A stretch of DNA of 50,240 bases from Candidatus Nomurabacteria bacterium (GTDB lineage Bacteria; Patescibacteriota; Minisyncoccia; Phycocordibacterales; UBA918). The stretch is from positions 1 through 50,240 of the forward strand of contig JACKGC010000001.1 in NCBI GenBank assembly GCA_020632135.1, given 5' to 3'. How positions within the stretch are numbered: the stretch's first letter is position 1; each line of letters opens with the position of its first letter. The notes below the pieces were generated by a model. It was given only the letters and a program-made list of their open reading frames with translations. It had not been told where the DNA came from and ran no database searches. A program made the position numbers and the translations under genes. This document shows, piece after piece, positions 1-50,240 of the stretch.

Positions 1-308
1 GCCCGAGGATTCGAAGCCCGATTGAGCTGGATTGTGAGCCTGCGAAACAATCCAGCCAATTGGGGTACTGAAACTGTAAGTTTCGAGTCCTCGTGGACCC
101 GCGAGTACCGAAAAAAGTCCGTCAGGACTTTTTTCGTTTGTACGAGCGAGGTCCACGAGGACGAGAACCGAGTCGCGGCGAAGCCCGCAGCCGGAGCGAA
201 GCGGAGGCGAGGACCGCGACGAGTGGAGGTCAAGGGAGCGAGCTATTTTTGAGTCTGCAAGACGAACAAAATAGCCGCGAGAGTGACCGAGTCCTCGTGG
301 ACCCGCCA
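1..308 (+). mobile_element. Two stacked target-duplicating structured inserts downstream of a tRNA that lies outside the window (left end truncated)
   Basis: The tRNA-like 3' end CGAGTCCTCGTGGACCCGC occurs at 84-102 and 288-306, the second followed by CA to give CCA. An antisense copy GGTCCACGAGGAC sits at 150-162. GAAGCCCGATTGAG (13-26) and CCAATTGGGGTACTGAA (56-72) are identical to 9839-9852 and 9881-9897. Confidence 0.7.
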
Positions 309-310
309 AA

Positions 311-342
311 AAACCGCCGGCAGCTTCGCTGCCGGCGGTTCT
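311..342. terminator. GC-rich palindrome / bidirectional terminator with a 21-bp REP-like core
   Basis: AACCGCCGGCAGC-TTC-GCTGCCGGCGGTT with A/T tails, between the insert and the convergent pilin gene. The core recurs in reverse orientation at 30545-30565. Confidence 0.7.
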
Positions 343-350
343 TGTGCACC

Positions 351-1259
351 CTAATTACAAGTGCAACCAGCCTTCAAGTCGTAGTGGTACGGATCATTAG
401 GATAATTCTTCCACACCAGACAAGAACTGTTAGCGGCTGCCTGCACGTTCGGGCTACCATGATTTATGCCACTGATGTCAACGCCGATGCCTGATGAGTG
501 TGTAGAATTTGTTTGTGCCACCGCTCCACACATAGGCAGACCATGCTTCAACCGATCTGACTCGATCGCAGCTTTGATGTCGTTACAAGCTGGCTCAGAA
601 ATACTGTTGAGCTGACAAGCCTTCGTGCTCACTTCATACAAGTGCGCTTGATATGCGGGCGGCCGATACGCAGAGGTGACCGTACCTCCTACCAAGCCGG
701 TAAACTTAGCTACACATGCCTGCAGCGCACTATTGTTCCAAATCACAGTCTGTCCATTTTCCATCTGCTGTGCCAACGGATCAGTGATTGGTGACAGTGG
801 CGTGACCGGACACACCCCAGGTTGGGTTGATGTTGCTGTAGGTGATTGTCCAGTACCAGTAAACTGCGTCGAGCACTCCACCTTCGACCACACTCCATAG
901 CCACTGATCTCTCCATTACCACCAGCCAGCAGACCCTTCATGACCGTATCTACCAAGAGCCACGCTGCGAGCACGATCACTAGCCCCACCACGGCGTTCG
1001 TCATCTTGCTCTTGGCCGCCGACTTCGCTTCAGTGTTACCACCCGAAGTCACGAGCCCAAAGCCTGCAATGGCTGCCACACCAGCAAACACTACAAACAA
1101 CACCCCAATGAGCCAGACCAAGATCTTATTGGCCATCGAAACGAAGTGGCAGGCCGAACACTCAGCACCACTACATGGCACAAACCCCTGCGCACTTGCC
1201 GCTTCCGGTAAGAACACCACCGCCAACACAGCCAGAGAAAAAAGAATATTCTTGGTCAT
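351..1259 (-). CDS. TrbC/VirB2-like CPR pilin fused to a C-terminal peptidase M15-like (D,D-peptidase fold) Zn domain, about 302 aa
   Basis: Start MTKNILF chosen over the ORF-track start at 1361. It has a signal-like N-terminus, FVPC..C..CH and a two-TM pilin core (AGFGLVTSGGNTEAKSAAKSKMTNAVVGLVIVLAAWL). The C-terminus has TSAYRP, STHSSGIGVD (H-x6-D) and DPYHY, which match the M15 Zn ligands. Confidence 0.75.
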   Translation of the reverse strand: MTKNILFSLAVLAVVFLPEAASAQGFVPCSGAECSACHFVSMANKILVWLIGVLFVVFAGVAAIAGFGLVTSGGNTEAKSAAKSKMTNAVVGLVIVLAAWLLVDTVMKGLLAGGNGEISGYGVWSKVECSTQFTGTGQSPTATSTQPGVCPVTPLSPITDPLAQQMENGQTVIWNNSALQACVAKFTGLVGGTVTSAYRPPAYQAHLYEVSTKACQLNSISEPACNDIKAAIESDRLKHGLPMCGAVAQTNSTHSSGIGVDISGINHGSPNVQAAANSSCLVWKNYPNDPYHYDLKAGCTCN

Positions 1260-1360
1260 AAAATGAATATAATGCGGCATGGCTGGGTAATTATCTCGTA
1301 ATTCCTTTACTGCAGTATAGCACTCACACTTTCTCGCCCACACTGAGTTGTAGACAGGCA

Positions 1361-1756
1361 CTACCCACCTGAGCAGCTAATCGTGTTCCAAAAACCACTT
1401 CCCAGATCATCTGAATCCACCAATGACTTCATCACAAAATCAATGATCAGCCACGCTGCCAGCACGATCGCAAACCCAATAGCAGCATTGACCATCATAC
1501 TTTTTGCAGATTGTTTTGCGGCCGGGTTGCCACCAGAAGTCACTAAGCGCATTCCCGATACGATAAAGAGAATAGCGGTGATCGTTCCCAAAACCGCCAC
1601 CAACCACGTCACAACGTTGTCCATAAGGGACACCACATGACAAAATTCACACGCTGTTTCCCCAGGTCCACCACACGGCACCAAACCAGCTGCGAGCGCC
1701 ATACTCGGCATAAACGATACCACCGCAACCAATAATGGGAGAAACACACGAACCAT
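1361..1756 (-). CDS. TrbC/VirB2-like CPR pilin, 131 aa
   Basis: Start MVRVF. It has GLVPCGGPGETACEFCH, two hydrophobic helices and SGGNPAAKQSAKSMMVNAAIGFAIVLAAWLII, and is a paralogue of the adjacent gene. Confidence 0.85.
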   Translation of the reverse strand: MVRVFLPLLVAVVSFMPSMALAAGLVPCGGPGETACEFCHVVSLMDNVVTWLVAVLGTITAILFIVSGMRLVTSGGNPAAKQSAKSMMVNAAIGFAIVLAAWLIIDFVMKSLVDSDDLGSGFWNTISCSGG

Positions 1757-1849
1757 AGCGCCATCATAGCACAGCCAGGCTTTGAAAAATGCGCAAGGTG
1801 TGATATTTTGGTGCAACTTGCAGACACCCCTGCAACACAATTCATGTAA

Positions 1850-2056
1850 TTGCGTCGGTGGTGGAGTGGATGAGAAATGAATTTGATTCATTTCTCATCT
1901 GTTCTTCGAGCGAAGCGAGAAGATTGACCGTTGTGAGTAAAAACGAACCGGTCAAAGGAGGACACTGTAATTGACCACGCAGATGATCTGCTGGGTCTAC
2001 CAGATTACAGATCTCCTACAACACAACTTAATATCTTTGCGTCGGTGGTGGAGTGG
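1850..2056 (-). mobile_element. Target-duplicating insert on the 5' side of tRNA-Tyr
   Basis: A 20-bp direct repeat TTGCGTCGGTGGTGGAGTGG lies at 1850-1869 and 2037-2056 (the tRNA 5' end). There is a 13-bp hairpin at 1870-1898, and an internal ATTGACCAC is the reverse complement of the tRNA D-arm GTGGTCAAT. Confidence 0.65.
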
Positions 2057-2121
2057 TCAATCACAACAGACTGTAAATCTGTCGGCTTATGCCTTCGCTG
2101 GTTCGAATCCAGCCCGGCGCA
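2039..2121 (+). tRNA. tRNA-Tyr (GTA)
   Basis: Acceptor GCGTCGG/CCGGCGC, anticodon arm ACAGA-CTGTAAA-TCTGT, long variable arm and T-loop GTTCGAATCC. CCA is not encoded in this copy. Confidence 0.95.
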
Positions 2122-2343
2122 CGAGTACAAAAATGAGCATCCTTATTGGATGCCATTTTTGTTCGTGCGGCGGGAGAAAGCAAACTGCTTTGCTTTCGTC
2201 TGGATTCGAAGCTCCGGACGATGTTTTGTGAGCTTTCCAAGCGAACAAAACGAGGAGGAGCCGTCCAAGAAACCGAGTCTCGTTTGCGAGCGGAGCAAAA
2301 CAAACGAGCCGGTATTCGGGGACGAATCCAGCCCGGCGCACCA
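2104..2343 (+). mobile_element. Target-duplicating insert on the 3' side of tRNA-Tyr
   Basis: A 19-bp direct repeat CGAATCCAGCCCGGCGCAC lies at 2104-2122 and 2323-2341, the second followed by CA. The antisense target is split as 2163-2174 plus 2200-2210 around a 25-nt hairpin (2175-2199). The core at 2260-2322 is homologous to 47260-47323. Confidence 0.8.
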
Positions 2344-2375
2344 AAAAGCGGCCCTTGCGGGGGCCGCTTTTCTTT
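2344..2375. terminator. Bidirectional intrinsic terminator between the tRNA-Tyr locus and clpB
   Basis: AAAAGCGGCCC-TTGCG-GGGCCGCTTTT followed by a T-rich run. Confidence 0.8.
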
Positions 2376-2380
2376 TGACT

Positions 2381-5092
<2,712 letters not shown>

Positions 5093-5203
5093 GGTGTTTA
5101 AATTCATTTATACGGTACTCGGTCAAGCGGTTATTTCTCCTGTGGCAAAGCAGGCCGTTATTCAGTAGTACGTACCAGTACTTTGTATATTGCAATGAAA
5201 CGA

Positions 5204-6421
5204 CTAGTGAGTCAAACCCCTCATAAGCGCACAGTGCGCCATAAGCGCTGTAACAAGAGCGTGGAGGTCCTCGTTGGTGGTACCAGGGCCAATGGTGAAG
5301 CGGAGGGTGGAGGCGGCGCGGGCGGCGTCAGCTGAGGTGGCTTTCACCACCGTGCTCTCACCGCCGCCCGCGCCGCTACAGGCTGACTTGGTACTGACCG
5401 CAAACCCCTTGCTGTCGAGCCAGACAGCGGCGTACTCGGTATCAAAGCCAAGGATAGAAATGTTGATATTATTTGCCAAGCGATCTTCTCCCGTTGGGCC
5501 ATTCAAAATCGCGTTAGGAATTGTTTCTAGGAGCCCTTTGATTCCTCCATCTCGCACACTGCGGGCTCGCTTCGCTCGCTCGCACCAATCGCTCTGGGCC
5601 ACTTCTAACGCCACCGCTGCTCCTACGATACCTGCCACGTTCTCTGTGCCTGGCCTAAGTCCAGCTTCTTGGCCGCCGCCGAAGGCGGCGGCCACAAGTT
5701 CCACCCGCCGACTACGCACCAGCACCCCTACCCCTTTCGGTCCACAGAATTTTCCTGCGTCAAGCACCATCACATCAGCACCAGTACTACCAAACTGACA
5801 ATTGAGCCAGAGCGGCGCTTGCGCCGCATCGAGATGAAACATGATCTTCGTGCCATATGTTTCCTCAGCCTCGCGCAGCACTTTCTTAATCCCATGAAGT
5901 TTCTGCACCACACCGATCTCACTGTTGGCATACGCAACCGAGAAAAGTACCGTTTTTTCTGAAAGCAGCTCACGCAAATGTGCGAGCTCAACAACTCCCT
6001 CCTCATCAACATCAACGTACTTCACCACTACCCCACGCCGCTTAAGAGCGCTCATAGTATTCATAACAGACGGATGTTCAATGCGCGTCGTGATCACTTC
6101 CATTTCTGCGGAGGCCTTTCCTTCGCACGTTGTACTTGCGGAGGCCTTTCCTTCGCACATTGCTTCGAGAGAGCCTAAAATAGCCAAATTGTTAGCCTCA
6201 GTGCCGCCAGACGTGAAGGTGATGAACTCTGGGCGGACCTGGAGAACGCGCGCGACTCCGTCGCGCGCGTTCTCCACCGCCCGCCTGGCCACCTGCCCCT
6301 CTTGGTGAATCGCGCTCGCGTTACCAAAGTCACCCTCAAGAAACGGCAACATCGCCACTTTTGCCTCCGGCAAAAGTGGCGTCGCCGCCGCCCAGTCTAG
6401 ATAAATCCTTTTCTCTTGCAT
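5204..6421 (-). CDS. Cysteine desulfurase (IscS/NifS family, class V aminotransferase)
   Basis: IYLDWAATP, FTSGGTEANN, HLDAAQ, the PLP lysine in AGKFCGPKG, RPGTEN and the catalytic Cys in SACSG. Start MQEK chosen. Confidence 0.92.
   Translation of the reverse strand: MQEKRIYLDWAAATPLLPEAKVAMLPFLEGDFGNASAIHQEGQVARRAVENARDGVARVLQVRPEFITFTSGGTEANNLAILGSLEAMCEGKASASTTCEGKASAEMEVITTRIEHPSVMNTMSALKRRGVVVKYVDVDEEGVVELAHLRELLSEKTVLFSVAYANSEIGVVQKLHGIKKVLREAEETYGTKIMFHLDAAQAPLWLNCQFGSTGADVMVLDAGKFCGPKGVGVLVRSRRVELVAAAFGGGQEAGLRPGTENVAGIVGAAVALEVAQSDWCERAKRARSVRDGGIKGLLETIPNAILNGPTGEDRLANNINISILGFDTEYAAVWLDSKGFAVSTKSACSGAGGGESTVVKATSADAARAASTLRFTIGPGTTNEDLHALVTALMAHCALMRGLTH
6107..6158. repeat. 22-bp direct repeat (30-bp period) in frame inside the desulfurase gene
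   Basis: TGCGGAGGCCTTTCCTTCGCAC at 6107-6128 and 6137-6158, translated as CEGKASA twice. Confidence 0.9.
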
Positions 6422-6583
6422 AAATCGCATCATGCCACGCGCGTATGAATATGTAAATAAAATGACCTGTGTACCGCCAGCACTCACAATTACCTAGCCA
6501 CAACCCCCTTTCTCTGCTATACTCCGGCGTAATTATTGGCTAATTTACACACCCATTGGGTGTTTTTAACGTACGGGATACTT

Positions 6584-8095
6584 ATGGCAAAAAAAGTAAA
6601 ACAAGCAGCTCCGAATGTGGTAAAGCGACCACCGGTCGTGGTGGTTATGGGTCATATTGACCACGGCAAGTCAACCCTGCTCGACACGCTCCGCATGAGC
6701 AACATTGTCGACGGCGAAGCTGGAGGTATCACTCAGCACCTCTCCGCCTACGTGGTGCCACACAAGACCAAAGATGGGGCAGAAGAAACTATCACCTTCC
6801 TCGACACTCCAGGCCACGCTGCGTTTCAAAAAATGCGCCTGCGTGGTGCTGACGTTGCTGACGTTGCCATTCTCATGGTCTCTGCTGAGGACGGCGTGAA
6901 GCCGCAGACCCTCGAAGCACTCGAGAGCATAAAAGCAGCCAACATTCCGTATGTCGTAGCCATCAACAAGATCGACAAACCAGGTGCTGACGTCCAGCGC
7001 ACCAAGAATACCCTCATCGAGAATGAGATCTACATCGAAGGCATGGGCGGCGATGTGCCATGGGCAGCTATTTCTGCTAAACAAGGCGAAGGGATCGACG
7101 AGCTACTTGATCTCGTCATCCTCGCTGCTGACCTTGCAGAGCTACGAGGCGACACCAACGCCTCAGCTGTCGGCAAGGTTATTGAGGGTAAGGTGGACCC
7201 GAAACGCGGCAACACCGCGACTCTCATCGTGACCAACGGTACCCTCAAGAGCGGGCAATTTGTCGTAGCTGGTGAAACCTACTCCCCTGTACGAATCATG
7301 GAAGATTTCCAAGGCAAGACAGTGAAGGAAGCAGGACTGTCTGCCCCAGTACGAATCGTTGGCTTTACCGATACCCCTGTAGTAGGGATCGAATTCACTA
7401 CTGTAGCGAACAAGAAAGAGGCGGAAGCAACTGTACTCGAACATAAGGCCGGCAGCGAAGCTGCCAGCCCGACCATCGCCAAAAAGAGCAATCTCCCCGT
7501 GATACCACTCCTCATTAAAGCTGATGTACTTGGTACCCTCGATGCTATTGAACACGAACTCGAGAAATTTGAATCAGACCGTATCACGGTGAAAGTGATC
7601 GACAAGGGAGTAGGTGACGTAACTGTAAATGACGTTCAGAACGTGGCCGCTACTGAAGACGCCATCATTGTTGGTTTTAGTGTAAAAGTGGAGCGCCCTG
7701 CACAAGATCTAGCCGAGCGCCTAGGAGTGGAGATCGATACTTTTGATATCATCTACGAGCTGTCTGAGTGGCTTGAGACTGCCCTGAAGAACCGCACGCC
7801 AAAGAAAGAGGAGCAGGTCGAAACTGGCAGCGTAAAGATCCTTAAGCACTTTAGTATGCAAAAGCATGTCCACGTCATGGGTGGCCGCATCGATGAGGGA
7901 GTGATCAAGCTTGGTCAAGCCGTCAAGATCCTCCGTCGCGATATCGAGATCGGTACTGGCGTGATCAAAAACCTCCAACAAGCCAAGTCAGACGTGCAAC
8001 AGGTCGAAGAAGGAGAGTTTGGTATGCAGCTTGAGACTAAGGCTGAGATCGCTCCAGGCGACTACCTCAAGCCGTATGATACTGTTATTACGTAG
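6584..8095 (+). CDS. infB: Translation initiation factor IF-2, short form lacking the long N-terminal domain
   Basis: RPPVVVVMGHIDHGKSTLLD, GGITQH, DTPGH, NKID and the C-terminal beta-barrel domains. Confidence 0.97.
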   Translation: MAKKVKQAAPNVVKRPPVVVVMGHIDHGKSTLLDTLRMSNIVDGEAGGITQHLSAYVVPHKTKDGAEETITFLDTPGHAAFQKMRLRGADVADVAILMVSAEDGVKPQTLEALESIKAANIPYVVAINKIDKPGADVQRTKNTLIENEIYIEGMGGDVPWAAISAKQGEGIDELLDLVILAADLAELRGDTNASAVGKVIEGKVDPKRGNTATLIVTNGTLKSGQFVVAGETYSPVRIMEDFQGKTVKEAGLSAPVRIVGFTDTPVVGIEFTTVANKKEAEATVLEHKAGSEAASPTIAKKSNLPVIPLLIKADVLGTLDAIEHELEKFESDRITVKVIDKGVGDVTVNDVQNVAATEDAIIVGFSVKVERPAQDLAERLGVEIDTFDIIYELSEWLETALKNRTPKKEEQVETGSVKILKHFSMQKHVHVMGGRIDEGVIKLGQAVKILRRDIEIGTGVIKNLQQAKSDVQQVEEGEFGMQLETKAEIAPGDYLKPYDTVIT

Positions 8096-8137
8096 TATAA
8101 ACCGGCGGCGGCCTTCGGCCGCCGCCAACCAACCACC

Positions 8138-8479
8138 ATGTCCGACCGTAAAATAAAGATCACCGAACTCATCATGGAACTTGCTGCCACTTTTATTCAG
8201 CATGAAGCTAACAGCGATCCGCTTATCACTGTTACAAGCGTTGATGTGTCTCCCGATATGCGACGGGCCATTATTTTTGTTACCACCATTCCTGATGGGC
8301 GTGAGTCAGATGCGCTTATTTTCCTCAAGCGCAACGCTACCAATATGCGAAATTACTTCAAGCAAAAAGCACGCCTGAAATACATACCACACCTTGAATT
8401 CATGGTTGATGCCGGGGAGCGCCACCGCCAACACATGGATGAGCTGGTGCGAGAGATCGAAGCGGGAAAGAAGAAATAA
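8138..8479 (+). CDS. rbfA: Ribosome-binding factor A
   Basis: LITVTSVDVSPDMRRA and LKYIPHLEF, directly downstream of infB as usual. Confidence 0.9.
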   Translation: MSDRKIKITELIMELAATFIQHEANSDPLITVTSVDVSPDMRRAIIFVTTIPDGRESDALIFLKRNATNMRNYFKQKARLKYIPHLEFMVDAGERHRQHMDELVREIEAGKKK

Positions 8480-8488
8480 TTAAGAAAC

Positions 8489-8517
8489 GGGCGGCCCCAA
8501 AGGGGCCGCCCAGTTTT
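8489..8517. terminator. Intrinsic terminator between convergent rbfA and tRNA-Leu
   Basis: GGGCGGCCCC-AAA-GGGGCCGCCC followed by AGTTTT. Confidence 0.8.
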
Positions 8518-8518
8518 G

Positions 8519-8602
8519 TGCCGGGAATGGGACTTGAACCCATATGACCTTGCGGTCACAACATTTTAAGTGTTGCGCGTCTACCGATTTCGCCACCCCG
8601 GC
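8519..8602 (-). tRNA. tRNA-Leu (TAA)
   Basis: The reverse complement reads GCCGGGGTGGCGAAATCGGTAGACGCG, anticodon arm CAACA-CTTAAAA-TGTTG, long variable arm, then GGTTCAAGTCCC. Confidence 0.95.
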
Positions 8603-8606
8603 AATA

Positions 8607-9089
8607 CTACTTTTTTCGCTTCTGATTTTTTCCTCGATGTGTTGACTGTAAACTATGACAGTTTGGACAGAGAATTCGTAAATTTTCTAAACGATTATCA
8701 TACCTGTCACCATTGATATGGTCGAGCTCGACCGGGATTCTACCATCTTCAGCCTGTTCTGCCCACCCACACAGTTCGCACTTAGCCTGTTTAAGCCCCG
8801 CTCGAAATAGTCGATTTTTGAGCTTATAACTCTGATAATCAGTGCCTTTTACAAGAATCTCAGACAATTCCTTCTTTGGCACAAAAGAAAATGTTCTATT
8901 TTTTCGCCAACCCTTACCTGTGAAATGACTTATATCCAAACCTTCCTCGCGGATTATTTTTTTTACCTGCTCATAATTACCCCCCGCTGGCACCAAGCCC
9001 AGCTTCTGGATAACCTCACGTATACTGAACGATTCTGTCACCGCCTTTTTGAGCTTAGAATGATCCCATTTTCGTTTTCTTGGCACCAT
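8607..9089 (-). CDS. Free-standing HNH endonuclease, 160 aa
   Basis: CELCGW...ELDHINGDRYDNRLENLRILCPNCH with a helical N-terminal DNA-binding region. It is more AT-rich than its flanks and stops 4 bp before tRNA-Leu. Confidence 0.9.
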   Translation of the reverse strand: MVPRKRKWDHSKLKKAVTESFSIREVIQKLGLVPAGGNYEQVKKIIREEGLDISHFTGKGWRKNRTFSFVPKKELSEILVKGTDYQSYKLKNRLFRAGLKQAKCELCGWAEQAEDGRIPVELDHINGDRYDNRLENLRILCPNCHSLQSTHRGKNQKRKK

Positions 9090-9171
9090 ACGAGTGTACC
9101 ATATGAATACACGTATTCCACACAAATCTTTTCCTTATCTTGCTAATTAATGCTATAGTGTCACGCATTAC

Positions 9172-9243
9172 GTCCTGGTGGTGAAGTGGAAACACCGAAG
9201 TCTGCAAAACTTCTATGCGCGGGTTCGATTCCCGCCCAGGACT
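9172..9243 (+). tRNA. tRNA-Cys (GCA)
   Basis: Acceptor GTCCTGG/CCAGGAC, anticodon arm GAAGT-CTGCAAA-ACTTC, T arm GCGGGTTCGATTCCCGC and discriminator T. Confidence 0.95.
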
Positions 9244-9317
9244 CAATTTTGTACTGGATATGACCCTTGAATTATCGGTTTGTTTATTGTACACTCAGGC
9301 GCACCAACATTTTTTAT

Positions 9318-9390
9318 CCGCCTTTAGCTCAGTTGGTAGAGCAGCTCGCTCTTAACGAGACGGTCCAAGGTTCGAGTCCTTGAAGGCGGA
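9318..9390 (+). tRNA. tRNA-Lys (CTT)
   Basis: Acceptor CCGCCTT/AAGGCGG, D arm GCTC-AGTTGGTA-GAGC, anticodon loop CTCTTAA and T arm CAAGG-TTCGAGT-CCTTG. Confidence 0.93.
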
Positions 9391-9598
9391 CAGTCGTAAA
9401 ACGCAGAAGTTCCTGTCTTAGGACAGGAACTTCTGCGTTTTAGCAAGCAAACTGCTTTGCTTGCGTGCGACTGTCCGAGGCGCGGCGATGTAATTTGCTC
9501 GTTCCTAGAGCAAATTACGAGCGAGCCGGGGTCGCAGGTACTTACTAGAATTGGAGCGCAGCGAACAATTATAGTTAGTAACCTGTGACGACAGCAGT
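9391..9598 (+). mobile_element. Structured insert downstream of tRNA-Lys (same family)
   Basis: A 20-bp perfect inverted repeat is followed by the 25-nt hairpin (9442-9466) and then GCGACTGTCCG, which is antisense to the tRNA end and trailer. The core at 9521-9589 is homologous to 29353-29419. Only a short GACAG duplication is visible. Confidence 0.7.
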
Positions 9599-9684
9599 AG
9601 TCTGCGTCACTCACGGCGTTAGTCCGGGCCGCAGGCATGTTTTCGAGGACAAGCCATATATTTTCTGCTATACTCACCCCCGAC

Positions 9685-9766
9685 GCGCAGGTGGCGAAAT
9701 TGGTATACGCGCTAGTTTTAGGCACTAGTGGAGCAATCCGTGGAGGTTCAAGTCCTCTCCTGCGCA
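9685..9766 (+). tRNA. tRNA-Leu (TAG)
   Basis: Acceptor GCGCAGG/CCTGCGC, anticodon arm CTAGT-TTTAGGC-ACTAG, long variable arm and GGTTCAAGTCC. Confidence 0.95.
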
Positions 9767-10064
9767 CAAAGCAAGTCCGCGTGTAGCGGGCTTTTTGTGT
9801 GCAGGAAGCAAAGTCTGGGAGACTGTGCATGAGGGCTTGAAGCCCGATTGAGACACGATCCGACCAGCGGGAGGATCTGTCCAATTGGGGTACTGAACGT
9901 GTAGCGTTCAAGTCCTCTCCTGCGCACAAAGCAAGTCCGCGTGTAGCGGGCTTTTTGTGTGCAGGAAGCAAAGTCTGGGAGACTGTGCATGAGGGCTTGA
10001 AGCCCGATTGAGACACGATCCGACCAGCGGGAGGATCTGTCCAATTGGGGTACTGAACGTGTAG
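9746..10064 (+). repeat. Two identical tandem copies (160-bp period) of a tRNA-Leu-targeted insert
   Basis: 9746-9904 equals 9906-10064. Each unit is the tRNA-Leu 3' end, a hairpin, the split antisense target and a core shared with 13-72. Confidence 0.9.
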
Positions 10065-10089
10065 GGTTCAATTCCCGCTCCCGGCACCA
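10065..10089 (+). pseudogene. Orphan 3' fragment of a different tRNA-Leu-like gene, ending in CCA
   Basis: GGTTCAATTCCCGCTCCCGGCACCA does not match tRNA-Leu(TAG). It is 3 mismatches from the 3' end of tRNA-Leu(TAA). Confidence 0.7.
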
Positions 10090-10091
10090 AG

Positions 10092-10130
10092 AAAAAACCA
10101 GCCGGGCGCTTCGCGCCCGGCTGGTTTTTT
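10092..10130. terminator. Bidirectional terminator
   Basis: AAAAAACCAGCCGGGCGC-TTC-GCGCCCGGCTGGTTTTTT, an 18-bp perfect stem. Confidence 0.8.
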
Positions 10131-10136
10131 TCTTCT

Positions 10137-11180
10137 TTATGAAACCTTCACCTTCGTCTTCGTAAACGGCTGTCGCTTACGTACATACTGGTTGTACCAA
10201 CGTGCCAGGGGCTTCTTGTATTTCTGAGGAATCTTATCAACTTGAGCACACTTCCACGAACAATACCCACCCCGTTTCTCCACACACTGATCACACCCAA
10301 TAAAGAGCGCGTGGCAGATCTGATTTTTGCAGTGGTGATGCGAGTCACTCTTCGTTTCTTTGCAAAGGTGGCAGTTCGAAATTACCTCATCACCGATCCG
10401 TTCGCCTAGACGCTCATCAAATACAAAATTCTTCCCTCTAAACTTATTTTTGAGCCCTTGTTGCTTTACCTGGTGCGCGTAATCAATAATGCCACCCTTG
10501 AGGTGTTTCACATCCTTAAAACCGTTGTGCTTCAGCCACGCACTCGCTTTCTCGCAGCGGATCCCGCCAGTGCAATAGATCGCTACCTTCTTGTCCTTGT
10601 GTTCTTTGAGAAGCTCCGGAGTACGCTTCAACTCATCGCGGAAGGTCACAAAATCATCGGGTGTGATCGCCCCTTCGAAATGCCCCACTTCCGCTTCATA
10701 GTTGTTGCGCATATCAAACACCACGGCGTTTGGGTCTTCAACATACTCATTCATTTGGGCCGCAGTGAGATATTCACCGGTATTAGTAACATCAAAGGTG
10801 TCGTCATCGAGCCCATCGGCTACGATCTTATCACGCACCTTAATGGTAAGTTTAAAAAATGAGGGGATCTGACCTTCTTCCACTGCGATCTTATACGGAA
10901 CACCCTTCAGTTCTGGCTGATTCTGTACCCAGGCATCAAACTGATCCCAGTACATTTTTGGCACGTTCATCTGGGCATTAATGCCTTCAGACGCGACGTA
11001 TATCCGACCCATACAATCGAGCGCCGACCATTTCGCGTAGAGTTTGTCACGGAAGGCCTGTGGATCAGCGATCCGCACATAGCGATAGAACGACACGGTC
11101 GTTCGTGGACGGGTGTCAGCCACGGCGTCACGGCGCTTTTGCTCGCGGCTGCGAAGGTCTCTGACTGTAGTAGTTTGCAT
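10137..11180 (-). CDS. trhO: Rhodanese-domain tRNA U34 hydroxylase TrhO (YceA/UPF0176 family)
   Basis: SFYRY, GRIYVASEGINAQ, DMRNNYEAEVGHF, YCTGGIRCEKAS, HLKGGIIDY, FVFDERL and a C-terminal Cys cluster. Confidence 0.88.
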   Translation of the reverse strand: MQTTTVRDLRSREQKRRDAVADTRPRTTVSFYRYVRIADPQAFRDKLYAKWSALDCMGRIYVASEGINAQMNVPKMYWDQFDAWVQNQPELKGVPYKIAVEEGQIPSFFKLTIKVRDKIVADGLDDDTFDVTNTGEYLTAAQMNEYVEDPNAVVFDMRNNYEAEVGHFEGAITPDDFVTFRDELKRTPELLKEHKDKKVAIYCTGGIRCEKASAWLKHNGFKDVKHLKGGIIDYAHQVKQQGLKNKFRGKNFVFDERLGERIGDEVISNCHLCKETKSDSHHHCKNQICHALFIGCDQCVEKRGGYCSWKCAQVDKIPQKYKKPLARWYNQYVRKRQPFTKTKVKVS

Positions 11181-11301
11181 GGCGAAAATCATACCGTATG
11201 GGCGGCTTGCTACGCAAGCCGCCCGCACCCCCAATCACCCCACACACCACCTCAACCCCAAAATACCTCACAAAATAAGGCCCGCTTCCCTACCTTCTAC
11301 C

Positions 11302-11330
11302 TTGACTTTTCACTTTATTTATGCTATTAT
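11302..11330 (+). promoter_or_regulatory. Sigma70-type promoter
   Basis: TTGACT-17 bp-TATTAT with an extended -10 TG, upstream of 11414. Confidence 0.7.
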
Positions 11331-11413
11331 TTAAACAGGTTCGGACGGGGTCCTCCCCTTCCAAAAAATTGTCCGCGGCGTAACAGTCGCTTTGAAAATA
11401 TAGGAGTTACATC

Positions 11414-12589
11414 ATGAACGCCATGATAAGGACTGGACTTGCACTGATATCTATTGCACTTAGTGCGATGATTCTCTATTTTGCATACACCAGCGATACT
11501 GTAGCCCTGATTGCTCAGTCGTTTGGTGCAGCTGTGGTCGCAATACTGATTGCTATCACAGCCTTCCTGCTCATCTCACCACTACTCAAGGACCGGCTCT
11601 TGCACGACCCTAACGATCCGGATAAGATCGGCATGTTCGTGAAAGTTGGCACCGGACGTAGTGTAGCGATAGATTTTGGTGGTAACTACTACTATGACAT
11701 CGATGGGGACCAAGATGGTCCTAAAGTAAGCAGTGCACTCTTTGGGCTTTGGATGCTGTACAAGCAGTACATCTGGAACACTTTGCATCTGCATGTCTAC
11801 GTCCCCTACTTCACCGTACCCAAGACCTATGATCTTCCGCGGTACAGAGTGAGGGAAGAAGACGGCAAACGCATCTACAAGGTAGTCAGTGAGACTGATG
11901 AGGGTTACTACTCAAATCACGTCCGCACTGCACCATTCACCTGGAACTTCGAGTTTGCTGGCGCTGATATCGAAACCATTCCGTACACAGTCAAAGGTTC
12001 AGCGCAGGTGATGATCGATAAGGAAAAGGTGCGTGAGGCACTGTATCTGACTGAGTCGTGGAATGTCCTTCTGGACCAAGCACTCAACTCAGTGACCAGG
12101 ACCGTAGTACGCAGCAAAGTCACCATCGACGAGGTGGTTGGTGCGATCCAGAAAACCCTCTGGGCCAAACCAAAACCAAAGGAAACCACCGCTGAGGAAA
12201 TCGCAAGCTTGGTGGCCAACCTCATTTTTGAGGGCGTCAAAGGCTACAAGTTCGACGAATCAGCTCCTGGTGAATTCGCTGGCAAGAAGCTGGCTGACCT
12301 GGGCATTATTGTACTTCGGGTTGATATTACTGACTTCGAAGACGAACTCTCTGAGAAAGAACGCGAACAACTTCGCGCTTCTGCTCTCGGTCGCCAAGAA
12401 GGTCGTGCCCGCGACCTGGCGGGTCAGGGTATTGCCAAAGAGCAGGCCCACATGGCAACCGTCCTCAAGAAGCTCGAACCCGATCTTCGCGAGGCTATCC
12501 TCAGCAATCGTGCTTTGGTAGATGCGGTAGACAAAGGCGGTTCAGTGGAAACGCTGATTACTGCCCTCATCGGAAACATGAGAAAGTAA
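11414..12589 (+). CDS. Membrane protein with a probable SPFH/band-7 domain, 391 aa
   Basis: Two N-terminal TM helices, a beta-rich core, LGIIVLRVDITDF and an Ala/Glu-rich helical tail, typical of SPFH proteins. AGGAG SD. Confidence 0.55.
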   Translation: MNAMIRTGLALISIALSAMILYFAYTSDTVALIAQSFGAAVVAILIAITAFLLISPLLKDRLLHDPNDPDKIGMFVKVGTGRSVAIDFGGNYYYDIDGDQDGPKVSSALFGLWMLYKQYIWNTLHLHVYVPYFTVPKTYDLPRYRVREEDGKRIYKVVSETDEGYYSNHVRTAPFTWNFEFAGADIETIPYTVKGSAQVMIDKEKVREALYLTESWNVLLDQALNSVTRTVVRSKVTIDEVVGAIQKTLWAKPKPKETTAEEIASLVANLIFEGVKGYKFDESAPGEFAGKKLADLGIIVLRVDITDFEDELSEKEREQLRASALGRQEGRARDLAGQGIAKEQAHMATVLKKLEPDLREAILSNRALVDAVDKGGSVETLITALIGNMRK

Positions 12590-12598
12590 GGAGATATC

Positions 12599-13390
12599 AT
12601 GATACCTTTCATAGTCTTTATTACCACACTCGTGGTAGTGCTTGCGGTGATACTAAACATATTCCGCAGCAAAAAACAGGCTACTGGAGGGGTCGTAACT
12701 GGTCTCTCTGGTGGTTTCAGCAAACTCATGAGTGCGTTACCTGGCGGGAACGGAGCACAACTCGCGTTCGCGGTTGCGCTCGCTGCGGCAGTCTTCCTGT
12801 CGTGGGACTGGATCCAAGAGTTGGTAGTGAACTGGCTTCCGGACAGCAACGGCGGCCGGATGCTCGGCATCACGAAAGAGCTGGTCAACGACTGGCTGTG
12901 GGTAGTGCCGATGGCGGCGATCGTGTGGTTCCTCACCCGCAATATTGCGGGTGAGACCGCCAAACGATTCGTCAGCGGCACGATCATGGCCCTGGCCCTG
13001 CTCGGGATCAGTATGTCAGTGCTCACTGGTGAAACCGTGCACAACATAAAAACCGGTAACACCAAGGCGGCTATCGCAATGAGGGCGCCTCTCACAGAGT
13101 GCAAGCTGGCCAAGGATCTCGACCAATACACCCGTAACGTTCGAGCTGACAAAGGTATGTGTATCTACGTCAGCGCCAGCGACCAACGCTTTGGCTTGTA
13201 TAGCAAAGCCGGCAAGAAGCTCACGGTGAGCTTCAAAGACAACACTGGCCCTCTGGCGAGTGAAGACGCTAACGACTTCTTCACTCAGAACGTTCGTGGT
13301 GTCGGCTGGAACGAGTTCCATGTCAATCAGCGACTATTCGCTGACATGGGGCTGGCTGGCACTGAATTTTGGTTCAGTACACCCCAGTGA
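12599..13390 (+). CDS. Hypothetical multi-pass membrane protein with a soluble C-terminal domain, 263 aa
   Basis: About four hydrophobic segments and an AAGGAG SD. It sits 9 bp after the SPFH-like gene, with a hairpin terminator near 13410-13445. Confidence 0.75.
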   Translation: MIPFIVFITTLVVVLAVILNIFRSKKQATGGVVTGLSGGFSKLMSALPGGNGAQLAFAVALAAAVFLSWDWIQELVVNWLPDSNGGRMLGITKELVNDWLWVVPMAAIVWFLTRNIAGETAKRFVSGTIMALALLGISMSVLTGETVHNIKTGNTKAAIAMRAPLTECKLAKDLDQYTRNVRADKGMCIYVSASDQRFGLYSKAGKKLTVSFKDNTGPLASEDANDFFTQNVRGVGWNEFHVNQRLFADMGLAGTEFWFSTPQ

Positions 13391-13468
13391 CGGACTCCTA
13401 TTGTTCTTTAACCCAAAACCCCTACGCAATGTAGGGGTTTTTCTTTTGTGTTTTGCTAGCGAGCAGAA

Positions 13469-13798
13469 CTAAGGTGCAAACACCGTGTCGCAACCAGCGT
13501 CAGTTGGGTTGTTCGCACAGCGGACCTCGTCGCTAAGCCCAAAGGTGTTAGCGGCAAGGGAAAGAATGGTGAACGCTGAGAGCATGATCACCAGGCCGAT
13601 CACGCCCCACATCATATGCTTAGCACCCTGCGCACGAGCCTGGTCGTTATTGGCATTAATAAAATACTGTGCAACCCCCCATAAAAAAGTGAGGAAGGCT
13701 ACGGCACTTAGAAGCGCAATGGTCGGAAAGAGAATGATCTCATTAAGCTTGGCCACGAAATTTGATGCTTCTTGGGCCGCTTTTTGCTGTGGTGACAT
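13469..13798 (-). CDS. TrbC/VirB2-like CPR pilin, 109 aa
   Basis: IILFPTIALL...FLWGVAQYF...GAKHMMWGVIGLVIMLSAFTI. Confidence 0.85.
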   Translation of the reverse strand: MSPQQKAAQEASNFVAKLNEIILFPTIALLSAVAFLTFLWGVAQYFINANNDQARAQGAKHMMWGVIGLVIMLSAFTILSLAANTFGLSDEVRCANNPTDAGCDTVFAP

Positions 13799-13847
13799 AC
13801 CAAAATTCTAGCACGTACACAGTACACAATACGTCACTTATCCAACA

Positions 13848-13873
13848 CAAAAGCCGCCCCGGGGCGGCTTTTG
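13848..13873. terminator. Perfect 26-bp palindrome between pilin genes
   Basis: CAAAAGCCGCCCCGGGGCGGCTTTTG. Confidence 0.65.
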
Positions 13874-13891
13874 TAAAGGATCTTGTCAGTA

Positions 13892-14272
13892 TTAGAGAGT
13901 TGGTCCGGTTGGAATATTCTCTACAGTGTCACCACCGCCACCGATTGAAGAAACAAGGAGGTTGACGATTCCCCAGAACACAATGATGAGAACGAACCCG
14001 AGAGTAGCGTAAATCATCAGGCTCTTTCCCTTTTCCTTCGCCTCATCATTGGAACCGCCAGCAATGAAGAATTGGAACATACCCCACACGAAGACGAGGA
14101 AGCCAATACCAATAATAAATGGAATAAGGACAGTGTTAGAGAAATCTAGGATGGCAGCGAGCAAACCCCCAAACTCTCCACCACTACCATCGCCCCCAAG
14201 AAAATCCGCTGAGGCCAGCATCGGAAGAGCAAGCATAGTTGCGCTTCCTGTGAAGTATCCGATCTTTTTCAT
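13892..14272 (-). CDS. TrbC/VirB2-like CPR pilin, 126 aa
   Basis: Signal ending ASA, then LIPFIIGIGFLVFVWG and KEKGKSLMIYATLGFVLIIVFWGIVN. Confidence 0.88.
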   Translation of the reverse strand: MKKIGYFTGSATMLALPMLASADFLGGDGSGGEFGGLLAAILDFSNTVLIPFIIGIGFLVFVWGMFQFFIAGGSNDEAKEKGKSLMIYATLGFVLIIVFWGIVNLLVSSIGGGGDTVENIPTGPTL

Positions 14273-14389
14273 ACGTATGTTATGTATAAATATTATTAAC
14301 GTTATAACGCTCCACTAATAGTATCTTTGATTACGGCCACCAGCAAGAAGAGTTATTCACTACTACAGGCAACGGCAATGTGTGAAGAA

Positions 14390-14776
14390 CTATAATTCTG
14401 GAATACGCGGGATATTTTCTAGAGTCTCACCGCCGCCGCCAATACTTGACACGATCATGTTGACCACACCCCAGAAGATGATCATGGCCACAAAACCGAG
14501 TGTGGCATATACGGCCAAACTACGTCCTTTTGCTCGACTCTCTTCGTCGGCGCCACCGAACACAAAATAGCGCACCACACCCCACACAAAGAACACAAAC
14601 CCCAAACCGATAATGAACGGGATCAAAGTCTCGTTAATAAACAGTAGTATATTCTCGAGCACTAGCCGTAGTGGCGCCGCAAAGGGTTGTGTAGGGATCT
14701 GTGCACGCACTAAAACGGGCGCAATCAATGCGACGATGAAAATCTGTTTGAAAAGCACCTGGCTACCCCGCACCAT
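14390..14776 (-). CDS. TrbC/VirB2-like CPR pilin, about 128 aa, paralogue of 13892-14272
   Basis: LIPFIIGLGFVFFVWG, RAKGRSLAVYATLGFV and a shared SSIGGGG-x-T-x-ENIP tail. The start is uncertain. Confidence 0.85.
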   Translation of the reverse strand: MVRGSQVLFKQIFIVALIAPVLVRAQIPTQPFAAPLRLVLENILLFINETLIPFIIGLGFVFFVWGVVRYFVFGGADEESRAKGRSLAVYATLGFVAMIIFWGVVNMIVSSIGGGGETLENIPRIPEL

Positions 14777-14817
14777 ATGTGTACATACAGTACGCACTTG
14801 ACGCAGTTTGTAAAGGG

Positions 14818-15069
14818 TTAACTCCCAAAAAGTGAATTCTTTACCATCGAAACAATGCCCCAAGCGGTAATCATGACCACAAAGGCAATAATAGCCGCAA
14901 GTGCGTACTGCTTCCCTTCTTCGCGGCCGCTTTGGTCGCCCGCGCGCAGCACCCAGGCATCGATCATCTTCCAGATGAAGTACACAAACACCACTCCAAA
15001 GAGAGCTGGGATCATGAGGTTGATGATGTCAATGATGTGTATGACAAGTCCGCTGTAGGTGGTTGGCAT
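14818..15069 (-). CDS. TrbC/VirB2-like CPR pilin, 83 aa
   Basis: Two TM helices flanking GDQSGREEGKQY, then AWGIVSMV. Confidence 0.8.
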   Translation of the reverse strand: MPTTYSGLVIHIIDIINLMIPALFGVVFVYFIWKMIDAWVLRAGDQSGREEGKQYALAAIIAFVVMITAWGIVSMVKNSLFGS

Positions 15070-15084
15070 GATAGTAGTATAAGC

Positions 15085-15354
15085 TTAAAAGGCTTCGACA
15101 GTATTCTTGATAATAGTTGCAATACCGGCTGAACCAAGGATGATCACCCCACCAATGATACCGTACATTAGGGCCTGTGAGGCAACTCTGATCTTTTCTG
15201 GGTTACCTTGGGCGGTGACGTACATAAAGCCGGCGTAAATGAGAAAAAACACCACAATCGGAGTCGCGATGGTCATAAACACGTACAAGAGCGCGACGAG
15301 AAGTTCTTGAATGGAAGTGAAGGCGATAGGATTAGCGAGTATTTCTTCTCCCAT
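15085..15354 (-). CDS. TrbC/VirB2-like CPR pilin, 89 aa
   Basis: NPIAFTSIQELL, IYAGFMYVTAQGNPEKI and ALMYGIIGGVIILGS. Confidence 0.88.
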   Translation of the reverse strand: MGEEILANPIAFTSIQELLVALLYVFMTIATPIVVFFLIYAGFMYVTAQGNPEKIRVASQALMYGIIGGVIILGSAGIATIIKNTVEAF

Positions 15355-15357
15355 ACA

Positions 15358-15741
15358 TTAACTCTTAAACGCCTCAACCGTTCCTTTAATGACTTCAGAG
15401 AGTGCGACAGCGCCGAGCACCAGCACACCACCGATGACGGCGTACGTAAGGGCGCGGGTGGCCTGCTGTGTCTGCTGCGCGTTGCCGCGCGCAGTGACAT
15501 ACAAGAAACCAGCGTAGATAATAAACATGATGATGATCGGGGTCGCAATGGTAATGAAGATTCTGAGAATTGCAACCAGCAAACCTTCGATGCTGCTGAA
15601 CGGTGTGTGGTTCGTGACACTCACATTGATACCATCCTGCGCCAGCACCAGCGATGGTAAGGCACACATCACCCAAATAATGGCTACAACACAAGCTGGT
15701 TTGATGGTTCGGGCTAAAGTAGCAAAATGAGTCATGATCAA
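15358..15741 (-). CDS. TrbC/VirB2-like CPR pilin, 127 aa, paralogue of 15085-15354
   Basis: FSSIEGLLVAIL, IIYAGFLYVTARGN and ALTYAVIGGVLVLGA. Confidence 0.88.
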   Translation of the reverse strand: MIMTHFATLARTIKPACVVAIIWVMCALPSLVLAQDGINVSVTNHTPFSSIEGLLVAILRIFITIATPIIIMFIIYAGFLYVTARGNAQQTQQATRALTYAVIGGVLVLGAVALSEVIKGTVEAFKS

Positions 15742-15747
15742 AAGTAA

Positions 15748-17058
15748 TTAGTACACATCAGCCAAGCGACGTGACGCGTCACCAACAGCGGCGTTAAGGT
15801 CACGACGGTTTTCATTTATATCACTGGTCAAAGTACTGAATATCTTGTCTGCTTCGGCTCGGTCAGGGTTGAGCCATCCGAGCGCGACAGCGGTAGACTT
15901 GTACGTGAGTCGGCCATACTTGTCATTACTACCTTGACTGACCAAACTGCGGCGGGCCGGGACCATACCACTAGCCACTGCTATCATCTCTGAATTTTCA
16001 GTGGTTGAGAGTGCACGCATGACAATGGTCGCCCCTTGTGTGTTATCGCTCTTCTCCAGGAGAGAAAGACCATAGAATTTGCCATAAGTGCGCCGAAGTG
16101 TGGCAGTTTCGCCTTGTGGGATTTCAGCAATGTCAAAATTTAGGTTCGGATTGATCCGCTCAAGCTGCGGACCCTCGCTGCCATACCCAAAGTACATAGC
16201 TAGATCTTCAGAAACAAACTTCATACGATCATCCTGGAAAGCACGGTTCCAAGAGTAAAGGGTGTTGCTAGGTCGGGCAAAACGAGTGTAGAAATCAGCT
16301 GCGGAGCGAAGCGGGTCTCCTTGGCCACTGATGCTGGTCTGTAGCCGGACTAAGTATTTGTTACTACCTTCCTCGAGTACGCCCTGCATACCGCCCTGGA
16401 TCAATAAGGCAGAGAGAATACCAAAGGCGTTGCGGACATTCTGGTATTCCCCCATTGCTACGGCGCTGCGAGTGATCGTACGGTCGAAGTCACGCTGGAC
16501 CAAGCTCGCGAACATGGTATTGACCAATGACTCCCAGGTCGCAGGAGCTTGCAAAAAACCCTCGGTGGCAAAAATATCTCGATTCCAGTAGAGCATGAGC
16601 GGATCAACTGCCACTGGGTACGCATAGATACCATCTGAAAGTGTAAATATCTCTGCACCATCCACATACAGATTTTTAAAGTCTCGCAGCGGGTACGAAT
16701 CATATGAAATAGGTTGTATACGCTTACGCATCTCAATGAGCTTCTCGTGTGAAGTCAGGATTATATCAGGCCCTTCACCATCGGCTAACGCGTTCACTAG
16801 CTGCGTATCGAAATCGTCTGGATGGTAGTAGCGATACGAAACGTTGTTATAGCCCTCATTGTTCTTTCGTACCGCAAGCAGTACTTGCTCCACCGACTCT
16901 GCTGGCAACGTACCCCAGATCTGTACTGAACCAATCAGTGCAGCTTCAGTTTCCTCAGGCGATCTTTCAGGCTTGAAACTCTTTAATACAACCAAGCTCA
17001 CAATCGCCATAACGATAAAGATGATCACCAGCGCAAGTTCAAATGGTCTTAGTTTCAT
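15748..17058 (-). CDS. Extracellular solute-binding protein (ABC sugar-binding family 1-like), N-terminally anchored
   Basis: N-terminal TM, QIWGTLP, GEGPDII, DPLMLYWNRDIF and FDIAEIPQ. No permease or ATPase gene is adjacent. Confidence 0.8.
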   Translation of the reverse strand: MKLRPFELALVIIFIVMAIVSLVVLKSFKPERSPEETEAALIGSVQIWGTLPAESVEQVLLAVRKNNEGYNNVSYRYYHPDDFDTQLVNALADGEGPDIILTSHEKLIEMRKRIQPISYDSYPLRDFKNLYVDGAEIFTLSDGIYAYPVAVDPLMLYWNRDIFATEGFLQAPATWESLVNTMFASLVQRDFDRTITRSAVAMGEYQNVRNAFGILSALLIQGGMQGVLEEGSNKYLVRLQTSISGQGDPLRSAADFYTRFARPSNTLYSWNRAFQDDRMKFVSEDLAMYFGYGSEGPQLERINPNLNFDIAEIPQGETATLRRTYGKFYGLSLLEKSDNTQGATIVMRALSTTENSEMIAVASGMVPARRSLVSQGSNDKYGRLTYKSTAVALGWLNPDRAEADKIFSTLTSDINENRRDLNAAVGDASRRLADVY

Positions 17059-17603
17059 ACTTTTCGAAAGGCTAGCCCGTAATGATGATCTCCGGCTGGA
17101 AAGTCACGCTCAAACACAAAGCCATGCGACTCCATGAGGTCAGTGGCCTGTTGAGCATAAATAACATGCGCGCCATCTGGACCCATACCCGCAAATGACT
17201 CAGTCCAATCAACGACAAAGAACTTGCCACCAGAACGGATCGTACGACTCATTTCTTCGATCGCGGCATCTTTATTTTCCATCATAAAAAGCGTGTTCAC
17301 CAAGATGGCAGCGTCGAGCTCGCCAGTGCCGATCTTGATGCCATTAGGCTCCTCAAGGTCGCACCACAGTGGATGGACATTACTGAGACCTTGCTGACGA
17401 GCGATATCACCGAGCTTCTCGACGAGACCACGCTGGATCTCGCAGGCATACACTCTCCCTGAAGCACCCACTGCACTAGCGAGCACCTTAAGGAAGAAGC
17501 CGCTACCGGCGCCAAAGTCGGCAACCAAGTCCCCTTCTCGGAGATGAAAATGTGTAGCCACCACATCCGGTATTACAAAGCGGCCGCCACTTTTCACTAT
17601 CAT
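17055..17603 (-). CDS. Class I SAM-dependent methyltransferase
   Basis: VADFGAGSG motif I, VYACEIQ and TIRSGGKFFVVDW. Confidence 0.9.
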   Translation of the reverse strand: MIVKSGGRFVIPDVVATHFHLREGDLVADFGAGSGFFLKVLASAVGASGRVYACEIQRGLVEKLGDIARQQGLSNVHPLWCDLEEPNGIKIGTGELDAAILVNTLFMMENKDAAIEEMSRTIRSGGKFFVVDWTESFAGMGPDGAHVIYAQQATDLMESHGFVFERDFPAGDHHYGLAFRKV

Positions 17604-17612
17604 TGGTCCTGA

Positions 17613-20078
17613 CTACACAAACACCACGCTTGCAATACTATCTCCAGCGCGCATCTTCATAACTCGCACCCCTTGAGTATCACGACCGAGGGTTGGTACG
17701 TCTTTAAGCGGCAGCTTGATCACCTGTCCCTTCTTGCTCATGATCACCAGTTCGCCCTCAGTTCGTTCTTCACCCGTCAGCACCAGACCGCGTACCACCA
17801 CACCTGTCTTAGCTGTCACTTTTACAGTCTTGATACCTGAGCCACCGCGGTTTTGCACTTTATATTCCTTTGCCGGTGTGGTCTTGCCATAGCCATGTTC
17901 GGTCACCACGAGCACTTCACGGTCTTTTTCATCACCGGTTAGCACGTCGGCTGAGACGATCCGGTCACCCTTGCCAAGCTTCATAGCAGTAACGCCAGCC
18001 GCCGTGCGGCCCATCTGACGCACATCATTTTCCTTAAAGCGGATCGATTGTCCCTTCTCGGTAATAAGCGACACTTCATCCTTTGCCCCCACAAACATTG
18101 CCTCGATCAACGAGTCATCGTCTCTCAACGTAATCGCAATGAGACCACTACGGCGCACGTCTTTAAAGGCCGCTGCGTCGCTCTTCTTAGCCACACCATT
18201 CTTGGTGACCATCATCAGTGACCAGTCACCTTCCCAGTCTTCCTTCCGTACTGCGAGCACAGACGTGATCCGTTCATCAGCCGCCAGCGAGAGGAAATTC
18301 ATGATCGACTTACCCTTAGTGGCCCGTCGCCCTTCAGGAATTTCAAACATCTTACACTGATACACCTTACCAAAGTCAGTGAAGAACAGCAGATCGCTGT
18401 GCGCTGAAGTGGTGAGGAGTGTAGTGACCACATCCTCCTCCTTGGTGTTCAGATCTACCACACCAATGCCGCCACGCTTTTGCGTGCGATATTCAGATGG
18501 ATTGGTACGCTTCACGTACCCACCCTTCGTCAGCACCAAGACCGACTCCTCGTCAGGGACAAGGTCCTCTTGCGAAAGCTGCTTCACGCCACCTTTTACG
18601 ATCTTGGTGCGACGATCATCGCCATACTTCTCCGCAACTTCGAGAAGATCGGTCTTTACAATATTCATCATCTTGACCTTGCTCTTAAGGATAGCCTCAA
18701 GCTCCTTAATGAGCTTCTGGATCGCCTTGAGTTCATCCTCGATCTTCTTGCGCTCAAGACCAGCCAATTTCTGCAAGCGCATATCGAGAATAGCCTGCGC
18801 TTGAATGGCCGAGAATTTAAACTTCTTCATCAAGGCAGCGTGCGCGGTTGGTACGTCGGCGGAAGCACGGATCAGTTTGATGATCGCATCGATGTGATCA
18901 AGTGCCTTTTTGAGACCAAGCAAAATATGCTCGCGGTCCTTTGCTTTATTTAAATCATACTGTGTACGACGGCGGATCACCTCAGCGCGGTGCTTCACGT
19001 ACTCTTCAAGAATGACCTTGAGTGAGAGTGTCTGCGGCACACCATCAACGAGCGCCACCATATTGTAATGGAAGGTATCCTCCAATTGCGTGTGTTTGTA
19101 GAGTTTGTTGAGGACCGTCTGTGGCTGCGCACCGGTCTTCAGGTCTATCACCACACGGATATCATTGGTGGATTCGTCGCGCATTTCCTTAATACCCTCG
19201 ATCTTCTTTTCACGCACCAAGGTGGCGATCTTTTCCTGCATATCAGCCTTGTTGACCCGGAACGGAATGGAGGTGATGACGATTGAGAAGGCACCGCGCT
19301 TATCTTCAACGATCTCTGCCTCACCACGCACCACGACACCACCACGACCGTTGGCATAGGCCTGGGTAATGGCTTTTTTATCAAAGGCGATTGCACCGGT
19401 CGGGAAGTCAGGACCTTGAATAAACTTCAGAAGGTCTTCAGTGGAAGCTTTTGGATTATCGATCAGGTGCGCGGTGGCATCGGCTACTTCACGGAGGTTG
19501 TGGGGCGGAATGTTTGTCGCCATACCAACGGCAATGCCGAGCGAACCTAGCAGGAGGAGGTTTGGCGCCGCGGCCGGCAAAACGATCGGCTCTTTCTTAG
19601 TACCATCAAAGTTTGGTCGCCAATCGACCGTGTCTTTCTCCAGGTCACGAAGCATTTCTTCTGCTATTTTCGACATTTTCGCCTCGGTGTAACGATACGC
19701 CGCAGCTGAATCGCCATCAATCGAACCGAAGTTTCCCTGACCGATCACAAGCGGGTAACGCGTTGAGAATGGTTGCGCCAGCTTCACCATCGCCTCGTAC
19801 ACCGCAGCGTCACCATGCGGGTGAAAACTACCGAGCACATCTCCCACCACCGTCGCTGACTTGCGGAATTTTGCTGTGGAGGTAAGACCATTGAGTCGCA
19901 TGGAGTAGAGGATGCGGCGGTGCACCGGCTTGAGGCCATCACGTACATCTGGCAGCGCTCGAGAAGTAATTACCGACATCGCGTAGTCGAGATACGCCGT
20001 TTCCATCTCACTCGTGATACTTTGAGTGATGATACCTTTTTGCGCTTCTGGCTCTGTGGCTTCGGTCTTTTTCGGCAT
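17613..20078 (-). CDS. gyrA: DNA gyrase subunit A
   Basis: [30 protein letters not shown], catalytic [11 protein letters not shown], GyrA box QKRGGIG and C-terminal beta-pinwheel repeats. Confidence 0.98.
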
Positions 20079-20127
20079 ACGTAGTTAGTTCGGAAAACGA
20101 ATAATTGGGGCCTAGTATAGCATAGTT

Positions 20128-20646
20128 TTACGGGTTTTCTGAGGATTCTGTGGGCTCACTTGAACTACTTGTGGTGACAATACGCACGGTTCTCGGTGCG
20201 CCACTCGCCGCTTCCACCGCCTTTGTGTCGATGGTGGCAGAAGCTGATTCTTCGGCAGTTTCTGGAGCTGGTTCAAGCTCGTTAGCTGATCTGATTTGTG
20301 CTGTGCTACTACCTGACATTGACTGAGCATTATGCTCTGTGAGTGCTCGATCGATCTGCGCTTGAAGTGGGTTACTCGGAATTGGTTCTTCCGGCGACGC
20401 TTCGGTAGCAGCTGAGACACTTTCTTTTACATTAGCTACCTGCTCCTGAAGAGTATCAAATATTTGCGTAAATCCAGCAGTACCATCATCACGCGACAGT
20501 GATGCTTCTGAGGTGAAACGTGATGGCGCATGATAGAGCCACACGGTAAAAACAAGAAACGTGAATACCCCCGCCGTTCCAAGTGCTATGTTGTCACGAA
20601 CACCCTTTGGTTTCTGGCGAATTTGCCTAATCAGTCGCTTAAGCAT
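20128..20646 (-). CDS. Hypothetical single-TM protein with a low-complexity tail, 172 aa
   Basis: KPKGVRDNIAL followed by a TM helix, tightly packed between the MBL gene and gyrA. Confidence 0.7.
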   Translation of the reverse strand: MLKRLIRQIRQKPKGVRDNIALGTAGVFTFLVFTVWLYHAPSRFTSEASLSRDDGTAGFTQIFDTLQEQVANVKESVSAATEASPEEPIPSNPLQAQIDRALTEHNAQSMSGSSTAQIRSANELEPAPETAEESASATIDTKAVEAASGAPRTVRIVTTSSSSEPTESSENP

Positions 20647-20652
20647 GTATTT

Positions 20653-21273
20653 CTAGGCTTTTAGGACCGCCACCTCACCCGACATAGCATGTACATCTTT
20701 CCGCTTCAGCGTGAGTTTGTCGACTGGTTTAAGTGCATCTTTTCCTTCTTCCTTCAGGAACGCTTTGAGGGCGACGGCGTCGTAGGACATTGGAATAATG
20801 AGCCTTGCCTCGAGCTTGACGGCCAACTTTGACGCCTGTGGCACTTCAAGCACATCGCCGCCACCGATCGGTACAAAAAGGATATCGATATCGCCTAGCT
20901 CACTGAGAATTTTCGGGTCAATCTCTGGGTTGCTGAGCGCACCCAAGAAGACCATATTCATCTCCTCAAGCTTCACCTGATAGAGTGTGTTATACGTTTC
21001 TTCTTTGTCGTAGGTAGTCTTGATGCCAAAACCATGCGCCACTACCTGACCGATCTCGTATTCACCCGGCCCGTCGACCACAAAAGGTTGTTTAGAGCCA
21101 TGAGCTACTTGGTCGACACCATTGAAATCTGGGTGCCAAAGCGTAACGAACGCTGCGTCGGAGCCGAATTTGACTGCATCGAGCTTCGATTTTTTAGAGA
21201 TTGGATTGAAAGCAATGGTCGTGTCGCCAAAGGAAACCTTAAAGCACTGACCGCCGTGATACGTGATTACCAT
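20653..21273 (-). CDS. Metallo-beta-lactamase-fold protein (CPR type, Zn motif degenerate)
   Basis: MVITYHGGQCFK, GPGEYEIG, DIDILFVPIGG and IIPMSY. Confidence 0.8.
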   Translation of the reverse strand: MVITYHGGQCFKVSFGDTTIAFNPISKKSKLDAVKFGSDAAFVTLWHPDFNGVDQVAHGSKQPFVVDGPGEYEIGQVVAHGFGIKTTYDKEETYNTLYQVKLEEMNMVFLGALSNPEIDPKILSELGDIDILFVPIGGGDVLEVPQASKLAVKLEARLIIPMSYDAVALKAFLKEEGKDALKPVDKLTLKRKDVHAMSGEVAVLKA

Positions 21274-21290
21274 AGTGCGGTAAGTATACG

Positions 21291-21331
21291 GTATCAGGGC
21301 GCGGATGCCAAAGGCATCCGCGCCCTGATAC
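21291..21331. repeat. Perfect 19-bp inverted repeat between divergent promoters
   Basis: GTATCAGGGCGCGGATGCC-AAA-GGCATCCGCGCCCTGATAC. Confidence 0.9.
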
Positions 21332-21336
21332 TAAAC

Positions 21337-21364
21337 TTGACAAAATAACTATGTGTGCTAATAT
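21337..21364 (+). promoter_or_regulatory. Sigma70-type promoter
   Basis: TTGACA-16 bp-TAATAT. Confidence 0.6.
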
Positions 21365-21370
21365 ATTCAT

Positions 21371-21608
21371 GTTCGCATATCGTTAGCGTCCGTTGGCGCA
21401 TACGGCGAACACTGCCGCGGGCGCGTCCGCCCCTCCCCAAGAAGCCTTATCCACTACTAAGTGCGTGAAAGGTTAGGACGCGCCCAGCGGCACCTTCGAC
21501 CCCTGTTCATAACAAGATCACCGGAGGCTCTGCCATGTGCTGGCCGTAGGTACGATATTTCATCCCCTAGTAACCGGTAAGCCCCTTACACTTCTGTAAG
21601 GGGCTTTT
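21371..21608 (+). ncRNA. Candidate structured non-coding RNA of unknown class
   Basis: Starts just after the promoter, contains a long GC stem (21413-21428 with 21477-21493) and ends in the terminator AAGCCCCTTACA-CTTC-TGTAAGGGGCTTTT (21579-21608). No ORF of 60 aa or more. Confidence 0.4.
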
Positions 21609-21857
21609 ACATACCACCTTCTTTTAATCTGATAACGGCCGTCGATCACAACTGAAAACCTCGACAATTTCCCTTTTCTATATTATATTGCTCCGACCGT
21701 AAGGTAATTAATAGCTTCTAGCGGCACACGTTTAACCCTCTGCATATGGGTATGGCCGGTGTAGAAGGGGCACGAAAATCTTCGATTTTTGTGCCACCTC
21801 CCCACCTCGAGCAATGGTTGCAGAGACGCGTGTCGTCGGAATAATAAAAGAATAAAA

Positions 21858-22967
21858 ATGTTTGGATTTGGAAAATCCAGCGACAGCGAAACTGCTGTTG
21901 CTACCGGTGTCATGGACAAGTACTTGGCCGAAACACCAGTTGCTCCTCAAGATGGAGAGATCGTATCAGGTGTCGTATCAGCTATCGGACGCGCTCGCGT
22001 GTATATCGATATCGCACCTTTTGGTACTGGCCTTATCTATGGTCGTGAGTACATGAACGCGCGCGATATCCTGCGTAAGGTCAACATCGGTGACAACATC
22101 GACGCCAAGGTGGTAACCACCGATAATGAAGATGGTTACATCGAACTATCACTTAAGGAAGCTCGCCAAGCGCTTATTTGGGCTGATGCAGAAGCAACAG
22201 TTAAGAACGGCACCATCCTCAGTCTCGAAGTGAAGGAGGCAAACAAAGGCGGTCTTATACTCGACTGGCAAGGTATCCAAGGCTTCTTACCTGCCTCCCA
22301 GCTGTCAGCTGAGAATTATCCTCGTGTCTCAGACGGCGACAAGGAGAAGATCCTCTCGGCGCTCAACGAACTCGTTGGAAAGCACCTCTCCGTGGTAATG
22401 ATCACTGCTGATCCTAAGGAGCACAAGCTCATCTTCTCTGAGAAGGGTCTGCAAGACAAGGAAGAGAAAGAAGAAAAAGTAAATAAGTACGAAGTTGGTA
22501 ACGTCATCGAAGGTGAAGTGACCGGCGCTGTAGATTTCGGTGTATTCGTAAAGCTTGAACCAGGTCTTGAAGGTCTTGTACATATCTCTGAGCTTGACTG
22601 GGGGCTGGTTGAAGATACTAAGGCGCTCTACAAAGTCGGCGATAAGGTGAACGTAAAGGTGATAGAGGTCAAGGACGACAAGATCTCACTCTCAATCAAG
22701 CAACTCAAAGAAAACCCATGGGTTGAAGCTGGTAAGAAATACAAAAAAGATCAAGTGGTTGACGGCGTGGTCATCAAGTACAACAAACACGGTGCGCTTG
22801 CCTCGATCGAGGAAGGTGTTGCTGGTTTGGTACACGTGTCAGAATTTGAGACCGAAGAGAAGCTCAAGGCAGCTCTCTCGCTCGGTAATGTCTACAAGTT
22901 CAAGATCACTCTCTTTGAACCGACCGAGCAGAAGATGACGCTTTCATTTAAGGATGCAAACAGCTAG
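21858..22967 (+). CDS. rpsA: 30S ribosomal protein S1 (four S1 domains)
   Basis: Repeated S1 motifs (QGFLPASQL, EGLVHISEL, AGLVHVSEF). Start MFGFG chosen. Confidence 0.9.
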   Translation: MFGFGKSSDSETAVATGVMDKYLAETPVAPQDGEIVSGVVSAIGRARVYIDIAPFGTGLIYGREYMNARDILRKVNIGDNIDAKVVTTDNEDGYIELSLKEARQALIWADAEATVKNGTILSLEVKEANKGGLILDWQGIQGFLPASQLSAENYPRVSDGDKEKILSALNELVGKHLSVVMITADPKEHKLIFSEKGLQDKEEKEEKVNKYEVGNVIEGEVTGAVDFGVFVKLEPGLEGLVHISELDWGLVEDTKALYKVGDKVNVKVIEVKDDKISLSIKQLKENPWVEAGKKYKKDQVVDGVVIKYNKHGALASIEEGVAGLVHVSEFETEEKLKAALSLGNVYKFKITLFEPTEQKMTLSFKDANS

Positions 22968-22985
22968 TCATTAGTGCGAATAAAT

Positions 22986-23025
22986 GGCGCGAAAAAGCCG
23001 GGCAGATGCCCGGCTTTTTCGCGCC
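22986..23025. terminator. Long perfect hairpin after rpsA
   Basis: GGCGCGAAAAAGCCGGGCA-GA-TGCCCGGCTTTTTCGCGCC. Confidence 0.75.
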
Positions 23026-23041
23026 CACAACCCCATCCACA

Positions 23042-23070
23042 TTGACAAATCACTAAAAATGGTATATGAT
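23042..23070 (+). promoter_or_regulatory. Sigma70-type promoter
   Basis: TTGACA-17 bp-TATGAT. Confidence 0.7.
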
Positions 23071-23103
23071 TTTAATAGTTTTAAAAACCTATGGAGAACC
23101 GCC

Positions 23104-23316
23104 ATGAGACAGGTGGCACGAGATGAGAGAGGCAGCTTCAGCCTGCCGATGTCGCTGGTATGGGTGCTTGGCATCGCCACACCAATCTTCATTTACTTGT
23201 CAATATTCACTGACAAGAATTTGTGGCTCTGGGCACTTGCGGCATCTATCGGCATGATTCTGATGTTCGGGTTCGAGGTCTTTCGCCAGAAACGGCCGGA
23301 GGGACCGCAGCAATAG
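23104..23316 (+). CDS. Small two-TM membrane protein, 70 aa
   Basis: It has its own promoter, a GGAG SD, two hydrophobic helices and a terminator hairpin ACCCCACGATC..GATCGTGGGGT after the stop. Confidence 0.65.
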   Translation: MRQVARDERGSFSLPMSLVWVLGIATPIFIYLSIFTDKNLWLWALAASIGMILMFGFEVFRQKRPEGPQQ

Positions 23317-23443
23317 GTCAACCACCCCACGATCGACAGATCGTGGGGTTTTATTTATAACTCATAATTTTATTGCCCAATCAGACCGAACTATCGGAGG
23401 GCCAGTGACTCGAATCCCAGCGCGCGAAGTGCGCGGGGACTCT

Positions 23444-24031
23444 TTAGTTATACTGATTCATGGCAACAGCAACGCCGTCAGAGATCACTGTCTCGATCGC
23501 GTGTTGCACCTGCTGAAAGACTTCGGGCAGCTGTTTCACTTCGCTCTTCGTGAAAGGTTTGAGTACGAAGCGCTCGAGCGGCCCGCCTCCGGCGGGCCGC
23601 TTCGTCTTCCCTGTCCAAAAACTCTTCGGTGCAATTCCCACTCGCACCCGCACAAACTCCTTTGAACCCAGCTTTTGGATGATTGACGCGACACCATTAT
23701 TACCGCCAGCCCCCTTCCCTTGCCCGATCTTTATTTCCCCAAACGGAAGGTCGATGTCATCATGTACCACAATGAGTTGCTCGGTTTCTTCTTTTGGCAC
23801 CAACTTCACCACCGCGCTACCGGAATTATTCATAAACGTAGTCGGATAGAGCACTGTCACCTCACTCCCCACCACCATTCCTTCGGTCAACCTACCTGAG
23901 AGGCCACCAGACTCGACCAAGCCTGGCAACTGCCATGCAGTAAGACAATGATCAATCGCAAGCCAACCTACGTTATGGCGAGTATCTTGGTATTTTTCAC
24001 CTGGGTTACCGAGAGCGACGATGTAAAACAT
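23444..24031 (-). CDS. pth: Peptidyl-tRNA hydrolase
   Basis: ALGNPGEKYQDTRHNVG, PTTFMNNSG, VVHDDIDL, GGNNG and RVRVGI. Confidence 0.95.
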   Translation of the reverse strand: MFYIVALGNPGEKYQDTRHNVGWLAIDHCLTAWQLPGLVESGGLSGRLTEGMVVGSEVTVLYPTTFMNNSGSAVVKLVPKEETEQLIVVHDDIDLPFGEIKIGQGKGAGGNNGVASIIQKLGSKEFVRVRVGIAPKSFWTGKTKRPAGGGPLERFVLKPFTKSEVKQLPEVFQQVQHAIETVISDGVAVAMNQYN

Positions 24032-24144
24032 GCACACCATTGTACACGAAATGCACCGGTTGACCGAAGGTCAACCGGTGCATTTTTGAAAAGTTTGTGT
24101 GCCCCACTTTTTTTTCGTATACTAGTGTCTAACGTAGTAACTTT

Positions 24145-24789
24145 ATGTCAGCTTTCTCACACCAAGAACCTTCTTCTCTCTCTACTCACGATGAGAATAC
24201 GCTTGACACACCAAAAGAACACCCGCTCACTGAGATCGTCCGCTTCTCCATCATTGCGATCCTGATCGTTATCCCGATCCGCATGTTCATCGCTCAGCCG
24301 TTTATTGTCTCGGGCGCGTCAATGGAAAACACCTTCCACAACGGTCAGTATCTCATCGTCGATCAAGTGAGCTATTACTTCAATTCGCCCGACCGTGGTG
24401 ATGTTGTCATCTTCCGCTACCCGAAAGACCCTTCCAAGTTCTTCATTAAGCGCGTTATTGGTGTACCTGGCGACACTGTAACCATTGAAAATAGTATTGT
24501 CACCGTCACTAATGCTGAGCATCCTGATGGTTTTGTGCTCGACGAGCCTTACATCAGGTCCATGGCACCTGAACCCAAACTGACTGAGACTCTCGGCGAG
24601 CGAGAGTACTTCGTGATGGGCGATAATCGAGACCAAAGCTCCGACTCCCGAAGCTGGGGTGTCTTACAAGAAGAACGGATCGTCGGACGCGCTCTGATCA
24701 GGCTCTTTCCGCCTGGTGAACTCGATTATCTACCTGGCGCCGTCACGATCACCGAGGAGCTACTTACACCCAAGACCTACTTACAATAA
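24145..24789 (+). CDS. lepB: Signal peptidase I
   Basis: Catalytic Ser in VSGASM, catalytic Lys in FIKRVIG, and GDNRDQSSDSRSWG. Confidence 0.95.
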   Translation: MSAFSHQEPSSLSTHDENTLDTPKEHPLTEIVRFSIIAILIVIPIRMFIAQPFIVSGASMENTFHNGQYLIVDQVSYYFNSPDRGDVVIFRYPKDPSKFFIKRVIGVPGDTVTIENSIVTVTNAEHPDGFVLDEPYIRSMAPEPKLTETLGEREYFVMGDNRDQSSDSRSWGVLQEERIVGRALIRLFPPGELDYLPGAVTITEELLTPKTYLQ

Positions 24790-24802
24790 GTCACTACAAC
24801 GT

Positions 24803-25972
24803 ATGCCACCTACACCAACAGAATTTCTCAAAGTCGCAAATCACACAGCTGAACATTTCGGCTTTCAGACACTCGACCAGCTGCGCAAGGCTCCTGAGTG
24901 CAAACACTGTGACAAGGTGATGCCACACACAGTCACCGCGAGTAACAAGCGCGTTGACGCCCACCAAGGTCTCTTAAGTTCTGCCATCGCCACATACTGC
25001 GATGAAAAGCTCCATGCACTTGAGCGCCCAGTCCTCCTCTACTCCTTTGAGCAAGTACCGCGCACTGGTGAGACTGCAGTCACCTTTCATATATTCAATG
25101 TCGAACGTAGTATCGCAGAGGCAATTTTGATCCACGCTACGCGCGCACTTGTGAGCGATCTGGGCTTCACCGATCATACCGTCCGCATTAACTCCCTCGG
25201 CGACACCGACTCGCTCACTCGCTACAGTCGTGAACTAGCCAATTTCCTCAAAAAACGTCTCGATACGATGCCACCAGCCGCGCGTGAACTGATGAAGGAT
25301 CATCCACTCTCAGCCCTGACCAACTTGGTTGAACAAAACCACGAACTCGCCTACCGCAGTCCGAACCCACTCGAATACCTCAGCGACCCGAGCCGCAAGC
25401 ACTTCCGTGAGATCATCGAATACCTCGACATGAGTGAAACACCCTATGAGATCGACCCGAAGATGCTCGGTCACCACGAGTGCTACTCCGATGCCATCTT
25501 CTCACTCGACATCCAAACTGAAGACCCAACACTGCACGCACCCATTACTGCGCGCGGTGGACGTTTCGATGAGTTTGTCTACCGCACCACCCGTACTCGC
25601 ACACCAGCTGTGGGTGCAGTAGTCATACTCAAAGACAGCAAAGCCCCTGCTCGCGCACCACGTCCCAAGCTCCAACACCCTTCAGTTTATGTAGTGCAGC
25701 TGGGCTTTGGCCCCAAGATCAAGAGCCTACTCCTGATCGACTCTCTGCGCCGCGCAGGTATCCCCGTATTTCATAATCTCGCGAGCGACTCACTCTCGAC
25801 ACAACTTCGCGAAGCTGAGTCGCGCGGCGTTAAGTACACACTTATCATTGGCCAAAAGGAATTCGTTGAGAATACCGTCATCTTCCGCGACATGAGCCTT
25901 CGCAACCAGGAGTATATCGACCAAGACACACTCATTCGCCGACTCAAGCGTGTAGCCGCAGTGGCCAGCTAA
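24803..25972 (+). CDS. Degenerate HisRS-like paralogue with an anticodon-binding domain
   Basis: Retains VRINSLGD, GGRFD and the class IIa C-terminal domain (KYTLIIGQKE) but lacks a recognisable motif 2. Confidence 0.7.
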   Translation: MPPTPTEFLKVANHTAEHFGFQTLDQLRKAPECKHCDKVMPHTVTASNKRVDAHQGLLSSAIATYCDEKLHALERPVLLYSFEQVPRTGETAVTFHIFNVERSIAEAILIHATRALVSDLGFTDHTVRINSLGDTDSLTRYSRELANFLKKRLDTMPPAARELMKDHPLSALTNLVEQNHELAYRSPNPLEYLSDPSRKHFREIIEYLDMSETPYEIDPKMLGHHECYSDAIFSLDIQTEDPTLHAPITARGGRFDEFVYRTTRTRTPAVGAVVILKDSKAPARAPRPKLQHPSVYVVQLGFGPKIKSLLLIDSLRRAGIPVFHNLASDSLSTQLREAESRGVKYTLIIGQKEFVENTVIFRDMSLRNQEYIDQDTLIRRLKRVAAVAS

Positions 25973-26016
25973 AACGCTTGCACGCGGTGCAGGAAGGTGG
26001 TATGCTCATGGCCACT

Positions 26017-26262
26017 ATGGCAACCAACGTTGAAGTAGAAAAGAACAATAACGAAAGTAGTGCAAACGTGATTCGCCGTTTCACCAAGCGTGTACAAGGC
26101 GCCGGCATCGTACCAAAGGTACGTGGTGGTCGCTATTTTACTCGCACCAAGAGTCGTAACGTGCAGCGCACCGCTAAGCTGAAGAAGCTTCTCAAGCGCG
26201 AAAATTACGAAAAGCTCGTGAAGCTCGGTAAGGTTCAGGAGTTCCGCGGCCGTCGTCGCTAA
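26017..26262 (+). CDS. rpsU: 30S ribosomal protein S21 (CPR type)
   Basis: Small basic protein with VEVEKNNNESSANVIRRFTKRVQ. Confidence 0.8.
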   Translation: MATNVEVEKNNNESSANVIRRFTKRVQGAGIVPKVRGGRYFTRTKSRNVQRTAKLKKLLKRENYEKLVKLGKVQEFRGRRR

Positions 26263-26343
26263 GTGCTACACATCGAAAAAAACAGTCGGTACACAATACC
26301 CGGCTGTTTTTCGTTCTTAAGCATGTATAATGGCAATTACCAA

Positions 26344-26727
26344 ATGGATACATTTACCATCAACAGCACCGTGCAGAAGTACTCCTCCCAACCCTCATAT
26401 CGGGTAATAAAAGAGCGTATCTTGTATGCCCAACACACCCTTTCACGCATGTTCAACGGTACAACACCCGCCCCGAAGCTAGGCCAAGCATACCGGAATA
26501 ATTCATACACCCCGGACATCCTCTCCTTTCTCCTTGAGGAACACACTGGTGAAGTGTTCACGTACCCGGAAGTGGCTAAGAAAGAAGTTATAAAATTCGA
26601 TCTCTCAGAGACCGGCCACAGCGCCTTTCCTTTTATCCACGGGTGCCTCCATTTGAAAGGGCCTGGTCATGGCGATACAATGGATAGATTGGAGCGCAAG
26701 TACCTTAAGGCGTTTAAGATTACGTAG
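26344..26727 (+). CDS. ybeY: rRNA maturation endoribonuclease YbeY, apparently degenerate
   Basis: HGCLHLKGPGH keeps H-x3-H-x5-H, but TPDILSFL and GEVFTY deviate from the family DVLSFP and GDI motifs. Confidence 0.75.
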   Translation: MDTFTINSTVQKYSSQPSYRVIKERILYAQHTLSRMFNGTTPAPKLGQAYRNNSYTPDILSFLLEEHTGEVFTYPEVAKKEVIKFDLSETGHSAFPFIHGCLHLKGPGHGDTMDRLERKYLKAFKIT

Positions 26728-26729
26728 TC

Positions 26730-27896
26730 ATGGCAGAGCATATTATCACCGGTATCGACGTCGGCACCTACCACGTAAAGGTGGCGGTTGCGCGCATGCC
26801 GCAAAAAGGCAGCTCCGCCAAGCCAGAGATCATCGGCACCGGCCTATCAGAGAGCCGGGGGCTTAAGAGCGGCTACATCATCCACGAAGCCGATGTAGCA
26901 CGTAGTATTAAGAGCGCCATCGCCCAAGCCGAGAAAAATGCCGGCATGGCCATCAAGCGCGCGCATATTGGTATTGGTAGTATCGGACTGGAAGAGATCT
27001 ATTCACATGGCGAGATCATTCCGTCACGAGCTGACTCAGAGATCACCAGTAGCGACCTGGAGAAAGTGATGCAAGATAGTGAAGAACGCGTGTTAGACCA
27101 CATTCCGAACCGCCGAATCCTGCATAGCATCCCTCTTCGATACATGATCGATGGCACCGAAGTGCTCGGCCGGGCACAAGGACTCAAGGGGACTAAGCTT
27201 GAGGTCGATAGCCTTTTCATTACTACCTACGAGCAGCACGTCAACGACCTCATCAGCACCATCGAAAAACTTGGTGTGTACGTTGAGGATGTCATCGCCT
27301 CACCACTTGCCGCAAGCTTTGTAATGCTCTCAAAAGCACAAAAGCGTGCTGGCTGTGTGTTGACCAACATCGGTGCCGAAACCACTTCAATCGTGGTGTT
27401 TGAGGACTCTACTCCCCTCTCCCTCAAGATCTTTCCAACTGGCTCAAGCGACATTACCAACGACATCGCACTCGGCCTGCGTGTACCACTAGAAGATGCC
27501 GAGAAGATCAAGCGCGGTGCCATGACCAGTGCCACTTACTCAAAGAAGCGACTCGACGAGATCATCAGGGAGCGTTTACAATCGATCTTCACACTCATCG
27601 ATGCACATCTGCAAAAGATAAAACGTGACGGACTCCTTCCTGCTGGCGCAATTCTTACGGGCGGCGGCGCTAATGTTGCGGGTGTGGTTGAGGTCGCAAA
27701 GTCCGCACTCGAACTGCCTGCCCGTCTCGCCACCCTGGAGATGGGCAAGAGCACCAAGGTCCGCGATGCTTCCTGGGCAGTCGCGTATGGCCTGTGTATG
27801 TGGGGCGCAAGCGACACGGAAGAAACTTCGGCTATTGGCATGGTCAAACACACGCGTCGCAATATTCTCTCGTGGTTGAGCCAGTTTTTGCCGTAG
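26730..27896 (+). CDS. ftsA: Cell division protein FtsA
   Basis: ITGIDVGTYHVKV, TNIGAETT, ITNDIALGLR, AEKIKR and ILTGGGA, upstream of ftsZ. Confidence 0.95.
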   Translation: MAEHIITGIDVGTYHVKVAVARMPQKGSSAKPEIIGTGLSESRGLKSGYIIHEADVARSIKSAIAQAEKNAGMAIKRAHIGIGSIGLEEIYSHGEIIPSRADSEITSSDLEKVMQDSEERVLDHIPNRRILHSIPLRYMIDGTEVLGRAQGLKGTKLEVDSLFITTYEQHVNDLISTIEKLGVYVEDVIASPLAASFVMLSKAQKRAGCVLTNIGAETTSIVVFEDSTPLSLKIFPTGSSDITNDIALGLRVPLEDAEKIKRGAMTSATYSKKRLDEIIRERLQSIFTLIDAHLQKIKRDGLLPAGAILTGGGANVAGVVEVAKSALELPARLATLEMGKSTKVRDASWAVAYGLCMWGASDTEETSAIGMVKHTRRNILSWLSQFLP

Positions 27897-28038
27897 TATT
27901 TTAACTACTGTCAATTACACGATTCTCGCTTCTGTCAATATAGTGACAGGATTTTTTTACCCATGTATTATATGTCAGTTACTCAAGTACTCGTACTCAG
28001 GGGTGGGTGCGTGAACTAAACGATAAGAAGCATTTATT

Positions 28039-29271
28039 ATGGAACAGATACGATCAGACGTGGAGTCATTTGCACGGATCCGAGTGGTTGGTGTTGGTGG
28101 TTCTGGTAAGAACGCGGTGAACCACATGGTCTCTTCAAAGGTGAAGGGGGTGGAATTTATTGCCATCAACAGTGACGCGCAAGACCTGCACCACTCACTC
28201 GCAAAACGAAAGATCCACATTGGTAAGAACCTTACCCGCGGCCTCGGCGCTGGCGGTAACCCTGACATGGGCCGACGCGCTGCAGAAGAAACTCGAGAAG
28301 AGATCGCGAACGCGATCAAAGGATCCGACATGATCTTCATCACTGGTGGTATGGGTGGTGGCACCGGTACTGGCTCAGCACCAGTCGTGGCTAAGATCGC
28401 TCGCGAGAGCGGCGCCCTCACAGTGGGAGTCGTCACCAAGCCATTTCTCTTTGAGGGTCAGGAGCGCATGCGCTTAGCTTTACAAGGCATTGAAGAGTTG
28501 AAGCAAGAAGTAGATGCACTCATTACCATTCCTAACGACCGCCTGCTCGCGATCGTCGATAAGGAAACCACGGTGAGCAGCGCCTTTGAGCAATGTGACA
28601 ATATTCTCCGCCAGGCAGTTGAAGGTATTTCTGATCTCATCACCATGCCCGGTATAATCAACGTTGACTTCGCCGACATTCGAAGCGTTATGGAGAATGC
28701 TGGATCTGCTCTGATGGGCGTGGGTATCTCTTCTGGAGAAAAGCGTGCTGAAGAAGCGGCCCAAGCTGCTATCAATTCACCACTACTTGAAGTGTCTATC
28801 ACTGGTGCGAAGGGTGTACTCTTTGCGATTGCGGGAGGCGACGACCTCGGTATGCTCGAGATCCAAGATGCAGCACGTGTGATTACTGAATCAATCGACC
28901 CACAAGCGCGTGTGATCTTTGGTGCAATCCGTGACGAAAAGCTGAAGAAGAACGAACTCAAGGTCACAGTGATCGCCACCGGTTTCCCTGAAGAATCAGG
29001 CCATGGCAGCAACTACAGCATTGCGCGCCGCGCACCGGTGGCCGCAGAGACGCGTGAGCGCGAAGTGGAAGAAGACAAAGAGCCAGTGCGTGGCAAGATC
29101 TTCAATTCCCTACCAAAAAAACCTGAAGTAACGAAGCCAACTGAACCAATAAAGCCCACCCCAACCGAGCCGCCCAAGCGCGACCCGAAGCCAATCGATG
29201 CTGCTGACGACACCGACGATGATGACTGGGGCGCGGTTCCTGCATTCTTGCGTCGGAGTAAGCTGAAGTAA
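28039..29271 (+). CDS. ftsZ: Cell division protein FtsZ
   Basis: [15 protein letters not shown], tubulin signature GGGTGTG, NVDFAD and C-terminal VPAFLRR. Confidence 0.98.
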
Positions 29272-29457
29272 GCCACTTGCGCTGTTCGCAAGTATGCGGA
29301 ACCGCGAAGCGCAACAATGTGAGGAGCGGCTTTAGCCCGCCGCGACGAACCAGCGAGCTGGGGTCGCGAACACTTAGTAGATTTAAGCGAAGCGAAGGAT
29401 ATACTTAGTGATTCGTGACCGGTTCCTGCATTCTTGCGTCGGAGTAAGTTGAAATAA
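29234..29457 (+). mobile_element. Target-duplicating insert at the ftsZ 3' end (same family as the tRNA inserts)
   Basis: A 38-bp direct repeat lies at 29234-29271 and 29420-29457 with 2 mismatches. An internal ATGCGGAACCGCG is antisense to the target. The core is homologous to the tRNA-Lys insert. Confidence 0.8.
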
Positions 29458-29601
29458 TAGGCTCCGTTGTTGAATTATCGATAATAAATGGCCGGCGTCA
29501 AAGGCGCCGGCCATTTATTCTGCACGGCCCACCTGGGTATCTCGTATACTTCATGGTATCCTACGGGCACTATTTGTTTTAAGTTCAGAATGTAAATCCG
29601 T

Positions 29602-30525
29602 ATGTACGATCTTTTGATCATTGGTGGTGGACCAGCTGGCACCTCAGCTGGCGTTTACGCCTCACGCAAACAACTCAAGACCCTCTTTGTCACCAAGGAA
29701 TGGGGCGGCCAGAGCACAGTCTCAACCGACATCCAAAACTGGATCGGCACCCCATCGATCAGCGGTAACGACCTCGCGAAAAGTTTGCGTTCTCACTTAG
29801 AAACGTACGCAGGCAATCATGTCACCATCATCGGTGACCAGATCGTCACTAGCCTGACTAAGCTCGATGAGGGCTATGAGGCGACTCTTTCCGATGGGTC
29901 AACCCATGTTGCTAAGGCCATTCTGATCTGTGCCGGCTCACAACGACGCAAACTTGACGTACCCGGCGCTGACAGGTTCGAACACAAAGGCCTCACTTAC
30001 TGCGCTAGCTGTGATGGCCCGGTCTTTGCCGGCCAGGATGTTGCAGTGATCGGCGGCGGTAACGCTGGCTTCGAGACCGCTGCGCAGCTCCTTGCATATT
30101 GTAAGAGTGTGACACTGCTGCAATACGGTGATGCATACAAAGCAGATCCAGTAACTGTTGAAAGGGTGCTTGCACACGAGAACATGACCGGCATCCTCAA
30201 CGCAGAAACAAAATCAGTCGAGGGTGAGAATTTTGTATCCGGCCTTGCCTACAAAGACATGTCCACCGAGGAAATCAAGACCATTCCCGTCACTGGGGTT
30301 TTTGTTGAGATCGGTATGATGCCAAACACTGACTTTGCTGCTAACATCGTAGAACGTGATGACTATCGTCGTGTGGTCATCGACCCTTGGACCCAAAAGA
30401 CCTCCGCTGAAAATATTTGGGCGGCTGGCGATTGCACCAACGTGCGTTACCACCAAAACAACATCGCTTCAGGCGATGCTGTACGAGCCCTAGAAGATAT
30501 CTACGTAACCTTGAAGGCTAAATAG
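29602..30525 (+). CDS. Thioredoxin reductase / AhpF-like FAD-dependent disulfide reductase
   Basis: GGGPAG, CASCDG redox motif, GGGNAG NADPH motif and WAAGDC. Confidence 0.92.
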   Translation: MYDLLIIGGGPAGTSAGVYASRKQLKTLFVTKEWGGQSTVSTDIQNWIGTPSISGNDLAKSLRSHLETYAGNHVTIIGDQIVTSLTKLDEGYEATLSDGSTHVAKAILICAGSQRRKLDVPGADRFEHKGLTYCASCDGPVFAGQDVAVIGGGNAGFETAAQLLAYCKSVTLLQYGDAYKADPVTVERVLAHENMTGILNAETKSVEGENFVSGLAYKDMSTEEIKTIPVTGVFVEIGMMPNTDFAANIVERDDYRRVVIDPWTQKTSAENIWAAGDCTNVRYHQNNIASGDAVRALEDIYVTLKAK

Positions 30526-30544
30526 ACTCCATGAAGATCAAAAA

Positions 30545-30565
30545 GCCGGCAGCGAAGCTGCCGGC
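30545..30565. terminator. 21-bp REP-like palindrome acting as a terminator after the trxB-like gene
   Basis: GCCGGCAGCGAAGCTGCCGGC with A/T tails, the exact reverse complement of 316-336. Confidence 0.75.
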
Positions 30566-30816
30566 TTTTTACTTTGCCACACACTAAAAATGTGGGTGCA
30601 CTCAAGACATACACCAAATCCTGTATCCAGACAACGAGAAAGCGCCCCCTCCAGGGCGCTTTCTCTTGTACAACGTAGAGCTTCGGCTTGCGGGCTTTGC
30701 TCGTAGCCTCGAGCGTAAGTATAAAGATACTTCACCACCCCGCAAACCTATGTATAGTTTCTCATCGCAGCAAAATATGTCAATACTACACGAAAAACCC
30801 TTATTCAAGGGGTTTC

Positions 30817-30858
30817 TGTGTATAACTTGTGTATAAGTGTGTATATAACTGTGAGTAA
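30817..30858 (-). promoter_or_regulatory. Cluster of DnaA-box-like 9-mers in helical phase
   Basis: TGTGTATAA (= TTATACACA) at 30817 and 30828, TGTGTATAT at 30838 and TGTGAGTAA at 30850. Confidence 0.55.
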
Positions 30859-30888
30859 AACTGGGTGTAAAAGTGGCGTTTTCATCGC

Positions 30889-30916
30889 TTGACAAAAGTC
30901 AGTACAGGTTTAGCAT
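30889..30916 (+). promoter_or_regulatory. Sigma70-type promoter
   Basis: TTGACA-16 bp-TAGCAT. Confidence 0.5.
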
Positions 30917-31045
30917 TAAAGAGTCGTATAGCGAACCGTCACCCGACTGCACGAAGTAGCTACCGGAATCTCACGATTCATCATACGCCATGAGCAGAGT
31001 CACAACGTTGAGCGAATTATCAGCGTTAATACGCAAAACTGCGCA

Positions 31046-31480
31046 ATGCCTATGATTCGTTTCTACTCACTTTTCGTCACTGATGACGATCTATTAGCAA
31101 GTCCATATGTTCGACGTTTCAATGTCTTCCACGATCTCACCCTCCATCGTGGCGTCACTGAGACAGTGAACTTCCTCTTGCAAGCTCCGCTCACTCCCGA
31201 GCAGTATGACAAACTTAATATCATCTTTGATCCGCACGCACTCACTGTGCAGAAGGTTGAGATGAAGTCATACAAGCATCAAAGCTTACTCACAGTAACT
31301 TTGATCCCGAAGGAGCTCGGCTCTCTGCGGATCGGCTTCGCCTTTCCACAGACCGAATACCTTCATCGCGACCGCATGAAGAAGATCCCGTCGCCACTCA
31401 CGGCTGTTTCATGTAAGCAGCTCACTGAAGCTGCAGAAGCACCGAAACAACCTGCACCACAGCAACACGTTATGGCGTGA
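31046..31480 (+). CDS. Hypothetical protein, 144 aa
   Basis: Longest ORF in the gap, with host-like codon style and an upstream promoter. No family recognised. Confidence 0.6.
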   Translation: MPMIRFYSLFVTDDDLLASPYVRRFNVFHDLTLHRGVTETVNFLLQAPLTPEQYDKLNIIFDPHALTVQKVEMKSYKHQSLLTVTLIPKELGSLRIGFAFPQTEYLHRDRMKKIPSPLTAVSCKQLTEAAEAPKQPAPQQHVMA

Positions 31481-31892
31481 TCAGGTACAAGCCGGTCTCA
31501 TCATCATAGCGACGCTCCAAAGCTGTATCGCATACGGTCAGTATCACTTCCAGCGTGACCGCAACACGCATTTCTTCAACATGCCCACCAAACGCTTCAT
31601 TGTCTTCATTGGTGAAGACAGCGTGAAGATGAATAAATGGTTCACCTTCCTTAAGCATTATGTTGCCAGTGGCACTGACCACTTCAAAAACGCCCTCGGG
31701 GTAGTTTTTGAATTTGTATGTCCGAGTTTGGAGATCATAGTACCCACATGTAATCTGCTCAACTGCCCCAATAGCATTGAACGAGGCGTTGCTGATCCCC
31801 ATTTCTTTTGCGTACGCAGTGAGCGCTTCAATGACTCGTTGACCACGTTTTAAGACTACAATTTCTGTACGCGATGTCGTGCGTGCCCCCAT
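31470..31892 (-). CDS. PPC-domain (DUF296) protein
   Basis: LKRGQRVIEAL, AIGAV, EVVSATGNI, HLHAVF, GGHV and VTLEVIL. Confidence 0.9.
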   Translation of the reverse strand: MGARTTSRTEIVVLKRGQRVIEALTAYAKEMGISNASFNAIGAVEQITCGYYDLQTRTYKFKNYPEGVFEVVSATGNIMLKEGEPFIHLHAVFTNEDNEAFGGHVEEMRVAVTLEVILTVCDTALERRYDDETGLYLITP

Positions 31893-31899
31893 ATCTTCC

Positions 31900-32625
31900 T
31901 TAGAGCGCAAAGAATGTTCCAACAATATACGCCAGCACTGCGGCTGTACCACCCACCAACACCACCTCAACGAGCGATGAAGCTAACCGACCCCCGATCA
32001 CTCGCCACTTCAACAGACCAAGGAGGATGAGTGCAATAAACGTACCAATACAAGAATAGATGAACGTAGTCGCCGCATCGCCGCTTTGTTCTACGATGAA
32101 TGGCAATAGCGGGATGGACCCGAACACAATAAATGAGGAGAAGGTGGCTAGGCCAGTAAGCACCTCATTATCGCCCCGCGGGTCTGAGAGTTCTCGTTTG
32201 TGATGCATCATAAAATCAAGCCAGTACTCTTCGTTGCTGCGATACGTATCAGCCAGCTTGGCAGCATCTTCAGACGAGAAACCCTTCTCTTCCAAGATAC
32301 GGATCGTTTCAACCCGCTCATTGGCTGGGTTGGCGGTCAGACCTACACGCTCATTTTCACGATGGACTAAATACAAGTCCTTGTCGGACCGCACTGACAG
32401 AAAGTTACCCAGACCCATTGACGCAGCATCAGCAAAAAGATTCGCTAAGCCAAAGAGCAGCACAATCAAAAACGTGAACTGGGTGGTGTCGTCACTTGAA
32501 AGCGCGGCGCCAGCAAAACCAGCCACCACCGCAAAGGTAGTGACAATGCCGTCGATCCCACCGTAAATTACTTCCTTAAAATAGTCCTTGAAGGCTCCAG
32601 TGAGCCGAATAGCGATACCATACAT
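31900..32625 (-). CDS. VIT1/CCC1 family metal transporter
   Basis: KEVIYGGIDGIVTTFAVVAG, FGLANLFADAASMGLGNFLS and FGSIPLLPF. Confidence 0.92.
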   Translation of the reverse strand: MYGIAIRLTGAFKDYFKEVIYGGIDGIVTTFAVVAGFAGAALSSDDTTQFTFLIVLLFGLANLFADAASMGLGNFLSVRSDKDLYLVHRENERVGLTANPANERVETIRILEEKGFSSEDAAKLADTYRSNEEYWLDFMMHHKRELSDPRGDNEVLTGLATFSSFIVFGSIPLLPFIVEQSGDAATTFIYSCIGTFIALILLGLLKWRVIGGRLASSLVEVVLVGGTAAVLAYIVGTFFAL

Positions 32626-32765
32626 ATGCTGCCATAATATCACAATTACCCCCGACAGTGGCCACGCAGCCCTAGATTTTTTTGCATAATTTGCTATGAT
32701 GTGGCGCACGTTTTCGCTTGTGGCGAGCACCGAGAGACTCGGGGCCGGACTCGCGAAGCGAGTCC

Positions 32766-32840
32766 GGCCCCATCGTCTAACGGCTAGGACGCCAGGTTTT
32801 CATTCTGGAAATCGGAGTTCGATTCTCCGTGGGGTCACCA
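32766..32840 (+). tRNA. tRNA-Glu (TTC), CCA encoded
   Basis: Acceptor GGCCCCA/TGGGGTC, anticodon arm CCAGG-TTTTCAT-TCTGG and GTTCGATTC. Confidence 0.95.
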
Positions 32841-34335
32841 ACGAAGATTTATCACGTTTATACTCCTCAGATAGTGAGTAAATAGGCGACAAAACAGCGG
32901 TTCCAAAACCGTTGTTTTGTGTATAAGGAATACTGCCCTCGAAAATAAAATTTTGGAACCGTAGCCTTTTTTCAGGCTGTTTTACCAATCGCTTCCAAGT
33001 ATCAGGAGTATCAATAATGAAACTTATGCAGTAATCAAGAGCGGCTTCAAAGTCTAATTCGCCACCCCGCACTTCAATCAAGTTACTTTGAGCGGCATAT
33101 AGCTGTCGTTCCACTTCTCGTTTTCGTTCTAAGAAGTCAGTCTTGGTATAGATACCCTCTTCAAAATTGTTAAAGATGGCTTTCTTTTTCTCATACAGGC
33201 TAGCGACCTGCTGTCTAACCGTCTCGTTTTGTTTTTCAGCATTGGTGTTATCTTCTCGATAAATTTCCATACACGCCTCTTTGAAAGCGTTGGCAAATTC
33301 AAAGGTAGGATTTATCTCCTCTAGAAAAGAGACAAATGATTCTTCAAGGTCTTTCTTTTTGATTGATTTAGCGTGCGGACAACCTTGTTTGTGATGATGA
33401 TAATAACCGTGCTTCTTGCCACCACGTCCAGTCGAAAAGCTACCTGTTAATGGATCATCACACCACTCGCAAGAAACCAGTCTGCGAAGTGGAAAATTAG
33501 GATTCTTTTCTTGTTTCTTTGTTCCCTTATGTGACCGTCCGGCACCTTGGCATTTATAAAATAGTGACTCAGTGACAATAGGTTCATGTTGTCCTTTGAC
33601 TTCGATGCCCCATTCATCCTTTTTCACGATACCAGCATACAGAGGGTTATGGATCATTTTTTGAATAGTTTGAAACTCAATCTTTTTGCCAGATTTTGAG
33701 CGTAGACCTTTTTCAAATAAGAGAGTGGCTAGAGTTTTGTATGTATGAGTCCCTTTCACATACTCATTGAAAGCGAGGCGGACATACTGAGCGTCGTTAT
33801 CAGGCACCATAACGCCGCCTTTTTCTAGACGTTGATAACCTGTAGGAGCCGGCCAGACCCAGATTCCTTGCTTAAGGCGTTCTCGCATACCAGTCGAGCT
33901 ACGTTCAGAGCGGATACTGTTATCAAATTCAGCTGAAGCAGACAATGTGCCCATTAAGAATTTTCCGATTGGTGATTCATCAACCGGTTCAGTAGCAGAG
34001 CGAATAGTGACACCATATTTATTAAGACTGTTTTGAACAGCGAAGTGATCGGTCTGACTACGAGAAAAGCGGTCTAATTTATATACTATGAAAAAATCAA
34101 TCTGGTTTTTCTTTTGACCACAAAATGAAATTGCTTTAAGAAACTGAGGACGATCGGCAGTTTTAGCAGATTCGCCTCGATCAACAAACACATCAGCAAC
34201 TTCTATACCTTCACGTTCGGCATATTCACGACAAATCCGCTCCTGTGATTCAAGACTAGTTCCATCCACCTGTTCGAGCGAAGACACGCGACAATAGATA
34301 ATCCCTCGCTTTCCTGTCATATCAGTATCATACAT
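32800..34335 (-). CDS. Large serine recombinase (resolvase + recombinase + Zn-ribbon domains), 511 aa
   Basis: Catalytic Ser in IYCRVSS, DRGESAKTADRPQF, VYKLDRFSR, GIWVWPAPTGY, HEPIV and CEWC...HHKQGC. The C-terminus runs into the antisense strand of tRNA-Glu. Confidence 0.95.
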   Translation of the reverse strand: MYDTDMTGKRGIIYCRVSSLEQVDGTSLESQERICREYAEREGIEVADVFVDRGESAKTADRPQFLKAISFCGQKKNQIDFFIVYKLDRFSRSQTDHFAVQNSLNKYGVTIRSATEPVDESPIGKFLMGTLSASAEFDNSIRSERSSTGMRERLKQGIWVWPAPTGYQRLEKGGVMVPDNDAQYVRLAFNEYVKGTHTYKTLATLLFEKGLRSKSGKKIEFQTIQKMIHNPLYAGIVKKDEWGIEVKGQHEPIVTESLFYKCQGAGRSHKGTKKQEKNPNFPLRRLVSCEWCDDPLTGSFSTGRGGKKHGYYHHHKQGCPHAKSIKKKDLEESFVSFLEEINPTFEFANAFKEACMEIYREDNTNAEKQNETVRQQVASLYEKKKAIFNNFEEGIYTKTDFLERKREVERQLYAAQSNLIEVRGGELDFEAALDYCISFIIDTPDTWKRLVKQPEKRLRFQNFIFEGSIPYTQNNGFGTAVLSPIYSLSEEYKRDKSSLVTPRRIELRFPE

Positions 34336-34337
34336 AG

Positions 34338-34517
34338 CTATTTTTCATCGTCCACTTCCGCTGACCCCACGGCGAATTTGGAATCACGGTCTTCTTTATA
34401 AGAATCGTATGCAAGGTGCGCCACTTCATAGATTTTTTCACGAATAAGAGCCACTTCTTCATCAGAAGCATTAGCGAGTTTAGGTTCTATTTCTCTAAGA
34501 TGCTTAAGGCTCATCAT
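34338..34517 (-). CDS. Small helical protein (59 aa) coupled to the recombinase; possible directionality factor
   Basis: MMSLKHLREIEPKLANASDEEVALIREKIYEVAHLAY. It overlaps the Rep stop and ends 2 bp before the recombinase start. The function is inferred. Confidence 0.55.
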   Translation of the reverse strand: MMSLKHLREIEPKLANASDEEVALIREKIYEVAHLAYDSYKEDRDSKFAVGSAEVDDEK

Positions 34518-35289
34518 GGTTAATCTTGTATTTGCGATAGGTGGCACGACCAAACCACTTTGTGTTGTATTCGCGTGAGACTTCAGGCTCAGAATCAACC
34601 CCTAATTCAAAGAGAATGCGATCGGCACTGAAGTTCCCCGTAAACACTTCAGGACGAATGATATTGCGAGAAGCGGTGTATGCTTTTTGATTCTTGAGAC
34701 GCGGGTCTTCATAGGCTTTGGTTAGATATTTAGCTAGGTACCCAGCCAACGCCCCTGCTCCATCTGTTCTTTTGAGATCGACAAAACCATGGCTCCAGAT
34801 TTGTGCCACGGTACGATTTTCCCTCTCCAGAAGAAAAAGTTCTTCGGGTAACCCCCAGAGGAAAGCGTGGAAATGTACGGCGCCACGTTCTTGAAATTCT
34901 GGGACGCATAGGTACTTAAAGTCATGCCCGAACTTGCGTCTGAGAGATTGCGCAAAAGCTGAGTAGTGTTTATACGCCGCACTAAGGTCGGTGAAATTGC
35001 TCCCGTAGGTAAGTGTAGCCAGTAGAGGTGGTGCAGATCCTCTCCCGAGGTTAGCTGAAACAAGCCTTCGGAAAGCCATGCTAGCGCGCCACGCGTTATC
35101 GGATCGGCGCCCCACTTTTTCTTCACTGTCCCCGGTCTGAAGTGAATCCTCTCTGCTAGTTCCCAAATTATCATTGCTAATAGCTGACGACCGCCGGCCT
35201 GCGCGTCCGTCATGGTTTCGTATAAGATCATGTTCGTATTCATTTATTTCGACATAATCGCCGTATGTAGTTACTTTGATGTATGACAT
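34504..35289 (-). CDS. Rolling-circle replication initiator (HUH endonuclease, two-tyrosine type), 261 aa
   Basis: Motif I ATLTY, motif II EFQERGAVHFH and motif III YLAKY (Y-x3-Y). Confidence 0.88.
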   Translation of the reverse strand: MSYIKVTTYGDYVEINEYEHDLIRNHDGRAGRRSSAISNDNLGTSREDSLQTGDSEEKVGRRSDNAWRASMAFRRLVSANLGRGSAPPLLATLTYGSNFTDLSAAYKHYSAFAQSLRRKFGHDFKYLCVPEFQERGAVHFHAFLWGLPEELFLLERENRTVAQIWSHGFVDLKRTDGAGALAGYLAKYLTKAYEDPRLKNQKAYTASRNIIRPEVFTGNFSADRILFELGVDSEPEVSREYNTKWFGRATYRKYKINHDEP

Positions 35290-35319
35290 TTAATTTAAGT
35301 TGTTAATTAGTTAAGTGAG

Positions 35320-35337
35320 GGATTAATCAAGTCCCCC
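35320..35337 (-). other. Candidate double-strand origin (nick site)
   Basis: The minus strand reads GGGGGACTTGATTAATCC, resembling the phiX174/pC194 CTTG^AT nick consensus, about 30 bp upstream of rep and beside GC hairpins. Confidence 0.45.
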
Positions 35338-35632
35338 TCCGGGGTCCATCCCTGCCCCGCGAAACCGCTGGTGCAGGGACTGGAACCCCGTTTTGAAGCA
35401 CAAGAAAAGCCCGCTGTTATGCGGGCACAAAAAACTCCTTAAACTATTTTAAAGCTTAAGGATTCTAGACTTCTTTTATCCTTTTTAGCTCTCAGTTAGC
35501 TTTTTTATATTTAAGCTTGCTTTAGAGCTTGTGCTTTAAAACTCTTGTTTAGCTGAAAAAGTTACGGGACAAAAGAAAAGAAGTATGTTGTAAAGAAGAA
35601 AATTATAAATCATGTTGTATTTTAAATAGGAA

Positions 35633-36250
35633 ATGAAAAAGTTGATTACAAAAGCAGATGTTCTAATGTTTGTCATTGGACTACTTCTGGGAGCCATTAT
35701 CTCAGGTATTTTTTTCGCACCTGAAAAAACACAAGTTATATTAAGTAGTTTTCAAGCTATGGCAGTAACTTTAGTAACTATTTTTACGGCTTGGTGGACA
35801 TCTAAAACGTTCGGTCATGAACTTAGATCAAGGGAAGCAAAAGAAATTCTAGGCGTGCTGCTTTCCATGAGAAATTGTGTTAACGAAATTACAAACCCCA
35901 TTGCCTCTATGCCAATTATTGGCAAAGAAGCAACTATGGATAATTTTATGGAGAAATGGGAAGAAAACAAGGAAAAGGTCAGTGAAGAGGCTTGGTATAG
36001 ATATCTGGGCCACAAAGGAGTATTAAAGGAAATAACTGAAAAGTCTGTTGCACTAAAACCATTTACACGTATGCAACTACTTATGATTGGTGACTTCAAA
36101 GATGACATGAAAAATATTAAAGAAGACAATGGCCAAAAACTGACGAAGGACATAATTGCCTTGCAAGCAAAGATTGCTAGAGAGGCACACTTTGATGTTG
36201 GCATAGAGGTTACAAGAATCAGGAACAAATTGGGTCTTTGGTTTTCTTAG
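35633..36250 (+). CDS. Hypothetical cargo protein with two N-terminal TM helices, 205 aa
   Basis: AT-rich ORF with two hydrophobic helices followed by a charged helical domain. Confidence 0.75.
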   Translation: MKKLITKADVLMFVIGLLLGAIISGIFFAPEKTQVILSSFQAMAVTLVTIFTAWWTSKTFGHELRSREAKEILGVLLSMRNCVNEITNPIASMPIIGKEATMDNFMEKWEENKEKVSEEAWYRYLGHKGVLKEITEKSVALKPFTRMQLLMIGDFKDDMKNIKEDNGQKLTKDIIALQAKIAREAHFDVGIEVTRIRNKLGLWFS

Positions 36251-36371
36251 CCGCCCTTACCCCGCCCTTCACACCGCTCACAAGCTCGCGGCGCGAAGCT
36301 CCGCAGGCGGGCGCGACTAGTGCGGGCGGCTTTAGTCAAGTGCAACTGCTGCGTCGACAAAAAATGTATAT

Positions 36372-37235
36372 ATGATAAAATCACAGGCAATGCATCAAAC
36401 AACTAACAAAAACAAGGTCGTAAGCCAACCAAAGCAAGAAAAATTGATAGGACAAGAGGAAAAGTTACCAATTAATGATTTTGTTGTTGGTAATGCAGTA
36501 GAGGTAATGAAAAGTTTCCCTGAAGGATCTATAGACCTTGTTGTGACATCACCGCCGTACGATGAATTAAGAGATTACAAGGGTTATCATTTTGATTTTG
36601 AAGGGATGGCAAAAAGCCTTTACGCAGTCATGAAAAAAGGTGGGGTTGTTATTTGGGTTGTTGGAGACAAAATTAAAAATGGTAACAAAAGCTTAACCAG
36701 CTTTAAGCAAGCACTGCTTTTTCAACAGGTCGGATTCAATGTGCATGATGTGATGATATACAAGAAAAAGAACACACCATTTATGCGATCAAACGCATAC
36801 ACAAATTGTTATGAGTTCATGTTTGTTTTCACAAAGTCATCACCAAAAACCTTTAATCCATTAAAAACAAAAACTGTAAGACAAGGTATTGAGCCACTTC
36901 CACATAACAAAGGAGCAGATGGTGTAAATAAAAAAATTAAGAAAGAGCTCAAGCCAGAAAAAACTTTAACAAATATATGGGAATATGCGGTTGGACTACA
37001 TGGATCAACCAGCGATAGAATTGCTTTTGAACACCCCGCAATCTTCCCAGAGAAACTTGCTGAAGACCATATACTCTCGTGGTCGGAAGAAGGAGATGTT
37101 GTATTTGACCCAATGTGTGGATCGGGAACAACATGTAAGATGGCTATGTTGAACAATAGAAACTACATTGGCTGTGATATTTCTGAAGAATACGTTGAAA
37201 TAGCTAAAAAACGTCTACACGAGCACAAAGACTAG
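36372..37235 (+). CDS. Beta-class amino (probably N4-cytosine) DNA methyltransferase
   Basis: Catalytic DLVVTSPPY near the N-terminus, HPAIFP, and SAM-binding FDPMCGSGTT near the C-terminus. Confidence 0.93.
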   Translation: MIKSQAMHQTTNKNKVVSQPKQEKLIGQEEKLPINDFVVGNAVEVMKSFPEGSIDLVVTSPPYDELRDYKGYHFDFEGMAKSLYAVMKKGGVVIWVVGDKIKNGNKSLTSFKQALLFQQVGFNVHDVMIYKKKNTPFMRSNAYTNCYEFMFVFTKSSPKTFNPLKTKTVRQGIEPLPHNKGADGVNKKIKKELKPEKTLTNIWEYAVGLHGSTSDRIAFEHPAIFPEKLAEDHILSWSEEGDVVFDPMCGSGTTCKMAMLNNRNYIGCDISEEYVEIAKKRLHEHKD

Positions 37236-37810
37236 CTTCCACTAATAAATCTAATTGCTCTGTTAAGGATTCCGACATCATCCTTAAATCTACCCAGACC
37301 TGTATTACAACTATCACAAACCCAACCTCTAATCTCACCATTTTTATGATCATGTTCTAAAACGACCTTACTGGTTACACCAGCAATGGTTCTTTTACCA
37401 CAAATAGGACATTCGAAAGGAACTCGGTTTGGTTTTGTTTTTTGCCACTCTTTCCAATCAGACTTATCCATCTTCTTTCCGTCTATATGTTTTCGACAGT
37501 AAGAACATGAGGGTCTCCTTACGACCCTATTATTAACACCAGTCTGATTTGGTTCAAAATCGCTTGTATTTTTAAGCTTGTGGCAAACATTGCAAATCTT
37601 CTTTGAAAACCCATCTCCTGTTTTGGTTTCATCAAATATCTCTACCGATGAACATGGGACAACAATATCCTTCCAGGCAGTAATAAAAAAGACTGTACAG
37701 CTATCGCCATCTGAACTCTTTAATAATCCGACGTCATGAACCCCTACAAACTCTCCGTTTGAAGTAGATATATCATGTTTTGCATATAAAAAATCTTCAT
37801 CACCATTCAT
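37232..37810 (-). CDS. Hpy99I-like type II restriction endonuclease (beta-beta-alpha-Me), 192 aa
   Basis: TGDGFSKKICNVCHKLK, NQT..RPSCSYCRKHIDG, CPICGKRTIAGVT, HDH and WVCDSCNTGLGRFKDD follow the Hpy99I architecture as I recall it. It is convergent with the MTase and overlaps it by 4 bp. Confidence 0.85.
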   Translation of the reverse strand: MNGDEDFLYAKHDISTSNGEFVGVHDVGLLKSSDGDSCTVFFITAWKDIVVPCSSVEIFDETKTGDGFSKKICNVCHKLKNTSDFEPNQTGVNNRVVRRPSCSYCRKHIDGKKMDKSDWKEWQKTKPNRVPFECPICGKRTIAGVTSKVVLEHDHKNGEIRGWVCDSCNTGLGRFKDDVGILNRAIRFISGS

Positions 37811-37985
37811 GTAATGATTCTACCATCTTATTAAAAATTTACTGTGTGTACTTGTTTAACAATACGGTTCCAAATCGCTCCCCGTAGGATCACACTACTT
37901 GCTTTTTGTACAAAAGCGTGCTTTTATCCTACTGGCTGAAAATCAGAGTGTTTCTGATTAGCACTTTTACAGGAGACAGTTCATT

Positions 37986-38231
37986 GTGGACAAAGCAAAT
38001 CTGCGAAACCCGCACGAGCCCGACGGCTTCAAAACCTCCAGTATTACCCGCAAAGGTGCCATCAAAGTCTGTGTGGCCGTCAAGATCGGCGACGACTCAG
38101 TCGAGGTTCGCGACACCAAGGGCGTGAACAGTCCGACACTGTCCTTCACCCATCCGGAGTGGGAGGCCTTCATCGGCGGCGTGAAGCTCGGGGAGTTCGA
38201 CCTCTCCGCCAAGGCAACCAAGGCCGCATAA
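37986..38231 (+). CDS. DUF397-family small protein, 81 aa
   Basis: FKTSS...CVAV...VEVRDTK...LSFTHPEWEAFIGGVKLGEFD matches the DUF397 pattern. Confidence 0.8.
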   Translation: MDKANLRNPHEPDGFKTSSITRKGAIKVCVAVKIGDDSVEVRDTKGVNSPTLSFTHPEWEAFIGGVKLGEFDLSAKATKAA

Positions 38232-38304
38232 CCTAGCGGTTCGTCATCCTCTCTAGTGGAGAATCTGAAATATGATTCTCCACTTTTTTGTATATAATTC
38301 AACC

Positions 38305-38850
38305 ATGAAACTTTATTTAATCCCGGCGTATCAAGAAACAATTCGTAATCAAGGATATCGTCGTATCATCACTGCAGCAGAAAAAGCTGGCTACGGGGTT
38401 GAGATTTTGAATTTACAGATTCAAAACCGGAAATTTAATGAGGTGATTGCTGAGGGAATTGAAATGATCAACCGGAGCACTAGTGAGCCAAAAGCAATTC
38501 TAGGCTTTTCAACGGGAGCGCTAATCGCTTATCAAATTGCCACTAAAATTAGGTTTGAGAAAGCCTTTTTTTGTTCCCTGTCTCCTCTGCTAGAGGATGA
38601 CATCCCTAAAACTATCACTCCATACGTTAGGTACTTTGGTAAAGAAACCGTCCTAGATCTCAAGAAACAAAAATATGGGACTTCATTAGCAAATGAAACC
38701 TTCTTTTTTACCGGCGATCATGAGGGTAGAAAGCTGATTAGCAGAACAAAAACACTGGCAGTAAAAAATGATGGGAATTTAATTGTAATTAAAGACAACG
38801 ACCACGAGCTGAACAGAGATTACACTAAAGAGATATCACTAAAGTTGTAA
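38305..38850 (+). CDS. Small alpha/beta-hydrolase-fold protein
   Basis: Nucleophile elbow GFSTG and a C-terminal DH (candidate catalytic His). Confidence 0.65.
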   Translation: MKLYLIPAYQETIRNQGYRRIITAAEKAGYGVEILNLQIQNRKFNEVIAEGIEMINRSTSEPKAILGFSTGALIAYQIATKIRFEKAFFCSLSPLLEDDIPKTITPYVRYFGKETVLDLKKQKYGTSLANETFFFTGDHEGRKLISRTKTLAVKNDGNLIVIKDNDHELNRDYTKEISLKL

Positions 38851-38968
38851 ATGGGTGTTATAACCCGGTTCCAAAACGTACTACTTAGGGTCCCATAGAT
38901 TCAAAAAGCCTGGGACACGAAGTGTCCCAGGCTTTTTGTTACATGCTGACTATTCGGGTTGTTTGTCA

Positions 38969-39883
38969 TTACCTTGAATCATAATAGACCTCCTTTGTAA
39001 CCACATCTACCACCCAAAATCGCTCAATAGGGTCGCAGTATGCAATAACACCCTTAGCGTCAGTGTACGCTTCTACAGTATCGCCAGCAAAGTTTGAAGT
39101 GCCTGAACCGTAATAGCCACTTAGCTTAAGCAAAGCGCCCGACAAAGGATATCCTTCGGTATCCTCTGTAATCACTTCCGTACAACCCTCATCGTCTATC
39201 TCTCCAAATCGAACAACATACTCCCGGGGTGCTTGAAATTTTCCAAAGTAACTATCTTCCACTGCTCCAATCTTAGCAACTATTTCATAATTGTACTTCT
39301 TGCTTTCAGACAAAGCGTTGATGATAACAAAATGCTCAGTGGAATCTGAATTATTAGAATTGAATACTTCTTTCTCATCTAGAATCAAACGGGAATCAGA
39401 CGCCAGGGTTGTCTCCCAATCTATGCGAATGAGGTTTTCTTCTTCATCAATAACGTGCTCAACATTGATTACCTTTAAATCTGTATTCTCTGTCACTAAC
39501 GTGTCGGGCTCATTTTGTGCCTCATTGGCAGCCGCTACTTCTGGCTGAGTACTGACTGGTGCCTGGGGCACATACACTACTCTCTCTTGCACGACCGTCT
39601 CTACTTTAGGTGCAGATGCAACAACAGAATTTTCTACAAGACTCACGGACACATCCGCTTCAGAATCGCGTCCATCAAGAGTATCGCTTTGCTTCATCGC
39701 CTCTAACTCTGCTTCCAAACGGTCGATCTTTTCATTTCTCTCAAACTCGAGCTGTGTCAACAACTGATGATTCTCCGAACTGATCTGATTGTATTTGTAA
39801 ACGCCATATCCGGCTCCACCAATCACAAAGACCGACACAATAACTGCCGCAACGACCTTCAGTAAAATAGCGTGTCTGCTCAT
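38969..39883 (-). CDS. Membrane-anchored surface protein with a coiled coil, low-complexity linker and FN3-like domain
   Basis: N-terminal TM helix, then IDWETTLASDSRL...TEHFVIINALSESKKYNYEI, which is FN3/PAP-N-like. Confidence 0.65.
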   Translation of the reverse strand: MSRHAILLKVVAAVIVSVFVIGGAGYGVYKYNQISSENHQLLTQLEFERNEKIDRLEAELEAMKQSDTLDGRDSEADVSVSLVENSVVASAPKVETVVQERVVYVPQAPVSTQPEVAAANEAQNEPDTLVTENTDLKVINVEHVIDEEENLIRIDWETTLASDSRLILDEKEVFNSNNSDSTEHFVIINALSESKKYNYEIVAKIGAVEDSYFGKFQAPREYVVRFGEIDDEGCTEVITEDTEGYPLSGALLKLSGYYGSGTSNFAGDTVEAYTDAKGVIAYCDPIERFWVVDVVTKEVYYDSR

Positions 39884-39998
39884 CACCCACACAATACAAT
39901 TAATTACTTTTTAATCAAGCGTCCAAAACACACACCTGTTTAGTAGTGGTTACTCCACATGCCATAACACCATCTCGCAAACCTGCTATACTCTCTCC

Positions 39999-40499
39999 AT
40001 GAGATCAGAGTGGCGGGAGCGGTTATTCCTCACTGGCATGTGGTGGCGGATCGGGTATGGCGTGTTACGTATTCTCTTTGGGGTTGCGCTCTTGAAGGTA
40101 GTCGGGGCGCCGCTCCTTGATGTGGTCACTTCCCTCCTCAATTACGAACTCACCGAAGACCCGAGCGACATTCTCTACCGTGTCATTTCCAGCATCCTGA
40201 CAGAACATCCGTTCTATGTCTCGTACTTCCTAGCTGGCTACTTTATCTTCTGGGGCGTCATTGACGTGGTACTTTCATACAACCTCATTAAACACAAAAC
40301 CTGGGCCTTTCCGGTCAGCATGGTCTTGATCGTGCTCTTCATTCTCTACGGCTCCATTCGCTTCTGCTACACCCACTCGCTCGTACTCCTTAGTGTACTG
40401 GTTGTTGACGCGATCATTCTGTGGCTCATTTGGAAGGAGTACGTAAGCTTGAAGGAGGACGCGACACGCACAACCCCCTCGACCAACCTTTCTATCTAA
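39999..40499 (+). CDS. DUF2127-like membrane protein, 166 aa
   Basis: Four TM helices, KTWAFP and VVDAIILWLIWKEY. Confidence 0.75.
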   Translation: MRSEWRERLFLTGMWWRIGYGVLRILFGVALLKVVGAPLLDVVTSLLNYELTEDPSDILYRVISSILTEHPFYVSYFLAGYFIFWGVIDVVLSYNLIKHKTWAFPVSMVLIVLFILYGSIRFCYTHSLVLLSVLVVDAIILWLIWKEYVSLKEDATRTTPSTNLSI

Positions 40500-40619
40500 A
40501 GTGTATAAACCAGCATGTCCCTAATGAACGGTCTATACTGCAGCCTAATCAATATTGCCTACTATTGTGGGAGCTGTTAGGATACGAGCAGAACTGCACT
40601 TCGTACAAGGAGACCTGCC

Positions 40620-40943
40620 ATGACGTCACATACGCGCACCAGCGCATTTCTGATTACTGGTATCTACCTCACCACCTCCCTTTCGCCAGTGATGGCGCGG
40701 GATACCATGGAGCACCCCGACGCTTCCTCCTACAACAGTTACACGCAAAGCGAGATGCGTCGCCTTGAGCAGGTCGATCCTCCGATCAGACCAGACCCGG
40801 TTGGCAATGCCATCATCGGCGGTGTCGTCGCCGGGACCGTCAAAGGATCGGCTGCGGCGGTCGGAGCGGAAGTAGTAAAGAAAGTCGGTACTGCCATCGG
40901 TATCGAACACGGGAAAGACCTGTACAAAGATCGTGATGACTGA
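40620..40943 (+). CDS. Small secreted protein with a glycine-zipper-like C-terminal helix, 107 aa
   Basis: Signal-peptide-like N-terminus, GNAIIGGVVAGTVKGSAAAVGA and an AAGGAG SD. Confidence 0.6.
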   Translation: MTSHTRTSAFLITGIYLTTSLSPVMARDTMEHPDASSYNSYTQSEMRRLEQVDPPIRPDPVGNAIIGGVVAGTVKGSAAAVGAEVVKKVGTAIGIEHGKDLYKDRDD

Positions 40944-40984
40944 ATGCTGAAAATGAAACCGCTCAATTTGAGCGGTTTTCTTTT

Positions 40985-41974
40985 TCACCAGCCAACCTTC
41001 GACCAGCGCTGCAGGGTATGTTTGCGAATATACGCTTGCTGGCGCTCACGCATCTCTTGGCGCAGTTTCACTAAGACAGGATACTCATTGAAAAAATTGA
41101 CCTTCTCATGAGCAATCGTATCGCCCTCGACTGAGCTCGCGAGTACAAAGACCGTGAAGGACTCCGCCAAGTCTTCAAGTGGGTTGGTGGCTGCGTAGGT
41201 AGACACAAACGAATTAGGATGCTGGTCATAGTAAGCCTCGATAAATGCCTGTTGTTCGTAATATTCATCAAACGCGCGAGTGTTGCTGGCATATGCGAGC
41301 GCATCATCATCCCAAAAGGCTGTAATAAAATCATAGAGGTAGGCGTCTCGATGCAGACACACATACTCCGCAAAAAATGTCCGGCAGCGGGACGGATCGT
41401 AGGTTAGATCAGCCTCATCCTCCCCGAGTGAGTGCAAATGCGCGGTTTCGTGAGTAAAGGTATCCATTACATAATAAAGATCAGCTTCATGACGTAGATC
41501 GATATCTTCCACGTTGATCGCCACGACCCAGCTCGGTGCCTCTCGCCACCGCGGTGCCACAAAAGCAGCAAGGCTCGACAGCTCACTTTCAAAGAGCCAC
41601 AATTCTCTCACGTTTTTTAGTGCGAATTCTTCCCCGGCGACTGTGCGAAAGAGTTGCCAGAGTTCAGCATCCTGCCGATCTTTGACACCGCTCATGAGTG
41701 ATAACTCACCTCCACGCTCCACCTCATACTGTGCGCGGTATGAACCTTCATATCCCAACTCGATCTCAACAGCTGACTGCGTGTGAACGGCGTCAGTCGT
41801 TGTGTTCTGCAGTGTAGCCAGCTGCGCCTGTAGCTCGGCGATCAATTTGAGTAATACTGCGATCTGTTGTTCTAGTTCGGCTCTGTGTACTGGATCATCT
41901 ACTGCGTGAGCTTGGACCGGGCTCACCGCAACAAAAAGCATCCATACCAGACCGATCAATACATAACGATTCAT
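40985..41974 (-). CDS. Secreted putative zinc metallopeptidase (HExxH), 329 aa
   Basis: Signal peptide, CPR-type IAVLLKLIAELQAQL coil, THETAH and YAATNPLEDLAESF. Confidence 0.75.
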   Translation of the reverse strand: MNRYVLIGLVWMLFVAVSPVQAHAVDDPVHRAELEQQIAVLLKLIAELQAQLATLQNTTTDAVHTQSAVEIELGYEGSYRAQYEVERGGELSLMSGVKDRQDAELWQLFRTVAGEEFALKNVRELWLFESELSSLAAFVAPRWREAPSWVVAINVEDIDLRHEADLYYVMDTFTHETAHLHSLGEDEADLTYDPSRCRTFFAEYVCLHRDAYLYDFITAFWDDDALAYASNTRAFDEYYEQQAFIEAYYDQHPNSFVSTYAATNPLEDLAESFTVFVLASSVEGDTIAHEKVNFFNEYPVLVKLRQEMRERQQAYIRKHTLQRWSKVGW

Positions 41975-42088
41975 AGCGTCATGATAGCAAGTCGCTCGAC
42001 ATGGTCAATTGCACAGCGAGATATGAGCAATGTGGCAGATCCAGACAAATATGCTACTTTAAGACCATAATGACCATAATATACAATC

Positions 42089-43363
42089 ATGCATAAATTA
42101 CTTTCTACGATTGGTGCGTTGGCCCTTGTCGTCAGCGTGGCACTCCCAACACCAGCGGCCGCACAGAGTCACACAATGACCAACGCTGAAACACAAGCAC
42201 TCATCGCCAGCCTCCTTGAGCAGATCGAAGCTCTCACTACCCTGCTAGCACAGAAGCAGGCTGACCAAGCTTTCACCCATACCCTGACACTCGGCTCAAC
42301 CGATGCCACCACCAATGGTGAAGTAACAAGACTGCAAAAACTCTTAGTCAGCGAGGGCGTCTATGCTTCTGGGATCATCAGTGGTTATTTTGGTAATCTC
42401 ACCGGCACTGCAGTGATCGCACTAAAAACAAAGTATGGTATATCTCCCGCTACTGCTACTTTTGATCAGAGCGTGTACGATGCGATCCAAGCCACCAAGC
42501 AACCAACCACTCCCGTCAGTAGCTCAGATTTCTTTGAAGACATCGTGTCTGCCTACGAAGCAAACTACGGCTACCAAGAACTGCTCGTGGACATGAACAC
42601 GTTTGACTATACCCCAGACCACGAACTCATTATGAGCACCATCACTGAGACGGTTGGTGACTACGTGGTCGGAGAAGGTCTAGTCGGTGAAATGTATGTT
42701 ACGGACTTGATCGAAAATGAGCACGGTGCCTTTGGTTTCAGCTCAAACTTTGACGTCATTGGTACGGAAAGTAAGACCAAAGACTATGTCTATACTCGCC
42801 TGCTCGACTTCGATGAAGAACATCCATTCTACACGGAAGATGAAATTGAGGCGCTTGAAGACATTCAAAATGACTGGCTGCGCACCGACGTCAGTGAGAT
42901 CGAGACCATCAACCTCATCTCCTCACTTGAAACCGAACACCTGCATCAGCTGTTTGCTGATGGTACGTATCAGTTTGACTTTGACAGTAAAGCCTTTGAT
43001 GTTGAGCTTAGTACCGAATTCGACACTGAGGTGTATAGCTACGATGTCGTGATCGATTTCTCTGCCCTAGAGGAATTCTTTGAATCGATCGACGTACTGG
43101 ATGAACTGGAAGAAAACATTGAGTGGCTGACCGGTTACCGCACCTACCACCAAGCATTACAAAATACATCTGAGCCGAGCCTTGTGTTCTATGTTGCGGA
43201 CGGACGTATGTTCGGCCTAGAAACCTCATACCGTATTAACTTCATCGACGAAGATGATGACGAAGTGGTCTTTAGCCGAAAGATCACTTGGCTCACAGTG
43301 ACTGAACTCGCGACTGACTCGGTCAGGATCGCCGCGCCGCGCGAGTACATCAAGGTGAATTAA
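42089..43363 (+). CDS. Secreted protein with a peptidoglycan-binding domain and an acidic C-terminal region, 424 aa
   Basis: Signal peptide and GEVTRLQKLL...GYFGNLTGTAVIALK (PG_binding_1-like). Confidence 0.75.
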   Translation: MHKLLSTIGALALVVSVALPTPAAAQSHTMTNAETQALIASLLEQIEALTTLLAQKQADQAFTHTLTLGSTDATTNGEVTRLQKLLVSEGVYASGIISGYFGNLTGTAVIALKTKYGISPATATFDQSVYDAIQATKQPTTPVSSSDFFEDIVSAYEANYGYQELLVDMNTFDYTPDHELIMSTITETVGDYVVGEGLVGEMYVTDLIENEHGAFGFSSNFDVIGTESKTKDYVYTRLLDFDEEHPFYTEDEIEALEDIQNDWLRTDVSEIETINLISSLETEHLHQLFADGTYQFDFDSKAFDVELSTEFDTEVYSYDVVIDFSALEEFFESIDVLDELEENIEWLTGYRTYHQALQNTSEPSLVFYVADGRMFGLETSYRINFIDEDDDEVVFSRKITWLTVTELATDSVRIAAPREYIKVN

Positions 43364-43439
43364 TGTCACGATCACAGAGCGCACTTCCGGTTGGAAGTGC
43401 GTTTTGTTTTGTGTCACAAGATTCTGCTACACTACCCTC

Positions 43440-43988
43440 ATGAAACACATCGCGCTGCTACGTGGCATAAACGTGGGCGGTAACAATATCATCAAGATGA
43501 CTGACTTGCGTGCGTGCGTGGAGGCGGCTGGTTTTATGGATGTATCAACCTATATCCAGAGCGGCAACATTATTTTCACAAACCCGCGCACTAGCACTGC
43601 CGCACTAGAAACCACACTCGAACAAACACTCAAAGATGCGTTCGGTTACAACGGAAAAGTAGTGGTGGTGACCGCCGCTGAGCTGGCGCGCATCGTCGCC
43701 GATGCGCCGCGCGATTTTGGAAAAAACCCTGAGGCATTTCGGTATGATGTGATCTTTCTCAAACGGCCGCTGACTTCGTCAGCGGCCGCTACAGACATCC
43801 CCACCCACCCCGAAGCCGACACTATCTACGCCGGACCCCACGCAGTGTACTTCTCCCGCCGTATTGCCCTTGCTTCCAAGAGTCGACTGTCTAAGATCAC
43901 CGCGCTGCCCGTGTACCAGTACGTCACCATCCGCAACTGGAACACTACCACTAAGCTCCTGGCGCTTGCACAAGCGGCAGAGGTGTAG
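43440..43988 (+). CDS. DUF1697 family protein
   Basis: ALLRGINVGG, TYIQSGNIIF and TIRNWNT. Confidence 0.92.
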   Translation: MKHIALLRGINVGGNNIIKMTDLRACVEAAGFMDVSTYIQSGNIIFTNPRTSTAALETTLEQTLKDAFGYNGKVVVVTAAELARIVADAPRDFGKNPEAFRYDVIFLKRPLTSSAAATDIPTHPEADTIYAGPHAVYFSRRIALASKSRLSKITALPVYQYVTIRNWNTTTKLLALAQAAEV

Positions 43989-44042
43989 TAAGAACAAGAA
44001 TGGTATAGATCATTTTCATCCCCACAGAGCGAGGTGTTCACA

Positions 44043-44405
44043 ATGAGCGCACAAGCACATGAATTTGCTGACAACCAACCCCTCTACCTCAATGGACCCC
44101 AAAACCTAGGTGAGCGGCTGCGGTTTCAGCGGCGACGTCAGCGTCTGACTCAAGAGCAACTGGCCATACTCGCAGGCACCAACCAAGCGGTCATTCAAAA
44201 GATCGAGAACGGCAAAAGTCTGCGGCCACGCAAGATCAACGAACTCGCCGCAGCACTTGAGGTCAACGTGGCCTGGTTGCAGTGCGGTATCGGCGACAGC
44301 ACTCCACTCTCAGACGAGGCAATAGAAGTCGCCAAGTCCTGGATGAAGCTGTATGAGCACGAACGCGCTCAGGTACGCGACTTGCTCCAGCAGCTGGCAA
44401 GGTGA
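44043..44405 (+). CDS. XRE/Cro-C1 helix-turn-helix transcriptional regulator
   Basis: LGERLR...LTQEQLA..AGTNQAVIQKIENGKSLRPRKINELAAALEVNVAWL. Confidence 0.9.
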   Translation: MSAQAHEFADNQPLYLNGPQNLGERLRFQRRRQRLTQEQLAILAGTNQAVIQKIENGKSLRPRKINELAAALEVNVAWLQCGIGDSTPLSDEAIEVAKSWMKLYEHERAQVRDLLQQLAR

Positions 44406-44470
44406 ACCAGTGGATCAAAAAGGCCTCGACGCTTCGCGTCGAGGCCTTTTTTAATCACAACACCTCTAAC

Positions 44471-44986
44471 CTACCCAGGAAAGACACCCAGCGCATCATT
44501 GAAGCGGTTGATGTAGTTGAATAGTCCAATCACCGCGGTGAGCTCTACTAGTTCCTCATCATTGAAGTGTTCTTTGGCAGCAGCCGTCACCGCAGGATCG
44601 ATCTCATATGCTTTCTCGGTCACCGCTCGAGCAAATGCGATGGCTACCTTTTCACGTTCATCTGCTTCCTCCTCGATCCTTTCGATTGCAGTGTCATCGA
44701 GACCAAACTGTCGCAGCTTTGCATTTGCAACGTCGATACAGAACTCACACTTATTGATCTTTGAAACTTCGTTGGCCACCTTCCATTTCAAGACACTCGG
44801 CAGCGGCGCATCATCCATGGTCGCTTTAAACATAGCAAAAAAACCGACCAGAATATCATCACAATTAGCCATCACTTGCATCCATTTTGGCACTGGTTTG
44901 TCATGGCTGGTAAATTGTTCGTAGAGCTTACGAGCCTCACCAGATAATTCAGTCGCAGCGACTCGAGCGACGATTGGTTCAGACAT
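44471..44986 (-). CDS. Carboxymuconolactone decarboxylase / AhpD-like protein
   Basis: VSKINKCEFC (CxxC), ELVELTAVIGLFNYINRFNDAL. Confidence 0.88.
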   Translation of the reverse strand: MSEPIVARVAATELSGEARKLYEQFTSHDKPVPKWMQVMANCDDILVGFFAMFKATMDDAPLPSVLKWKVANEVSKINKCEFCIDVANAKLRQFGLDDTAIERIEEEADEREKVAIAFARAVTEKAYEIDPAVTAAAKEHFNDEELVELTAVIGLFNYINRFNDALGVFPG

Positions 44987-45151
44987 GATTATGAAATATT
45001 ACACAGATTAATATTCCTAAGCGTACCATACGAAGGCTACTCAAAACGATAAAAAGGACAGTCGGGTGTTCATGCACAAACATGCCTTGCGCACCACCCA
45101 CACATCAGGCATAGTGTCAGCAAAATTGTTCTTTACACCAAAGGAGGAAAC

Positions 45152-45658
45152 ATGTTTCCTGGTGACATTTGCATCAATGGTGACGCTGCTCACCCGTTGG
45201 CGCTAGCGCTCGCTCATATGCACCAGCGCTCATTCCATTTCCATGGCGTTCGCTACAGCAACCTACAGACCTTTCTGCAGGCCATCACGTATCCGCGTGC
45301 CAGTGACCAAGCTGCGGTCTCCGGCCTACCAGCCAAGGAAATAAGGCGGCACTTAGCGGCAACCCACCACCTCGAACCACCTTTTAGTTTTTTACTCTTT
45401 AAAAACCAGTGGTTCAGACGGCACGGCACAGAGTACCAAGCGCTGCTGCAGCAAGCGTACGACGAACTCTTTGCTCAAGACCTCGAAGTGCGCCACCAGT
45501 TCTTACTTTGCGACCCAGCCGAAACAACCATCACGCTGCGGCCACACAAGCTTAAGCGTATACCGCTGCGAGCGAGCGAGCTGCTCGATCAGTGCACTCG
45601 CTTGCACCGACGAGCTCGCGCCGAAGCCAGCCATGGAGAACCTACCGGCACCTCATGA
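45152..45658 (+). CDS. T4 gp30.3-like (NADAR superfamily) protein, divergent
   Basis: SFHFHGVRYSNLQTFLQAI and RRHGTEYQALLQQAYDELF resemble phage 30.3 proteins. AGGAGG SD. Confidence 0.55.
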   Translation: MFPGDICINGDAAHPLALALAHMHQRSFHFHGVRYSNLQTFLQAITYPRASDQAAVSGLPAKEIRRHLAATHHLEPPFSFLLFKNQWFRRHGTEYQALLQQAYDELFAQDLEVRHQFLLCDPAETTITLRPHKLKRIPLRASELLDQCTRLHRRARAEASHGEPTGTS

Positions 45659-45754
45659 ATTCACACCCCGCTCTAGCGGGGTGTTCTTTTTCAATTTGAC
45701 AACACCATACAACACACGTACAGTGCCTAGCGGCCTTCGATCTTTGGAGCAGTA

Positions 45755-45994
45755 ATGCACGCACTTATTTCGGCATTCCCTTTTCATTTCTTGCGGTTAC
45801 TAGGAGTCAGCATACTCATTGGCGGCGTGCTACTCGGCGCTTGGCAGGTGTTGGCCGGCACCAGCGTATTCGGACAAGCAAACGATATTATCGTAAGCGT
45901 AATCTTTATCCTTGGTGGCGGACTGGTCCTCGTACTGACCAGATGCATCTCTATCGATCATCACCGCACACGCCGCAACCGCAGCCGCACATAA
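45755..45994 (+). CDS. Small two-TM membrane protein, 79 aa
   Basis: Two hydrophobic helices and a basic tail, followed by a terminator hairpin. Confidence 0.6.
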   Translation: MHALISAFPFHFLRLLGVSILIGGVLLGAWQVLAGTSVFGQANDIIVSVIFILGGGLVLVLTRCISIDHHRTRRNRSRT

Positions 45995-46027
45995 ACCCAC
46001 ACACCCCGCCTTCGGCGGGGTTTTGTT

Positions 46028-46969
46028 TTATTCATCAGTGCTAATATTCACAATTCCACTACTACCAACCTGCAAGTATCGCCCATCATCTTCACCAAGC
46101 CAGATAGTCGAACCTTCCCGCACGACGACAGAACCATTGAACACATATGCGCTTTGGGTTGGGTCATACATGTAATACGGTGTTTCTGCAGAGGGATTCA
46201 CGTGTGCACCCACGAGCTCAGCAACACGCTGCAGTGTCTCCTCCCTCTCTTCCCCGAGCAGCTCTCGATACTGCGTAGGCGCAGCTCTGAATTCTTCAGA
46301 CTCCCTATCGATCAGATATTCTTCTGGATGAGTCACACCTGGACCGCATTCATGATCAAATTGACTAATACTACTTGAAGCTATACTCGCTGCATTGCCG
46401 AGATAGTCAACACACCAGAAACTGTCTCCGTCTTGCATCCACACTTCCGCCGCCCAACTCTCCGGTGCGTCATAACACGATCCGGACGAAACATCATCAT
46501 CAGAAGCGGTGACTGCACTGTGAAACAGCATTGAGACTTGCTCATCGGCACACACTCCCACATAGCTAAATTCATTCTGATTATAGTAGATCTCACACTG
46601 ACTTCTCATGTTACCCAAGCTTTGTTTTGTGGCAGCGGAGTTTGAAACGTCACGCTCCTGCCCCACCGACATAAGCACAAACAGCAGGAGCAATATCGCA
46701 CCCAAAAATGTATAAGCGCCGATGAGCCAGGCACGTCGCAACCAGCGACCACACTGCTTCAAGTAACTGAGTACATTCAGATTTAGAATCACCACACCAG
46801 CCAAGAGTAGCAGGCCAGAGATCCAGAAACCATACGGCACAATTGAATGTGTCCACGCGAGGAATTTCAGGAATAAAAATAACGCGGCAGCTTGGAATAT
46901 GAAACTGACACAAGCCAACCCTAGGGCACTAATTAGCCTTACGATCCAATTGGAGCGCCAAGTTTCCAT
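46028..46969 (-). CDS. Three-TM membrane protein carrying a type IV pilin-like globular domain, 313 aa
   Basis: TKQSLGNMRSQCEIYY..SYVGVC..C...WAAEV...FWCVDYLG is the CPR type IV pilin head pattern. There is no GFTLIE prepilin leader. Confidence 0.65.
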   Translation of the reverse strand: METWRSNWIVRLISALGLACVSFIFQAAALFLFLKFLAWTHSIVPYGFWISGLLLLAGVVILNLNVLSYLKQCGRWLRRAWLIGAYTFLGAILLLLFVLMSVGQERDVSNSAATKQSLGNMRSQCEIYYNQNEFSYVGVCADEQVSMLFHSAVTASDDDVSSGSCYDAPESWAAEVWMQDGDSFWCVDYLGNAASIASSSISQFDHECGPGVTHPEEYLIDRESEEFRAAPTQYRELLGEEREETLQRVAELVGAHVNPSAETPYYMYDPTQSAYVFNGSVVVREGSTIWLGEDDGRYLQVGSSGIVNISTDE

Positions 46970-47043
46970 ACGTACTCATACGTGTAACATGTGCTTGTTG
47001 GGCATTTTCTCTTCACCACATTCTTTGTTACACTCTCCTCGAC

Positions 47044-47132
47044 GGAAACGTGCCAGAGTGGTCGAATGGGGCGCTCTCGAAAAGCGTTGTATCCTTTATC
47101 GGGTACCGAGGGTTCGAATCCCTCCGCTTCCG
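47044..47132 (+). tRNA. tRNA-Ser (CGA)
   Basis: GGAAACG...CGCTTCC-G acceptor with one mismatch, anticodon arm GCGCT-CTCGAAA-AGCGT, long variable arm and GAGGG-TTCGAAT-CCCTC. Confidence 0.93.
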
Positions 47133-47515
47133 CAAAGACAAAATAGCGTCCCGCAAGGGCGCATATTTTGTTTGCGGAAGCGAGCAAGCCAACTACTTGG
47201 CTTGCGTGAGGGATTCGAAGCTGCGGAGCATGTGCTGAGCTTGCGAAGCACAGCGAGCAGCCGTCCAAGAACACGAGCTGTTTTCGAGCACAGAGTGTGA
47301 GAAAAACAGCCGTGATTCTGGGACGAATCCCTCCGCCTGTTGAAAATACCGCCGTGAGGCGGTTATTTTCTTAGGCGGAAGCGGAGCAAAGTGCCCTGCG
47401 GCACTTTGCGTAGGGATAAGAAAGCCGGAGCGATGTCGCGCGGAGCGGAGCGAGCACGACACGCGAGGCGGGGTCGCGAAAAATTTTTACAGAAAATTTA
47501 TCAGTGACCGAATCC
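47115..47515 (+). mobile_element. Two stacked target-duplicating inserts downstream of tRNA-Ser
   Basis: CGAATCCCTCCGC lies at 47115-47127 and 47324-47336. A perfect 22-nt antisense of the tRNA end is split by a 25-nt hairpin (47183-47207). The second unit has a 27-nt hairpin (47385-47411) and ends GTGACC-GAATCC. Confidence 0.8.
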
Positions 47516-47658
47516 TTACAGGATCAGTACACCTTGTCGATATTTTCTTTCCCTACGTCAGAAAGTATCTGACAAGGCCTTGCGAAGGTCTCCCAGACCT
47601 TCTCACCCTCCGCTTCCGCAATAAAAAACCAAGCTGCCTAGGCAGCTTGGTGAAGTGG

Positions 47659-47985
47659 TTACCCTGACATGGCCTCGGGTTCAAAACGCGCAAGCAGGGC
47701 GCGTGCCAGCCGGCGCACCTGCTCGTCCACCGACCGGCTCTTGATAGTGAGCAATGAACGATCAAGGTCACCTTTCGGAAGTTCCATGAGTGCACTCCCG
47801 TAGAGCTCAAACGCCTCGGGCGATATATTGCCACCAGACCACTCGATGACCGTATCAAGGTCGATTGGCCGGCCCAGACGGTGGTTGTGTTTGATACGAC
47901 TGCGCACTAATTCAAAGCTGGTGTTCGTGCCATTGGGATCAGCAGCTCGCACTTTTCGCTCAATGAGCACGGTCAAGTTACGCAT
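47659..47985 (-). CDS. Hypothetical protein, 108 aa
   Basis: GGAGG SD before the ATG and a palindromic terminator AACCAAGCTGCCTAGGCAGCTTGGT after the stop. No family recognised. Confidence 0.6.
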   Translation of the reverse strand: MRNLTVLIERKVRAADPNGTNTSFELVRSRIKHNHRLGRPIDLDTVIEWSGGNISPEAFELYGSALMELPKGDLDRSLLTIKSRSVDEQVRRLARALLARFEPEAMSG

Positions 47986-48093
47986 ACCCCCTCCTCGCTC
48001 CTGAGAGCACCTTGTGTAACTATGGACAACCTCTCATGAGTCTATATGTTTGTCAAACACTTCTCTCACGCATGTCATAATGTACCCATGCCC

Positions 48094-48606
48094 ATGAGCG
48101 CAATTCTAAAGCTACTGTTTGCTCTACTGCTCGCACTTAGTGCGCTGCAGCAACTACTCCACCACCAAACTTGGTGGTTCATTCAAAATGTAAATCTCAT
48201 TTTTCACGAAGCCGGACATCTTATTTTTGGTATATTCGGCAGCTTCATTGGACTTATTGGTGGCAGCCTAATGGAGATACTCGTCCCCACCATCGCGACC
48301 ATTCATTTCTACCTGCAACGACACTACGCCAGCGCTGCCTTTGGCGTCTGGTGGCTTTCTACCGCCTGTTTGAGTGTCAGCATCTATGCCAGTGATGCAC
48401 AAGAGCGCCTACTACCCCTCCTTGGTGGCGATGCGGTACTACACGATTGGTTTCACATCCTACTACAGCTCAATCTCCTCCAGCACGATGACCTAGTTGG
48501 ATATTTCTTTTGGCTCGCTGGAATTCTATGTGTTGGACTGCTTGTGTTTTGTATCAACAAAGACACAGATGTTCGCACCCTATTCCACCGTAACACTCTT
48601 AGCTAA
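48094..48606 (+). CDS. Membrane protein with an HExxH motif (M50-like intramembrane metalloprotease family)
   Basis: NLIFHEAGHLIFG, GGSL..ILVP, HDW and multiple TM helices. Confidence 0.7.
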   Translation: MSAILKLLFALLLALSALQQLLHHQTWWFIQNVNLIFHEAGHLIFGIFGSFIGLIGGSLMEILVPTIATIHFYLQRHYASAAFGVWWLSTACLSVSIYASDAQERLLPLLGGDAVLHDWFHILLQLNLLQHDDLVGYFFWLAGILCVGLLVFCINKDTDVRTLFHRNTLS

Positions 48607-50240
48607 ATTGCGCGGACGGTCGACGTTAAGCCCCTTTTCTACACCAATGTAGTACGCCAAAAGTTGCAGCGGAATGGTAGTGACGATCGGCTGCAGGATC
48701 GGGTGCATTTTCGGAATAAAGAGCACATCATCAGCAACGGCCTTGATATGCATATCACCCTCTGTCGCAATGGCAAGTACTGGTGCTTTACGCGCTCGCA
48801 CCTCTTCGATATTGGACACCATCTTCTCATACACATCATCTTTGGGAACCAACGCAATAACTGGAAATTGCTCATCGAGCATCGCGATCGAGCCATGCTT
48901 GAGTTCACCGCCCGCGTACGCTTCGGCGTGAGTGTACGTGACTTCTTTGAGTTTGAGCGAGCCTTCGTACGCGATCGGGGTATGGAACTTCCGCCCGATA
49001 AACATCGCATCTCGATATGCTGCATATTTTTTAGCGACAGTCGCGATATTGTCGGTGTTTTTGAGATATTGCTCCAGAACACCCGGCAAAGCGGCAAGTT
49101 CAGCTGCTATCCGCTTCCCCTCTTCAGCCGAAAGTCCTTTCTCGCGGCCGATGAGTAGTGTCAAAAGGACAAAGACAGTTAGTTGAGAAATGAAGGCTTT
49201 GGTCGAGGCCACCGCGACTTCGGGGCCGGCGTGGTTGTACACGCCAGCATCGGTCTCGCGGGCAATGGTCGAGCCCACCACGTTCACCACTCCAAGAGTC
49301 AGGAGCCCCAGCGACTTCGCCTCCCGGACCGATGCCAGCGTGTCGGCAGTCTCACCCGACTGAGTCACAGCAATGACCGCGCTGTTTTTATCCGGCAGAT
49401 TGCGTTTGTAGCGATACTCACTCCCCAACTCCACCTCAGTCGGCAAGCCAGCGTATTCCTCAAACATATACCGACCCACCTGCCCCGCGTAGTACGCCGA
49501 GCCACAGCCGACAATGGTCAGGCGATCAAGGTCAACCAGTGTATCAAGGACCCGCTCGACCCCCCCAAGCTTCGCTCGACCTTTCTCCGGCATCAGCCGA
49601 CCGCGGATAGTGTTCTCGATCACACTCGGCGCTTCAAATATCTCTTTCAGCATGAAGTGCTCATAGCCTTGCTTTTGGACCGACTCCACATCCCACTCGA
49701 CCGTTTCGGGTGATTTGTTGAGCTTCTTGCCACTGATCGTCATGACTTCGTAACTATCTTTAGTGACCACAGCACACTCTCCATCTTCGAGGTAGATCAC
49801 ATCCTTGGTGTGGGCCAACAACGCCGACGGGTCAGAGGAGATCAAGTTGCCATCCGCAGCAATTCCGATGACGATCGGACTACCCATGCGTGCCGTAACG
49901 ATCTCACCTGGTCGGCGCTCGCTCATCGCCACCAAACCGTACGTACCACGCACAAATGAAAGTGCCTCGCGCACTGCAGCTAGAAGATCGCCCCGATACA
50001 CCGAACCAATGAGTTTCGCCAACACCTCGGTGTCAGTATCTGAGGTGCAGGTAATGCCTTGCATAATAAGCCCTTCTTTCAGCTCACGGTAGTTCTCAAT
50101 GATGCCATTGTGCACAATAGCGACCGTGCCAGACATATCGAGATGGGGATGAGCATTAAGTTCTGTGGGTGCGCCGTGGGTCGCCCAGCGAGTGTGCGCA
50201 ATGCCAGCTGAGCCCGGCAGTGGTGCAGTGAGCTTGGCGG
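48580..50240 (-). CDS. glmS: Glutamine--fructose-6-phosphate transaminase (5' end outside the window)
   Basis: AHTRWATHG, HNGIIEN, TQSGET, EVAVASTKAF, GELKHG and VDRPRNLAKSVTVE. Confidence 0.97.
   Translation of the reverse strand, partial: AKLTAPLPGSAGIAHTRWATHGAPTELNAHPHLDMSGTVAIVHNGIIENYRELKEGLIMQGITCTSDTDTEVLAKLIGSVYRGDLLAAVREALSFVRGTYGLVAMSERRPGEIVTARMGSPIVIGIAADGNLISSDPSALLAHTKDVIYLEDGECAVVTKDSYEVMTISGKKLNKSPETVEWDVESVQKQGYEHFMLKEIFEAPSVIENTIRGRLMPEKGRAKLGGVERVLDTLVDLDRLTIVGCGSAYYAGQVGRYMFEEYAGLPTEVELGSEYRYKRNLPDKNSAVIAVTQSGETADTLASVREAKSLGLLTLGVVNVVGSTIARETDAGVYNHAGPEVAVASTKAFISQLTVFVLLTLLIGREKGLSAEEGKRIAAELAALPGVLEQYLKNTDNIATVAKKYAAYRDAMFIGRKFHTPIAYEGSLKLKEVTYTHAEAYAGGELKHGSIAMLDEQFPVIALVPKDDVYEKMVSNIEEVRARKAPVLAIATEGDMHIKAVADDVLFIPKMHPILQPIVTTIPLQLLAYYIGVEKGLNVDRPRNLAKSVTVE

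Follow-up and report, generated by a model that had tools for sequence, protein, structure and literature searches.

The ends of tRNA genes and of ftsZ in this tiny-genome bacterium carry mini-inserts without protein genes that appear to be mobile elements of an undescribed type, addressed by base pairing. Our favoured interpretation, held tentatively and at somewhat less than even confidence, is that the units are non-autonomous, single-strand-folded insertion modules that would be addressed by base pairing and moved by a putative trans-acting enzyme. With similar caution, they may represent a large protein-less module family in this order of Patescibacteria/CPR-like bacteria. A literature search returned no published description of such units. 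The window referred to below is the whole 50,240-nt stretch of DNA that was analysed.

Anatomy and placement of the units

We refer to the gene-side target copy as S1, the antisense arm as S' and the far-side target copy as S2; H is the hairpin between the S' halves, and the module is the conserved P1-P2-P3 fold, 116 nt in length, between S' and S2. A unit reads S1, a terminator (in tRNA units), S', the module and an abutting S2. S1 is the replacement, element-supplied copy of the interrupted gene end and S2 is the displaced original end; the gene-end copy carried by the element measures 13-45 nt and the antisense arm 12-22 nt. Insertion positions are fixed: in tRNA genes they lie in the T-loop (between T55 and C56), at the 3' tip or in the D-loop, and units are also seen in tmRNA and in the final codons of ftsZ. 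At least 14 of the 33 tRNA genes in the genome have units, the majority with a 19-nt repeat beginning at T-loop C56, and the T-loop box GGTTCGAATCC comes close to being a palindrome. In five of five clean cases, H interrupts S' precisely where the acceptor stem gives way to the T-stem (tRNA 65/66). The opening bases of S2 pair, in cores A and B, with a short stretch inside the core (TGAAC or ATTCG); both unit junctions would lie in short duplexes, an arrangement that recalls the two guides of IS608. Motif families are shared among units: D6 corresponds to the H hairpin, D2 and D7 to core A, D19 to core B and D8 to core C. The features of the window are as follows.

1-102 (+): unit W1, cut by the contig start (families D2, D7); right half of antisense arm about 5-17, core A 13-72, then a small hairpin; target copy 82-102 (+), from an unassembled tRNA-like 3' end
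103-306 (+): unit W2; tip hairpin about 109-138, unsplit antisense arm about 146-169, structured core; target copy 288-306 (+), then host terminator about 307-340; direct repeat at the window start 19-21 nt (82-102 and 286-306)
1841-2056 (-): D-loop (5'-side) unit at tRNA-Tyr (family D13), minus-strand grammar read from sequence; displaced promoter and tRNA positions 1-18 at 1841-1869, hairpin 1870-1898, then core; antisense arm 1965-1978, spanning the junction with the working gene; at 2028-2056 the promoter and positions 1-18 that belong to the unit itself, now heading the working tRNA; direct repeat 18 nt identical (29 nt at 86%), 1841-1869 and 2028-2056
2039-2122 (+): tRNA-Tyr(GTA), its final 19 nt (2104-2122) being target copy S1
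2123-2341 (+): T-loop unit at tRNA-Tyr; terminator-like tip hairpin 2137-2153; antisense arm left half 2165-2174, H 2175-2199, right half 2200-2212; core B about 2213-2322; S2 2323-2341; host terminator 2344-2371; direct repeat 19 nt (2104-2122 and 2323-2341)
9392-9598 (+): tip-type unit behind tRNA-Lys(CTT); tip hairpin about 9399-9441, H 9442-9466; antisense arm about 9466-9479, which pairs with the left end of the unit itself and with the tip of the tRNA; core C 9475-9590 (114.8 bits with the core C covariance model); direct repeat only about 5 nt, GACAG (9590-9594)
9746-9905 and 9906-10065 (+): two tandem 160-bp units (family D1) in the T-loop of tRNA-Leu(TAG), 99% identical to each other, with a 22-nt target copy in each; terminator-like tips 9773-9793 and 9933-9953; antisense arm split in each; core A 9839-9897 and 9999-10057
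10062-10131 (+): displaced tRNA-Leu(TAA)-type 3' end GGTTCAATTCCCGCTCCCGGCACCA, then host terminator 10091-10131
29223-29457 (+): ftsZ 3'-end unit; working end S1 up to the stop codon at 29271; antisense arm 29287-29306; core C 29304-29420; S2 29421-29457 (+), a second, coding-competent end; direct repeat 49 nt at 86% (29223-29271 and 29409-29457)
32800-34335: serine recombinase ORF adjoining tRNA-Glu; inverted tRNA-end copy 34360-34377
47115-47336 (+): Ser unit 1, T-loop of tRNA-Ser(CGA); S1 47115-47133, terminator-like tip 47146-47162; antisense arm left half 47174-47182, H 47183-47207, right half 47208-47222; core B, then a 13-nt target copy 47324-47336; direct repeats at this gene 13-14 nt
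47337-47617 (+): Ser unit 2 and remnant; tip 47348-47363, split antisense arm about 47374-47419; C-like core 47420-47509 (36.3 bits with the core C covariance model); partial target copy 47510-47517, then an unassigned stretch; final 14-nt target copy 47604-47617
about 47628-47651: host terminator 3' of the Ser units

All ten units described in an earlier note on this DNA are present at the coordinates it gave, as are the direct repeats of their targets (13-49 nt at most loci, about 5 nt at tRNA-Lys). The antisense target copies that it reported are real, and an H of 24-25 nt divides them in the Tyr, Ser, Leu(tag), Leu(cag) and Asp units. Its 'short hairpin' after the first target copy was likewise found, and can be refined to a terminator-like hairpin in tRNA units. 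The common grammar claimed for the unit 5' of tRNA-Tyr emerges when the minus strand is read; this unit sits in the D-loop. The last 'Leu' copy (about 10062-10085) proved to be a tRNA-Leu(taa)-type 3' end and not a Leu(tag) end: compared with the tRNA-Leu(taa) of a relative (locus L044), GGTTCAATTCCCGCTCCCGGCACCA is non-cognate to the tRNA-Leu(TAG) gene upstream.

A conserved strand-specific fold

Single-strand folds of four units lay 4.9 to 10.2 standard deviations below those of shuffled sequences, and none of 200 shuffles folded as well as the units tested. The core C covariance model finds about 100 copies of the module in 80 metagenome contigs, and an alignment of 100 metagenome copies was examined. 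Covariation in this larger alignment is strong: 95.6% of cells pair, against 74.6% when shuffled and 26-40% with slid partners, and 28 of 30 module pairs show compensatory changes on both sides. Since module pair 168/264 is a near-invariant G·U (94 of 99 sequences), the gene-sense strand is the folding strand. The model also matches core B at 2209-2323 (E 2e-5) and the core of the second Ser unit, so that B and C are variants of a single P1-P2-P3 scaffold; of the three core types distinguished previously, the shared motifs stand but the separateness of B and C does not. No Rfam family, the attC model included, matched the module at E below 5.

We entertained the possibility that the units are not mobile at all, and that gene ends are duplicated and inverted locally by faulty replication, for example when synthesis folds back at a terminator hairpin. 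In form, S1 and S' are indeed the arms of a long inverted repeat, with the terminator-type tip hairpin between them. Nevertheless, the recurrence of one conserved 116-nt module and one H hairpin at unrelated loci in many genomes nearly refutes this explanation, simple fold-back copying would not yield an H that interrupts S', and S1 and S2 can derive from different ftsZ alleles; we regard it as extremely improbable.

Presence and absence among relatives

The core C model detects modules in 54 of 61 relatives; within the genus, copy number per genome ranges from 0 to 26. Alleles without the insert do occur: 19 same-genus genomes have a filled ftsZ site and 8 an empty one, and these states are scattered without clustering over the ftsZ tree, where they need seven parsimony changes, at least three of them forced by well-supported branches. 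At locus L004, S1 and S2 differ at about eight synonymous sites and both encode FLRRSKLK*. Given that S1 and S2 at ftsZ can differ only synonymously, they derive from distinct ftsZ alleles and not from a fresh target duplication. Units flank the GC-skew switch on either side and in both orientations; replication-strand bias is absent, which makes them a poor fit to a simple lagging-strand-template rule as in IS608 and counts against the favoured reading.

The antisense arm tracks its target

Comparison of the module's upstream flank with the downstream sequence gave a mean longest complementary run of 5.57, against a permuted mean of 4.34 ± 0.12 (permutation z of about 10), with runs of at least 7 in 22 loci where 2.8 were expected. 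The reverse complement of S' begins 2 nt to the left of the repeat in nine of ten ftsZ loci; these two extra bases are host-only, and whether the Gly codon there ends in G, C or T, S' agrees with that variable third position. At ftsZ loci in which the two end copies diverge, S' mostly sides with S1, and in tRNA units it invariably reaches T54. The pairing of S' with the rebuilt gene runs over the junction and takes in bases beyond the repeat that only the host has. The antisense segment is thus a target copy, as had been proposed, but not a mere copy of the duplicated segment. In-place co-evolution, or co-transfer of the flank by homologous recombination, could alternatively account for the match between S' and S1, in place of any need for a guide.

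It is quite unlikely, in our judgement, that the module acts mainly as RNA, with S', module and S2 (or the ftsZ 3' UTR) folding as a tRNA-like or structured transcript. Such an RNA could serve processing or stability, or act as a decoy, with the 3' end of its own gene as the address, and the units would pass between relatives mainly by natural transformation and homologous recombination with the gene and S2 as homology arms. The gene-sense folding strand with its conserved G·U suits this role, as do the ftsZ units, which have no terminator-like feature between gene and module, so that co-transcription is expected, and whose S' remains complementary to the working gene end despite synonymous drift. 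The H split at tRNA 65/66 would make S':S pairing mimic a tRNA minihelix in which H replaces the emerging tRNA body, and the candidates examined yielded no mobilising enzyme (see below). However, the terminator-like hairpins between S1 and S' in tRNA units make it doubtful that S' functions as part of the tRNA transcript. There is no space for a promoter either, and a co-transcribed S' would tie up the 3' half of the tRNA itself. At tRNA-Gly(tcc) a serine recombinase island of 5.6 kb lies between the tRNA and the downstream units of the array, which puts pairing of their arms with the working tRNA end out of reach within a single transcript. Homologous recombination also fails to explain one scaffold at dozens of unrelated targets with a fixed T-loop position, and the tandem arrays and variable copy number resemble selfish spread. 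We count the insulation of the antisense arm from the tRNA transcript by the terminator in favour of a single-stranded DNA mechanism.

Candidate mobilising enzymes

The genome has no reverse transcriptase. Module-rich genomes such as G009 (19 modules) lack large serine recombinases, and three genomes with 14-22 modules (G006, G010 and G020) lack RAYT-like Y1 genes; the presence of either bears no relation to module copy number. In this genome the RAYT-like genes come with separate REP repeats of their own. A single Xer-like tyrosine recombinase occurs in nearly every genome, even in the module-free G014, and is non-discriminating for that reason. The co-occurrence with enzymes suggested in the earlier note therefore singled out none of these, which weighs against the favoured reading.

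Ordinary double-strand integration of the Campbell type, by a large serine recombinase or the host Xer-like tyrosine recombinase, is in our view unlikely. The units would then be cargo-less CIME/MITE-like derivatives of integrative elements, and an attP with partial palindromic symmetry would either include the module and S' or have them as relics beside it. Islands that integrate in tRNA genes likewise replace the gene end and leave direct repeats on either side, large serine recombinase islands do sit at tRNA ends in this genome (one in the window, beside tRNA-Glu), and the near-palindromic T-loop box would suit a dimeric recombinase. The tRNA-Gly(tcc) island and metagenome locus L112 even unite a serine recombinase and a core C module in one cassette. 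These islands are, however, nested between S1 and the unit tip hairpin and have their own short repeat, GCAC|AA, so that they look like separate elements. One scaffold at no fewer than 14 tRNAs, tmRNA and ftsZ would need many protein specificities, and recombinase presence does not follow module number. Strand-specific covariation with a conserved G·U is unexpected for a double-stranded DNA site, and the module separates S' from S2, leaving no compact palindromic site.

Proposed mechanism and related systems

For the favoured reading, base-pairing-addressed insertion, we infer the following route. The active form would be one folded strand of the element, the gene-sense one, and S' would base-pair with the target over the insertion point, including the bases carried by the host alone. 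Through this pairing the joint between the two element ends, which lies at the foot of P3, would come into register with the target, and there a trans-acting strand transferase might exchange one strand (compare IS608 TnpA with internal guides, integron attC and CTX-phage); replication would then fix the insertion. Units would pile up in tandem behind a gene because the proposed product is hard to reverse. The earlier description of non-autonomous, sequence-programmed mini-elements with a structured core came through four tests aimed at refuting it (empty alleles, covariation, target tracking by the antisense segments over both genomes and loci, and a known family); its mechanism of folded single-stranded DNA and a trans-acting enzyme we retain as a proposal, so that the earlier interpretation as a whole is supported in part.

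Among known systems, IS200/IS605 elements (IS608), PATEs and REP/REPIN with RAYT are likewise short, structured, protein-less copies moved in trans. In IS608-type transposition one folded DNA strand is active, and cleavage and target sites are set at both ends by base-pairing guides inside the element near hairpins, much as we envisage here. IS608 guides are 4 nt long, however, with no long target repeat, whereas the units have both a longer arm and a gene-end copy; moreover, Y1 transposase and modules do not co-vary, the units lack the lagging-strand orientation bias, and the RAYT-like genes of this genome serve another repeat family.

Integron attC sites and CTX-phage/IMEX elements, which use Xer, also rebuild a duplex site with extrahelical features from a folded single strand. 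They exchange one strand, which replication fixes; integration is effectively irreversible, and insertions accumulate in tandem at a fixed site, newest nearest. Integron cassettes go to a single attI and CTX to dif, sites chosen by protein, whereas in the units the target copied by the paired arm changes from locus to locus. The attC model does not hit the module, and this genome has only one Xer-like gene.

Islands in tRNA and tmRNA genes, CIMEs and tycheposon satellites similarly insert in the T-loop or 3' end, restore the gene with an element-borne copy, and have direct repeats, tandem arrays and cargo-bearing versions. They need a target-specific integrase and have neither an antisense target copy nor a conserved folded module, whereas a single scaffold here serves many targets, including the ftsZ end and a tRNA D-loop. 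Finally, the bridge (seek) RNAs of IS110/IS1111 resemble the units in combining a conserved scaffold with short, reprogrammable target-complementary segments and in having a hairpin between the guide halves. Bridge RNA halves read opposite strands around a 2-nt core, whereas both halves of S' read the same strand; the bridge RNA has a second loop that reads the donor, and IS110 insertions leave a 2-bp repeat only.

Units at the ends of tRNA genes, tmRNA and ftsZ

The source genome, G000, comprises 744 kb in three contigs at roughly 50% G+C and has many same-genus relatives, with genomes of 0.5–1.7 Mb; the window, which spans the initial 50,240 bases of contig C1, contains seven tRNA genes. Reading of five regions, together with a repeat search, confirmed all of the units listed in the earlier note, which had described about ten dispersed, structured non-coding inserts at tRNA ends and ftsZ. 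A typical unit is a protein-less insert that runs from the working gene end (S1) through a tip hairpin, an antisense arm (S', often split by a hairpin, H) and a folded core, or module, to a second copy of the target (S2). The unit at tRNA-Tyr is laid out as follows.

Parts of the tRNA-Tyr unit
2104-2122: S1, the last 19 nt of the tRNA
2137-2153: terminator-like hairpin
2165-2174 and 2200-2212: S', split by a 25-nt H at 2175-2199
ending at 2322: structured core
2323-2341: S2, the second 19-nt copy, with the host terminator next

Folded as single strands, four units lie 4.9 to 10.2 standard deviations below shuffled sequences. At least 14 of the 33 tRNA genes of the genome bear a unit, and the targets as a whole comprise 14 or more different tRNA genes, tmRNA and ftsZ. 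Target repeats measure 13–45 nt overall. Those at tRNA genes are 19–22 nt long and extend from C56 or G53 to position 74, most of them starting at C56 of the T-loop (GTT/CGA); the tRNA-Lys(CTT) unit instead occupies the 3' tip and has a repeat of just 5 nt. The working tRNA genes at the units are intact, as judged by ARAGORN and Rfam. Upstream of tRNA-Tyr, a D-loop unit on the minus strand follows the same grammar and supplies the promoter and tRNA positions 1–18. One unit is found at the last codons of ftsZ, and another lies outside the window, behind a presumed tmRNA gene adjoining smpB. The idea that the second target copy supplies an encoded CCA, by a form of splicing, was rejected because most tRNAs here have no encoded CCA, whether they bear a unit or not.

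The two units at the contig start (window 1-306) are directed at a tRNA-like 3' end (TTCGAGTCCTCGTGGACCCGC) that has no corresponding gene in the assembly, and their repeats probably caused the contig break at this point. ARAGORN calls no tmRNA in the region behind smpB further along the same contig (C1:162772-165800, beyond the window). That region ends in a core C unit, the target copy being a tRNA-like ...TCATCTCCACCA 3' end. The tmRNA gene of G000 probably bears inserted units that hide it from ARAGORN.

A conserved fold on the gene-sense strand

Fifteen aligned type-C cores share a P1-P2-P3 fold with compensatory changes in 19 of 30 pairs, and a covariance model was built from them. Its further matches include the second Ser unit and, at tRNA-Tyr, the type-B core, indicating that B and C are variants of one scaffold. 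Covariation proved strong in a larger alignment of 100 core copies from 80 metagenome contigs, in which 28 of the 30 pairs change on both sides and 95.6% of cells are paired, compared with 74.6% in column shuffles and 26–40% with slid partners; since the model guided this alignment and a pattern covering part of P3 was used to retrieve the contigs, the figures carry some pairing bias, although the margin is a very wide one. At the foot of P3, 94 of 99 sequences have G·U at one and the same pair. Since this would be an A·C mismatch on the opposite strand, the gene-sense strand is the folding strand. A duplex of ACTTAGT with ACTTAGT, containing a T·T mismatch, is also conserved in the module.

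The cores match no family already described in Rfam or in the literature searched: no Rfam family reaches E below 5 with any core (the gathering threshold and E up to 5 gave tRNAs and chance matches only), and no published description of these elements was found. The ftsZ module (29304-29420) looks chimeric, its P2 being identical to that of the ftsZ module of a relative (L002) and its P3 nearly identical to that of the tRNA-Gln module of G000 (C1:117182-117297). Such sequence likeness hints at exchange between module copies within a genome.

The antisense arm spans the insertion point

In 76 metagenome copies, the flank upstream of the module and the sequence downstream of it are complementary far above permuted pairings. 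The mean longest complementary run is 5.57, against 4.34 ± 0.12 in permutations, and runs of 7 nt or more occur at 22 loci where 2.8 are expected, so the antisense segments do track their targets. Host-only bases were tested at the ten ftsZ loci where S' is clear. In nine of them its reverse complement begins two bases left of the repeat and there matches the third base of a Gly codon, which is variable (G, C or T) and present in the host copy only; where S1 and S2 mismatch, S' mostly agrees with S1. At tRNA units S' always reaches T54, which is two bases past the repeat, and in tip-type units it pairs with 6–8 nt of the tRNA tip and with the unit's own left end. This host-side pairing indicates that the complementarity of S' is to the uninterrupted target and bridges the point of insertion. 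The arm had been described as an antisense copy of the target; it is antisense and follows the target, but it takes in host-only bases and is not simply the duplicated segment.

Cores A and B contain a second short antisense piece (TGAAC or ATTCG) that pairs with the first bases of S2, which places both junctions within short duplexes. In all five clean cases, the break that H makes in S' falls between the complements of positions 65 and 66 of the tRNA. As this is the boundary of the acceptor and T stems, the S':S duplex resembles a tRNA minihelix in which a hairpin takes the place of the emerging tRNA body. The resemblance could be meaningful, or H could simply mark the middle of the arm.

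Filled and empty sites, and the two target copies

Within the genus, per-genome counts from the core C model range from 0 to 26, the highest being in G012, with matches in 54 of 61 relatives; as many as 26 copies of a single core type can thus share a genome of ~0.8 Mb. In a phylum-wide sample, this narrow model with shallow scoring matched 8 of 301 genomes. Three pattern matches arose in viral contigs, none confirmed by the covariance model and none near a tRNA. Empty alleles do exist: among same-genus genomes, 8 have no insert at the ftsZ site and 19 have one. Parsimony requires seven changes on the ftsZ tree, at least three of them forced by well-supported branches, and the empty and filled states are no more clustered than shuffled labels. 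Two relatives with zero core C copies, G014 and G026, also have empty ftsZ sites.

At several ftsZ loci, most clearly L004, S1 and S2 differ at many synonymous positions and both encode the same protein end and stop. These differences rule out a fresh target-site duplication, and the copies derive from different ftsZ alleles, as expected of an element that brings its own copy of the gene end in the manner of tRNA-integrating islands. Local replication errors, which would generate the repeats in place, are the least likely of the rival explanations. At the tRNA-Lys locus of a relative (L035) the repeat is 45 nt long, with 23 nt beyond the tRNA, so that the right boundary is variable and the left boundary fixed.

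Our results firmly support a family of non-autonomous insertion modules having a conserved, strand-specific fold and a target-complementary arm. To this extent the interpretation offered in the earlier note is partly upheld, with its reading of the arm as a copy of the duplicated segment amended.

Action in DNA or in RNA

A different explanation is that the units function primarily as RNA and were spread by transformation and homologous recombination. The terminator-like hairpin that lies between S1 and S' in tRNA units argues against this. S' there comes directly after the tip hairpin, leaving no space for a promoter, and if co-transcribed it would tie up the 3' half of the tRNA. At the tRNA-Gly(tcc) array of G000, a 5.6-kb serine-recombinase island now parts the tRNA from the downstream units. 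On the basis of the terminator, the sequestration and this island, we favour a role for S' in DNA. The ftsZ units speak for the RNA explanation, since nothing separates gene from module and the module there should belong to the 3' UTR.

Candidate mobilizing enzymes

With genomes spanning 0 to 26 copies, the genus makes a clean natural experiment in which to seek the mobilizing enzyme. Module number is tracked by none of the reverse transcriptase, Xer-like, large serine recombinase or Y1 genes. RVT_1 has no match in G000 and matches in only 9 of 37 relatives; a reverse transcriptase acting from a primer-binding site was rejected as G000 has no such enzyme and ftsZ is also targeted.

Integration as double strands by a recombinase would account for the units as it does for tRNA-integrating islands and CIMEs, whose att repeats from the tRNA 3' end and restored gene are found here too. 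The serine recombinase and Xer-like genes, however, do not follow module number. For 14 or more targets, G000 has three large serine recombinase frames of intact length, a truncated fragment and a single Xer-like tyrosine recombinase. The Xer-like gene, at 317 kb, adjoins no array and is common to nearly all relatives. Relative G009 has 19 modules and no resolvase-domain match, and G014 has no modules, yet serine and tyrosine recombinases are present. Cassettes that combine a serine recombinase with a core C module proved to be nested, the island lying between S1 and the tip hairpin of the unit with its own short GCAC/AA repeat. A role of the large serine recombinase as mobilizer is not supported, because its presence does not follow module number and its islands are nested as separate elements.

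One of these recombinase genes, a full-length one, lies within the window.

Serine recombinase gene
32800-34335, minus strand: ORF of a large serine recombinase, 511 aa (Resolvase, Recombinase, Zn-ribbon)

This ORF and the 3' half of tRNA-Glu(TTC), a tRNA with encoded CCA, overlap (region 32766-34377), and an inverted, near-exact copy of the T-stem/acceptor end of the tRNA is found at 34360-34377, just past the gene start. The arrangement resembles an element of a separate class, one that goes into tRNA tips and likewise keeps an inverted target copy.

G000 has two RAYT-like Y1 genes. Y1_Tnp (PF01797) is matched in 23 of 37 genomes and in none of G006, G010, G013 and G020, relatives with 9–22 modules (14–22 in G006, G010 and G020). 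The IS200-like gene at C1:482699-483397 (232 aa) is surrounded by its own REP palindromes (21 nt, TGCGGAGGCCTTTCCTTCGCA), of which the genome has 15 copies; two of these are in the window, where they occupy 6107-6162, at 6107 and 6137. The second gene (C1:103609-104211) has a different flanking palindrome. With a REP family of their own and no co-variation with module number, RAYT-like Y1 proteins are not supported as mobilizers.

Clustering of the ORFs of metagenome loci for a recurring neighbour enzyme returned only housekeeping genes and two others, a 245-aa protein without a Pfam match and a YraN/UPF0102 nuclease, neither of which adjoins modules. The window units and the cargo cassettes examined contain no IS110-type DEDD/Tnp recombinase ORF. 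Unit orientation is inconsistent relative to GC skew, giving no replication-strand bias. The skew of C1 changes sign once, near 345 kb, the putative origin, and most window tRNA genes are on the strand that would be head-on to replication, which is unusual.

Comparison with known systems and a proposed mechanism

IS200/IS605 elements have subterminal hairpins, an internal guide that pairs with the cleavage or target site, and no long target duplication; the units have hairpins and junction-spanning complementarity, together with target repeats of 13–45 nt. The Y1 HUH transposase (PF01797) that accompanies IS200/IS605 elements is missing from the four module-bearing genomes named above. Integron attC sites form a single imperfect hairpin (R''-L''...L'-R') with extrahelical bases, in contrast to the three-helix module, which has no Rfam attC match; integron cassettes also use one attI beside intI rather than 14 or more tRNA genes, tmRNA and ftsZ. 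In IS110/IS1111 each guide half reads a different strand next to a 2-nt core, and the repeat produced on insertion is 2 bp long, whereas both halves of S' are complementary to the same (sense) strand and the unit repeats are 13–45 nt. Group II introns and retrons depend on a reverse transcriptase, of which G000 has none.

The mechanism that we favour, and that we infer from these features, is an exchange of single strands in which S' acts as the guide. While the element is free, its S and S' would be base-paired, forming a stem that encloses the module. A target whose match to S' runs at least two bases further would oust this S, bringing the insertion point of the target into register with the joint between the two ends of the element, at the foot of P3; a single strand exchange, once replicated, would then give exactly the product observed. 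Such a scheme borrows internal guides at both ends from IS608, and the folded strand, the single exchange, irreversibility and arrays from attC and CTX recombination.

The units are a new variant of non-autonomous site-specific insertion elements, and there is a fair chance that they form a new nucleic-acid-addressed class. More tentative is a joint reading of such a gene-less class, in which the roughly 116-nt folded module would recruit a host or otherwise shared enzyme; the 12–22 nt arm would select the insertion point by pairing across it, with the host-only bases as toehold; arm and carried gene-end copy would be re-written for each essential-gene target by a templated process; and the arm:target duplex would mimic the tRNA acceptor/T-arm minihelix, so that the recruited factor could be a tRNA-binding enzyme. 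If S' does set the insertion site, the units would represent natural, base-pairing-programmable DNA insertion without a protein gene, beside the guides of IS608 and the bridge RNAs of IS110. They are harmless in an unusual way, landing in the ends of essential genes and rebuilding them, and they matter for annotation because they give rise to fragments of tRNA 3' ends and to second copies of the ftsZ end.

The elements also reshape tRNA gene neighbourhoods in Patescibacteria, as in the Cys/Lys/Leu cluster adjoining window units. Among same-genus genomes (loci L031-L048), gene order and orientation are shuffled in this Leu(taa)/Cys/Lys/Leu(tag) cluster (window 8518-10131), which adjoins ORF 10137-11234. 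In G000 a non-cognate 3' end of Leu(taa) type has been left behind the Leu(tag) array, at ~10062-10085. This, together with the shuffling, suggests T-loop crossovers between non-cognate tRNAs.

Follow-up and report, generated by a model that had tools for sequence, protein, structure and literature searches.

Behind the tRNA-Tyr gene of a Candidatus Nomurabacteria genome lies a short segment that is antisense to the end of that gene and is interrupted by a hairpin. The locus raises the question of whether this segment serves the tRNA, for example by governing its 3′ end, or belongs to an element that has inserted there. The window is the whole stretch of 50,240 nt that was analysed (GCA_020632135.1, JACKGC010000001.1:1–50240); positions refer to it, and the features described lie on the plus strand unless stated otherwise.

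Layout of the tRNA-Tyr unit

The tRNA-Tyr gene (anticodon GTA) spans positions 2039–2122, as called by ARAGORN and matched by the Rfam tRNA model at 59.5 bits, and the tRNA ends at 2121/2122. From C56 (2104) to its 3′ end the gene is made up of sequence that the insert provides. Residues T54–C74 (2102–2122), assigned from the sequence and by a register test, constitute the left, functional copy of the target and form the ascending strand of a long hairpin. The top of this hairpin (2123–2162), located in a terminator scan, is composed of an element-borne trailer (GAGTAC, following C74) and a terminator-like stem-loop at 2137–2153 with A- and T-tracts. The trailer is seen again at other units as CGAGTAC or CGAATAC, counted from C74 into the element bases.

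The antisense segment, or guide, follows in two halves. The 5′ half TCGTGCGGCGGG (2163–2174) is antisense to nt 65–76, covering the acceptor 3′ strand, the discriminator and the first trailer bases, and the 3′ half CTGGATTCGAA (2200–2210) is antisense to T54–G64, covering the T-loop and the T-stem 3′ strand. Between them lies the 25-nt HP hairpin AGAAAGCAAACTGCTTTGCTTTCGT (2175–2199), which consists of an unpaired A, a 9-bp Watson–Crick stem, a CTGC loop and an unpaired GT, and forms the branch of a three-way junction. When the hairpin is removed, the joined halves are the reverse complement of 2102–2124 at 22 of 23 positions, with one G·G mismatch; the left copy itself is paired with the guide at 20 of 21 positions. 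The 3′ half forms an 11-bp lower helix, and the crossover, between T55 (2103) and C56 (2104) within the T-loop, lies inside this helix, 2 bp from its base. From T54 to the end of the guide the long hairpin measures 109 nt, close to the family mean of about 105 nt (n = 61 units).

The guide is followed by a structured core (P2, P3; 2211–2322) that ends in GGGGA and folds better than shuffled sequence on both strands (z about −3). Next come the right copy, C56–A73 plus CCA (2323–2343), which matches the left copy at 18 of 18 positions and is the displaced original tRNA-Tyr 3′ end, and the original terminator (2344–2371; terminator scan). The order in the element is thus replacement tRNA 3′ end, trailer, terminator, antisense copy and structured core, with the displaced original end behind it.

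Occupancy of the site and duplication of its end

Across the genus the tRNA-Tyr genes are 95–100% identical, but the orthologous site may be empty or variously occupied. At one empty site (L103) the tRNA is followed by CCA, a terminator and then the same downstream gene as in the window. This arrangement indicates that the right copy, CCA and terminator (2323–2371) are the original end and that 2104–2322 was inserted. Elsewhere the tRNA-Tyr site holds a unit of another core type, a variant without the hairpin, a trailer-type unit (L106) or a serine-integrase island (L098, L104). Such variable occupancy at nearly identical tRNAs points to fast turnover.

The right and left copies are identical at 18 of 49 loci and agree at 15 or more of 18 positions at 26 of 49; right copies that are not identical are mostly 3′-truncated. 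The duplicated length is 5, 19 or 38 nt, according to what is needed to restore the gene (overall range 5–38 nt), and this variation disfavours a staggered cut that yields a target-site duplication of fixed length. Units of the family are about 150–250 nt long and encode no protein, and no ORF is shared between them.

The antisense arm is matched to its host gene and pairs in cis

The arm is matched to whichever tRNA or tmRNA hosts the element. In a fixed-register comparison, with no search for the best match, the arms of 67 units lying directly behind 16 kinds of tRNA or tmRNA were 73% Watson–Crick paired with their own locus, compared with 49.5 ± 1.2% after permutation (1000 permutations, maximum 53%). 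A search that allowed for the split found 69 of 116 units with at least 19 of 21 positions complementary to the sequence just upstream, 26 of them perfect, whereas guides permuted among loci reached this level in 3 of 349 cases. An independent, GTDB-wide sample of 120 loci reproduced the result, with 55 of 114 guides paired at 19 or more of 21 positions. The arms therefore fit their own locus far better than other tRNAs, as the first-pass annotation of this DNA had supposed. The split made by HP invariably falls between nt 64 and nt 65 of the target, which places it 11 nt from T54 and 9 nt from the crossover.

The partner of the arm is the upstream, functional tRNA end; the downstream copy matches much more weakly. 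Pairing continues past nt 74 into the trailer, with both next bases paired in 41 of 61 units, and runs unbroken through the trailer into the terminator stem. The resulting cis hairpin of about 105 nt has a mean folding energy of −66.6 kcal/mol (n = 61 units), and its sole branch is HP. Because the pairing reaches the element's own trailer and terminator, the arm is the descending strand of a cis hairpin and not a free guide that acts in trans. Pairing of the arm with a mature tRNA, in the manner of a primer-binding site, was rejected for the same reason, namely that it runs into the trailer.

These features bear on a possible role for the arm in the host tRNA. The first-pass annotation had suggested that a transcribed guide could sequester the 3′ end of the pre-tRNA and let the downstream copy be used instead. 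We find no support for such end-swapping: the downstream copy is the displaced original, intact at only 18 of 49 loci and often truncated, a terminator T-tract sits between tRNA and guide, and the complementarity of the guide continues into the element's trailer and terminator stem. More generally, the unit could be a cis-acting RNA device through which the arm controls termination, 3′ processing (e.g. by RNase III) or the choice of 3′ copy. The arm is indeed complementary to the tRNA 3′ end and trailer, transcription would turn the perfect duplex of about 40 bp into a substrate for RNase III, and some units may be co-transcribed with their tRNA. We nevertheless regard a device of this sort as very improbable. 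Species whose tRNAs are identical differ in occupancy, and sites that lack a unit function all the same; besides the state of the downstream copy and the position of the guide after the T-tract, the duplex would force open the T-arm of the functional tRNA, and the same architecture occurs at the 3′ end of ftsZ and at trailer positions.

The HP hairpin behaves as an exchangeable module

The stems of the Tyr, Ser and Lys hairpins were noted at the outset to differ by paired changes, and this is borne out: the 9-bp stems differ only in a C–G to A–T exchange (Tyr) and an A–T to C–G exchange (Ser). For a wider comparison, a covariance model was built that spans 10 nt of the 5′ guide, the hairpin, the 3′ guide and the start of the core, and 117 hairpin copies from 94 loci were aligned (114 distinct rows, 66 distinct hairpin sequences). 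The covariation holds with this larger set. Within the stem, 99.7% of 1025 cells are paired, all nine pairs show double changes (227 doubly changed cells) and G·U occurs in 3 of 1025 cells; none of 500 shuffles matched this level, and slid registers were 28–50% paired. The A before the stem (116/117), the closing G–C pair, the C-T-G-C loop (104–110 of 117 copies), and the G (114/117) and T (110/117) after the stem are nearly invariant. Templated repair can also maintain perfect Watson–Crick pairing in palindromes, in place of selection.

HP can be present or absent without change in the guide: removal of 25 nt from one unit (L123) yields exactly the contiguous guide of another (L122). Orthologous units with cores 90–94% identical may carry quite different HP stems, and one and the same HP is found on very different cores, which is why HP behaves as an exchangeable module with its own constraint. 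The existence of hairpin-less units means that it cannot be essential to the family. The nearly invariant loop and flanks, covarying stem, fixed position and optional presence together give it the behaviour of a recognition module set into a variable, target-matched helix at a three-way junction. That much of the initial description stands; binding of the hairpin by a protein, proposed with it, is an inference.

Two resemblances of individual parts were considered and dismissed. HP resembles Helicobacter pylori difH GAAAACTGCACTTTTC (PMC3325230), but it was rejected as a double-stranded, dif-like Xer site because its arms covary rather than being conserved and its spacer is 4 nt, not 6 nt. A hammerhead-like strand in P2 (GAUGUGAG...CGAAC) was also rejected, since the core contains no invariant CUGANGA and matches no model.

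Units of different types in the window

Three further hairpins named in the first-pass annotation were found where it had placed them, at a Lys, a Leu and a second Ser unit, and its reading of the first Ser unit as a second split guide was likewise accurate. In this Ser(CGA) unit (47173–47219) the guide halves at 47173–47182 and 47208–47219 surround HP AGCAAGCCAACTACTTGGCTTGCGT (47183–47207) and match the tRNA-Ser end at 22 of 22 positions. A second Ser unit, stacked behind it, carries a 27-nt variant of HP at 47385–47411, read from the sequence.

The Lys(CTT) unit (9442–9477) is of the trailer type. Its HP (9442–9466) is followed by the guide segment g3 (9467–9477), whose partner is the trailer together with the final 5 nt of the tRNA; the unit's 5′ half is the descending strand of the terminator. 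In trailer-type units (Lys(CTT), Arg(GCG) and similar) the 11-bp lower helix is formed with the tRNA's final 4–5 nt and the trailer, the terminator itself serves as the upper helix, and the geometry is the same as in T-loop units. The right junction of the Lys unit, GTGAC|GACAG, lies 2 nt into the lower helix, as in T-loop units.

At Leu(TAG) the guide is split by a variant hairpin (9807–9830) with a TGGGA loop and one A·G mismatch, which model R1 misses and which occurs again at 9967–9990 in a tandem copy. Tandem and stacked units are thus found at the Leu and Ser loci. The Leu(TAG) array comprises two identical 160-bp units in tandem behind the tRNA (9746–10089) and terminates in a different Leu-type 3′ end with CCA (GGTTCAATTCCCGCTCCCGGCACCA). 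HP, 25–27 nt in length, interrupts the arm in about two thirds of this genome's units (counted by eye). It is absent from the units at 1–308, in ftsZ (29234–29457) and behind Phe, Gln and Gly(GCC), where the guide is contiguous or short.

Distribution of the module

The module model finds 12–16 sites in this 744-kb genome. Of 150 genomes from the family, 137 carry the module, each in 1–19 copies, and 10 of 300 further genomes from elsewhere in the phylum also have it. GTDB species genomes contain the exact 25-mer AGMAAGCAAACTGCTTTGCTTKCGT at no fewer than 120 positions; among the matches listed are Patescibacteria of many classes, 12 Saccharibacteria, 7 Elusimicrobia and 2 Campylobacterales metagenome-assembled genomes (MAGs), the last of which could be binning errors. 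When 120 of the exact-25-mer loci were sampled, 95 lay behind a tRNA or tmRNA on the same strand. The distribution is patchy and extends across phyla.

Searches of phage and plasmid collections and of IMG/VR gave no match to the element. Against Rfam 15, including its self-cleaving ribozymes, only the tRNA passed the gathering threshold, and permissive scans of two units returned nothing beyond chance-level hits to terminator-like hairpins. A search of the literature found no description of the element.

Two loci from the Campylobacterales side, one in a Campylobacterales MAG (L128) and one in a Sulfurospirillum MAG (L206), combine the exact hairpin with a related core that ends in GGTGAC, and lie after a protein-coding gene. 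The GC content of their contigs looks atypical for Campylobacterota, so mis-binning is possible. The L206 locus has a flanking duplication of about 120 nt.

Candidate enzymes

None of the candidate partners examined across the 150 genomes (TnpB, IS110, reverse transcriptase, serine recombinases, Y1) tracks the module convincingly, and among 120 loci no neighbouring protein family recurs; clustering of the neighbours gave only housekeeping genes. TnpB occurs in 1 of the 150 genomes, the IS110 DEDD domain (PF01548) in 14 and reverse transcriptase in 42, the latter two being absent from the present genome. Y1 HUH proteins (96 of 150) show a weak positive association with the module, in that 92 of 137 genomes with it have a Y1 hit as against 4 of 13 without it; 45 module-bearing genomes have no such hit. 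The local Y1 protein was discarded as a partner because it is RAYT-like and flanked by its own REPs, which are unlike HP. It is a 220–230-aa Y1 HUH protein with an HFHLLL motif, located outside the window on contig C1 of this genome (G000:C1:482400–483700) with palindromic repeats TTGCGAAGGCCTTTCCTCCGCAA on both sides; gene and flanking repeats are a REP–RAYT system in a CPR genome.

A tyrosine recombinase of the Xer type is present in 144 of 150 genomes, usually as one copy, and is the only near-universal recombinase that co-occurs with the module. The sole tyrosine recombinase of this genome scores 148 bits, compared with the IntI cut-off of 265, and passes the XerA-type model. If used by the element, this single Xer-type enzyme would need to work on sites that resemble no known dif.

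Serine recombinases are found in 105 of 150 genomes, and large serine-recombinase islands occupy the same tRNA sites as the units, at two of the tRNA-Tyr orthologues mentioned above and at tRNA-Glu. Together with the palindromic nature of TTCGAA in the T-loop and the RAYT–REP system in this genome, these islands speak for a rival account. The palindrome may be a by-product, in which inverted copies of the tRNA end, left by orientation-blind serine or tyrosine integrases at TTCGAA or by fold-back copying at the terminator, have been joined by an independent REP-like hairpin, the units being decaying remnants of integrase islands. We doubt this account and consider it improbable. The arm is perfect or nearly so at most loci despite diverged cores with compensatory changes, and HP is found at one fixed position in at least 16 sequence contexts, with its loop and flanks conserved across phyla. 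No serine recombinase occurs in the genomes with 12–15 units, the REPs of the RAYT differ from HP, and the same type of hairpin appears in separate elements on the 5′ side of tRNA genes.

The tRNA-Glu locus (32766–32840) illustrates the serine-recombinase islands. On the minus strand, a 511-aa ORF with a serine-recombinase (resolvase) domain (32800–34335) has its end within sequence antisense to the T-arm of tRNA-Glu. A search of the window at up to 3 mismatches found no further copy of the 3′ end of this tRNA.

DNA-like and RNA-like features

Our analysis leans towards an element that folds as DNA. The signature is more DNA-like than RNA-like, given that a terminator T-tract precedes the guide in this family, the arm is buried in the hairpin, G·U pairs are scarce in HP and arm mismatches show no bias towards wobble (G·T 34, A·C 25). 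A scan of the Tyr unit found no promoter inside it. The core is less clear-cut. About 7% of its pairs are G·U/G·T, its top strand is G-rich and its raw energy is lower on the tRNA-sense strand. This gap looked like strong evidence for RNA; with composition controlled, the asymmetry between strands is modest (z −3.09 vs −2.75, p = 0.004). The G·U pairs of the core and its slightly better fold on the tRNA-sense strand would also be explained by RNA. Some Elusimicrobia units contain no separate terminator stem before the guide, which makes co-transcription with the tRNA likely there.

The apical loops of P2 and P3 (e.g. 47245–47260 and 29384–29396) often read GCGAAGC, GCGTAGC or ACGAAGT, which are C(GNA)G triloops with covarying flanks. 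The C(GNA)G triloop is an unusually stable mini-hairpin motif in DNA. Such mini-hairpins number 136 on the top strand, where about 60 are expected, and 36 on the bottom strand, about four times fewer; part of this excess stems from a conserved GCCGGAGC stem strand. The enrichment is a weak hint of DNA folding.

An RNA counterpart of the system can be formulated in which the unit, transcribed by read-through or from an unrecognised promoter, provides a scaffold of hairpin and core that binds a recombinase or transposase, and the arm selects the tRNA gene, in the manner of IS110 bridge RNA or seekRNA. The conserved scaffold, covarying stems and target-matched 21-nt arm fit this scheme, as do the tolerance of the core for G·U, its somewhat better folding on the tRNA-sense strand and the Elusimicrobia units described above. 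We consider RNA-guided insertion unlikely, if still worth weighing. The enzymes it calls for are far rarer than the module (IS110-type DEDD in 14 and TnpB in 1 of 150 genomes, against the module in 137), and no protein recurs beside the units. In this family the T-tract comes before the guide and the unit contains no promoter, the arm is tied up in a highly stable cis hairpin formed with the copy and trailer that the element itself carries, and wobble is not enriched in arm or hairpin. Finally, the two halves of the arm address the same strand, which the loops of a bridge RNA do not.

A proposed folded attachment site in single-stranded DNA

We tentatively favour the view that a non-autonomous insertion element uses the long hairpin, folded from a single strand, as its attachment site, and that HP is the recognition and register handle of this site. 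In single-stranded form the long hairpin would mimic the double-stranded end of a tRNA gene, in the manner of integron attC or the CTX phage attP(+). A host or helper recombinase acting in trans would exchange strands 2 bp inside the 11-bp lower helix. HP would mark the antisense arm and set the register at one helical turn from the crossover, capping the lower helix as an architectural and recognition handle. Taken together, arm and hairpin look like the docking and addressing part of an undescribed insertion route into tRNA genes.

Insertion is supported by the empty or variously occupied tRNA-Tyr orthologues, above all the original arrangement at the empty site, and a folded hairpin by cis pairing that continues into trailer and terminator in 41 of 61 units at a mean of −66.6 kcal/mol. 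The reading of this hairpin as an attachment site draws on the identical geometry of T-loop and trailer-type units and on the tandem and stacked arrays. The lack of coding capacity and of a recurrent neighbouring gene, the DNA-like signature and the patchy spread across phyla also speak for this view. Weighing against it are the non-dif sites that an Xer-type enzyme would face, the G·U pairs and strand preference of the core, the Elusimicrobia units without a terminator stem, the hairpin-less units and the possibility that templated repair keeps the palindrome paired.

A bolder version, which we consider distinctly unlikely, is a protein-less insertion addressed by nucleic acid, with the 21-nt arm as a programmable address and the CTGC hairpin as a universal docking site for the enzyme. 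The arm would pair with the target strand between two cuts, and the paired stretch would become the duplication. The docked enzyme might be a housekeeping protein, and a changed arm would retarget insertion. Such a mechanism would be distinct from IS110 bridge RNAs, TnpB/Cas guides and the tetranucleotide guides of IS608. The probability left over from the folded attachment site, RNA-guided insertion, the by-product palindrome and the cis-acting device falls to some explanation outside these four.

If a trans-mobilised docking and addressing system of this kind is real, it is compact (<250 nt), its site is set by about 20 nt of complementarity and it repairs its target gene, which would be of interest both to mobile-DNA biology and to genome engineering. 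It would also explain the rapid turnover at tRNA genes in ultra-small CPR genomes that contain almost no transposases. As an exact 25-nt sequence present in cultivable lineages (Saccharibacteria, Elusimicrobia), HP offers a bait for the missing enzyme. On the least exciting reading, the unit is a structured repeat, widespread but uncatalogued, that ought to be masked during annotation, since it gives rise to spurious ORFs and partial tRNA hits.

Comparison with known systems

By analogy, the element would work most like attC and the CTX attP(+); its location is that of tRNA-targeting islands, and an internal guide is something it has in common with IS608 and IS110. Each system with which it was compared has a defining feature that the element lacks.

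Like integron cassettes, the units are protein-less and stacked at one fixed site, with an enzyme proposed here to act in trans. Features of the family that recall attC, read from sequence and folds, are the long hairpin, the branch and the tandem units; the recombination site would, as with attC, be an imperfect hairpin of one strand, in which structure outweighs sequence, with protruding markers and a crossover near the base of the stem. Unlike attC, there is no R-box (RYYYAAC/GTTRRRY), and the hairpin base is instead formed by the T-loop TTCGAA and its complement or, at Lys and Arg, by the trailer. The stem is a copy of the target gene's end and varies with the target, and the protrusion is a whole 25-nt hairpin and not single extrahelical bases. 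The platform is a tRNA gene rather than attI, and there is no integron integrase.

Like the CTX-phage class of IMEX, whose folded single-stranded attP is recombined by the host Xer enzymes, the element has no recombinase of its own, its one-strand forked hairpin would mimic a double-stranded target, and a near-universal Xer-type enzyme is the only recombinase that co-occurs with it. It differs from these phages in targeting the T-loop or 3′ end of a tRNA rather than dif, and in being 150–250 nt long with no replication genes. That the element might use Xer is purely our inference.

With islands in tRNA and tmRNA genes (T-loop sublocation) the element shares a direct repeat of the tRNA 3′ end that restores the gene, the use of tmRNA and the formation of tandem arrays; at tRNA-Tyr the repeat, C56–A73, is exact at 18 of 18 positions. 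It differs from tRNA islands, CIMEs and MITE-like remnants in its tiny size and in the absence of an integrase in or near the unit, and from a classical attP in its conserved folded core, antisense copy of the target and conserved hairpin.

Like IS200/IS605 elements and PATEs, it would be active in the form of single-stranded DNA, the shape of its hairpins would be what is recognised and a short internal sequence would pair with the target or cleavage site, and non-autonomous, hairpin-only derivatives of IS200/IS605 exist. The guide, however, is 21 nt here as against 4–5 nt, and IS200/IS605 neither duplicates nor restores its target, whereas 5–38 nt are duplicated here. The bridge RNA or seekRNA of IS110/IS1111 is similar in having a structured non-coding part, target-complementary segments that flank a stem-loop, and site-specific insertion. 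It differs in that most genomes studied here contain no DEDD recombinase, the arm is enclosed within a cis hairpin and there is no donor-binding loop. The two halves of the arm are antisense to a single contiguous strand (T54–C74), where a bridge RNA addresses opposite strands of its target. Unlike a primer-binding site of the retroviral type, in which about 18 nt pair with a CCA-ended tRNA beside a reverse transcriptase, the pairing here enters a trailer that is not CCA (CGA at Tyr).

Related sequences at other positions

A separate insert lies upstream of tRNA-Tyr at 1850–2056. It begins with a 12-bp hairpin, duplicates the first 18 nt of the tRNA and contains a segment antisense to the D-loop region (ATTGACCAC). 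Inserts of this sort on the 5′ side also occur at six other loci (L100, L104, L106, L115, L123 and L125), and in relatives their hairpin often has the same CTGC loop and abuts the displaced tRNA 5′ end.

At the start of the window (1–308) are two stacked hairpin-less units whose tRNA gene precedes position 1; the guide of the second is an uninterrupted 20 nt (GCGAGGTCCACGAGGACGAGAA), and the final C of its target copy is followed by the GAGTAC trailer also seen in the Tyr unit. The hairpin-less unit at 29234–29457 has the core type of the family and lies in the 3′ end of ftsZ. Its 38-nt duplication takes in the final 11 codons and the stop codon and shows two synonymous differences, its guide is only 8–10 nt long (GCGGAACCGC) and it ends GTGAC|CGGTTCC.

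Shorter traces are found elsewhere. Behind tRNA-Lys(TTT) (360744) and tRNA-Leu(GAG) (387659), outside the window on contig C1 of this genome (G000:C1), and at a third locus (L112), a terminator is followed by 7–11 nt antisense to the acceptor 3′ strand, with neither hairpin nor core. The antisense stretch at Lys(TTT) ends exactly where the hairpin would be expected to start, and all three stubs may be remnants that persist after the rest of the unit was lost.

What the first reader, a model, noticed from the sequence alone, without database searches (positions are those of the whole stretch)
9521..9589. Core C is conserved as a structure between the tRNA-Lys and ftsZ inserts
SEEN: the Lys core has GTCGCAGGT/ACCTGTGAC and TACTTACTA/TAGTTAGTA stems. 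The ftsZ core (29353-29419) has GTCGCGAA/TTCGTGAC and CACTTAGTA/TACTTAGTG. The sequences differ, pairing is kept, the same T-T mismatch position is retained, and both loops contain GCG(C/A)AGCGAA. Cores A and B show the same behaviour: ACCG/CGGT versus CACG/CGTG in B, and GAAACT/AGTTTC versus GAACGT/GCGTTC in A. In each case the 3' arm of the terminal stem directly abuts the duplicated target. INFERENCE: the stem foot defines the strand-transfer point.
Basis: partly seen in the sequence, partly recalled or inferred. Interest (0 to 1): 0.65.

Follow-up and report, generated by a model that had tools for sequence, protein, structure and literature searches.

The report
Terminal hairpin marks mini-element boundary
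Core C is the conserved, irregular hairpin at the end of a tiny protein-less DNA element that inserts into tRNA genes and ftsZ in ultra-small (CPR) bacteria; the inserted DNA always ends exactly at the hairpin's last paired base, so the hairpin probably tells an unidentified enzyme where to cut and join.

Summary
Core C (9531-9589 behind tRNA-Lys, 29363-29419 behind ftsZ) is a three-tier hairpin. A covariance model of it hits 145 of 150 genomes of the same family, about 1,600 copies.

- **Pairing:** about 92% of cells pair in two independent samples, against 75-78% after shuffling. Nearly every pair shows compensatory changes.
- **Fixed irregularities:** a G·T wobble at pair 4, a bulged A (40/40) and the T·T mismatch (38/40) are kept. 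The tip is a 2-bp GNA mini-hairpin.
- **Folded strand:** G·T outnumbers A·C 18 to 4, so the gene-sense strand folds.
- **Boundary:** in 87 distinct copies the displaced target (T-loop from C56, ftsZ CNGTNCC, or tRNA position 72) starts at offset 0 from the last paired base and at no other offset. Empty ftsZ and tRNA-Lys alleles in the same genus agree. The foot pair can change identity without moving the boundary.

Coincidence is shown; causation is inferred.

No partner enzyme was found. Large serine recombinases (LSRs), IS110, TnpB and reverse transcriptase are excluded. Y1/HUH genes are missing from a third of carrier genomes. Only a single Xer-like recombinase was found in all five carrier genomes checked.

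This scan had already found the element family in this genome.

The parts
9318..9391 (+). tRNA-Lys(CTT). Its last bases from G72 (9389) onward are supplied by the element.
   Evidence: ARAGORN and Rfam. Junction reading.
9389..9589 (+). Whole Lys mini-element (201 nt), inserted between tRNA positions 71 and 72. It starts with its own GACAG and ends with GTGAC.
   Evidence: GACAG is repeated at 9389-9393 and 9590-9594. Occupied and empty tRNA-Lys alleles in the genus resume native GACAA after the foot.
9397..9442 (+). Perfect palindrome, terminator-like, brought by the element behind the rebuilt tRNA end.
   Evidence: Self-match on both strands.
9443..9464 (+). Small conserved hairpin GCAAGCAAACTGCTTTGCTTGC in front of the antisense arm.
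   Evidence: It recurs in copies at C1:375 kb, 128 kb, 298 kb and in window 2179-2198.
9468..9477 (+). Antisense arm ('guide') CGACTGTCCG. It is complementary to 9387-9396 and so spans the break by 2 nt.
   Evidence: Direct reading. The family-wide rule is: AA in 23/24 T-loop copies, CG or CC tracking the target in ftsZ copies.
9488..9520 (+). Middle hairpin (GTAATTTGCTC / GAGCAAATTAC) between the antisense arm and core C.
   Evidence: Sequence. Homologous hairpins in all copies.
9531..9589 (+). Core C of the Lys element. Stem 1 is 9531-9538/9582-9589 with a G.T wobble at 9534-9586. The bulged A is at 9581. Stem 2 is 9539-9547/9572-9580 with a T.T mismatch at 9543-9576. Stem 3 is 9549-9553/9566-9570. 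The apical part is a 2-bp stem with a GCA loop at 9556-9562.
9590..9594 (+). Displaced native target (GACAG), directly after the last paired base of core C.
29234..29419 (+). Whole ftsZ mini-element (186 nt). It carries its own copy of the last 12 codons plus the stop (29234-29271), a short hairpin, the antisense arm (about 29288-29306), the middle hairpin and core C.
   Evidence: repeat family D2.
29363..29419 (+). Core C of the ftsZ element. Stem 1 is 29363-29370/29412-29419. The bulged A is at 29411. Stem 2 is 29371-29379/29402-29410 with a T.T mismatch at 29375-29406.
29420..29457 (+). Displaced native ftsZ end (38 nt, 2 synonymous differences from copy 1). It starts at the base after the core C foot.
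   Evidence: Empty alleles read TGGGGNG|CNGTNCC...stop, then the native terminator.
47476..47508 (+). Short-form core C (GTCGCGAAAAATTTTTACAGAAAATTTATCAGTGAC) of the second unit behind tRNA-Ser(CGA). It has the same 8-bp foot and bulged A, a different inner stem and no T.T mismatch.
2265..2322 (+). The break is 8 nt after its bulged A, as in core C, but the helix can add one more pair with C56 of the target copy (2323).
   Evidence: plus own pairing analysis. Repeat family D7.
9895..9909 (+). Its 3' arm overlaps the target copy that starts at 9906.
   Evidence: Relatives L131 and L138 show the last pair is made with C56.

Best explanation
Core C is the 3'-terminal hairpin of a family of protein-less insertion elements, mostly 130-220 nt long, found in CPR/Patescibacteria.

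**Layout of each element, 5' to 3':**
1. its own copy of the 3' end of the gene it enters
2. a terminator-like palindrome
3. a small hairpin
4. an antisense arm matching the target
5. a middle hairpin
6. core C

**Shown**
- Core C is kept as a structure in the gene-sense strand. It has an 8-bp foot with a fixed G.T wobble, an invariant bulged A, a second stem (with a T.T mismatch in the main subfamily), a third stem and a 2-bp GNA-loop tip.
- The element's last nucleotide is the last paired base of the foot.
- The next base is the first base of the displaced target: C56 of a tRNA T-loop, position 72 of a tRNA, or the C of the Ala codon 12 codons before the ftsZ stop.
- The antisense arm pairs with that target copy from the break onward and covers exactly 2 further nt on the 5' side of the break.

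**Inferred**
- In a single-stranded form, probably DNA, core C stacks end-on on the arm:target helix.
- The exchanged phosphodiester then lies in the continuous strand at a helix junction.
- Core C is the docking site that sets where a trans-acting strand-transferase cuts and joins.
- The antisense arm chooses the target.

The enzyme is unknown. The only site-specific recombinase found in all five carrier genomes checked is a single Xer-like tyrosine recombinase. Y1/HUH enzymes are an alternative in the genomes that have them.
For: **Structure**
- Covariation is reported. All 24 pairs have double-sided changes, and the slid controls collapse.
- Strand asymmetry: G.T/T.G 18 against A.C/C.A 4 outside the fixed positions. 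The + strand fold is more stable than the - strand fold.

**Boundary**
- Offset is 0 in all loci with long duplicates.
- Register test on 87 distinct copies: 36 T-loop, 16 ftsZ and 19 NAC targets at offset 0, none elsewhere.
- Empty and occupied alleles are compared.
- The foot covaries without moving the junction.
- The antisense arm spans the break by exactly 2 nt and tracks the target.
- The centroid fold puts the arm:target helix flush against core C.

**Abundance and spread**
- 145/150 genomes of the family carry it, and 41/151 across the class.
- 13 of the 33 tRNA genes in this genome carry a 3'-end duplicate, 11 of them from these elements. Two further genes, Lys and Arg, carry elements with short duplicates.

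**Enzyme context**
- One tyrosine recombinase in this genome.
- One full-length copy in each of five module-rich, Y1-free genomes.
Against: - No enzyme is linked to the element.
- The boundary is the left limit of homology between two target copies, so the real cut could lie a few bases inside.
- The same position is also specified by the antisense arm, so the hairpin may not be what sets it.
- The G.T wobble bias fits RNA as well as single-stranded DNA.
- Modules at different targets in one genome are only about 85% alike. Middle hairpins and core C recombine independently (window against L054). Gene conversion rather than recent transposition may therefore explain some of the similarity.
Confidence: 0.6

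Rival explanations
1. The module is mobilised by a Y1/HUH single-strand transposase (RAYT or IS200-like) in trans, like REP/REPIN elements. Core C is the hairpin the enzyme binds, and the antisense arm is an enlarged version of the IS608 guide.
For: - The logic is the same as IS200/IS605: an irregular hairpin, a cleavage site at or next to its foot, and a guide on the same strand pairing with the target (own knowledge of IS608).
- This genome has two RAYT-like genes with HUH and Y motifs.
- Y1-positive genomes carry more copies, mean 12.4 against 7.8.
- All five genomes without the module also lack Y1.
Against: - 53 of 150 family genomes have no Y1 domain. 48 of these carry modules and 17 carry at least 10 copies, up to 26. 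They include near-complete genomes in 1-10 contigs.
- The copy-number association is not corrected for relatedness or for overall mobile-element load.
- IS200/IS605 guides pair 5' of the cut and are 4 nt long. Here the pairing is 10-18 nt and lies mostly 3' of the cut.
Confidence: 0.2
2. The module is transcribed, and core C is part of a structured guide RNA (bridge-RNA or omega-RNA-like, or a processing signal). The hairpin is conserved for RNA function, and the boundary merely marks where the RNA scaffold meets its target-matching 3' tail.
For: - G.U wobble, U.U mismatch and a bulged A are common RNA protein-binding features.
- The strand bias fits RNA.
- The layout of scaffold followed by target-identical flank resembles TnpB reRNA (own knowledge).
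- The native terminator follows copy 2.
Against: - A strong palindromic terminator lies just upstream, and no promoter-like site is found before the module.
- No Rfam family matches.
- No IS110, TnpB or reverse transcriptase was found in the genome, though the genome is only 67% complete.
- The apical GCGAAGC-type mini-hairpin is known as an unusually stable DNA fold (own knowledge).
Confidence: 0.15
3. These are ordinary double-stranded att-site remnants (CIME-like) of classical integrase elements that target the tRNA T-loop. Core C is just an inverted-repeat protein-binding site, and the sharp boundary is the edge of the attP/attB identity block.
For: - tRNA T-loop sublocation and identity blocks running to the 3' end are classical for tyrosine-integrase islands (own knowledge, Williams 2002).
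- Large serine recombinase (LSR) elements sit at four tRNA genes in this genome.
Against: - Pairing is kept while sequence changes, wobble is tolerated on one strand only, and the mismatch and bulge are fixed. A double-stranded binding site does not need any of this.
- Nearly identical cores serve unrelated targets (ftsZ, T-loop, position 72) with a matching internal antisense arm.
- LSR presence is unrelated to module presence. Four module-free genomes have LSRs, and genomes with 16-27 copies have none.
- There is only one tyrosine recombinase per genome.
Confidence: 0.07
4. The modules no longer move by a dedicated reaction. They spread and homogenise by homologous recombination or gene conversion between loci and genomes. 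Core C is kept for a local role such as insulation or termination.
For: - Parts are shuffled: the same middle hairpin goes with a different core C in window against L054.
- Copies within a genome are only about 85% alike.
- Direct repeats of 17-38 nt allow precise loss.
Against: - Recurrent independent occupancy of the same sites: about half of ftsZ and tRNA-Lys alleles in one genus are occupied, with different subtypes.
- There are tandem re-insertions.
- Retargeting to unrelated sequences comes with matched antisense arms.
- A terminator role does not explain the nucleotide-exact boundary.
Confidence: 0.08

Closest known systems
Integron gene cassettes and attC sites (IntI)
   Same: - A short, mostly cargo-less or single-gene unit ends in an imperfect hairpin.
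- The hairpin's structure, not its sequence, is conserved.
- One strand folds.
- Fixed extrahelical bases or mismatches mark the active strand.
- Units stack in tandem.
   Different: - No IntI or attI is present.
- There is no GTTRRRY core.
- The break is at the foot end, not inside the R box.
- Units insert into many essential genes, which they rebuild, rather than into one platform.
- An internal antisense arm matches each target.
IS200/IS605 family (IS608, ISDra2) and REP/REPIN-RAYT
   Same: - Single-strand logic applies.
- An irregular subterminal hairpin sits close to the cleavage point.
- Target and end are recognised by base pairing with an internal guide on the same strand.
- Non-autonomous copies are mobilised in trans.
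   Different: - The guide here is 10-18 nt (12-20 with the upstream half), against 4 nt.
- It lies mostly 3' of the cut.
- There is only one terminal hairpin type, at the right end.
- The element carries a replacement gene end.
- A Y1 gene is missing from about a third of carrier genomes.
CTXphi-type IMEX elements (folded single-stranded attP used by host XerCD)
   Same: - There is no element-encoded recombinase.
- A folded single strand presents a pseudo-duplex site.
- A host tyrosine recombinase could make one strand exchange that replication then resolves.
- A single Xer-like gene is the only recombinase found in all five carrier genomes checked.
   Different: - The targets are not dif. They are any tRNA T-loop, tRNA position 72 or ftsZ.
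- The target is specified by an antisense arm.
- No similarity to a dif site was tested or seen.
tRNA-targeting genomic islands and gene-end-replacing prophages (T-loop sublocation; e14 or phage 21 in icd)
   Same: - Insertion is in the T-loop or at the gene's 3' end.
- The element supplies a replacement end.
- The native end is left behind as a direct repeat.
   Different: - The units are only 130-220 nt long and carry no integrase.
- The same module family serves unrelated targets.
- attR has no symmetric core, because the T-stem 5' strand is absent.
IS110/IS1111 bridge (seek) RNA
   Same: A non-coding structured part of the element carries target-complementary sequence, so target choice is programmable.
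   Different: - No DEDD transposase was found in the genome.
- No two-loop bridge architecture is present.
- The element carries a long target copy.
- No transcript evidence exists.

Membership tests
Integron attC / IntI | IntI-type tyrosine recombinase with attI platform nearby | tested here: not met
   There is a single tyrosine recombinase, 337 aa, far from the copies. The copies are dispersed behind tRNA genes and ftsZ.
Integron attC / IntI | R''/R' boxes with GTTRRRY and crossover inside the stem | tested here: not met
   The 3' end is ..YGTGAC|C, and the junction falls after the last paired base.
Integron attC / IntI | Structure conserved rather than sequence, with strand-marking unpaired bases | tested here: met
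IS200/IS605 and REP-RAYT | Y1 HUH transposase present in genomes that carry the repeats | tested here: not met
   97/150 genomes have Y1. 48 carrier genomes have none.
IS200/IS605 and REP-RAYT | Hairpin plus same-strand guide pairing with the cleavage or target site | tested here: met
   The geometry differs, because the guide is long and lies mostly 3' of the cut.
IS200/IS605 and REP-RAYT | Single-stranded DNA substrate, strand-specific | not testable with these tools
   Only an indirect strand bias is available.
IMEX (Xer-dependent) | Integration at the chromosomal dif site | tested here: not met
   The targets are tRNA T-loops, tRNA position 72 and ftsZ.
IMEX (Xer-dependent) | Use of the host Xer recombinase | not testable with these tools
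   A Xer-like gene is present in all genomes checked. That gives no discrimination.
IS110 bridge-RNA elements | DEDD (RuvC-like) transposase | tested here: not met
   There is no PF01548 match in the genome. The genome is 67% complete.
TnpB/IscB omega-RNA | TnpB or IscB nuclease gene | tested here: not met
   There is no PF07282 match, and no Rfam omega-RNA or HEARO match.
Large-serine-recombinase tRNA elements | LSR co-occurs with the module | tested here: not met
   LSRs are in 104/150 genomes. They are present in 4 of the 5 module-free genomes and absent from genomes with 16-27 copies.
Any Rfam RNA family | Match to a curated covariance model | tested here: not met
   Only tRNAs reach the gathering score. 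The E-value scan gave only chance miRNA-hairpin hits on the palindrome.

The most novel reading that the evidence does not exclude
Core C is the enzyme-docking hairpin of a new class of guide-programmed, single-strand integrative elements that encode no protein. A resident housekeeping enzyme, such as the single Xer-like recombinase, is steered to any chosen site. The element's antisense arm selects the site, and the cut is placed at the junction where the hairpin stacks on the arm:target helix. In effect this would be a natural, DNA-encoded, retargetable attachment site.
Probability: 0.3. Interest if true: 0.9.

Novelty: new variant of a known kind. Interest (0 to 1): 0.66.

Why it matters
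**What is settled.** A nucleotide-exact rule now describes one end of a very abundant element family: about ten copies per genome in 145 of 150 related genomes, and at about half of the tRNA genes here. I found no published description of the family. The rule is that the element ends at the last paired base of an irregular hairpin. That hairpin sits flush against a helix formed by the element's own antisense arm and the target.

**What this gives the bench.**
- defined substrates (+ strand oligonucleotides)
- defined mutations (bulged A, G.T, T.T, foot pair, register shifts)
- a short list of candidate enzymes

**If the hairpin and arm really direct a host enzyme.** The system would be a protein-free, retargetable integration module, of interest for mobile-DNA biology and as a tool.

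**Practical use.** The rule also helps annotation of CPR genomes. Orphan tRNA ends, duplicated ftsZ tails and tandem units are products of these insertions, not assembly errors.

Tried and rejected
- **Y1/HUH (RAYT-like) as obligatory partner.** Two genes are present here, but 53/150 family genomes lack any Y1 domain while 48 of them carry modules. It is kept only as a minority rival.
- **Large serine recombinases next to tRNA genes.** Their distribution is unrelated to the module. No duplicate of the tRNA-Glu end was found behind the window's LSR element.
- **IS110, TnpB and reverse transcriptase.** No matches in the genome.
- **Rfam.** No family matches.
- **Promoter in front of the module.** None found.
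- **Phage-borne or autonomous copies.**
  - One viral-contig pattern scan gave only chance matches inside coding sequence. A stricter pattern gave none.
  - Among 50 copies with a mapped left end, 45 are 132-219 nt. Only one carries an ORF, an HTH-like protein of 198 aa.
  - The 1.2-kb unit behind tRNA-Ser(GCT) carries a 308-aa protein with no Pfam match.
- **Literature.** Three full-text searches found no description of the element.

Full report
**What is at the coordinates**

Behind tRNA-Lys(CTT) (9318-9391) and behind the ftsZ stop codon (29269-29271) lie two inserts that end in the same motif, GGGGTCGC...GTGAC. The motif occurs twice in the window against 0.01 expected by chance. One refinement is needed: the two stems do not share a base. 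They are separated by a bulged A on the 3' arm (9581; 29411).

| Feature | Lys copy | ftsZ copy |
|---|---|---|
| Stem 1 | 9531-9538 / 9582-9589 | 29363-29370 / 29412-29419 |
| G.T wobble in stem 1 | 9534-9586 | same position |
| Stem 2 | 9539-9547 / 9572-9580 | 29371-29379 / 29402-29410 |
| T.T mismatch in stem 2 | 9543-9576 | 29375-29406 |

The Lys copy also has a third stem (9549-9553/9566-9570) and an apical 2-bp stem with a three-base loop inside GAGCGCAGCGAAC. The ftsZ copy has the same plan. Folded as DNA, the + strand gives -13.8 kcal/mol (z = -5.2) and the - strand -9.1 kcal/mol.

**The wider object**

The genome is 744 kb in 3 contigs, about 50% G+C and 67% complete. It belongs to an ultra-small bacterium; earlier notes of this scan call it Kaiserbacteria-like.

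- Thirteen of its 33 tRNA genes are followed by a duplicate of their own 3' part, in 11 of them 124-240 nt downstream. Two of the 13 (Ile, Thr) begin elsewhere in the tRNA and look like a different element type.
- Two more genes (Lys, Arg) carry the same module with a 3-5 nt duplicate.
- The duplicate almost always begins at C56 of the T-loop.

Every insert has the same order of parts:
1. the gene's 3' end (copy 1)
2. a perfect palindrome
3. a small hairpin
4. a segment antisense to the target
5. a middle hairpin
6. a terminal hairpin

The displaced native end (copy 2) and the native terminator then follow. Core C is one of several terminal hairpin types.

Of 50 copies whose left end could be mapped, 45 are 132-219 nt long and only one carries an ORF. 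This scan has already reported the family several times in this genome. I re-tested the parts that bear on core C.

**Covariation**

I built a covariance model from the four closest copies in this genome. It matches 145 of 150 genomes of the same taxonomic family, about 1,600 places in all. It also matches 41 of 151 genomes spread over the class.

| Sample | Copies | Paired | After shuffling |
|---|---|---|---|
| Best-scoring copies | 46 | 92.6% | 78.1% (0/500) |
| Chosen through ftsZ and tRNA-Lys loci | 31 | 91.6% | 75.0% |
| Class-wide, outer stem only | 31 | 93.8% | 82.2% |

In the first sample all 24 pairs show changes on both sides, and pairing falls to 25-42% when the partners are slid by 1-3 columns.

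The irregularities are as conserved as the pairs. In 40 type-1 copies:
- G.T at pair 4 in 38
- pair 5 is C-G in 20 and A.G in 19
- T.T in 38
- the bulged A in 40

The apical 2-bp stem covaries (G-C/A-T and C-G/T-A) around a G/A-N-A loop. The commonest forms are AGCGAAGCGAA and AGCGTAGCGAA. GCGAAGC is known as an unusually stable DNA mini-hairpin (own knowledge).

Outside the fixed positions, G.T/T.G cells outnumber A.C/C.A cells 18 to 4. The strand that folds is therefore the one given, the gene-sense strand. The T.T mismatch is limited to the ACTTAGT subfamily. Shorter core-C forms across the class keep the foot and the bulged A but have other inner stems.

**Where the element ends**

- **Long duplicates.** In all 13 type-1 loci where the exact duplicate is 13 nt or longer, it starts at the base after the last paired base of core C, and the base before it does not match. 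The targets there are tRNA-Gln, Phe, Asn and Val, all at C56, and ftsZ.
- **Register test.** Among 87 distinct copies with this type of foot:
  - the T-loop motif (C56-R-A-N-T-Y-Y) begins at offset 0 in 36
  - the ftsZ motif CNGTNCC begins at offset 0 in 16
  - an N-A-C tRNA end begins at offset 0 in 19

  No motif begins at any offset from -4 to +4 other than 0. The only exceptions are three false hits that are Lys-type GAC|AAAT flanks.
- **Empty ftsZ alleles.** In the same genus, 11 ftsZ loci are empty. They read TGGGGNG|CNGTNCC...stop, then the native terminator and the downstream gene (L047, L048, L049, L056, L058, L062, L066, L067, L069, L070, L073). About 17 are occupied. Where the unit has this foot, the native sequence resumes at the C.
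- **Empty tRNA-Lys alleles.** For tRNA-Lys(CTT), eight loci are empty. Eight carry a core-C unit between positions 71 and 72, after which native GACAA or CACA resumes.
- **Foot covariation.** The foot pair itself varies (GTC..GAC, CCC..GGG, ATC..GAT, CTC..GAG, GCC..GGC) and the junction does not move.

**A second determinant**

The antisense arm always covers the target from the break onward plus exactly 2 nt on the 5' side.
- In 23 of 24 T-loop copies the arm continues with AA, opposite T54 T55. The third base is the complement of G53 in only 2.
- In the ftsZ copies the two bases are CG or CC, following the target.

The break is thus fixed twice: at the hairpin foot in the element, and 2 nt inside the end of the arm in the target. 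The centroid fold of the ftsZ unit with its flank places the arm:copy-2 helix flush against core C. The exchanged bond would then lie in the continuous strand at a stacked helix junction. This geometry is an inference.

- **Core A.** The small terminal hairpin (9895-9909) overlaps the repeat unit that begins at 9906. In relatives where the preceding bases differ from the target (L131, GGTCTC..GAGAC|C), its last pair is made with C56 of the target copy.
- **Core B.** The foot (GTCC..GGGA|C) can likewise add a pair with C56. Counted from the bulged A, the break is 8 nt away, as in core C.

The rule 'the break is at the foot' holds to within one base across types and exactly for core C.

**Who does it**

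| Candidate | Result |
|---|---|
| IS110-type transposase, TnpB, reverse transcriptase | Not found in the genome |
| Large serine recombinases | Four sit next to tRNA genes here. In the family sample they occur in 104/150 genomes, including four of the five that lack the module, and are missing from genomes with 16-27 copies |
| Y1/HUH domains | Two RAYT-like genes here, and 97/150 genomes overall. Copy number is higher with Y1 (12.4 against 7.8), and all five module-free genomes lack Y1. But 17 Y1-free genomes hold 10-26 copies |
| Xer-like tyrosine recombinase | Five Y1-free, module-rich genomes each have a single full-length one, as this genome does |

Further checks:
- No Rfam family matches.
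- No promoter-like site precedes the module, and a strong palindrome lies upstream.
- Viral contigs gave only chance matches.

**Reading**

The best-supported account is that core C is the terminal, enzyme-docking hairpin of a protein-less, guide-carrying insertion element that acts in a single-stranded form. It works like attC sites, IS200/IS605 ends and the folded attP of CTXphi. It fails the membership tests of each.

- **Shown:** the conserved structure, the folded strand, the exact boundary, the 2-nt rule, and the distribution.
- **Inferred:** that the hairpin sets the cut, that the substrate is DNA, and which enzyme acts.

Rivals are Y1-mobilised REP-like elements, a structured RNA, classical att remnants, and spread by gene conversion. 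I found no published description in three full-text searches.

Noticed in passing
window 1852-1869 and 2039-2056: The first 18 nt of tRNA-Tyr are duplicated 187 nt upstream (repeat family D3). This tRNA therefore also carries an insert on its 5' side, in addition to the 3' unit at 2123-2322. It looks like a mirror-image element type.
   Followed up: no
window 9746-10065 and 10066-10089: The 160-nt unit behind tRNA-Leu(TAG) is present twice in tandem (99% identical). The array ends in the 3' end of a different tRNA (GTTCAATTCCCGCTCCCGGCACCA), not in that of Leu(TAG).
   Followed up: partly
window 32766-34335: A 511-aa large serine recombinase gene (Resolvase + Recombinase + Zn ribbon) overlaps the 3' end of tRNA-Glu on the opposite strand. 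No second copy of the tRNA-Glu end was found within 30 kb.
   Followed up: partly
window 47134-47621: Behind tRNA-Ser(CGA) lie two or three stacked units with different terminal hairpins (core B type, then a short core C). After them comes a degenerate stretch, and only then the matching tRNA end at 47606.
   Followed up: partly
window 1-306: The window starts inside a core-A unit that ends at 84. A further unit follows that ends in GTGAC before a second copy of the same tRNA end (84-102 and 288-306).
   Followed up: no
G000 C1:146515-147823 (outside the window): A 1.2-kb version of the element behind tRNA-Ser(GCT) carries an AT-rich 308-aa ORF. The protein has a C-terminal hydrophobic helix and no Pfam match. 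The unit looks like a cargo-carrying cassette.
   Followed up: partly
G000 C1:482726-483394 and about C1:103636-104211 (outside the window): Two RAYT-like Y1/HUH genes (HFH and YIHLNP motifs). The family is patchy among relatives, with up to 17 copies in some genomes.
   Followed up: partly
window 6107-6162: A 26-nt sequence is repeated with 30-nt spacing (TGCGGAGGCCTTTCCTTCGCACGTTG; repeat family D4). Unexplained.
   Followed up: no
L054 (G147) against window 29272-29419: The ftsZ units of two genomes share an identical middle hairpin but have different core C subtypes. This suggests that parts of the module recombine independently.
   Followed up: no

Follow-up and report, generated by a model that had tools for sequence, protein, structure and literature searches.

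The ftsZ gene of this Candidatus Nomurabacteria bacterium, which is essential for cell division, lies within a 50,240-nt stretch of DNA (the whole stretch analyzed, hereafter the window), and Pfam search places the gene for FtsA directly on its 5' side. The downstream neighbor encodes a thioredoxin-reductase-like flavoprotein, which is also the conserved right-hand neighbor of the ftsZ spacer in relatives. The features of the locus are listed below.

28039 to 29271, plus strand: ftsZ coding sequence, 410 aa, from the open reading frame list and with Pfam matches to Tubulin and FtsZ_C.
29234 to 29271, plus strand: in-gene tail copy T1 (CGGTTCCTGCATTCTTGCGTCGGAGTAAGCTGAAGTAA), the final 38 nt of ftsZ including the stop; 12 codons plus stop.
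29274 to 29304, plus strand: antisense arm, which pairs with 29234-29265 in a long imperfect hairpin that has the stop codon in its loop.
29305 to 29404, plus strand: conserved structured scaffold with the motifs GCGCAACAATGTGAGG…, GCGAGCTGGGGTCGCGA and CACTTAGTAG…, from an alignment of 46 elements.
29405 to 29419, plus strand: element right end TTAGTGATTCGTGAC (type I right end, …GTGAC), conserved in 52 ftsZ-linked elements.
29420 to 29457, plus strand: orphan tail copy T2 (…AAGTTGAAATAA), repeat D5, adjoining native downstream DNA.
29486 to 29517, plus strand: terminator-like hairpin read from the sequence; it belongs to repeat family D4, in which a GC-rich hairpin precedes a T run.
29602 to 30525, plus strand: thioredoxin-reductase-like flavoprotein gene (Pfam Pyr_redox_2), downstream of ftsZ.

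The C-terminal peptide of FtsZ is the partner-binding segment that tethers FtsZ to FtsA, and the locus carries its coding sequence twice. T1 and T2 lie 186 nt apart from start to start, with 148 nt between them, and translate to one 11-residue peptide followed by a stop. They differ at exactly two positions, 29263 C versus 29449 T (CTG/TTG, Leu) and 29268 G versus 29454 A (AAG/AAA, Lys), such that the in-gene variant ends in …AAGCTGAAGTAA and the orphan variant in …AAGTTGAAATAA. A sequence-only reading of the window had already described this 38-bp pair, and its coordinates, the shared peptide and stop, and both mismatches were all correct on re-reading. Because an in-frame TGA precedes T2, the orphan copy is outside any open reading frame. 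The probability that two random substitutions would both be silent is 0.064 for the window locus alone, which indicates that the silent-only pattern is not significant by itself. The terminator-like hairpin downstream of T2 presumably served ftsZ before the insertion, which would have added 186 nt to its distance from the stop codon.

The DNA between the two copies is structured and has no coding capacity over its 148 nt. The predicted fold of T1 with the antisense arm has a minimum free energy of -34.9 kcal/mol in the window, and hairpins are predicted at both ends of the element. Among related elements, 64 have an equivalent arm, and its pairs at silent sites covary in Watson-Crick fashion. 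The ftsZ-linked units examined range in length from 94 to 311 nt, and none contains a gene or a recombinase. The element has no Rfam family or match, and a literature search found no description of such elements. We conclude that positions 29234-29419 very probably constitute a single 186-nt, protein-less structured mini-element that includes T1 as its left end and that was inserted at, or a few nucleotides 5' of, the 38-mer.

Copies of the same scaffold also lie beside tRNA genes. In the same genome, a copy behind tRNA-Gln matches the ftsZ scaffold at 85% identity over 120 nt by BLAST, and alignment confirms the close match. The right-end 15-mer TTAGTGATTCGTGAC is identical at the ends of the tRNA-Gln and tRNA-Arg copies; in the tRNA-Gln copy it abuts the T-loop sequence CGAGTCC…, and the arm of that copy is wholly unlike that of the ftsZ element. 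BLAST recovers many copies of the scaffold per genome across the genus. An nhmmer census returned only 5 copies in the window's own genome, a count that is low because the module is too divergent for the search, and motif scans and BLAST yielded more. At least three scaffold types occupy one identical ftsZ position. The close match of scaffold and right end to the tRNA-Gln copy suggests that the ftsZ insert is a retargeted member of a Patescibacteria family of tRNA T-loop mini-elements. The sequence-only reading had further proposed that the family targets conserved protein-coding ends and not just tRNA genes, which holds for ftsZ, whereas no other coding target appeared among the few other module copies examined. 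The ftsZ site, TGGGGCG/CGGTTCC, resembles the T-arm context GGGGTT/CGAGTCC, and this resemblance is a possible route to a new target.

Of 150 genomes in the same family, 141 yielded an ftsZ 3' end, and 133 loci were retrieved. One and the same tail peptide occurs in 133 of 134 family genomes, and the silent sites of its codons are close to saturated. Orphan tails, sought within 900 nt downstream of ftsZ by a peptide-based search that over-represents intact orphans, are present in 43 of the 134 genomes, with one to three in each, and they build up as ordered stacks. At roughly 30 further loci, all that follows the insert is the initial 9-16 nt of a tail or a heavily decayed tail. Among 195 usable loci, made up of the genomes and 80 metagenome loci, a combined signature marks approximately 54% as occupied. 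Residue or stop changes were found in 15 of 51 orphans that form adjacent pairs with a tail, mostly in distal members of stacks. Orphans are without later maintenance, and many are decayed or truncated. Outside the family, an order-level search found intact duplicated tails in one other family of the order only (genomes G262 and G507), where the architecture matches and the differences are again silent-only.

Comparisons of related strains place the boundary of exchange at the start of the 38-mer. Loci L053 and L202 match at every position (100%) in 158 nt of ftsZ upstream of the tail, but their inserts differ and their tails differ at 12 silent sites, with the switch starting within 2 nt of the 38-mer. 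Conversely, L053 and L200 are only 88% identical upstream, but they have the insert in common and their in-gene tails are identical at 38 of 38 positions; the 28 nt upstream contain 4 differences, the tail none and the 100-nt insert 2. These comparisons bear on the possibility that dedicated machinery is absent and that whole ftsZ-trxB spacers are swapped by natural transformation and homologous recombination in conserved flanks. Patescibacteria are generally thought to take up DNA, and two conserved genes bound the spacer, as such swapping would have it. Yet a boundary as sharp as that in the L053 comparisons argues against plain homologous replacement of the spacer, and this explanation also sits poorly with a scaffold that occurs at a fixed position in tRNA T-loops and with orphans that accumulate in ordered stacks. 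We therefore consider spacer swapping improbable.

Scaffolds and tail-arm units do re-assort, which is a further point in favor of spacer swapping. The scaffolds of L066 and L239 are 99% identical and their tails differ at 12 sites, with each tail matching its own arm, which indicates that the tail with its arm and the scaffold can be exchanged separately. Across elements, scaffold similarity and tail similarity are not correlated (rho 0.09), so the phylogeny of the scaffold is unusable for tracing tails. We tentatively attribute this reassortment to recombination between stacked scaffolds, by which arrays appear to collapse.

The antisense arm provides a record of which tail belongs to the insert. 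Every insert opens with such an arm, either immediately or behind a short leader. Local complementarity of the arm is greater to the preceding tail in 32 units, against 6 in which it is greater to the following orphan (Wilcoxon p = 1.5e-6), and complementarity between orphan and arm is at the random level, like that of a random genome's tail. The outer stem contains two four-fold sites, the third position of the Ala codon and that of the Val codon; at these sites, arm and in-gene tail are complementary in 63 of 70 cases, and each of the four pair types is represented. Of the cases in which tail and orphan differ there, 33 have an arm that agrees with the tail and two an arm that agrees with the orphan (p = 4e-8). 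This match of arm to in-gene tail could also be expected if the polarity were reversed, that is, if the in-gene tail were resident and the element had entered after the stop codon, with the arm as its guide and the orphan as a right end carried from a previous host. Several strain comparisons speak against that polarity. The inserts of L037 and L046 are 97% identical and their in-gene tails differ at 4 sites, but their orphans differ at 14 of 38. In the sister pairs L075/L077 and L134/L140, the inserts and in-gene tails differ, and the distal orphan and native downstream DNA are common to both members. The in-gene tails of strains that are identical upstream differ, and that of L053 and L200 is shared despite 12% divergence of the upstream gene. 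In addition, similarity of upstream ftsZ is tracked, albeit weakly, by orphan distance (rho -0.27) and not by in-gene tail distance (rho 0.01). Reversed polarity is accordingly a decidedly improbable account.

Together, the arm covariation and the strain comparisons show that, in relatives, the in-gene tail arrived with the insert and the orphan is the displaced resident tail. The sequence-only reading had held it probable that the insert arrived with the ftsZ end of another strain and restored the gene; the movement of the tail with the insert between strains bears this out, with the refinement that the in-gene copy is the foreign one. A comparison with the nearest empty alleles gave mean distances of 10.0 versus 10.3 and is uninformative, since upstream identity between empty and occupied loci never exceeds 85%, a level at which silent sites are already saturated; sister strains were used instead. 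For the lineage of the window, the search turned up no near-identical strain whose site is empty. T1 and T2 of the window are equal across the arm-paired region, so the assignment of the foreign copy there is made by analogy with the relatives, and we infer that T1 is the element-borne copy and T2 the displaced resident ftsZ end. The donor allele of the window is nearly identical to the resident (2 differences), and in most relatives the donor allele is from a different species.

The extent of divergence between tail and orphan weighs on the simpler idea that insertion itself duplicated the resident 38-mer, by target-site duplication or replication slippage, and that the silent differences are later chance mutations. 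The two silent changes of the window, with their P of 0.064, and a few relatives with 0-3 differences fit such a duplication. The 51 adjacent tail/orphan pairs differ at 504 nucleotides in total, and peptide and stop are unchanged in 36 pairs despite 310 nucleotide differences (mean 8.6/36 nt). Divergence is bimodal, with nine young pairs at 0-5 differences and 27 pairs at 8-16/38; the latter, 27 of the 36 intact pairs, differ to this extent without any residue change, for which the probability under neutral drift is about 1e-5 per pair. Tails differ from their orphans at 9.2/38 positions, compared with 10.9/38 for tails of random different genomes. Divergence like that of unrelated tails, with the peptide kept, suggests independent histories as working FtsZ ends, and on these alignments drift in place from a copy made at insertion cannot yield the observed divergence. 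The switch of in-gene tail with insert between strains identical upstream points in the same direction, and we regard ordinary duplication as highly improbable. The same figures uphold two proposals of the sequence-only reading, namely that both copies have been under FtsZ coding constraint and that the duplication is not a simple copy made at insertion. A diversity-generating retroelement with a TR/VR pair, or other templated editing of the FtsZ tail, is scarcely credible even though such retroelements are generally known to be common in these bacteria and a repeat does lie at the 3' end of the gene with a copy nearby, because the differences are not adenine-specific (C/T and G/A here, all types in relatives), the tail peptide never varies, the repeat is just 38 nt and tRNA genes are flanked by the identical scaffold type.

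The results are consistent with the following model of insertion. The resident target would be the boundary between the Gly-Ala and Val codons, at which the FtsZ C-terminal peptide starts. The incoming element would carry, in order, its own final 12 ftsZ codons plus stop, a pairing antisense arm, the scaffold and the right end (…GTGAC), and would insert where the 38-mer begins or a few nucleotides upstream of that point. FtsZ would then be completed by the codons of the element, and the resident 38-mer would be pushed 186 nt downstream, where it is untranslated and would decay after displacement. The silent-only differences between T1 and T2 would arise because each copy worked as the FtsZ tail of a separate lineage before the event. 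Repeated insertions would stack on the ftsZ-proximal side. The predicted empty junction is …GATGACTGGGGCG joined to CGGTTCC…AAGTTGAAATAATAGG, and the predicted junction at the closed end is …TTAGTGATTCGTGAC joined to CGGTTCC…AAGCTGAAGTAAGCC. At the two mapped junctions, no shared dinucleotide or longer core is evident, and no block of enforced identity exists between incoming and resident tails beyond the positions fixed by the protein.

How the element might recognize its target is suggested by the pairing within it. The arm matches the resident target no better than chance, which speaks against a strict guide and favors a hairpin in which the arm pairs with the tail borne by the element itself. 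Among the mismatches in these helices are 29 G·T and 30 A·C, and the lack of a G·T excess suggests DNA-type pairing rather than RNA with wobble pairs. In elements with short arms, silent choices instead make the FLRR codons self-complementary; palindromes of at least 5 bp in these codons occur in 19% of occupied tails versus 6% of empty-site tails (p = 0.007), an excess which suggests that the coding sequence is shaped by the fold. A trans-acting enzyme could act at the foot of the hairpin, with the folded element end mimicking the target duplex. We tentatively propose a programmable target mimicry, in which gene-less elements of ~190 nt would bear a swappable hairpin address (a copy of the end of an essential gene plus its antisense arm) on a constant scaffold, the single-stranded DNA fold would imitate the target, and an enzyme supplied in trans would splice at the hairpin foot. 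A change of hairpin would then redirect the element away from tRNA T-loops and towards the FtsZ tail, and the FtsZ peptide would be exchanged across species. This proposal as a whole is unlikely rather than likely to be correct. No earlier description of insertion by programmable target mimicry was found in the literature.

Candidates for the enzyme include large serine recombinases and a single-strand transposase of the HUH/Y1 type. The genome, which is 67% complete and defines the scope of this inventory, encodes three large serine recombinases of full length (including one in the window, at tRNA-Glu), one tyrosine (Xer-like) recombinase and two Y1/HUH proteins, the genes for which are each flanked by their own REP-like palindromes unrelated to the element. 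Across the family, ftsZ occupancy is weakly correlated with the presence of Y1 (OR 2.8, p = 0.009, not corrected for phylogeny) and shows no association with large serine recombinases (OR 0.87). Among occupied genomes, 22 are without a large serine recombinase and 18 without Y1. Because no candidate enzyme is found in every occupied genome and the associations are mixed, we commit only to a trans-acting enzyme, and the assignment of insertion to any single candidate is doubtful.

Several other systems were considered and set aside. A TnpB/IscB omega-RNA system was prompted by the first 9-16 nt of the orphan that are kept beside the right end; PF07282 is absent from the 67%-complete genome, the pairing has no RNA-type wobble bias and there is no Rfam match. 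For a bridge or seek RNA of IS110/IS1111, PF01548 is likewise absent from this 67%-complete genome and complementarity between arm and orphan is at the random level. The scaffold could have been an orphaned piece of recombinase tail-coding sequence, but its hairpins vary in length by non-multiples of three and their stems carry compensatory substitutions. An inverted repeat formed by two half-sites around a crossover after the stop codon would need a match between arm and orphan, and there is none.

Integration within a gene end that the element itself restores has long been known. For e14 and phage 21 at icd of E. coli, integration occurs within the 3' end of the gene, a replacement end is carried by the element, the native end is left as the icdC fragment and the differences are mainly silent (PMC13626634, citing Hill et al. 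1989). The ftsZ element is similar in supplying the expressed gene end, with the displaced end at the far junction. It differs from e14, a 15-kb prophage with its own integrase, in being 186 nt long with no gene, and from both e14 and phage 21 in replacing only 12 codons, those of the partner-binding peptide of FtsZ. The ftsZ event also differs in being recurrent in about half of a family, in forming stacks and in pairing the replacement end with an antisense arm. Islands of the Islander type at tRNA and tmRNA genes, of which there are also derivatives that lack the integrase, likewise split a target that the element restores, with the far end marked by the displaced fragment (PMC4383910). The ftsZ element restores its split target in the same way, and its scaffold and right end are those of tRNA T-loop inserts in the same genome; unlike those islands, the ftsZ unit is without an integrase and without an identity block (its silent sites are random), and its target encodes protein.

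Other parallels concern the hairpin. As in the attP of CTX phage at dif and the attC sites of integrons, a hairpin made of two inverted copies would present a target-like duplex, and the pairing partners in the ftsZ element covary internally and not with the target, with no RNA-type wobble bias. In contrast to those sites, which have one fixed target and are used by XerCD or IntI, the hairpin of the ftsZ element changes with the target on a constant scaffold. With IS200/IS605, PATEs and REP/RAYT the element has in common a small gene-less unit, predicted hairpins at both ends, one orientation and apparently no mechanistic target duplication, and Y1/HUH genes of the kind used by IS200/IS605-type systems are among the weakly correlated candidates in this genome. 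The ftsZ element differs from all of these in that its left hairpin is a copy of the end of the target gene; moreover, the Y1 genes of this genome have unrelated REP palindromes of their own, and the 18 occupied genomes described above lack Y1. What distinguishes the present case from this long-known logic is size, target, the absence of an identity block, the hairpin arm, frequency and stacking. The insertion mechanism of the mini-element family may itself be new.

The ftsZ target is informative about the family in a way that tRNA targets are not. The ends of tRNA genes are invariant, so at a tRNA the copy borne by the element cannot be told from the chromosomal target, whereas the 12 codons of FtsZ with their 12-19 free silent sites make the element copy and the target distinguishable. 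At ftsZ, the antisense arm reads the element's own copy and not the resident gene, which shifts thinking about this mini-element family from a guide to a target-mimicking hairpin. Peptide-level duplicates just 3' of conserved genes could serve as a search handle for similar insertions elsewhere, and if the hairpin sets the address, a very small programmable insertion tool is conceivable. For the bacteria themselves, these comparisons suggest that, in about half of a bacterial family, mobile DNA supplies the coding sequence of the peptide by which FtsZ is tethered to FtsA, and that this peptide passes from species to species.

Mini-elements also occur behind tRNA genes. Behind tRNA-Ser(CGA), two of them lie nested or in series (window 47134-47620). 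Both comprise a terminator-like hairpin and an antisense arm that a hairpin interrupts, and both close with a tRNA-end copy; the second also carries the GCGAGGCGGGGTCGCGA scaffold motif, which is common to the ftsZ element, the 186-nt gene-less insert at the end of ftsZ. The module behind tRNA-Lys (window 9392-9589) is of type I, the class that shares its right end with the ftsZ element, and this right end reads TTAGTAACCTGTGAC, followed by GACAGCAGTAGTCTGCG…. A copy of the tRNA-Lys end is absent after that right end, and a target copy is likewise absent at the module behind tRNA-Arg (genome coordinate C1:375656); these two modules may be eroded or relocated copies.

Behind tRNA-Leu(UAG), a 160-nt unit is present in two tandem copies (window 9746-10065), and the 3' end of the tRNA is repeated at the close of each. 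This unit is similar to the very start of the window, positions 1-92 (GAGG.TTCGAAGCCCGATTGAG … CCAATTGGGGTACTGAA), a likeness that suggests a second mini-element family. At tRNA-Tyr, a second copy of the first ~20 nt of the gene, together with some of the bases that precede it (TTGCGTCGGTGGTGGAGTGG), lies 187 nt upstream, and the copies are placed around a hairpin-rich insert (window 1849-2056). This arrangement suggests that the 5' end of the tRNA gene was the insertion site, whereas the usual mini-elements occupy the 3' T-loop.

Genes for some of the candidate trans-acting enzymes for mini-element insertion lie at the following positions, with C1 denoting genome coordinates.

32800-34335, minus strand, large serine recombinase gene whose 3' end falls within tRNA-Glu (whole locus, window 32766-34380)
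32766-32840, tRNA-Glu, overlapped by the end of the recombinase gene
C1:482699-483397, Y1/HUH gene
C1:103609-104211, Y1/HUH gene

Because the recombinase gene ends inside tRNA-Glu, its final codons come from the strand antisense to the 3' half of the tRNA. Part of the tRNA-Glu end is repeated in inverted orientation (GACCCCACGG…) at 34363, immediately upstream of the recombinase gene start. The order of gene end and then inverted copy resembles that of the mini-elements, but here the recombinase gene intervenes between the two. The first of the Y1/HUH genes listed, which is RAYT-like and encodes 232 aa, is flanked by the same REP-like palindromes, TGCGGAGGCCTTTCCTTCGCA, that occur in window 6107-6162, and a separate palindrome type, TCTAGGGACTT…AAGTCCCTAGA, belongs to the second Y1-like gene. 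Across the family, ftsZ occupancy correlates with Y1 gene presence (OR 2.8, p = 0.009, uncorrected for phylogeny).

One ftsZ insertion is shared by a genome and several contigs from metagenomes (loci L211, L213, L220, L218 and L085). The element-borne in-gene tail is identical in all five, whereas the peptide of the orphan, the displaced and untranslated resident tail, varies between L211, L213 and L220 on one side and L218 and L085 on the other, reading PAFLLRSKLK in some and a different 10-residue peptide in others. On this comparison, orphan decay appears to be ongoing at the population level. In four closely related strains (L053, L200, L202 and L057), mini-elements of different scaffold types, some whole and some partial, are stacked between ftsZ and the downstream flavoprotein gene, making this spacer a "graveyard". 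The strains have fragments in common, in combinations that differ per strain, and the spacers are useful for working out the order of insertions and deletions.

What the first reader, a model, noticed from the sequence alone, without database searches (positions are those of the whole stretch)
32800..37893. Minimal integrative rolling-circle element: serine recombinase + HUH Rep + defence cargo, no virion or conjugation genes
SEEN: in about 5 kb, rep, a small ORF and the recombinase form one coupled minus-strand unit. It has a phiX174/pC194-like nick motif upstream, a GC-rich hairpin at 36249-36331 (possible single-strand origin), a 2-TM protein and an RM pair. There is no Zot/pI ATPase, capsid, relaxase or T4SS gene. 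KNOWN: most tRNA-integrating elements use tyrosine integrases, and two-Tyr Reps are typical of ssDNA phages and RC plasmids. INFERENCE: an integrative RC plasmid or satellite of CPR that may spread as ssDNA through a helper phage or natural competence, and is maintained by RM addiction.
Basis: partly seen in the sequence, partly recalled or inferred. Interest (0 to 1): 0.7.

Follow-up and report, generated by a model that had tools for sequence, protein, structure and literature searches.

The report
Small integrating rolling-circle element at tRNA-Glu
A 5.1-kb mobile element with a serine integrase, a filamentous-phage-type replication protein and a restriction-modification pair, but no virus-particle or conjugation genes, sits at the tip of a tRNA-Glu gene of an ultra-small (CPR) bacterium; the same population in wastewater also holds cells without it, and I found no published description of its family.

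Summary
Window 32835-37893 is a 5,055-bp element (GC 0.41, flanks 0.51). It carries a large serine recombinase (LSR), a 59-aa ORF and a two-Tyr HUH Rep in one minus-strand unit. It also carries a 2-TM protein and an Hpy99I-like restriction enzyme with its methylase.

In five wastewater or activated-sludge runs a contig joins 32834 to 37890, which is the precise empty site with a 4-nt overlap TCAC. The element is therefore present or absent within one population.

Rep followed by LSR recurs in 54 of 91 related loci, almost all from CPR. In 43 of 45 loci the LSR ORF ends inside an antisense tRNA gene.

The nearest LSR-less Reps belong to tiny circular inoviruses with a Zot/pI ATPase. Neither the element, its genome, nor 127 genomes of the genus has one.

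A hairpin followed by GACTTG(A/C)T lies upstream of Rep and is conserved family-wide. It is the probable nick site. The "GC hairpin" is a real structure with covariation, and it forms only on the Rep-sense strand.

Not shown: a circular form (no attP junction in contigs of eight runs), replication, and the transfer route.

Verdict: an integrative rolling-circle replicon derived from an inovirus, and a new variant of a known kind. Earlier notes of this scan report the same family repeatedly.

The parts
32766..32840 (+). tRNA-Glu(UUC), the integration target. Its last bases, including the encoded CCA, are supplied by the element.
   Evidence: ARAGORN and Rfam tRNA at 57 bits. Most tRNA-Glu genes of the genus end ...TCACAN without CCA. 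The empty-site form ends ...GGGGTCACAC.
32835..32838 (.). Left crossover zone, TCAC (attL: GTGGGG-TCAC-CAACGAAG).
   Evidence: The joint 32834->37890 has 4 ambiguous letters in five runs. Sequence read.
32800..34335 (-). Large serine recombinase, 511 aa. The ORF crosses attL, so its last 11 codons are antisense tRNA.
   Evidence: Pfam Resolvase + Recombinase + weak Zn ribbon; phrog_95 integrase at 1e-88; PDB relatives SPbeta SprA/YokA, TP901-1 and A118 integrases. Predicted tail after excision is 519 aa ending ..LVILRGAIWNRIVKQVHTVNF.
34338..34517 (-). 59-aa acidic two-helix protein between Rep and LSR, translationally coupled. Candidate recombination directionality factor or accessory protein; function not shown.
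   Evidence: Called as 57-59 aa in L016-L020. It is 78-85% identical in the closest elements, whose Rep is only 62-64% identical apart from L016 at 90%. It occurs with the window's LSR subfamily even where Rep is distant, as in L110. AlphaFold gives helix 4-10 and helix 19-45, pLDDT 79. No PDB, Pfam or fold match.
34504..35289 (-). HUH rolling-circle Rep with two catalytic tyrosines (gpII/ORF2 type).
   Evidence: PF23343 at 1.9e-20 and RepSA at 40 bits; phrog_3419; invariant motifs. About 30% identical to the Rep of 1.5-1.8 kb plasmids of Geobacillus and Brevibacillus and of 'bajarodino' inoviruses.
35326..35400 (-). Probable double-strand origin: an imperfect GC hairpin (about 35400-35340) followed by GACTTGAT (35333-35326) and CTCACTTAAC, 44 nt before the Rep ATG.
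   Evidence: 'Hairpin + GACTTG(C/A)T ... CTAAC' is kept in nearly all family members, with GACTCGAT in inovirus L055. The stem sequences differ while the pairing is kept. Fold of -39 kcal/mol. Nicking was not tested.
35409..35462 (-). Two terminator-like hairpins upstream of the origin region.
   Evidence: Terminator scan. The GCCCGC..GCGGGC-TTTT hairpin is shared with L019.
35633..36250 (+). 205-aa cargo protein with two N-terminal membrane helices; function unknown.
   Evidence: ORF. No Pfam, PHROG or PADLOC hit. No homologue in any related locus.
36246..36331 (-). Conserved structured element of three stacked helices, GC 0.72, on the Rep-sense strand. Candidate lagging-strand origin or packaging signal; an RNA is the alternative.
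   Evidence: 93% identical to L017 while the rest of the element is about 75%. 25 pairs, 12 with compensatory change, 97% of cells paired against 44-50% when slid, 0/500 shuffles. G.T wobbles make it strand-specific. Found in 6 close elements only. No Rfam family.
36372..37235 (+). N4/N6 DNA methyltransferase (type II).
   Evidence: PF01555 at 2.7e-45; PADLOC MTase_II/oMTase.
37232..37810 (-). Type II restriction endonuclease of the Hpy99I family (His-Me finger), convergent with the methylase.
   Evidence: PF18275 + PF02945; PADLOC REase_II at 3e-47; PDB 3fc3 Hpy99I at 8.8e-46 over the whole length.
37866..37893 (+). Right end (attR): P arm GGTTCCAAATCGCTCCCCGTAGGA + TCAC. The P arm copies the tRNA T-arm and acceptor, with GTTC 5 bp further from the crossover than in the tRNA.
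   Evidence: Joint position, motif scan, sequence. The same +5 spacing occurs in L017 and L019 and in Tyr- and Gln-targeting members L087 and L103.
37894..38892 (+). Not part of the 5,055-bp element. A 1-kb relic or LSR-less cassette (DUF397 and a hydrolase-like gene) that ends in a second attR-like site, 38867-38892.
   Evidence: It stays in the chromosome in the empty-site form. Its site matches the far ends of the L017 and L019 elements. The same gene pair lies beside an attP-like site in L154.

Best explanation
Window 32835-37893 is a 5,055-bp integrative rolling-circle replicon, derived from a filamentous-phage (inovirus) replication module that carries no virion genes.

Integration. The LSR recombines an element site (attP) with the 3' end of tRNA-Glu(UUC). 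The crossover falls within TCAC of the acceptor stem. The element's P arm imitates the tRNA T-arm and acceptor at +5 bp spacing. The element restores the end of the tRNA and adds an encoded CCA. Because attP lies inside the 3' end of the recombinase gene, the LSR has a different C-terminal tail when integrated than when excised.

Excision. It is expected to need a directionality factor. The coupled 59-aa ORF is the candidate.

Replication. The excised circle would be nicked by Rep at GACTTG/AT next to the origin hairpin and copied by rolling circle. The displaced Rep-sense strand would fold the conserved 86-nt structure, which would prime the complementary strand or serve as a packaging signal.

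Cargo. The Hpy99I-type RM pair and the membrane protein favour retention and may defend the host.

Shown: the parts, the exact ends, presence/absence polymorphism, family-wide Rep-LSR-tRNA architecture, conserved origin-like and structured DNA, and kinship to inovirus and small-plasmid Reps.

Inferred: excision as a circle, replication, the roles of the small ORF and the structure, and the transfer route. The route could be a helper inovirus, the host's T4SS, or uptake through ComEC.
For: - Domains and motifs.
- Composition: element GC 0.406 against 0.51 in the flanks.
- Empty site: it joins 32834->37890 with TCAC overlap in runs X1-X5, from two studies, with identical flanks. The element contig is 5,111 nt and ends one k-mer beyond each junction.
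- Depth: in X5, element 9.4-10 plus empty site 3.3 is about equal to the flank at 13.3.
- Architecture: Rep followed by LSR in 54 of 91 loci. The LSR 3' end overlaps an antisense tRNA in 43 of 45 loci, covering 10 amino-acid specificities.
- Tree: a clade of 43 Reps has 40 LSR-linked members, with inovirus Reps at its base.
- Inovirus relatives: circular inoviruses L055 and L056 and the linear contig L059 (no terminal overlap found) carry Zot and a Rep 38-47% identical.
- Plasmid relatives: plasmids of 1.5-1.8 kb have a Rep of this family (~30% identical); in the four smallest records the only feature annotated under the match is a Rep or a hypothetical protein, or nothing. This suggests that such a Rep can maintain a replicon.
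- Origin architecture is conserved.
- Structured element shows covariation on the Rep-sense strand, which is also the strand carrying the nick motif.
- Cargo of relatives is variable and rich in defence genes: MTases, MvaI/BcnI, GmrSD, ThsB-TIR, SMODS, DUF2726, NERD.
Against: - No attP (circle) junction appears in the contigs of eight runs, although the equally short empty-site unitig was recovered. The one attP-type hit in JGI metagenomes belongs to an LSR-less cassette.
- Element depth does not exceed flank depth in X1, X4 and X5. The excess in X2 and X3 is better explained by a second host context: contigs leave the element at 37894 into other sequence.
- The GC structure has no unusual folding energy, is confined to one subgroup, and could be an RNA.
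- The polymorphism could reflect integration only, or loss only.
- The role of the small ORF rests on position and co-occurrence alone.
Confidence: 0.72

Rival explanations
1. Satellite of a filamentous phage. The element has no morphogenesis genes of its own. Its rolling-circle ssDNA would be packaged and exported by a helper inovirus of the same host, as RS1 and TLC are in Vibrio cholerae. The conserved structure would be the packaging signal.
For: - The closest LSR-less Reps are in 4.8-5.2 kb inoviruses with Zot, coat-like and adsorption-like genes.
- The origin architecture is shared with inovirus L055.
- L145 has Zot + Rep + LSR + tRNA-Trp, so full phages with this integration module exist.
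- The structure is specific to the strand that would be displaced.
Against: - Zot is absent from all 127 genomes of the genus, and no inovirus protein is found in the host genome.
- The structured element is not found in any inovirus contig.
- The Zot-less, LSR-linked lineage is large and old, which does not demand a helper.
Confidence: 0.22
2. Integrative mobilizable element. Rep acts as the relaxase, as rolling-circle-type MobT proteins do in Firmicutes ICEs and IMEs. The chromosomal Patescibacteria T4SS transfers the nicked strand.
For: - The host encodes a VirB4-like ATPase: P-loop_TraG at 1.7e-25.
- IMEs pairing serine recombinases with RCR-type proteins are known (PMC5704250, listed; the content is from my own knowledge).
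Against: - No coupling protein or T4SS gene lies on or next to the element.
- Rep belongs to a replication family that appears to be the only gene on some tiny plasmids.
- The same paper argues that the T4SS serves other roles.
- Nothing here links Rep to the T4SS.
Confidence: 0.15
3. Decaying, immobile remnant of an inovirus prophage that has lost its virion genes. The polymorphism reflects an old insertion segregating in the population, or deletion.
For: - No circle junction was seen.
- A decayed relic with an att-like site lies right beside it, at 37894-38892.
Against: - All six ORFs are intact.
- The empty site is exact to the base at an LSR-type site in five runs.
- The element is identical in samples of 2021 and 2025, and its right end (up to 37893-37894) also continues into different flanking sequence in X1, X2, X3 and X4 (loose ends).
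- The same Zot-less architecture is conserved in dozens of CPR lineages with intact genes and different tRNA targets.
Confidence: 0.08

Closest known systems
phiRSM1/phiRSM3-type filamentous phages of Ralstonia, and CPR-associated inoviruses of Roux et al. 2019 (PMC6813254)
   Same: A gpII-type rolling-circle Rep joined to a serine recombinase that integrates the replicon at a tRNA gene (PMC3816273 and PMC4471427, listed; details from my own knowledge). Inoviruses with serine recombinases and CPR hosts are reported. The Rep here is 38-47% identical to Reps of Zot-bearing circular contigs.
   Different: There is no pI/Zot, coat or adsorption gene. The recombinase is a large serine recombinase whose ORF spans attP, whereas phiRSM uses a small resolvase-like enzyme. 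The cargo is an RM system. Detection that relies on pI cannot find such elements.
Satellite filamentous prophages RS1 and TLC of Vibrio cholerae (own knowledge)
   Same: Integrated rolling-circle replicons with a Rep but no morphogenesis genes.
   Different: Those use the host XerCD at dif and have known helper phages. Here there is a dedicated LSR, a tRNA target, and no helper found in 127 related genomes.
pSAM2/SLP1-type actinomycete integrative and conjugative elements (PMC2440964, PMC3218068)
   Same: Small tRNA-integrating elements that excise and replicate by rolling circle with a RepSA-type initiator. Some use serine recombinases. The Rep here matches PF20199 RepSA at 40 bits.
   Different: There is no FtsK-like TraSA transfer protein and no Nudix/Pif/Spd genes. 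The RepSA match covers only about 60 of 438 profile positions. The host is CPR, not Actinobacteria.
Integrative and mobilizable elements of Firmicutes with serine recombinases and RCR-type initiator/relaxase proteins (PMC5704250)
   Same: A minimal integration module, one HUH/RCR protein and variable cargo; no transfer apparatus of their own.
   Different: The Rep family is different: gpII/ORF2-like, not Rep_trans/MobT. No oriT or coupling evidence exists. tRNA 3' ends are targeted by an LSR.
Cryptic rolling-circle plasmids of Bacillales (for example the 1,540-bp Geobacillus and 1,786-bp Brevibacillus plasmids)
   Same: The same Rep family at about 30% identity over the full length, and a CTTG-type nick word as in pC194 and phiX174.
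   Different: Those plasmids are not known to integrate (own knowledge). They have no recombinase and no cargo.

Membership tests
Large serine recombinases (phage/ICE integrases: phiC31, Bxb1, A118, TP901-1, SPbeta SprA) | N-terminal resolvase catalytic domain with the serine nucleophile | tested here: met
   PF00239 at 1.9e-31 over residues 12-158. The word CRVSSLEQ lies at the expected place. PDB hits to TP901-1, SprA and gamma-delta resolvase catalytic domains.
Large serine recombinases (phage/ICE integrases: phiC31, Bxb1, A118, TP901-1, SPbeta SprA) | C-terminal recombinase domain plus zinc-ribbon domain | tested here: met
   PF07508 at 1.2e-15. The PF13408 zinc ribbon scores only 19.7 bits, below its cut-off of 25.3. 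The alignment to the A118 integrase C-terminal domain covers residues 207-413.
Large serine recombinases (phage/ICE integrases: phiC31, Bxb1, A118, TP901-1, SPbeta SprA) | Short att sites that share only a small core, with the outer (zinc-domain) motif about 5 bp further out in attP than in attB | tested here: met
   The overlap at the junctions is 4 nt, TCAC. GTTC lies at -18..-15 in the tRNA arm and at -23..-20 in the P arm in the window, L017 and L019. The +5 spacing is also seen in L087 and L103. The right arms show no such symmetry. The rule itself comes from my own knowledge of A118 integrase structures.
Large serine recombinases (phage/ICE integrases: phiC31, Bxb1, A118, TP901-1, SPbeta SprA) | Catalyses attP x attB recombination; needs an RDF for attL x attR | not testable with these tools
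   Only the products (attL, attR) and the empty attB are seen. The 59-aa ORF is a candidate RDF with no homology support.
HUH rolling-circle initiators, gpII/ORF2 (PF23343) type | Motif I, HUH motif and a tyrosine motif (two Tyr, Y-x3-Y) | tested here: met
   T94-Y95, H139-F-H141 and Y184-L-x-K-Y188 are invariant in 28 sequences. PF23343 scores 73 bits against a cut-off of 27.8.
HUH rolling-circle initiators, gpII/ORF2 (PF23343) type | A cognate origin: a hairpin plus a conserved nick word near the gene | tested here: met
   A hairpin followed by GACTTG(C/A)T, 20-45 nt before the ATG, occurs in nearly all family members, including inovirus L055. Cleavage itself was not tested.
Inoviruses (Tubulavirales) | pI/Zot morphogenesis ATPase and a small hydrophobic major coat protein | tested here: not met
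   No Zot hit in the element, in the host genome or in 127 genomes of the genus. As a positive control, L055 and L059 score 33 and 50 bits on PF05707.
Rolling-circle plasmids | Exists as an autonomous circle with dso and sso | tested here: inconclusive
   dso-like and sso-like DNA is present. No circle junction was found in the contigs of eight runs. Raw reads were not available.
AICE (pSAM2 type) | FtsK-like TraSA DNA translocase together with int, xis and repSA | tested here: not met
   No FtsK/SpoIIIE-type gene lies in the element. The only such gene in the genome is the 735-aa chromosomal FtsK-like ORF of contig C1, far outside the window.
Integrative mobilizable elements | A relaxase and oriT used by a T4SS supplied in trans | not testable with these tools
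   The host has a VirB4-like ATPase. Nothing links Rep to it.
Type II restriction-modification (Hpy99I family) | A His-Me finger endonuclease homologous to Hpy99I, paired with a DNA methyltransferase | tested here: met
   PDB 3fc3 at 8.8e-46 over residues 5-189. PADLOC REase_II at 3e-47 and MTase_II. The genes are convergent and overlap by 4 nt. The recognition sequence was not tested.

The most novel reading that the evidence does not exclude
The element is one member of a phylum-wide system in CPR bacteria.

One clade of large serine recombinases reads the universal tRNA T-arm and acceptor as attB, and a T-arm mimic at +5 bp as attP. A few base changes would then retarget it among at least ten tRNA species.

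tRNA 3' ends would thereby become landing platforms. Autonomous Rep+LSR replicons and LSR-less cassettes stack there; an example of the latter is the DUF397/hydrolase unit beside this element.

The gpII-type Rep would double as the 'missing relaxase' of the relaxase-less Patescibacteria T4SS, or would feed ssDNA to ComEC-competent neighbours. These capsid-less inovirus derivatives would then be the main vehicle of defence-gene exchange in CPR.
Probability: 0.25. Interest if true: 0.85.

Novelty: new variant of a known kind. Interest (0 to 1): 0.6.

Why it matters
CPR/Patescibacteria make up a large share of bacterial diversity, yet their routes of gene exchange are poorly known. Their widespread T4SS lacks recognisable relaxases (PMC12102498), and few plasmids or integrative elements have been described for them.

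This element gives a concrete case that can be tested:
- Its ends are defined to the base.
- The empty site exists in the same population.
- The attP and attB sequences are predicted.
- A candidate nick site and a strand-specific structure are located.

It also shows that serine integrases can be dedicated tRNA-targeting enzymes, a role usually held by tyrosine integrases. It further shows that inovirus replication modules persist without capsids as carriers of defence systems.

The compact LSR, with a target conserved across bacteria, may interest people who build integration tools. The family is missed by pI-based inovirus searches and by relaxase-based plasmid and ICE searches.

Tried and rejected
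1. Right end at about 38890. The far-end motif of the L017 and L019 elements matches 38867-38892, so I first placed the end there. The empty-site contigs rejected this and put the end at 37890-37893. The 1-kb remainder is a separate relic or cassette.

2. Empty site in relatives. The right-flank gene is not conserved in the genus. tRNA-Glu contexts in six relatives differ, so no clean orthologous empty site was found. Metagenome contigs solved the question instead.

3. Circle junction. None was found in the contigs of eight runs. No terminal overlap occurs in any Rep+LSR contig. The attP pattern scan found one JGI contig, which lacks an LSR, and none in IMG/VR.

4. Helper phage. No Zot occurs in the genus, and inovirus proteins give no tblastn hit in the host genome.

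5. Known RNA family for the GC structure. No Rfam family matched at E up to 1. The covariance model found only the six training sequences in 1.1 Mb of related loci.

6. Small ORF. No PDB sequence or fold match was found.

7. DUF397 as a transfer from Actinobacteria. This was rejected because its homologues are in Patescibacteria.

8. RNA-seq evidence. No run could be listed.

9. First exact-peptide scan of genomes for Rep. It found nothing, whereas the alignment-based scan found 192.

10. Automated search for P arms in all loci. The output was noisy, and only L087 and L103 gave clear sites.

Full report
**What is there**

The region 32.8-37.9 kb has a GC content of 0.38-0.44, against about 0.51 on both sides. 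It holds six ORFs.

Three lie on the minus strand and are tightly coupled:
- A 261-aa Rep at 34504-35289. It matches PF23343 REP_ORF2-G2P at 1.9e-20 and PF20199 RepSA at 40 bits, and phrog_3419 "rolling circle DNA replication initiation".
- A 59-aa ORF at 34338-34517. Its start overlaps the end of Rep.
- A 511-aa large serine recombinase (LSR) at 32800-34335. It matches Resolvase at 1.9e-31, Recombinase at 1.2e-15 and a weak zinc ribbon. Its PDB relatives are SPbeta SprA/YokA and the TP901-1 and A118 integrases.

The other three are cargo:
- A 205-aa protein with two N-terminal membrane helices and no family hit.
- An N4/N6 DNA methylase (PF01555, 2.7e-45).
- A convergent His-Me finger endonuclease. 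It is a full-length homologue of the type II enzyme Hpy99I (PDB 3fc3, 8.8e-46; PADLOC REase_II at 3e-47).

None of the six resembles a Zot/pI ATPase, coat protein, relaxase or T4SS part.

The genome has 744 kb in three contigs. The related MAGs are named Saccharibacteria, Kaiser-, Taylor-, Campbell-, Zambryski-, Nomurabacteria and so on. A CPR/Patescibacteria host is therefore well supported.

**Ends and mobility**

The last 41 nt of the LSR ORF are the antisense of tRNA-Glu(UUC), 32766-32840.

I first suspected a right end near 38890. A 26-nt word there (38867-38892) matches the far ends of related elements in L017 and L019.

Laying Logan contigs of public wastewater and activated-sludge runs on the window settled the matter. 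In five runs (X1-X5; two studies, 2021 and 2025) a contig joins 32834 directly to 37890. It skips 5,055 nt, with four ambiguous letters: TCAC at 32835-32838 equals TCAC at 37890-37893.

In the same runs the element is a separate contig that ends exactly one k-mer beyond each junction. In X1 it spans 32809-37919, 5,111 nt, with no differing letters.

Depths show that the element is carried by only part of the population in four of the five runs:

| Run | Element | Empty site | Flank |
|---|---|---|---|
| X1 | 11.6 | 5.9 | 23.9 |
| X4 | 10.6-12.1 | 5.6 | 17-26 |
| X5 | 9.4-10 | 3.3 | 13.3 |

In X5 the element and the empty site add up to the flank depth; in X1 and X4 they fall somewhat short of it.

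In X2 and X3 the element is deeper than the flanks (62-73 against 52-63) even though an empty site exists (22-29). Contigs there leave the element at 37894 into other sequence. The excess is therefore more likely a second host context than a free circle.

The sites are:
- attL: GTGGGG-TCAC-CAACGAAG
- attR: CGTAGGA-TCAC-ACTACTTG
- empty attB: the tRNA end ...GGGGTCACAC without CCA, which is the usual form in this genus

The element supplies an encoded CCA.

No joint that would mark a circle (37889 back to 32839) appears in any of eight runs. Such a joint would be a unitig as short as the empty-site one, which was recovered.

**The family**

Rep has more than 180 homologues in metagenomes. Most lie on contigs of 4.2-6.6 kb. 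Three that I fetched are element-sized pieces that break at the tRNA and at the far att site. All show Rep, the 59-aa ORF and an LSR of about 511 aa, cut short by the contig end in two of them.

An alignment-based scan of one genome per species found 192 loci, of which I held 80. Counting all loci held:
- Rep is followed within 1.2 kb, on the same strand, by an LSR in 54 of 91.
- In 43 of 45 such loci with a tRNA call, the LSR ORF ends inside an antisense tRNA gene. Gln is the most frequent; the others are Glu, Tyr, Leu, Ile, Ser, Lys, Arg, Trp and Asp.

The window's LSR subfamily (E below 1e-150) targets Glu, Lys and Arg.

Modules are shuffled. L141 and L148 combine the window's LSR type with a Rep from the other major clade.

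The elements are sporadic. Rep is found in 12 of 164 genomes of the family and 9 of 401 of the phylum sample.

The 3.5 kb upstream of Rep in 43 loci is variable and rich in defence genes: N4/N6 and EcoRI-type methylases, MvaI/BcnI, GmrSD, ThsB-TIR, SMODS, NERD, DUF2726 and DUF3800. There is no virion or transfer family among the 25 most frequent. Some of those ORFs may lie outside the elements.

**Origin of the replication module**

IMG/VR holds 4.8-kb circular contigs: L055 with a 123-nt terminal overlap, and L056. Related contigs include L059. Their Rep is 38-47% identical to this one. They also encode:
- a Zot/pI ATPase (PF05707, 33 and 50 bits against a cut-off of 20.3),
- small hydrophobic coat-like proteins,
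- a large adsorption-like protein.

These are tiny inoviruses. L145 has Zot, Rep, LSR and tRNA-Trp together.

In a maximum-likelihood Rep tree, a 43-member clade has 40 LSR-linked members, with inovirus Reps at its base. Further out, at about 30% identity, are Reps of 1.5-1.8 kb plasmids of Geobacillus and Brevibacillus; in the smallest records little else is annotated, which suggests that such a Rep can maintain a replicon.

Zot is absent from the host genome and from all 127 genomes of the genus.

The Zot-less Rep+LSR form is therefore a long-lived, successful design. It is not a one-off decay product.

**Non-coding parts**

(a) Origin region. It lies 44 nt before the Rep ATG. An imperfect GC hairpin (about 35400-35340, -39 kcal/mol) is followed by GACTTGAT (35333-35326, minus strand) and CTCACTTAAC. 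In 35 of about 40 related loci the same layout recurs: a hairpin whose sequence changes while its pairing is kept, then GACTTG(C/A)T...CTAAC. Inovirus L055 has it too, with GACTCGAT. This is a strong candidate for the double-strand origin.

(b) The "GC-rich hairpin" at 36246-36331. Its folding energy is not exceptional (z -0.2 and -1.3). It is, however, 93% identical to L017 where the rest of the element is about 75%. Six copies show a three-helix structure:
- 25 pairs, 12 of them with compensatory changes;
- 97% of cells paired, against 44-50% for slid controls;
- 0 of 500 shuffles reach the observed values.

Several pairs are G.T on the minus strand, which would be A.C on the plus strand. 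The structure therefore belongs to the Rep-sense strand, the same strand that carries the nick word. That is what a lagging-strand origin or a packaging signal on the displaced strand requires. An RNA transcribed in the Rep direction is the alternative. No Rfam family matches. The covariance model finds the structure only in the closest subgroup and in no inovirus.

**How integration probably works**

- The P arm of the element (37866-37889, GGTTCCAAATCGCTCCCCGTAGGA) resembles the tRNA T-arm and acceptor (GGAGTTCGATTCTCCGTGGGG). Nine of the twelve positions next to TCAC are identical.
- GTTC lies at -23..-20 from TCAC in the P arm, and at -18..-15 in the tRNA. The same holds in L017 and L019. 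A +5 spacing also appears in Tyr- and Gln-targeting members (L087 and L103).
- A 5-bp outward shift of the outer recognition motif in attP relative to attB is the hallmark of LSR sites (my own knowledge of the A118 integrase-DNA structures).
- The right arms show no comparable symmetry.
- Because attP lies inside the gene, the LSR changes its tail. Integrated, it ends ...LVTPRRIELRFPE (511 aa). Excised, it would end ...LVILRGAIWNRIVKQVHTVNF (519 aa). Whether this matters for directionality is unknown.

**The 59-aa ORF**

- It is 78-85% identical in the closest elements, in most of which Rep is only 62-64% identical.
- It travels with the window's LSR subfamily even beside a distant Rep, as in L110.
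- It is predicted as a short helix plus a long helix with an acidic tail (pLDDT 79).
- It has no sequence or fold relative.

It is a candidate directionality factor and nothing more.

**Transfer**

Nothing in the element explains how it moves between cells. The host has ComEC (2.6e-59) and a VirB4-like ATPase (P-loop_TraG, 1.7e-25).

[quoted passage not shown] That keeps an IME-like reading open.

The inovirus kinship keeps a satellite reading open. Uptake of released DNA is the plainest option. I cannot rank these firmly.

**Comparison with what is known**

All the pieces are known kinds:
- LSR integrases;
- gpII-type Reps;
- inoviruses with serine recombinases at tRNA genes (the phiRSM group);
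- inoviruses in CPR (PMC6813254);
- tRNA-integrating rolling-circle AICEs such as pSAM2 (PMC2440964);
- Firmicutes IMEs with serine recombinases and RCR proteins (PMC5704250);
- satellite filamentous prophages (RS1, TLC).

This element fails the defining tests for an inovirus (no pI or coat) and for an AICE (no TraSA). Its membership of the plasmid class is unproven because no circle was seen.

Five full-text searches found no description of a CPR family of capsid-less Rep+LSR elements aimed at tRNA genes. The mycobacteriophage literature retrieved fits the usual rule, recalled from my own knowledge, that tyrosine integrases use tRNA genes and serine integrases do not. I did not read those papers.

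Earlier notes of this scan describe the same family many times in other genomes. They agree with my reading but are not independent evidence.

**Verdict**

New here:
- base-exact ends and a segregating empty site;
- the family-wide origin architecture;
- a strand-specific covarying structure;
- the demonstrated kinship to Zot-bearing mini-inoviruses.

Missing: the circle, replication, and the route of spread.

Noticed in passing
window 37894-38892: A 1-kb unit lies directly behind the element. It holds a DUF397 gene (37986-38231, GC 0.59 among 0.37 neighbours) and a hydrolase-like gene (38272-38850), and it ends in a second attR-like site, GGTTCCAAAACGTACTACTTAGGGTC (38867-38892). It remains in the chromosome in the empty-site form. 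The same gene pair lies beside an attP-like site without any LSR in JGI contig L154, and DUF397 homologues lie mostly on 1.0-1.4 kb contigs. It looks like an LSR-less cassette or a relic stacked at the same tRNA.
   Followed up: partly
L049 (G066) 3366-3391 and 3803-3828: The closest syntenic relative has no Rep or LSR at tRNA-Glu. It does carry two identical 26-nt copies of the family's P-arm word, 437 nt apart, downstream of the tRNA. L019 also has two such sites (1782, 2441). Tandem att-like relics seem common at these tRNA genes.
   Followed up: partly
L094 12300-12400: An LSR of the window's subfamily runs into a P-arm-like sequence (GTGACCCTACGACGTGGCTTTCCGAAC, +5 spacing) instead of a tRNA, and no tRNA is called on the locus. 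This is an attP-like state inside a 29-kb contig, and there is no internal repeat that would show a concatemer.
   Followed up: partly
L145 1-3863: One locus has Zot, Rep, LSR and tRNA-Trp in a row. It is a complete inovirus prophage using the same LSR-into-tRNA arrangement, and so links the capsid-less elements to full phages.
   Followed up: no
window 32741-32771: A perfect 14-nt inverted repeat, GGGGCCGGACTCGC-GAA-GCGAGTCCGGCCCC, abuts and partly overlaps the 5' end of tRNA-Glu. Its loop word GCGAAGCGAG recurs elsewhere in the window (for example 1910, 5566). Earlier notes on this genome describe protein-less mini-elements with such cores.
   Followed up: no
window 37893-37894 (runs X1-X4): Contigs match the element's right end up to 37893 or 37894 and then continue into sequences that are not in this genome (for example AATAGCAGAAATGCGG... 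in X2 and X3, CAAAGTAAAAACCGCTGG... in X1 and X4). The same or a sister element therefore sits in other host contexts in the same communities.
   Followed up: partly
G000 contig C1 337947-339746: The host genome encodes a 599-aa VirB4-like ATPase (P-loop_TraG at 1.7e-25, AAA_10) and a ComEC homologue at C1:253239-254039. Both are possible DNA-transfer routes for the element.
   Followed up: partly
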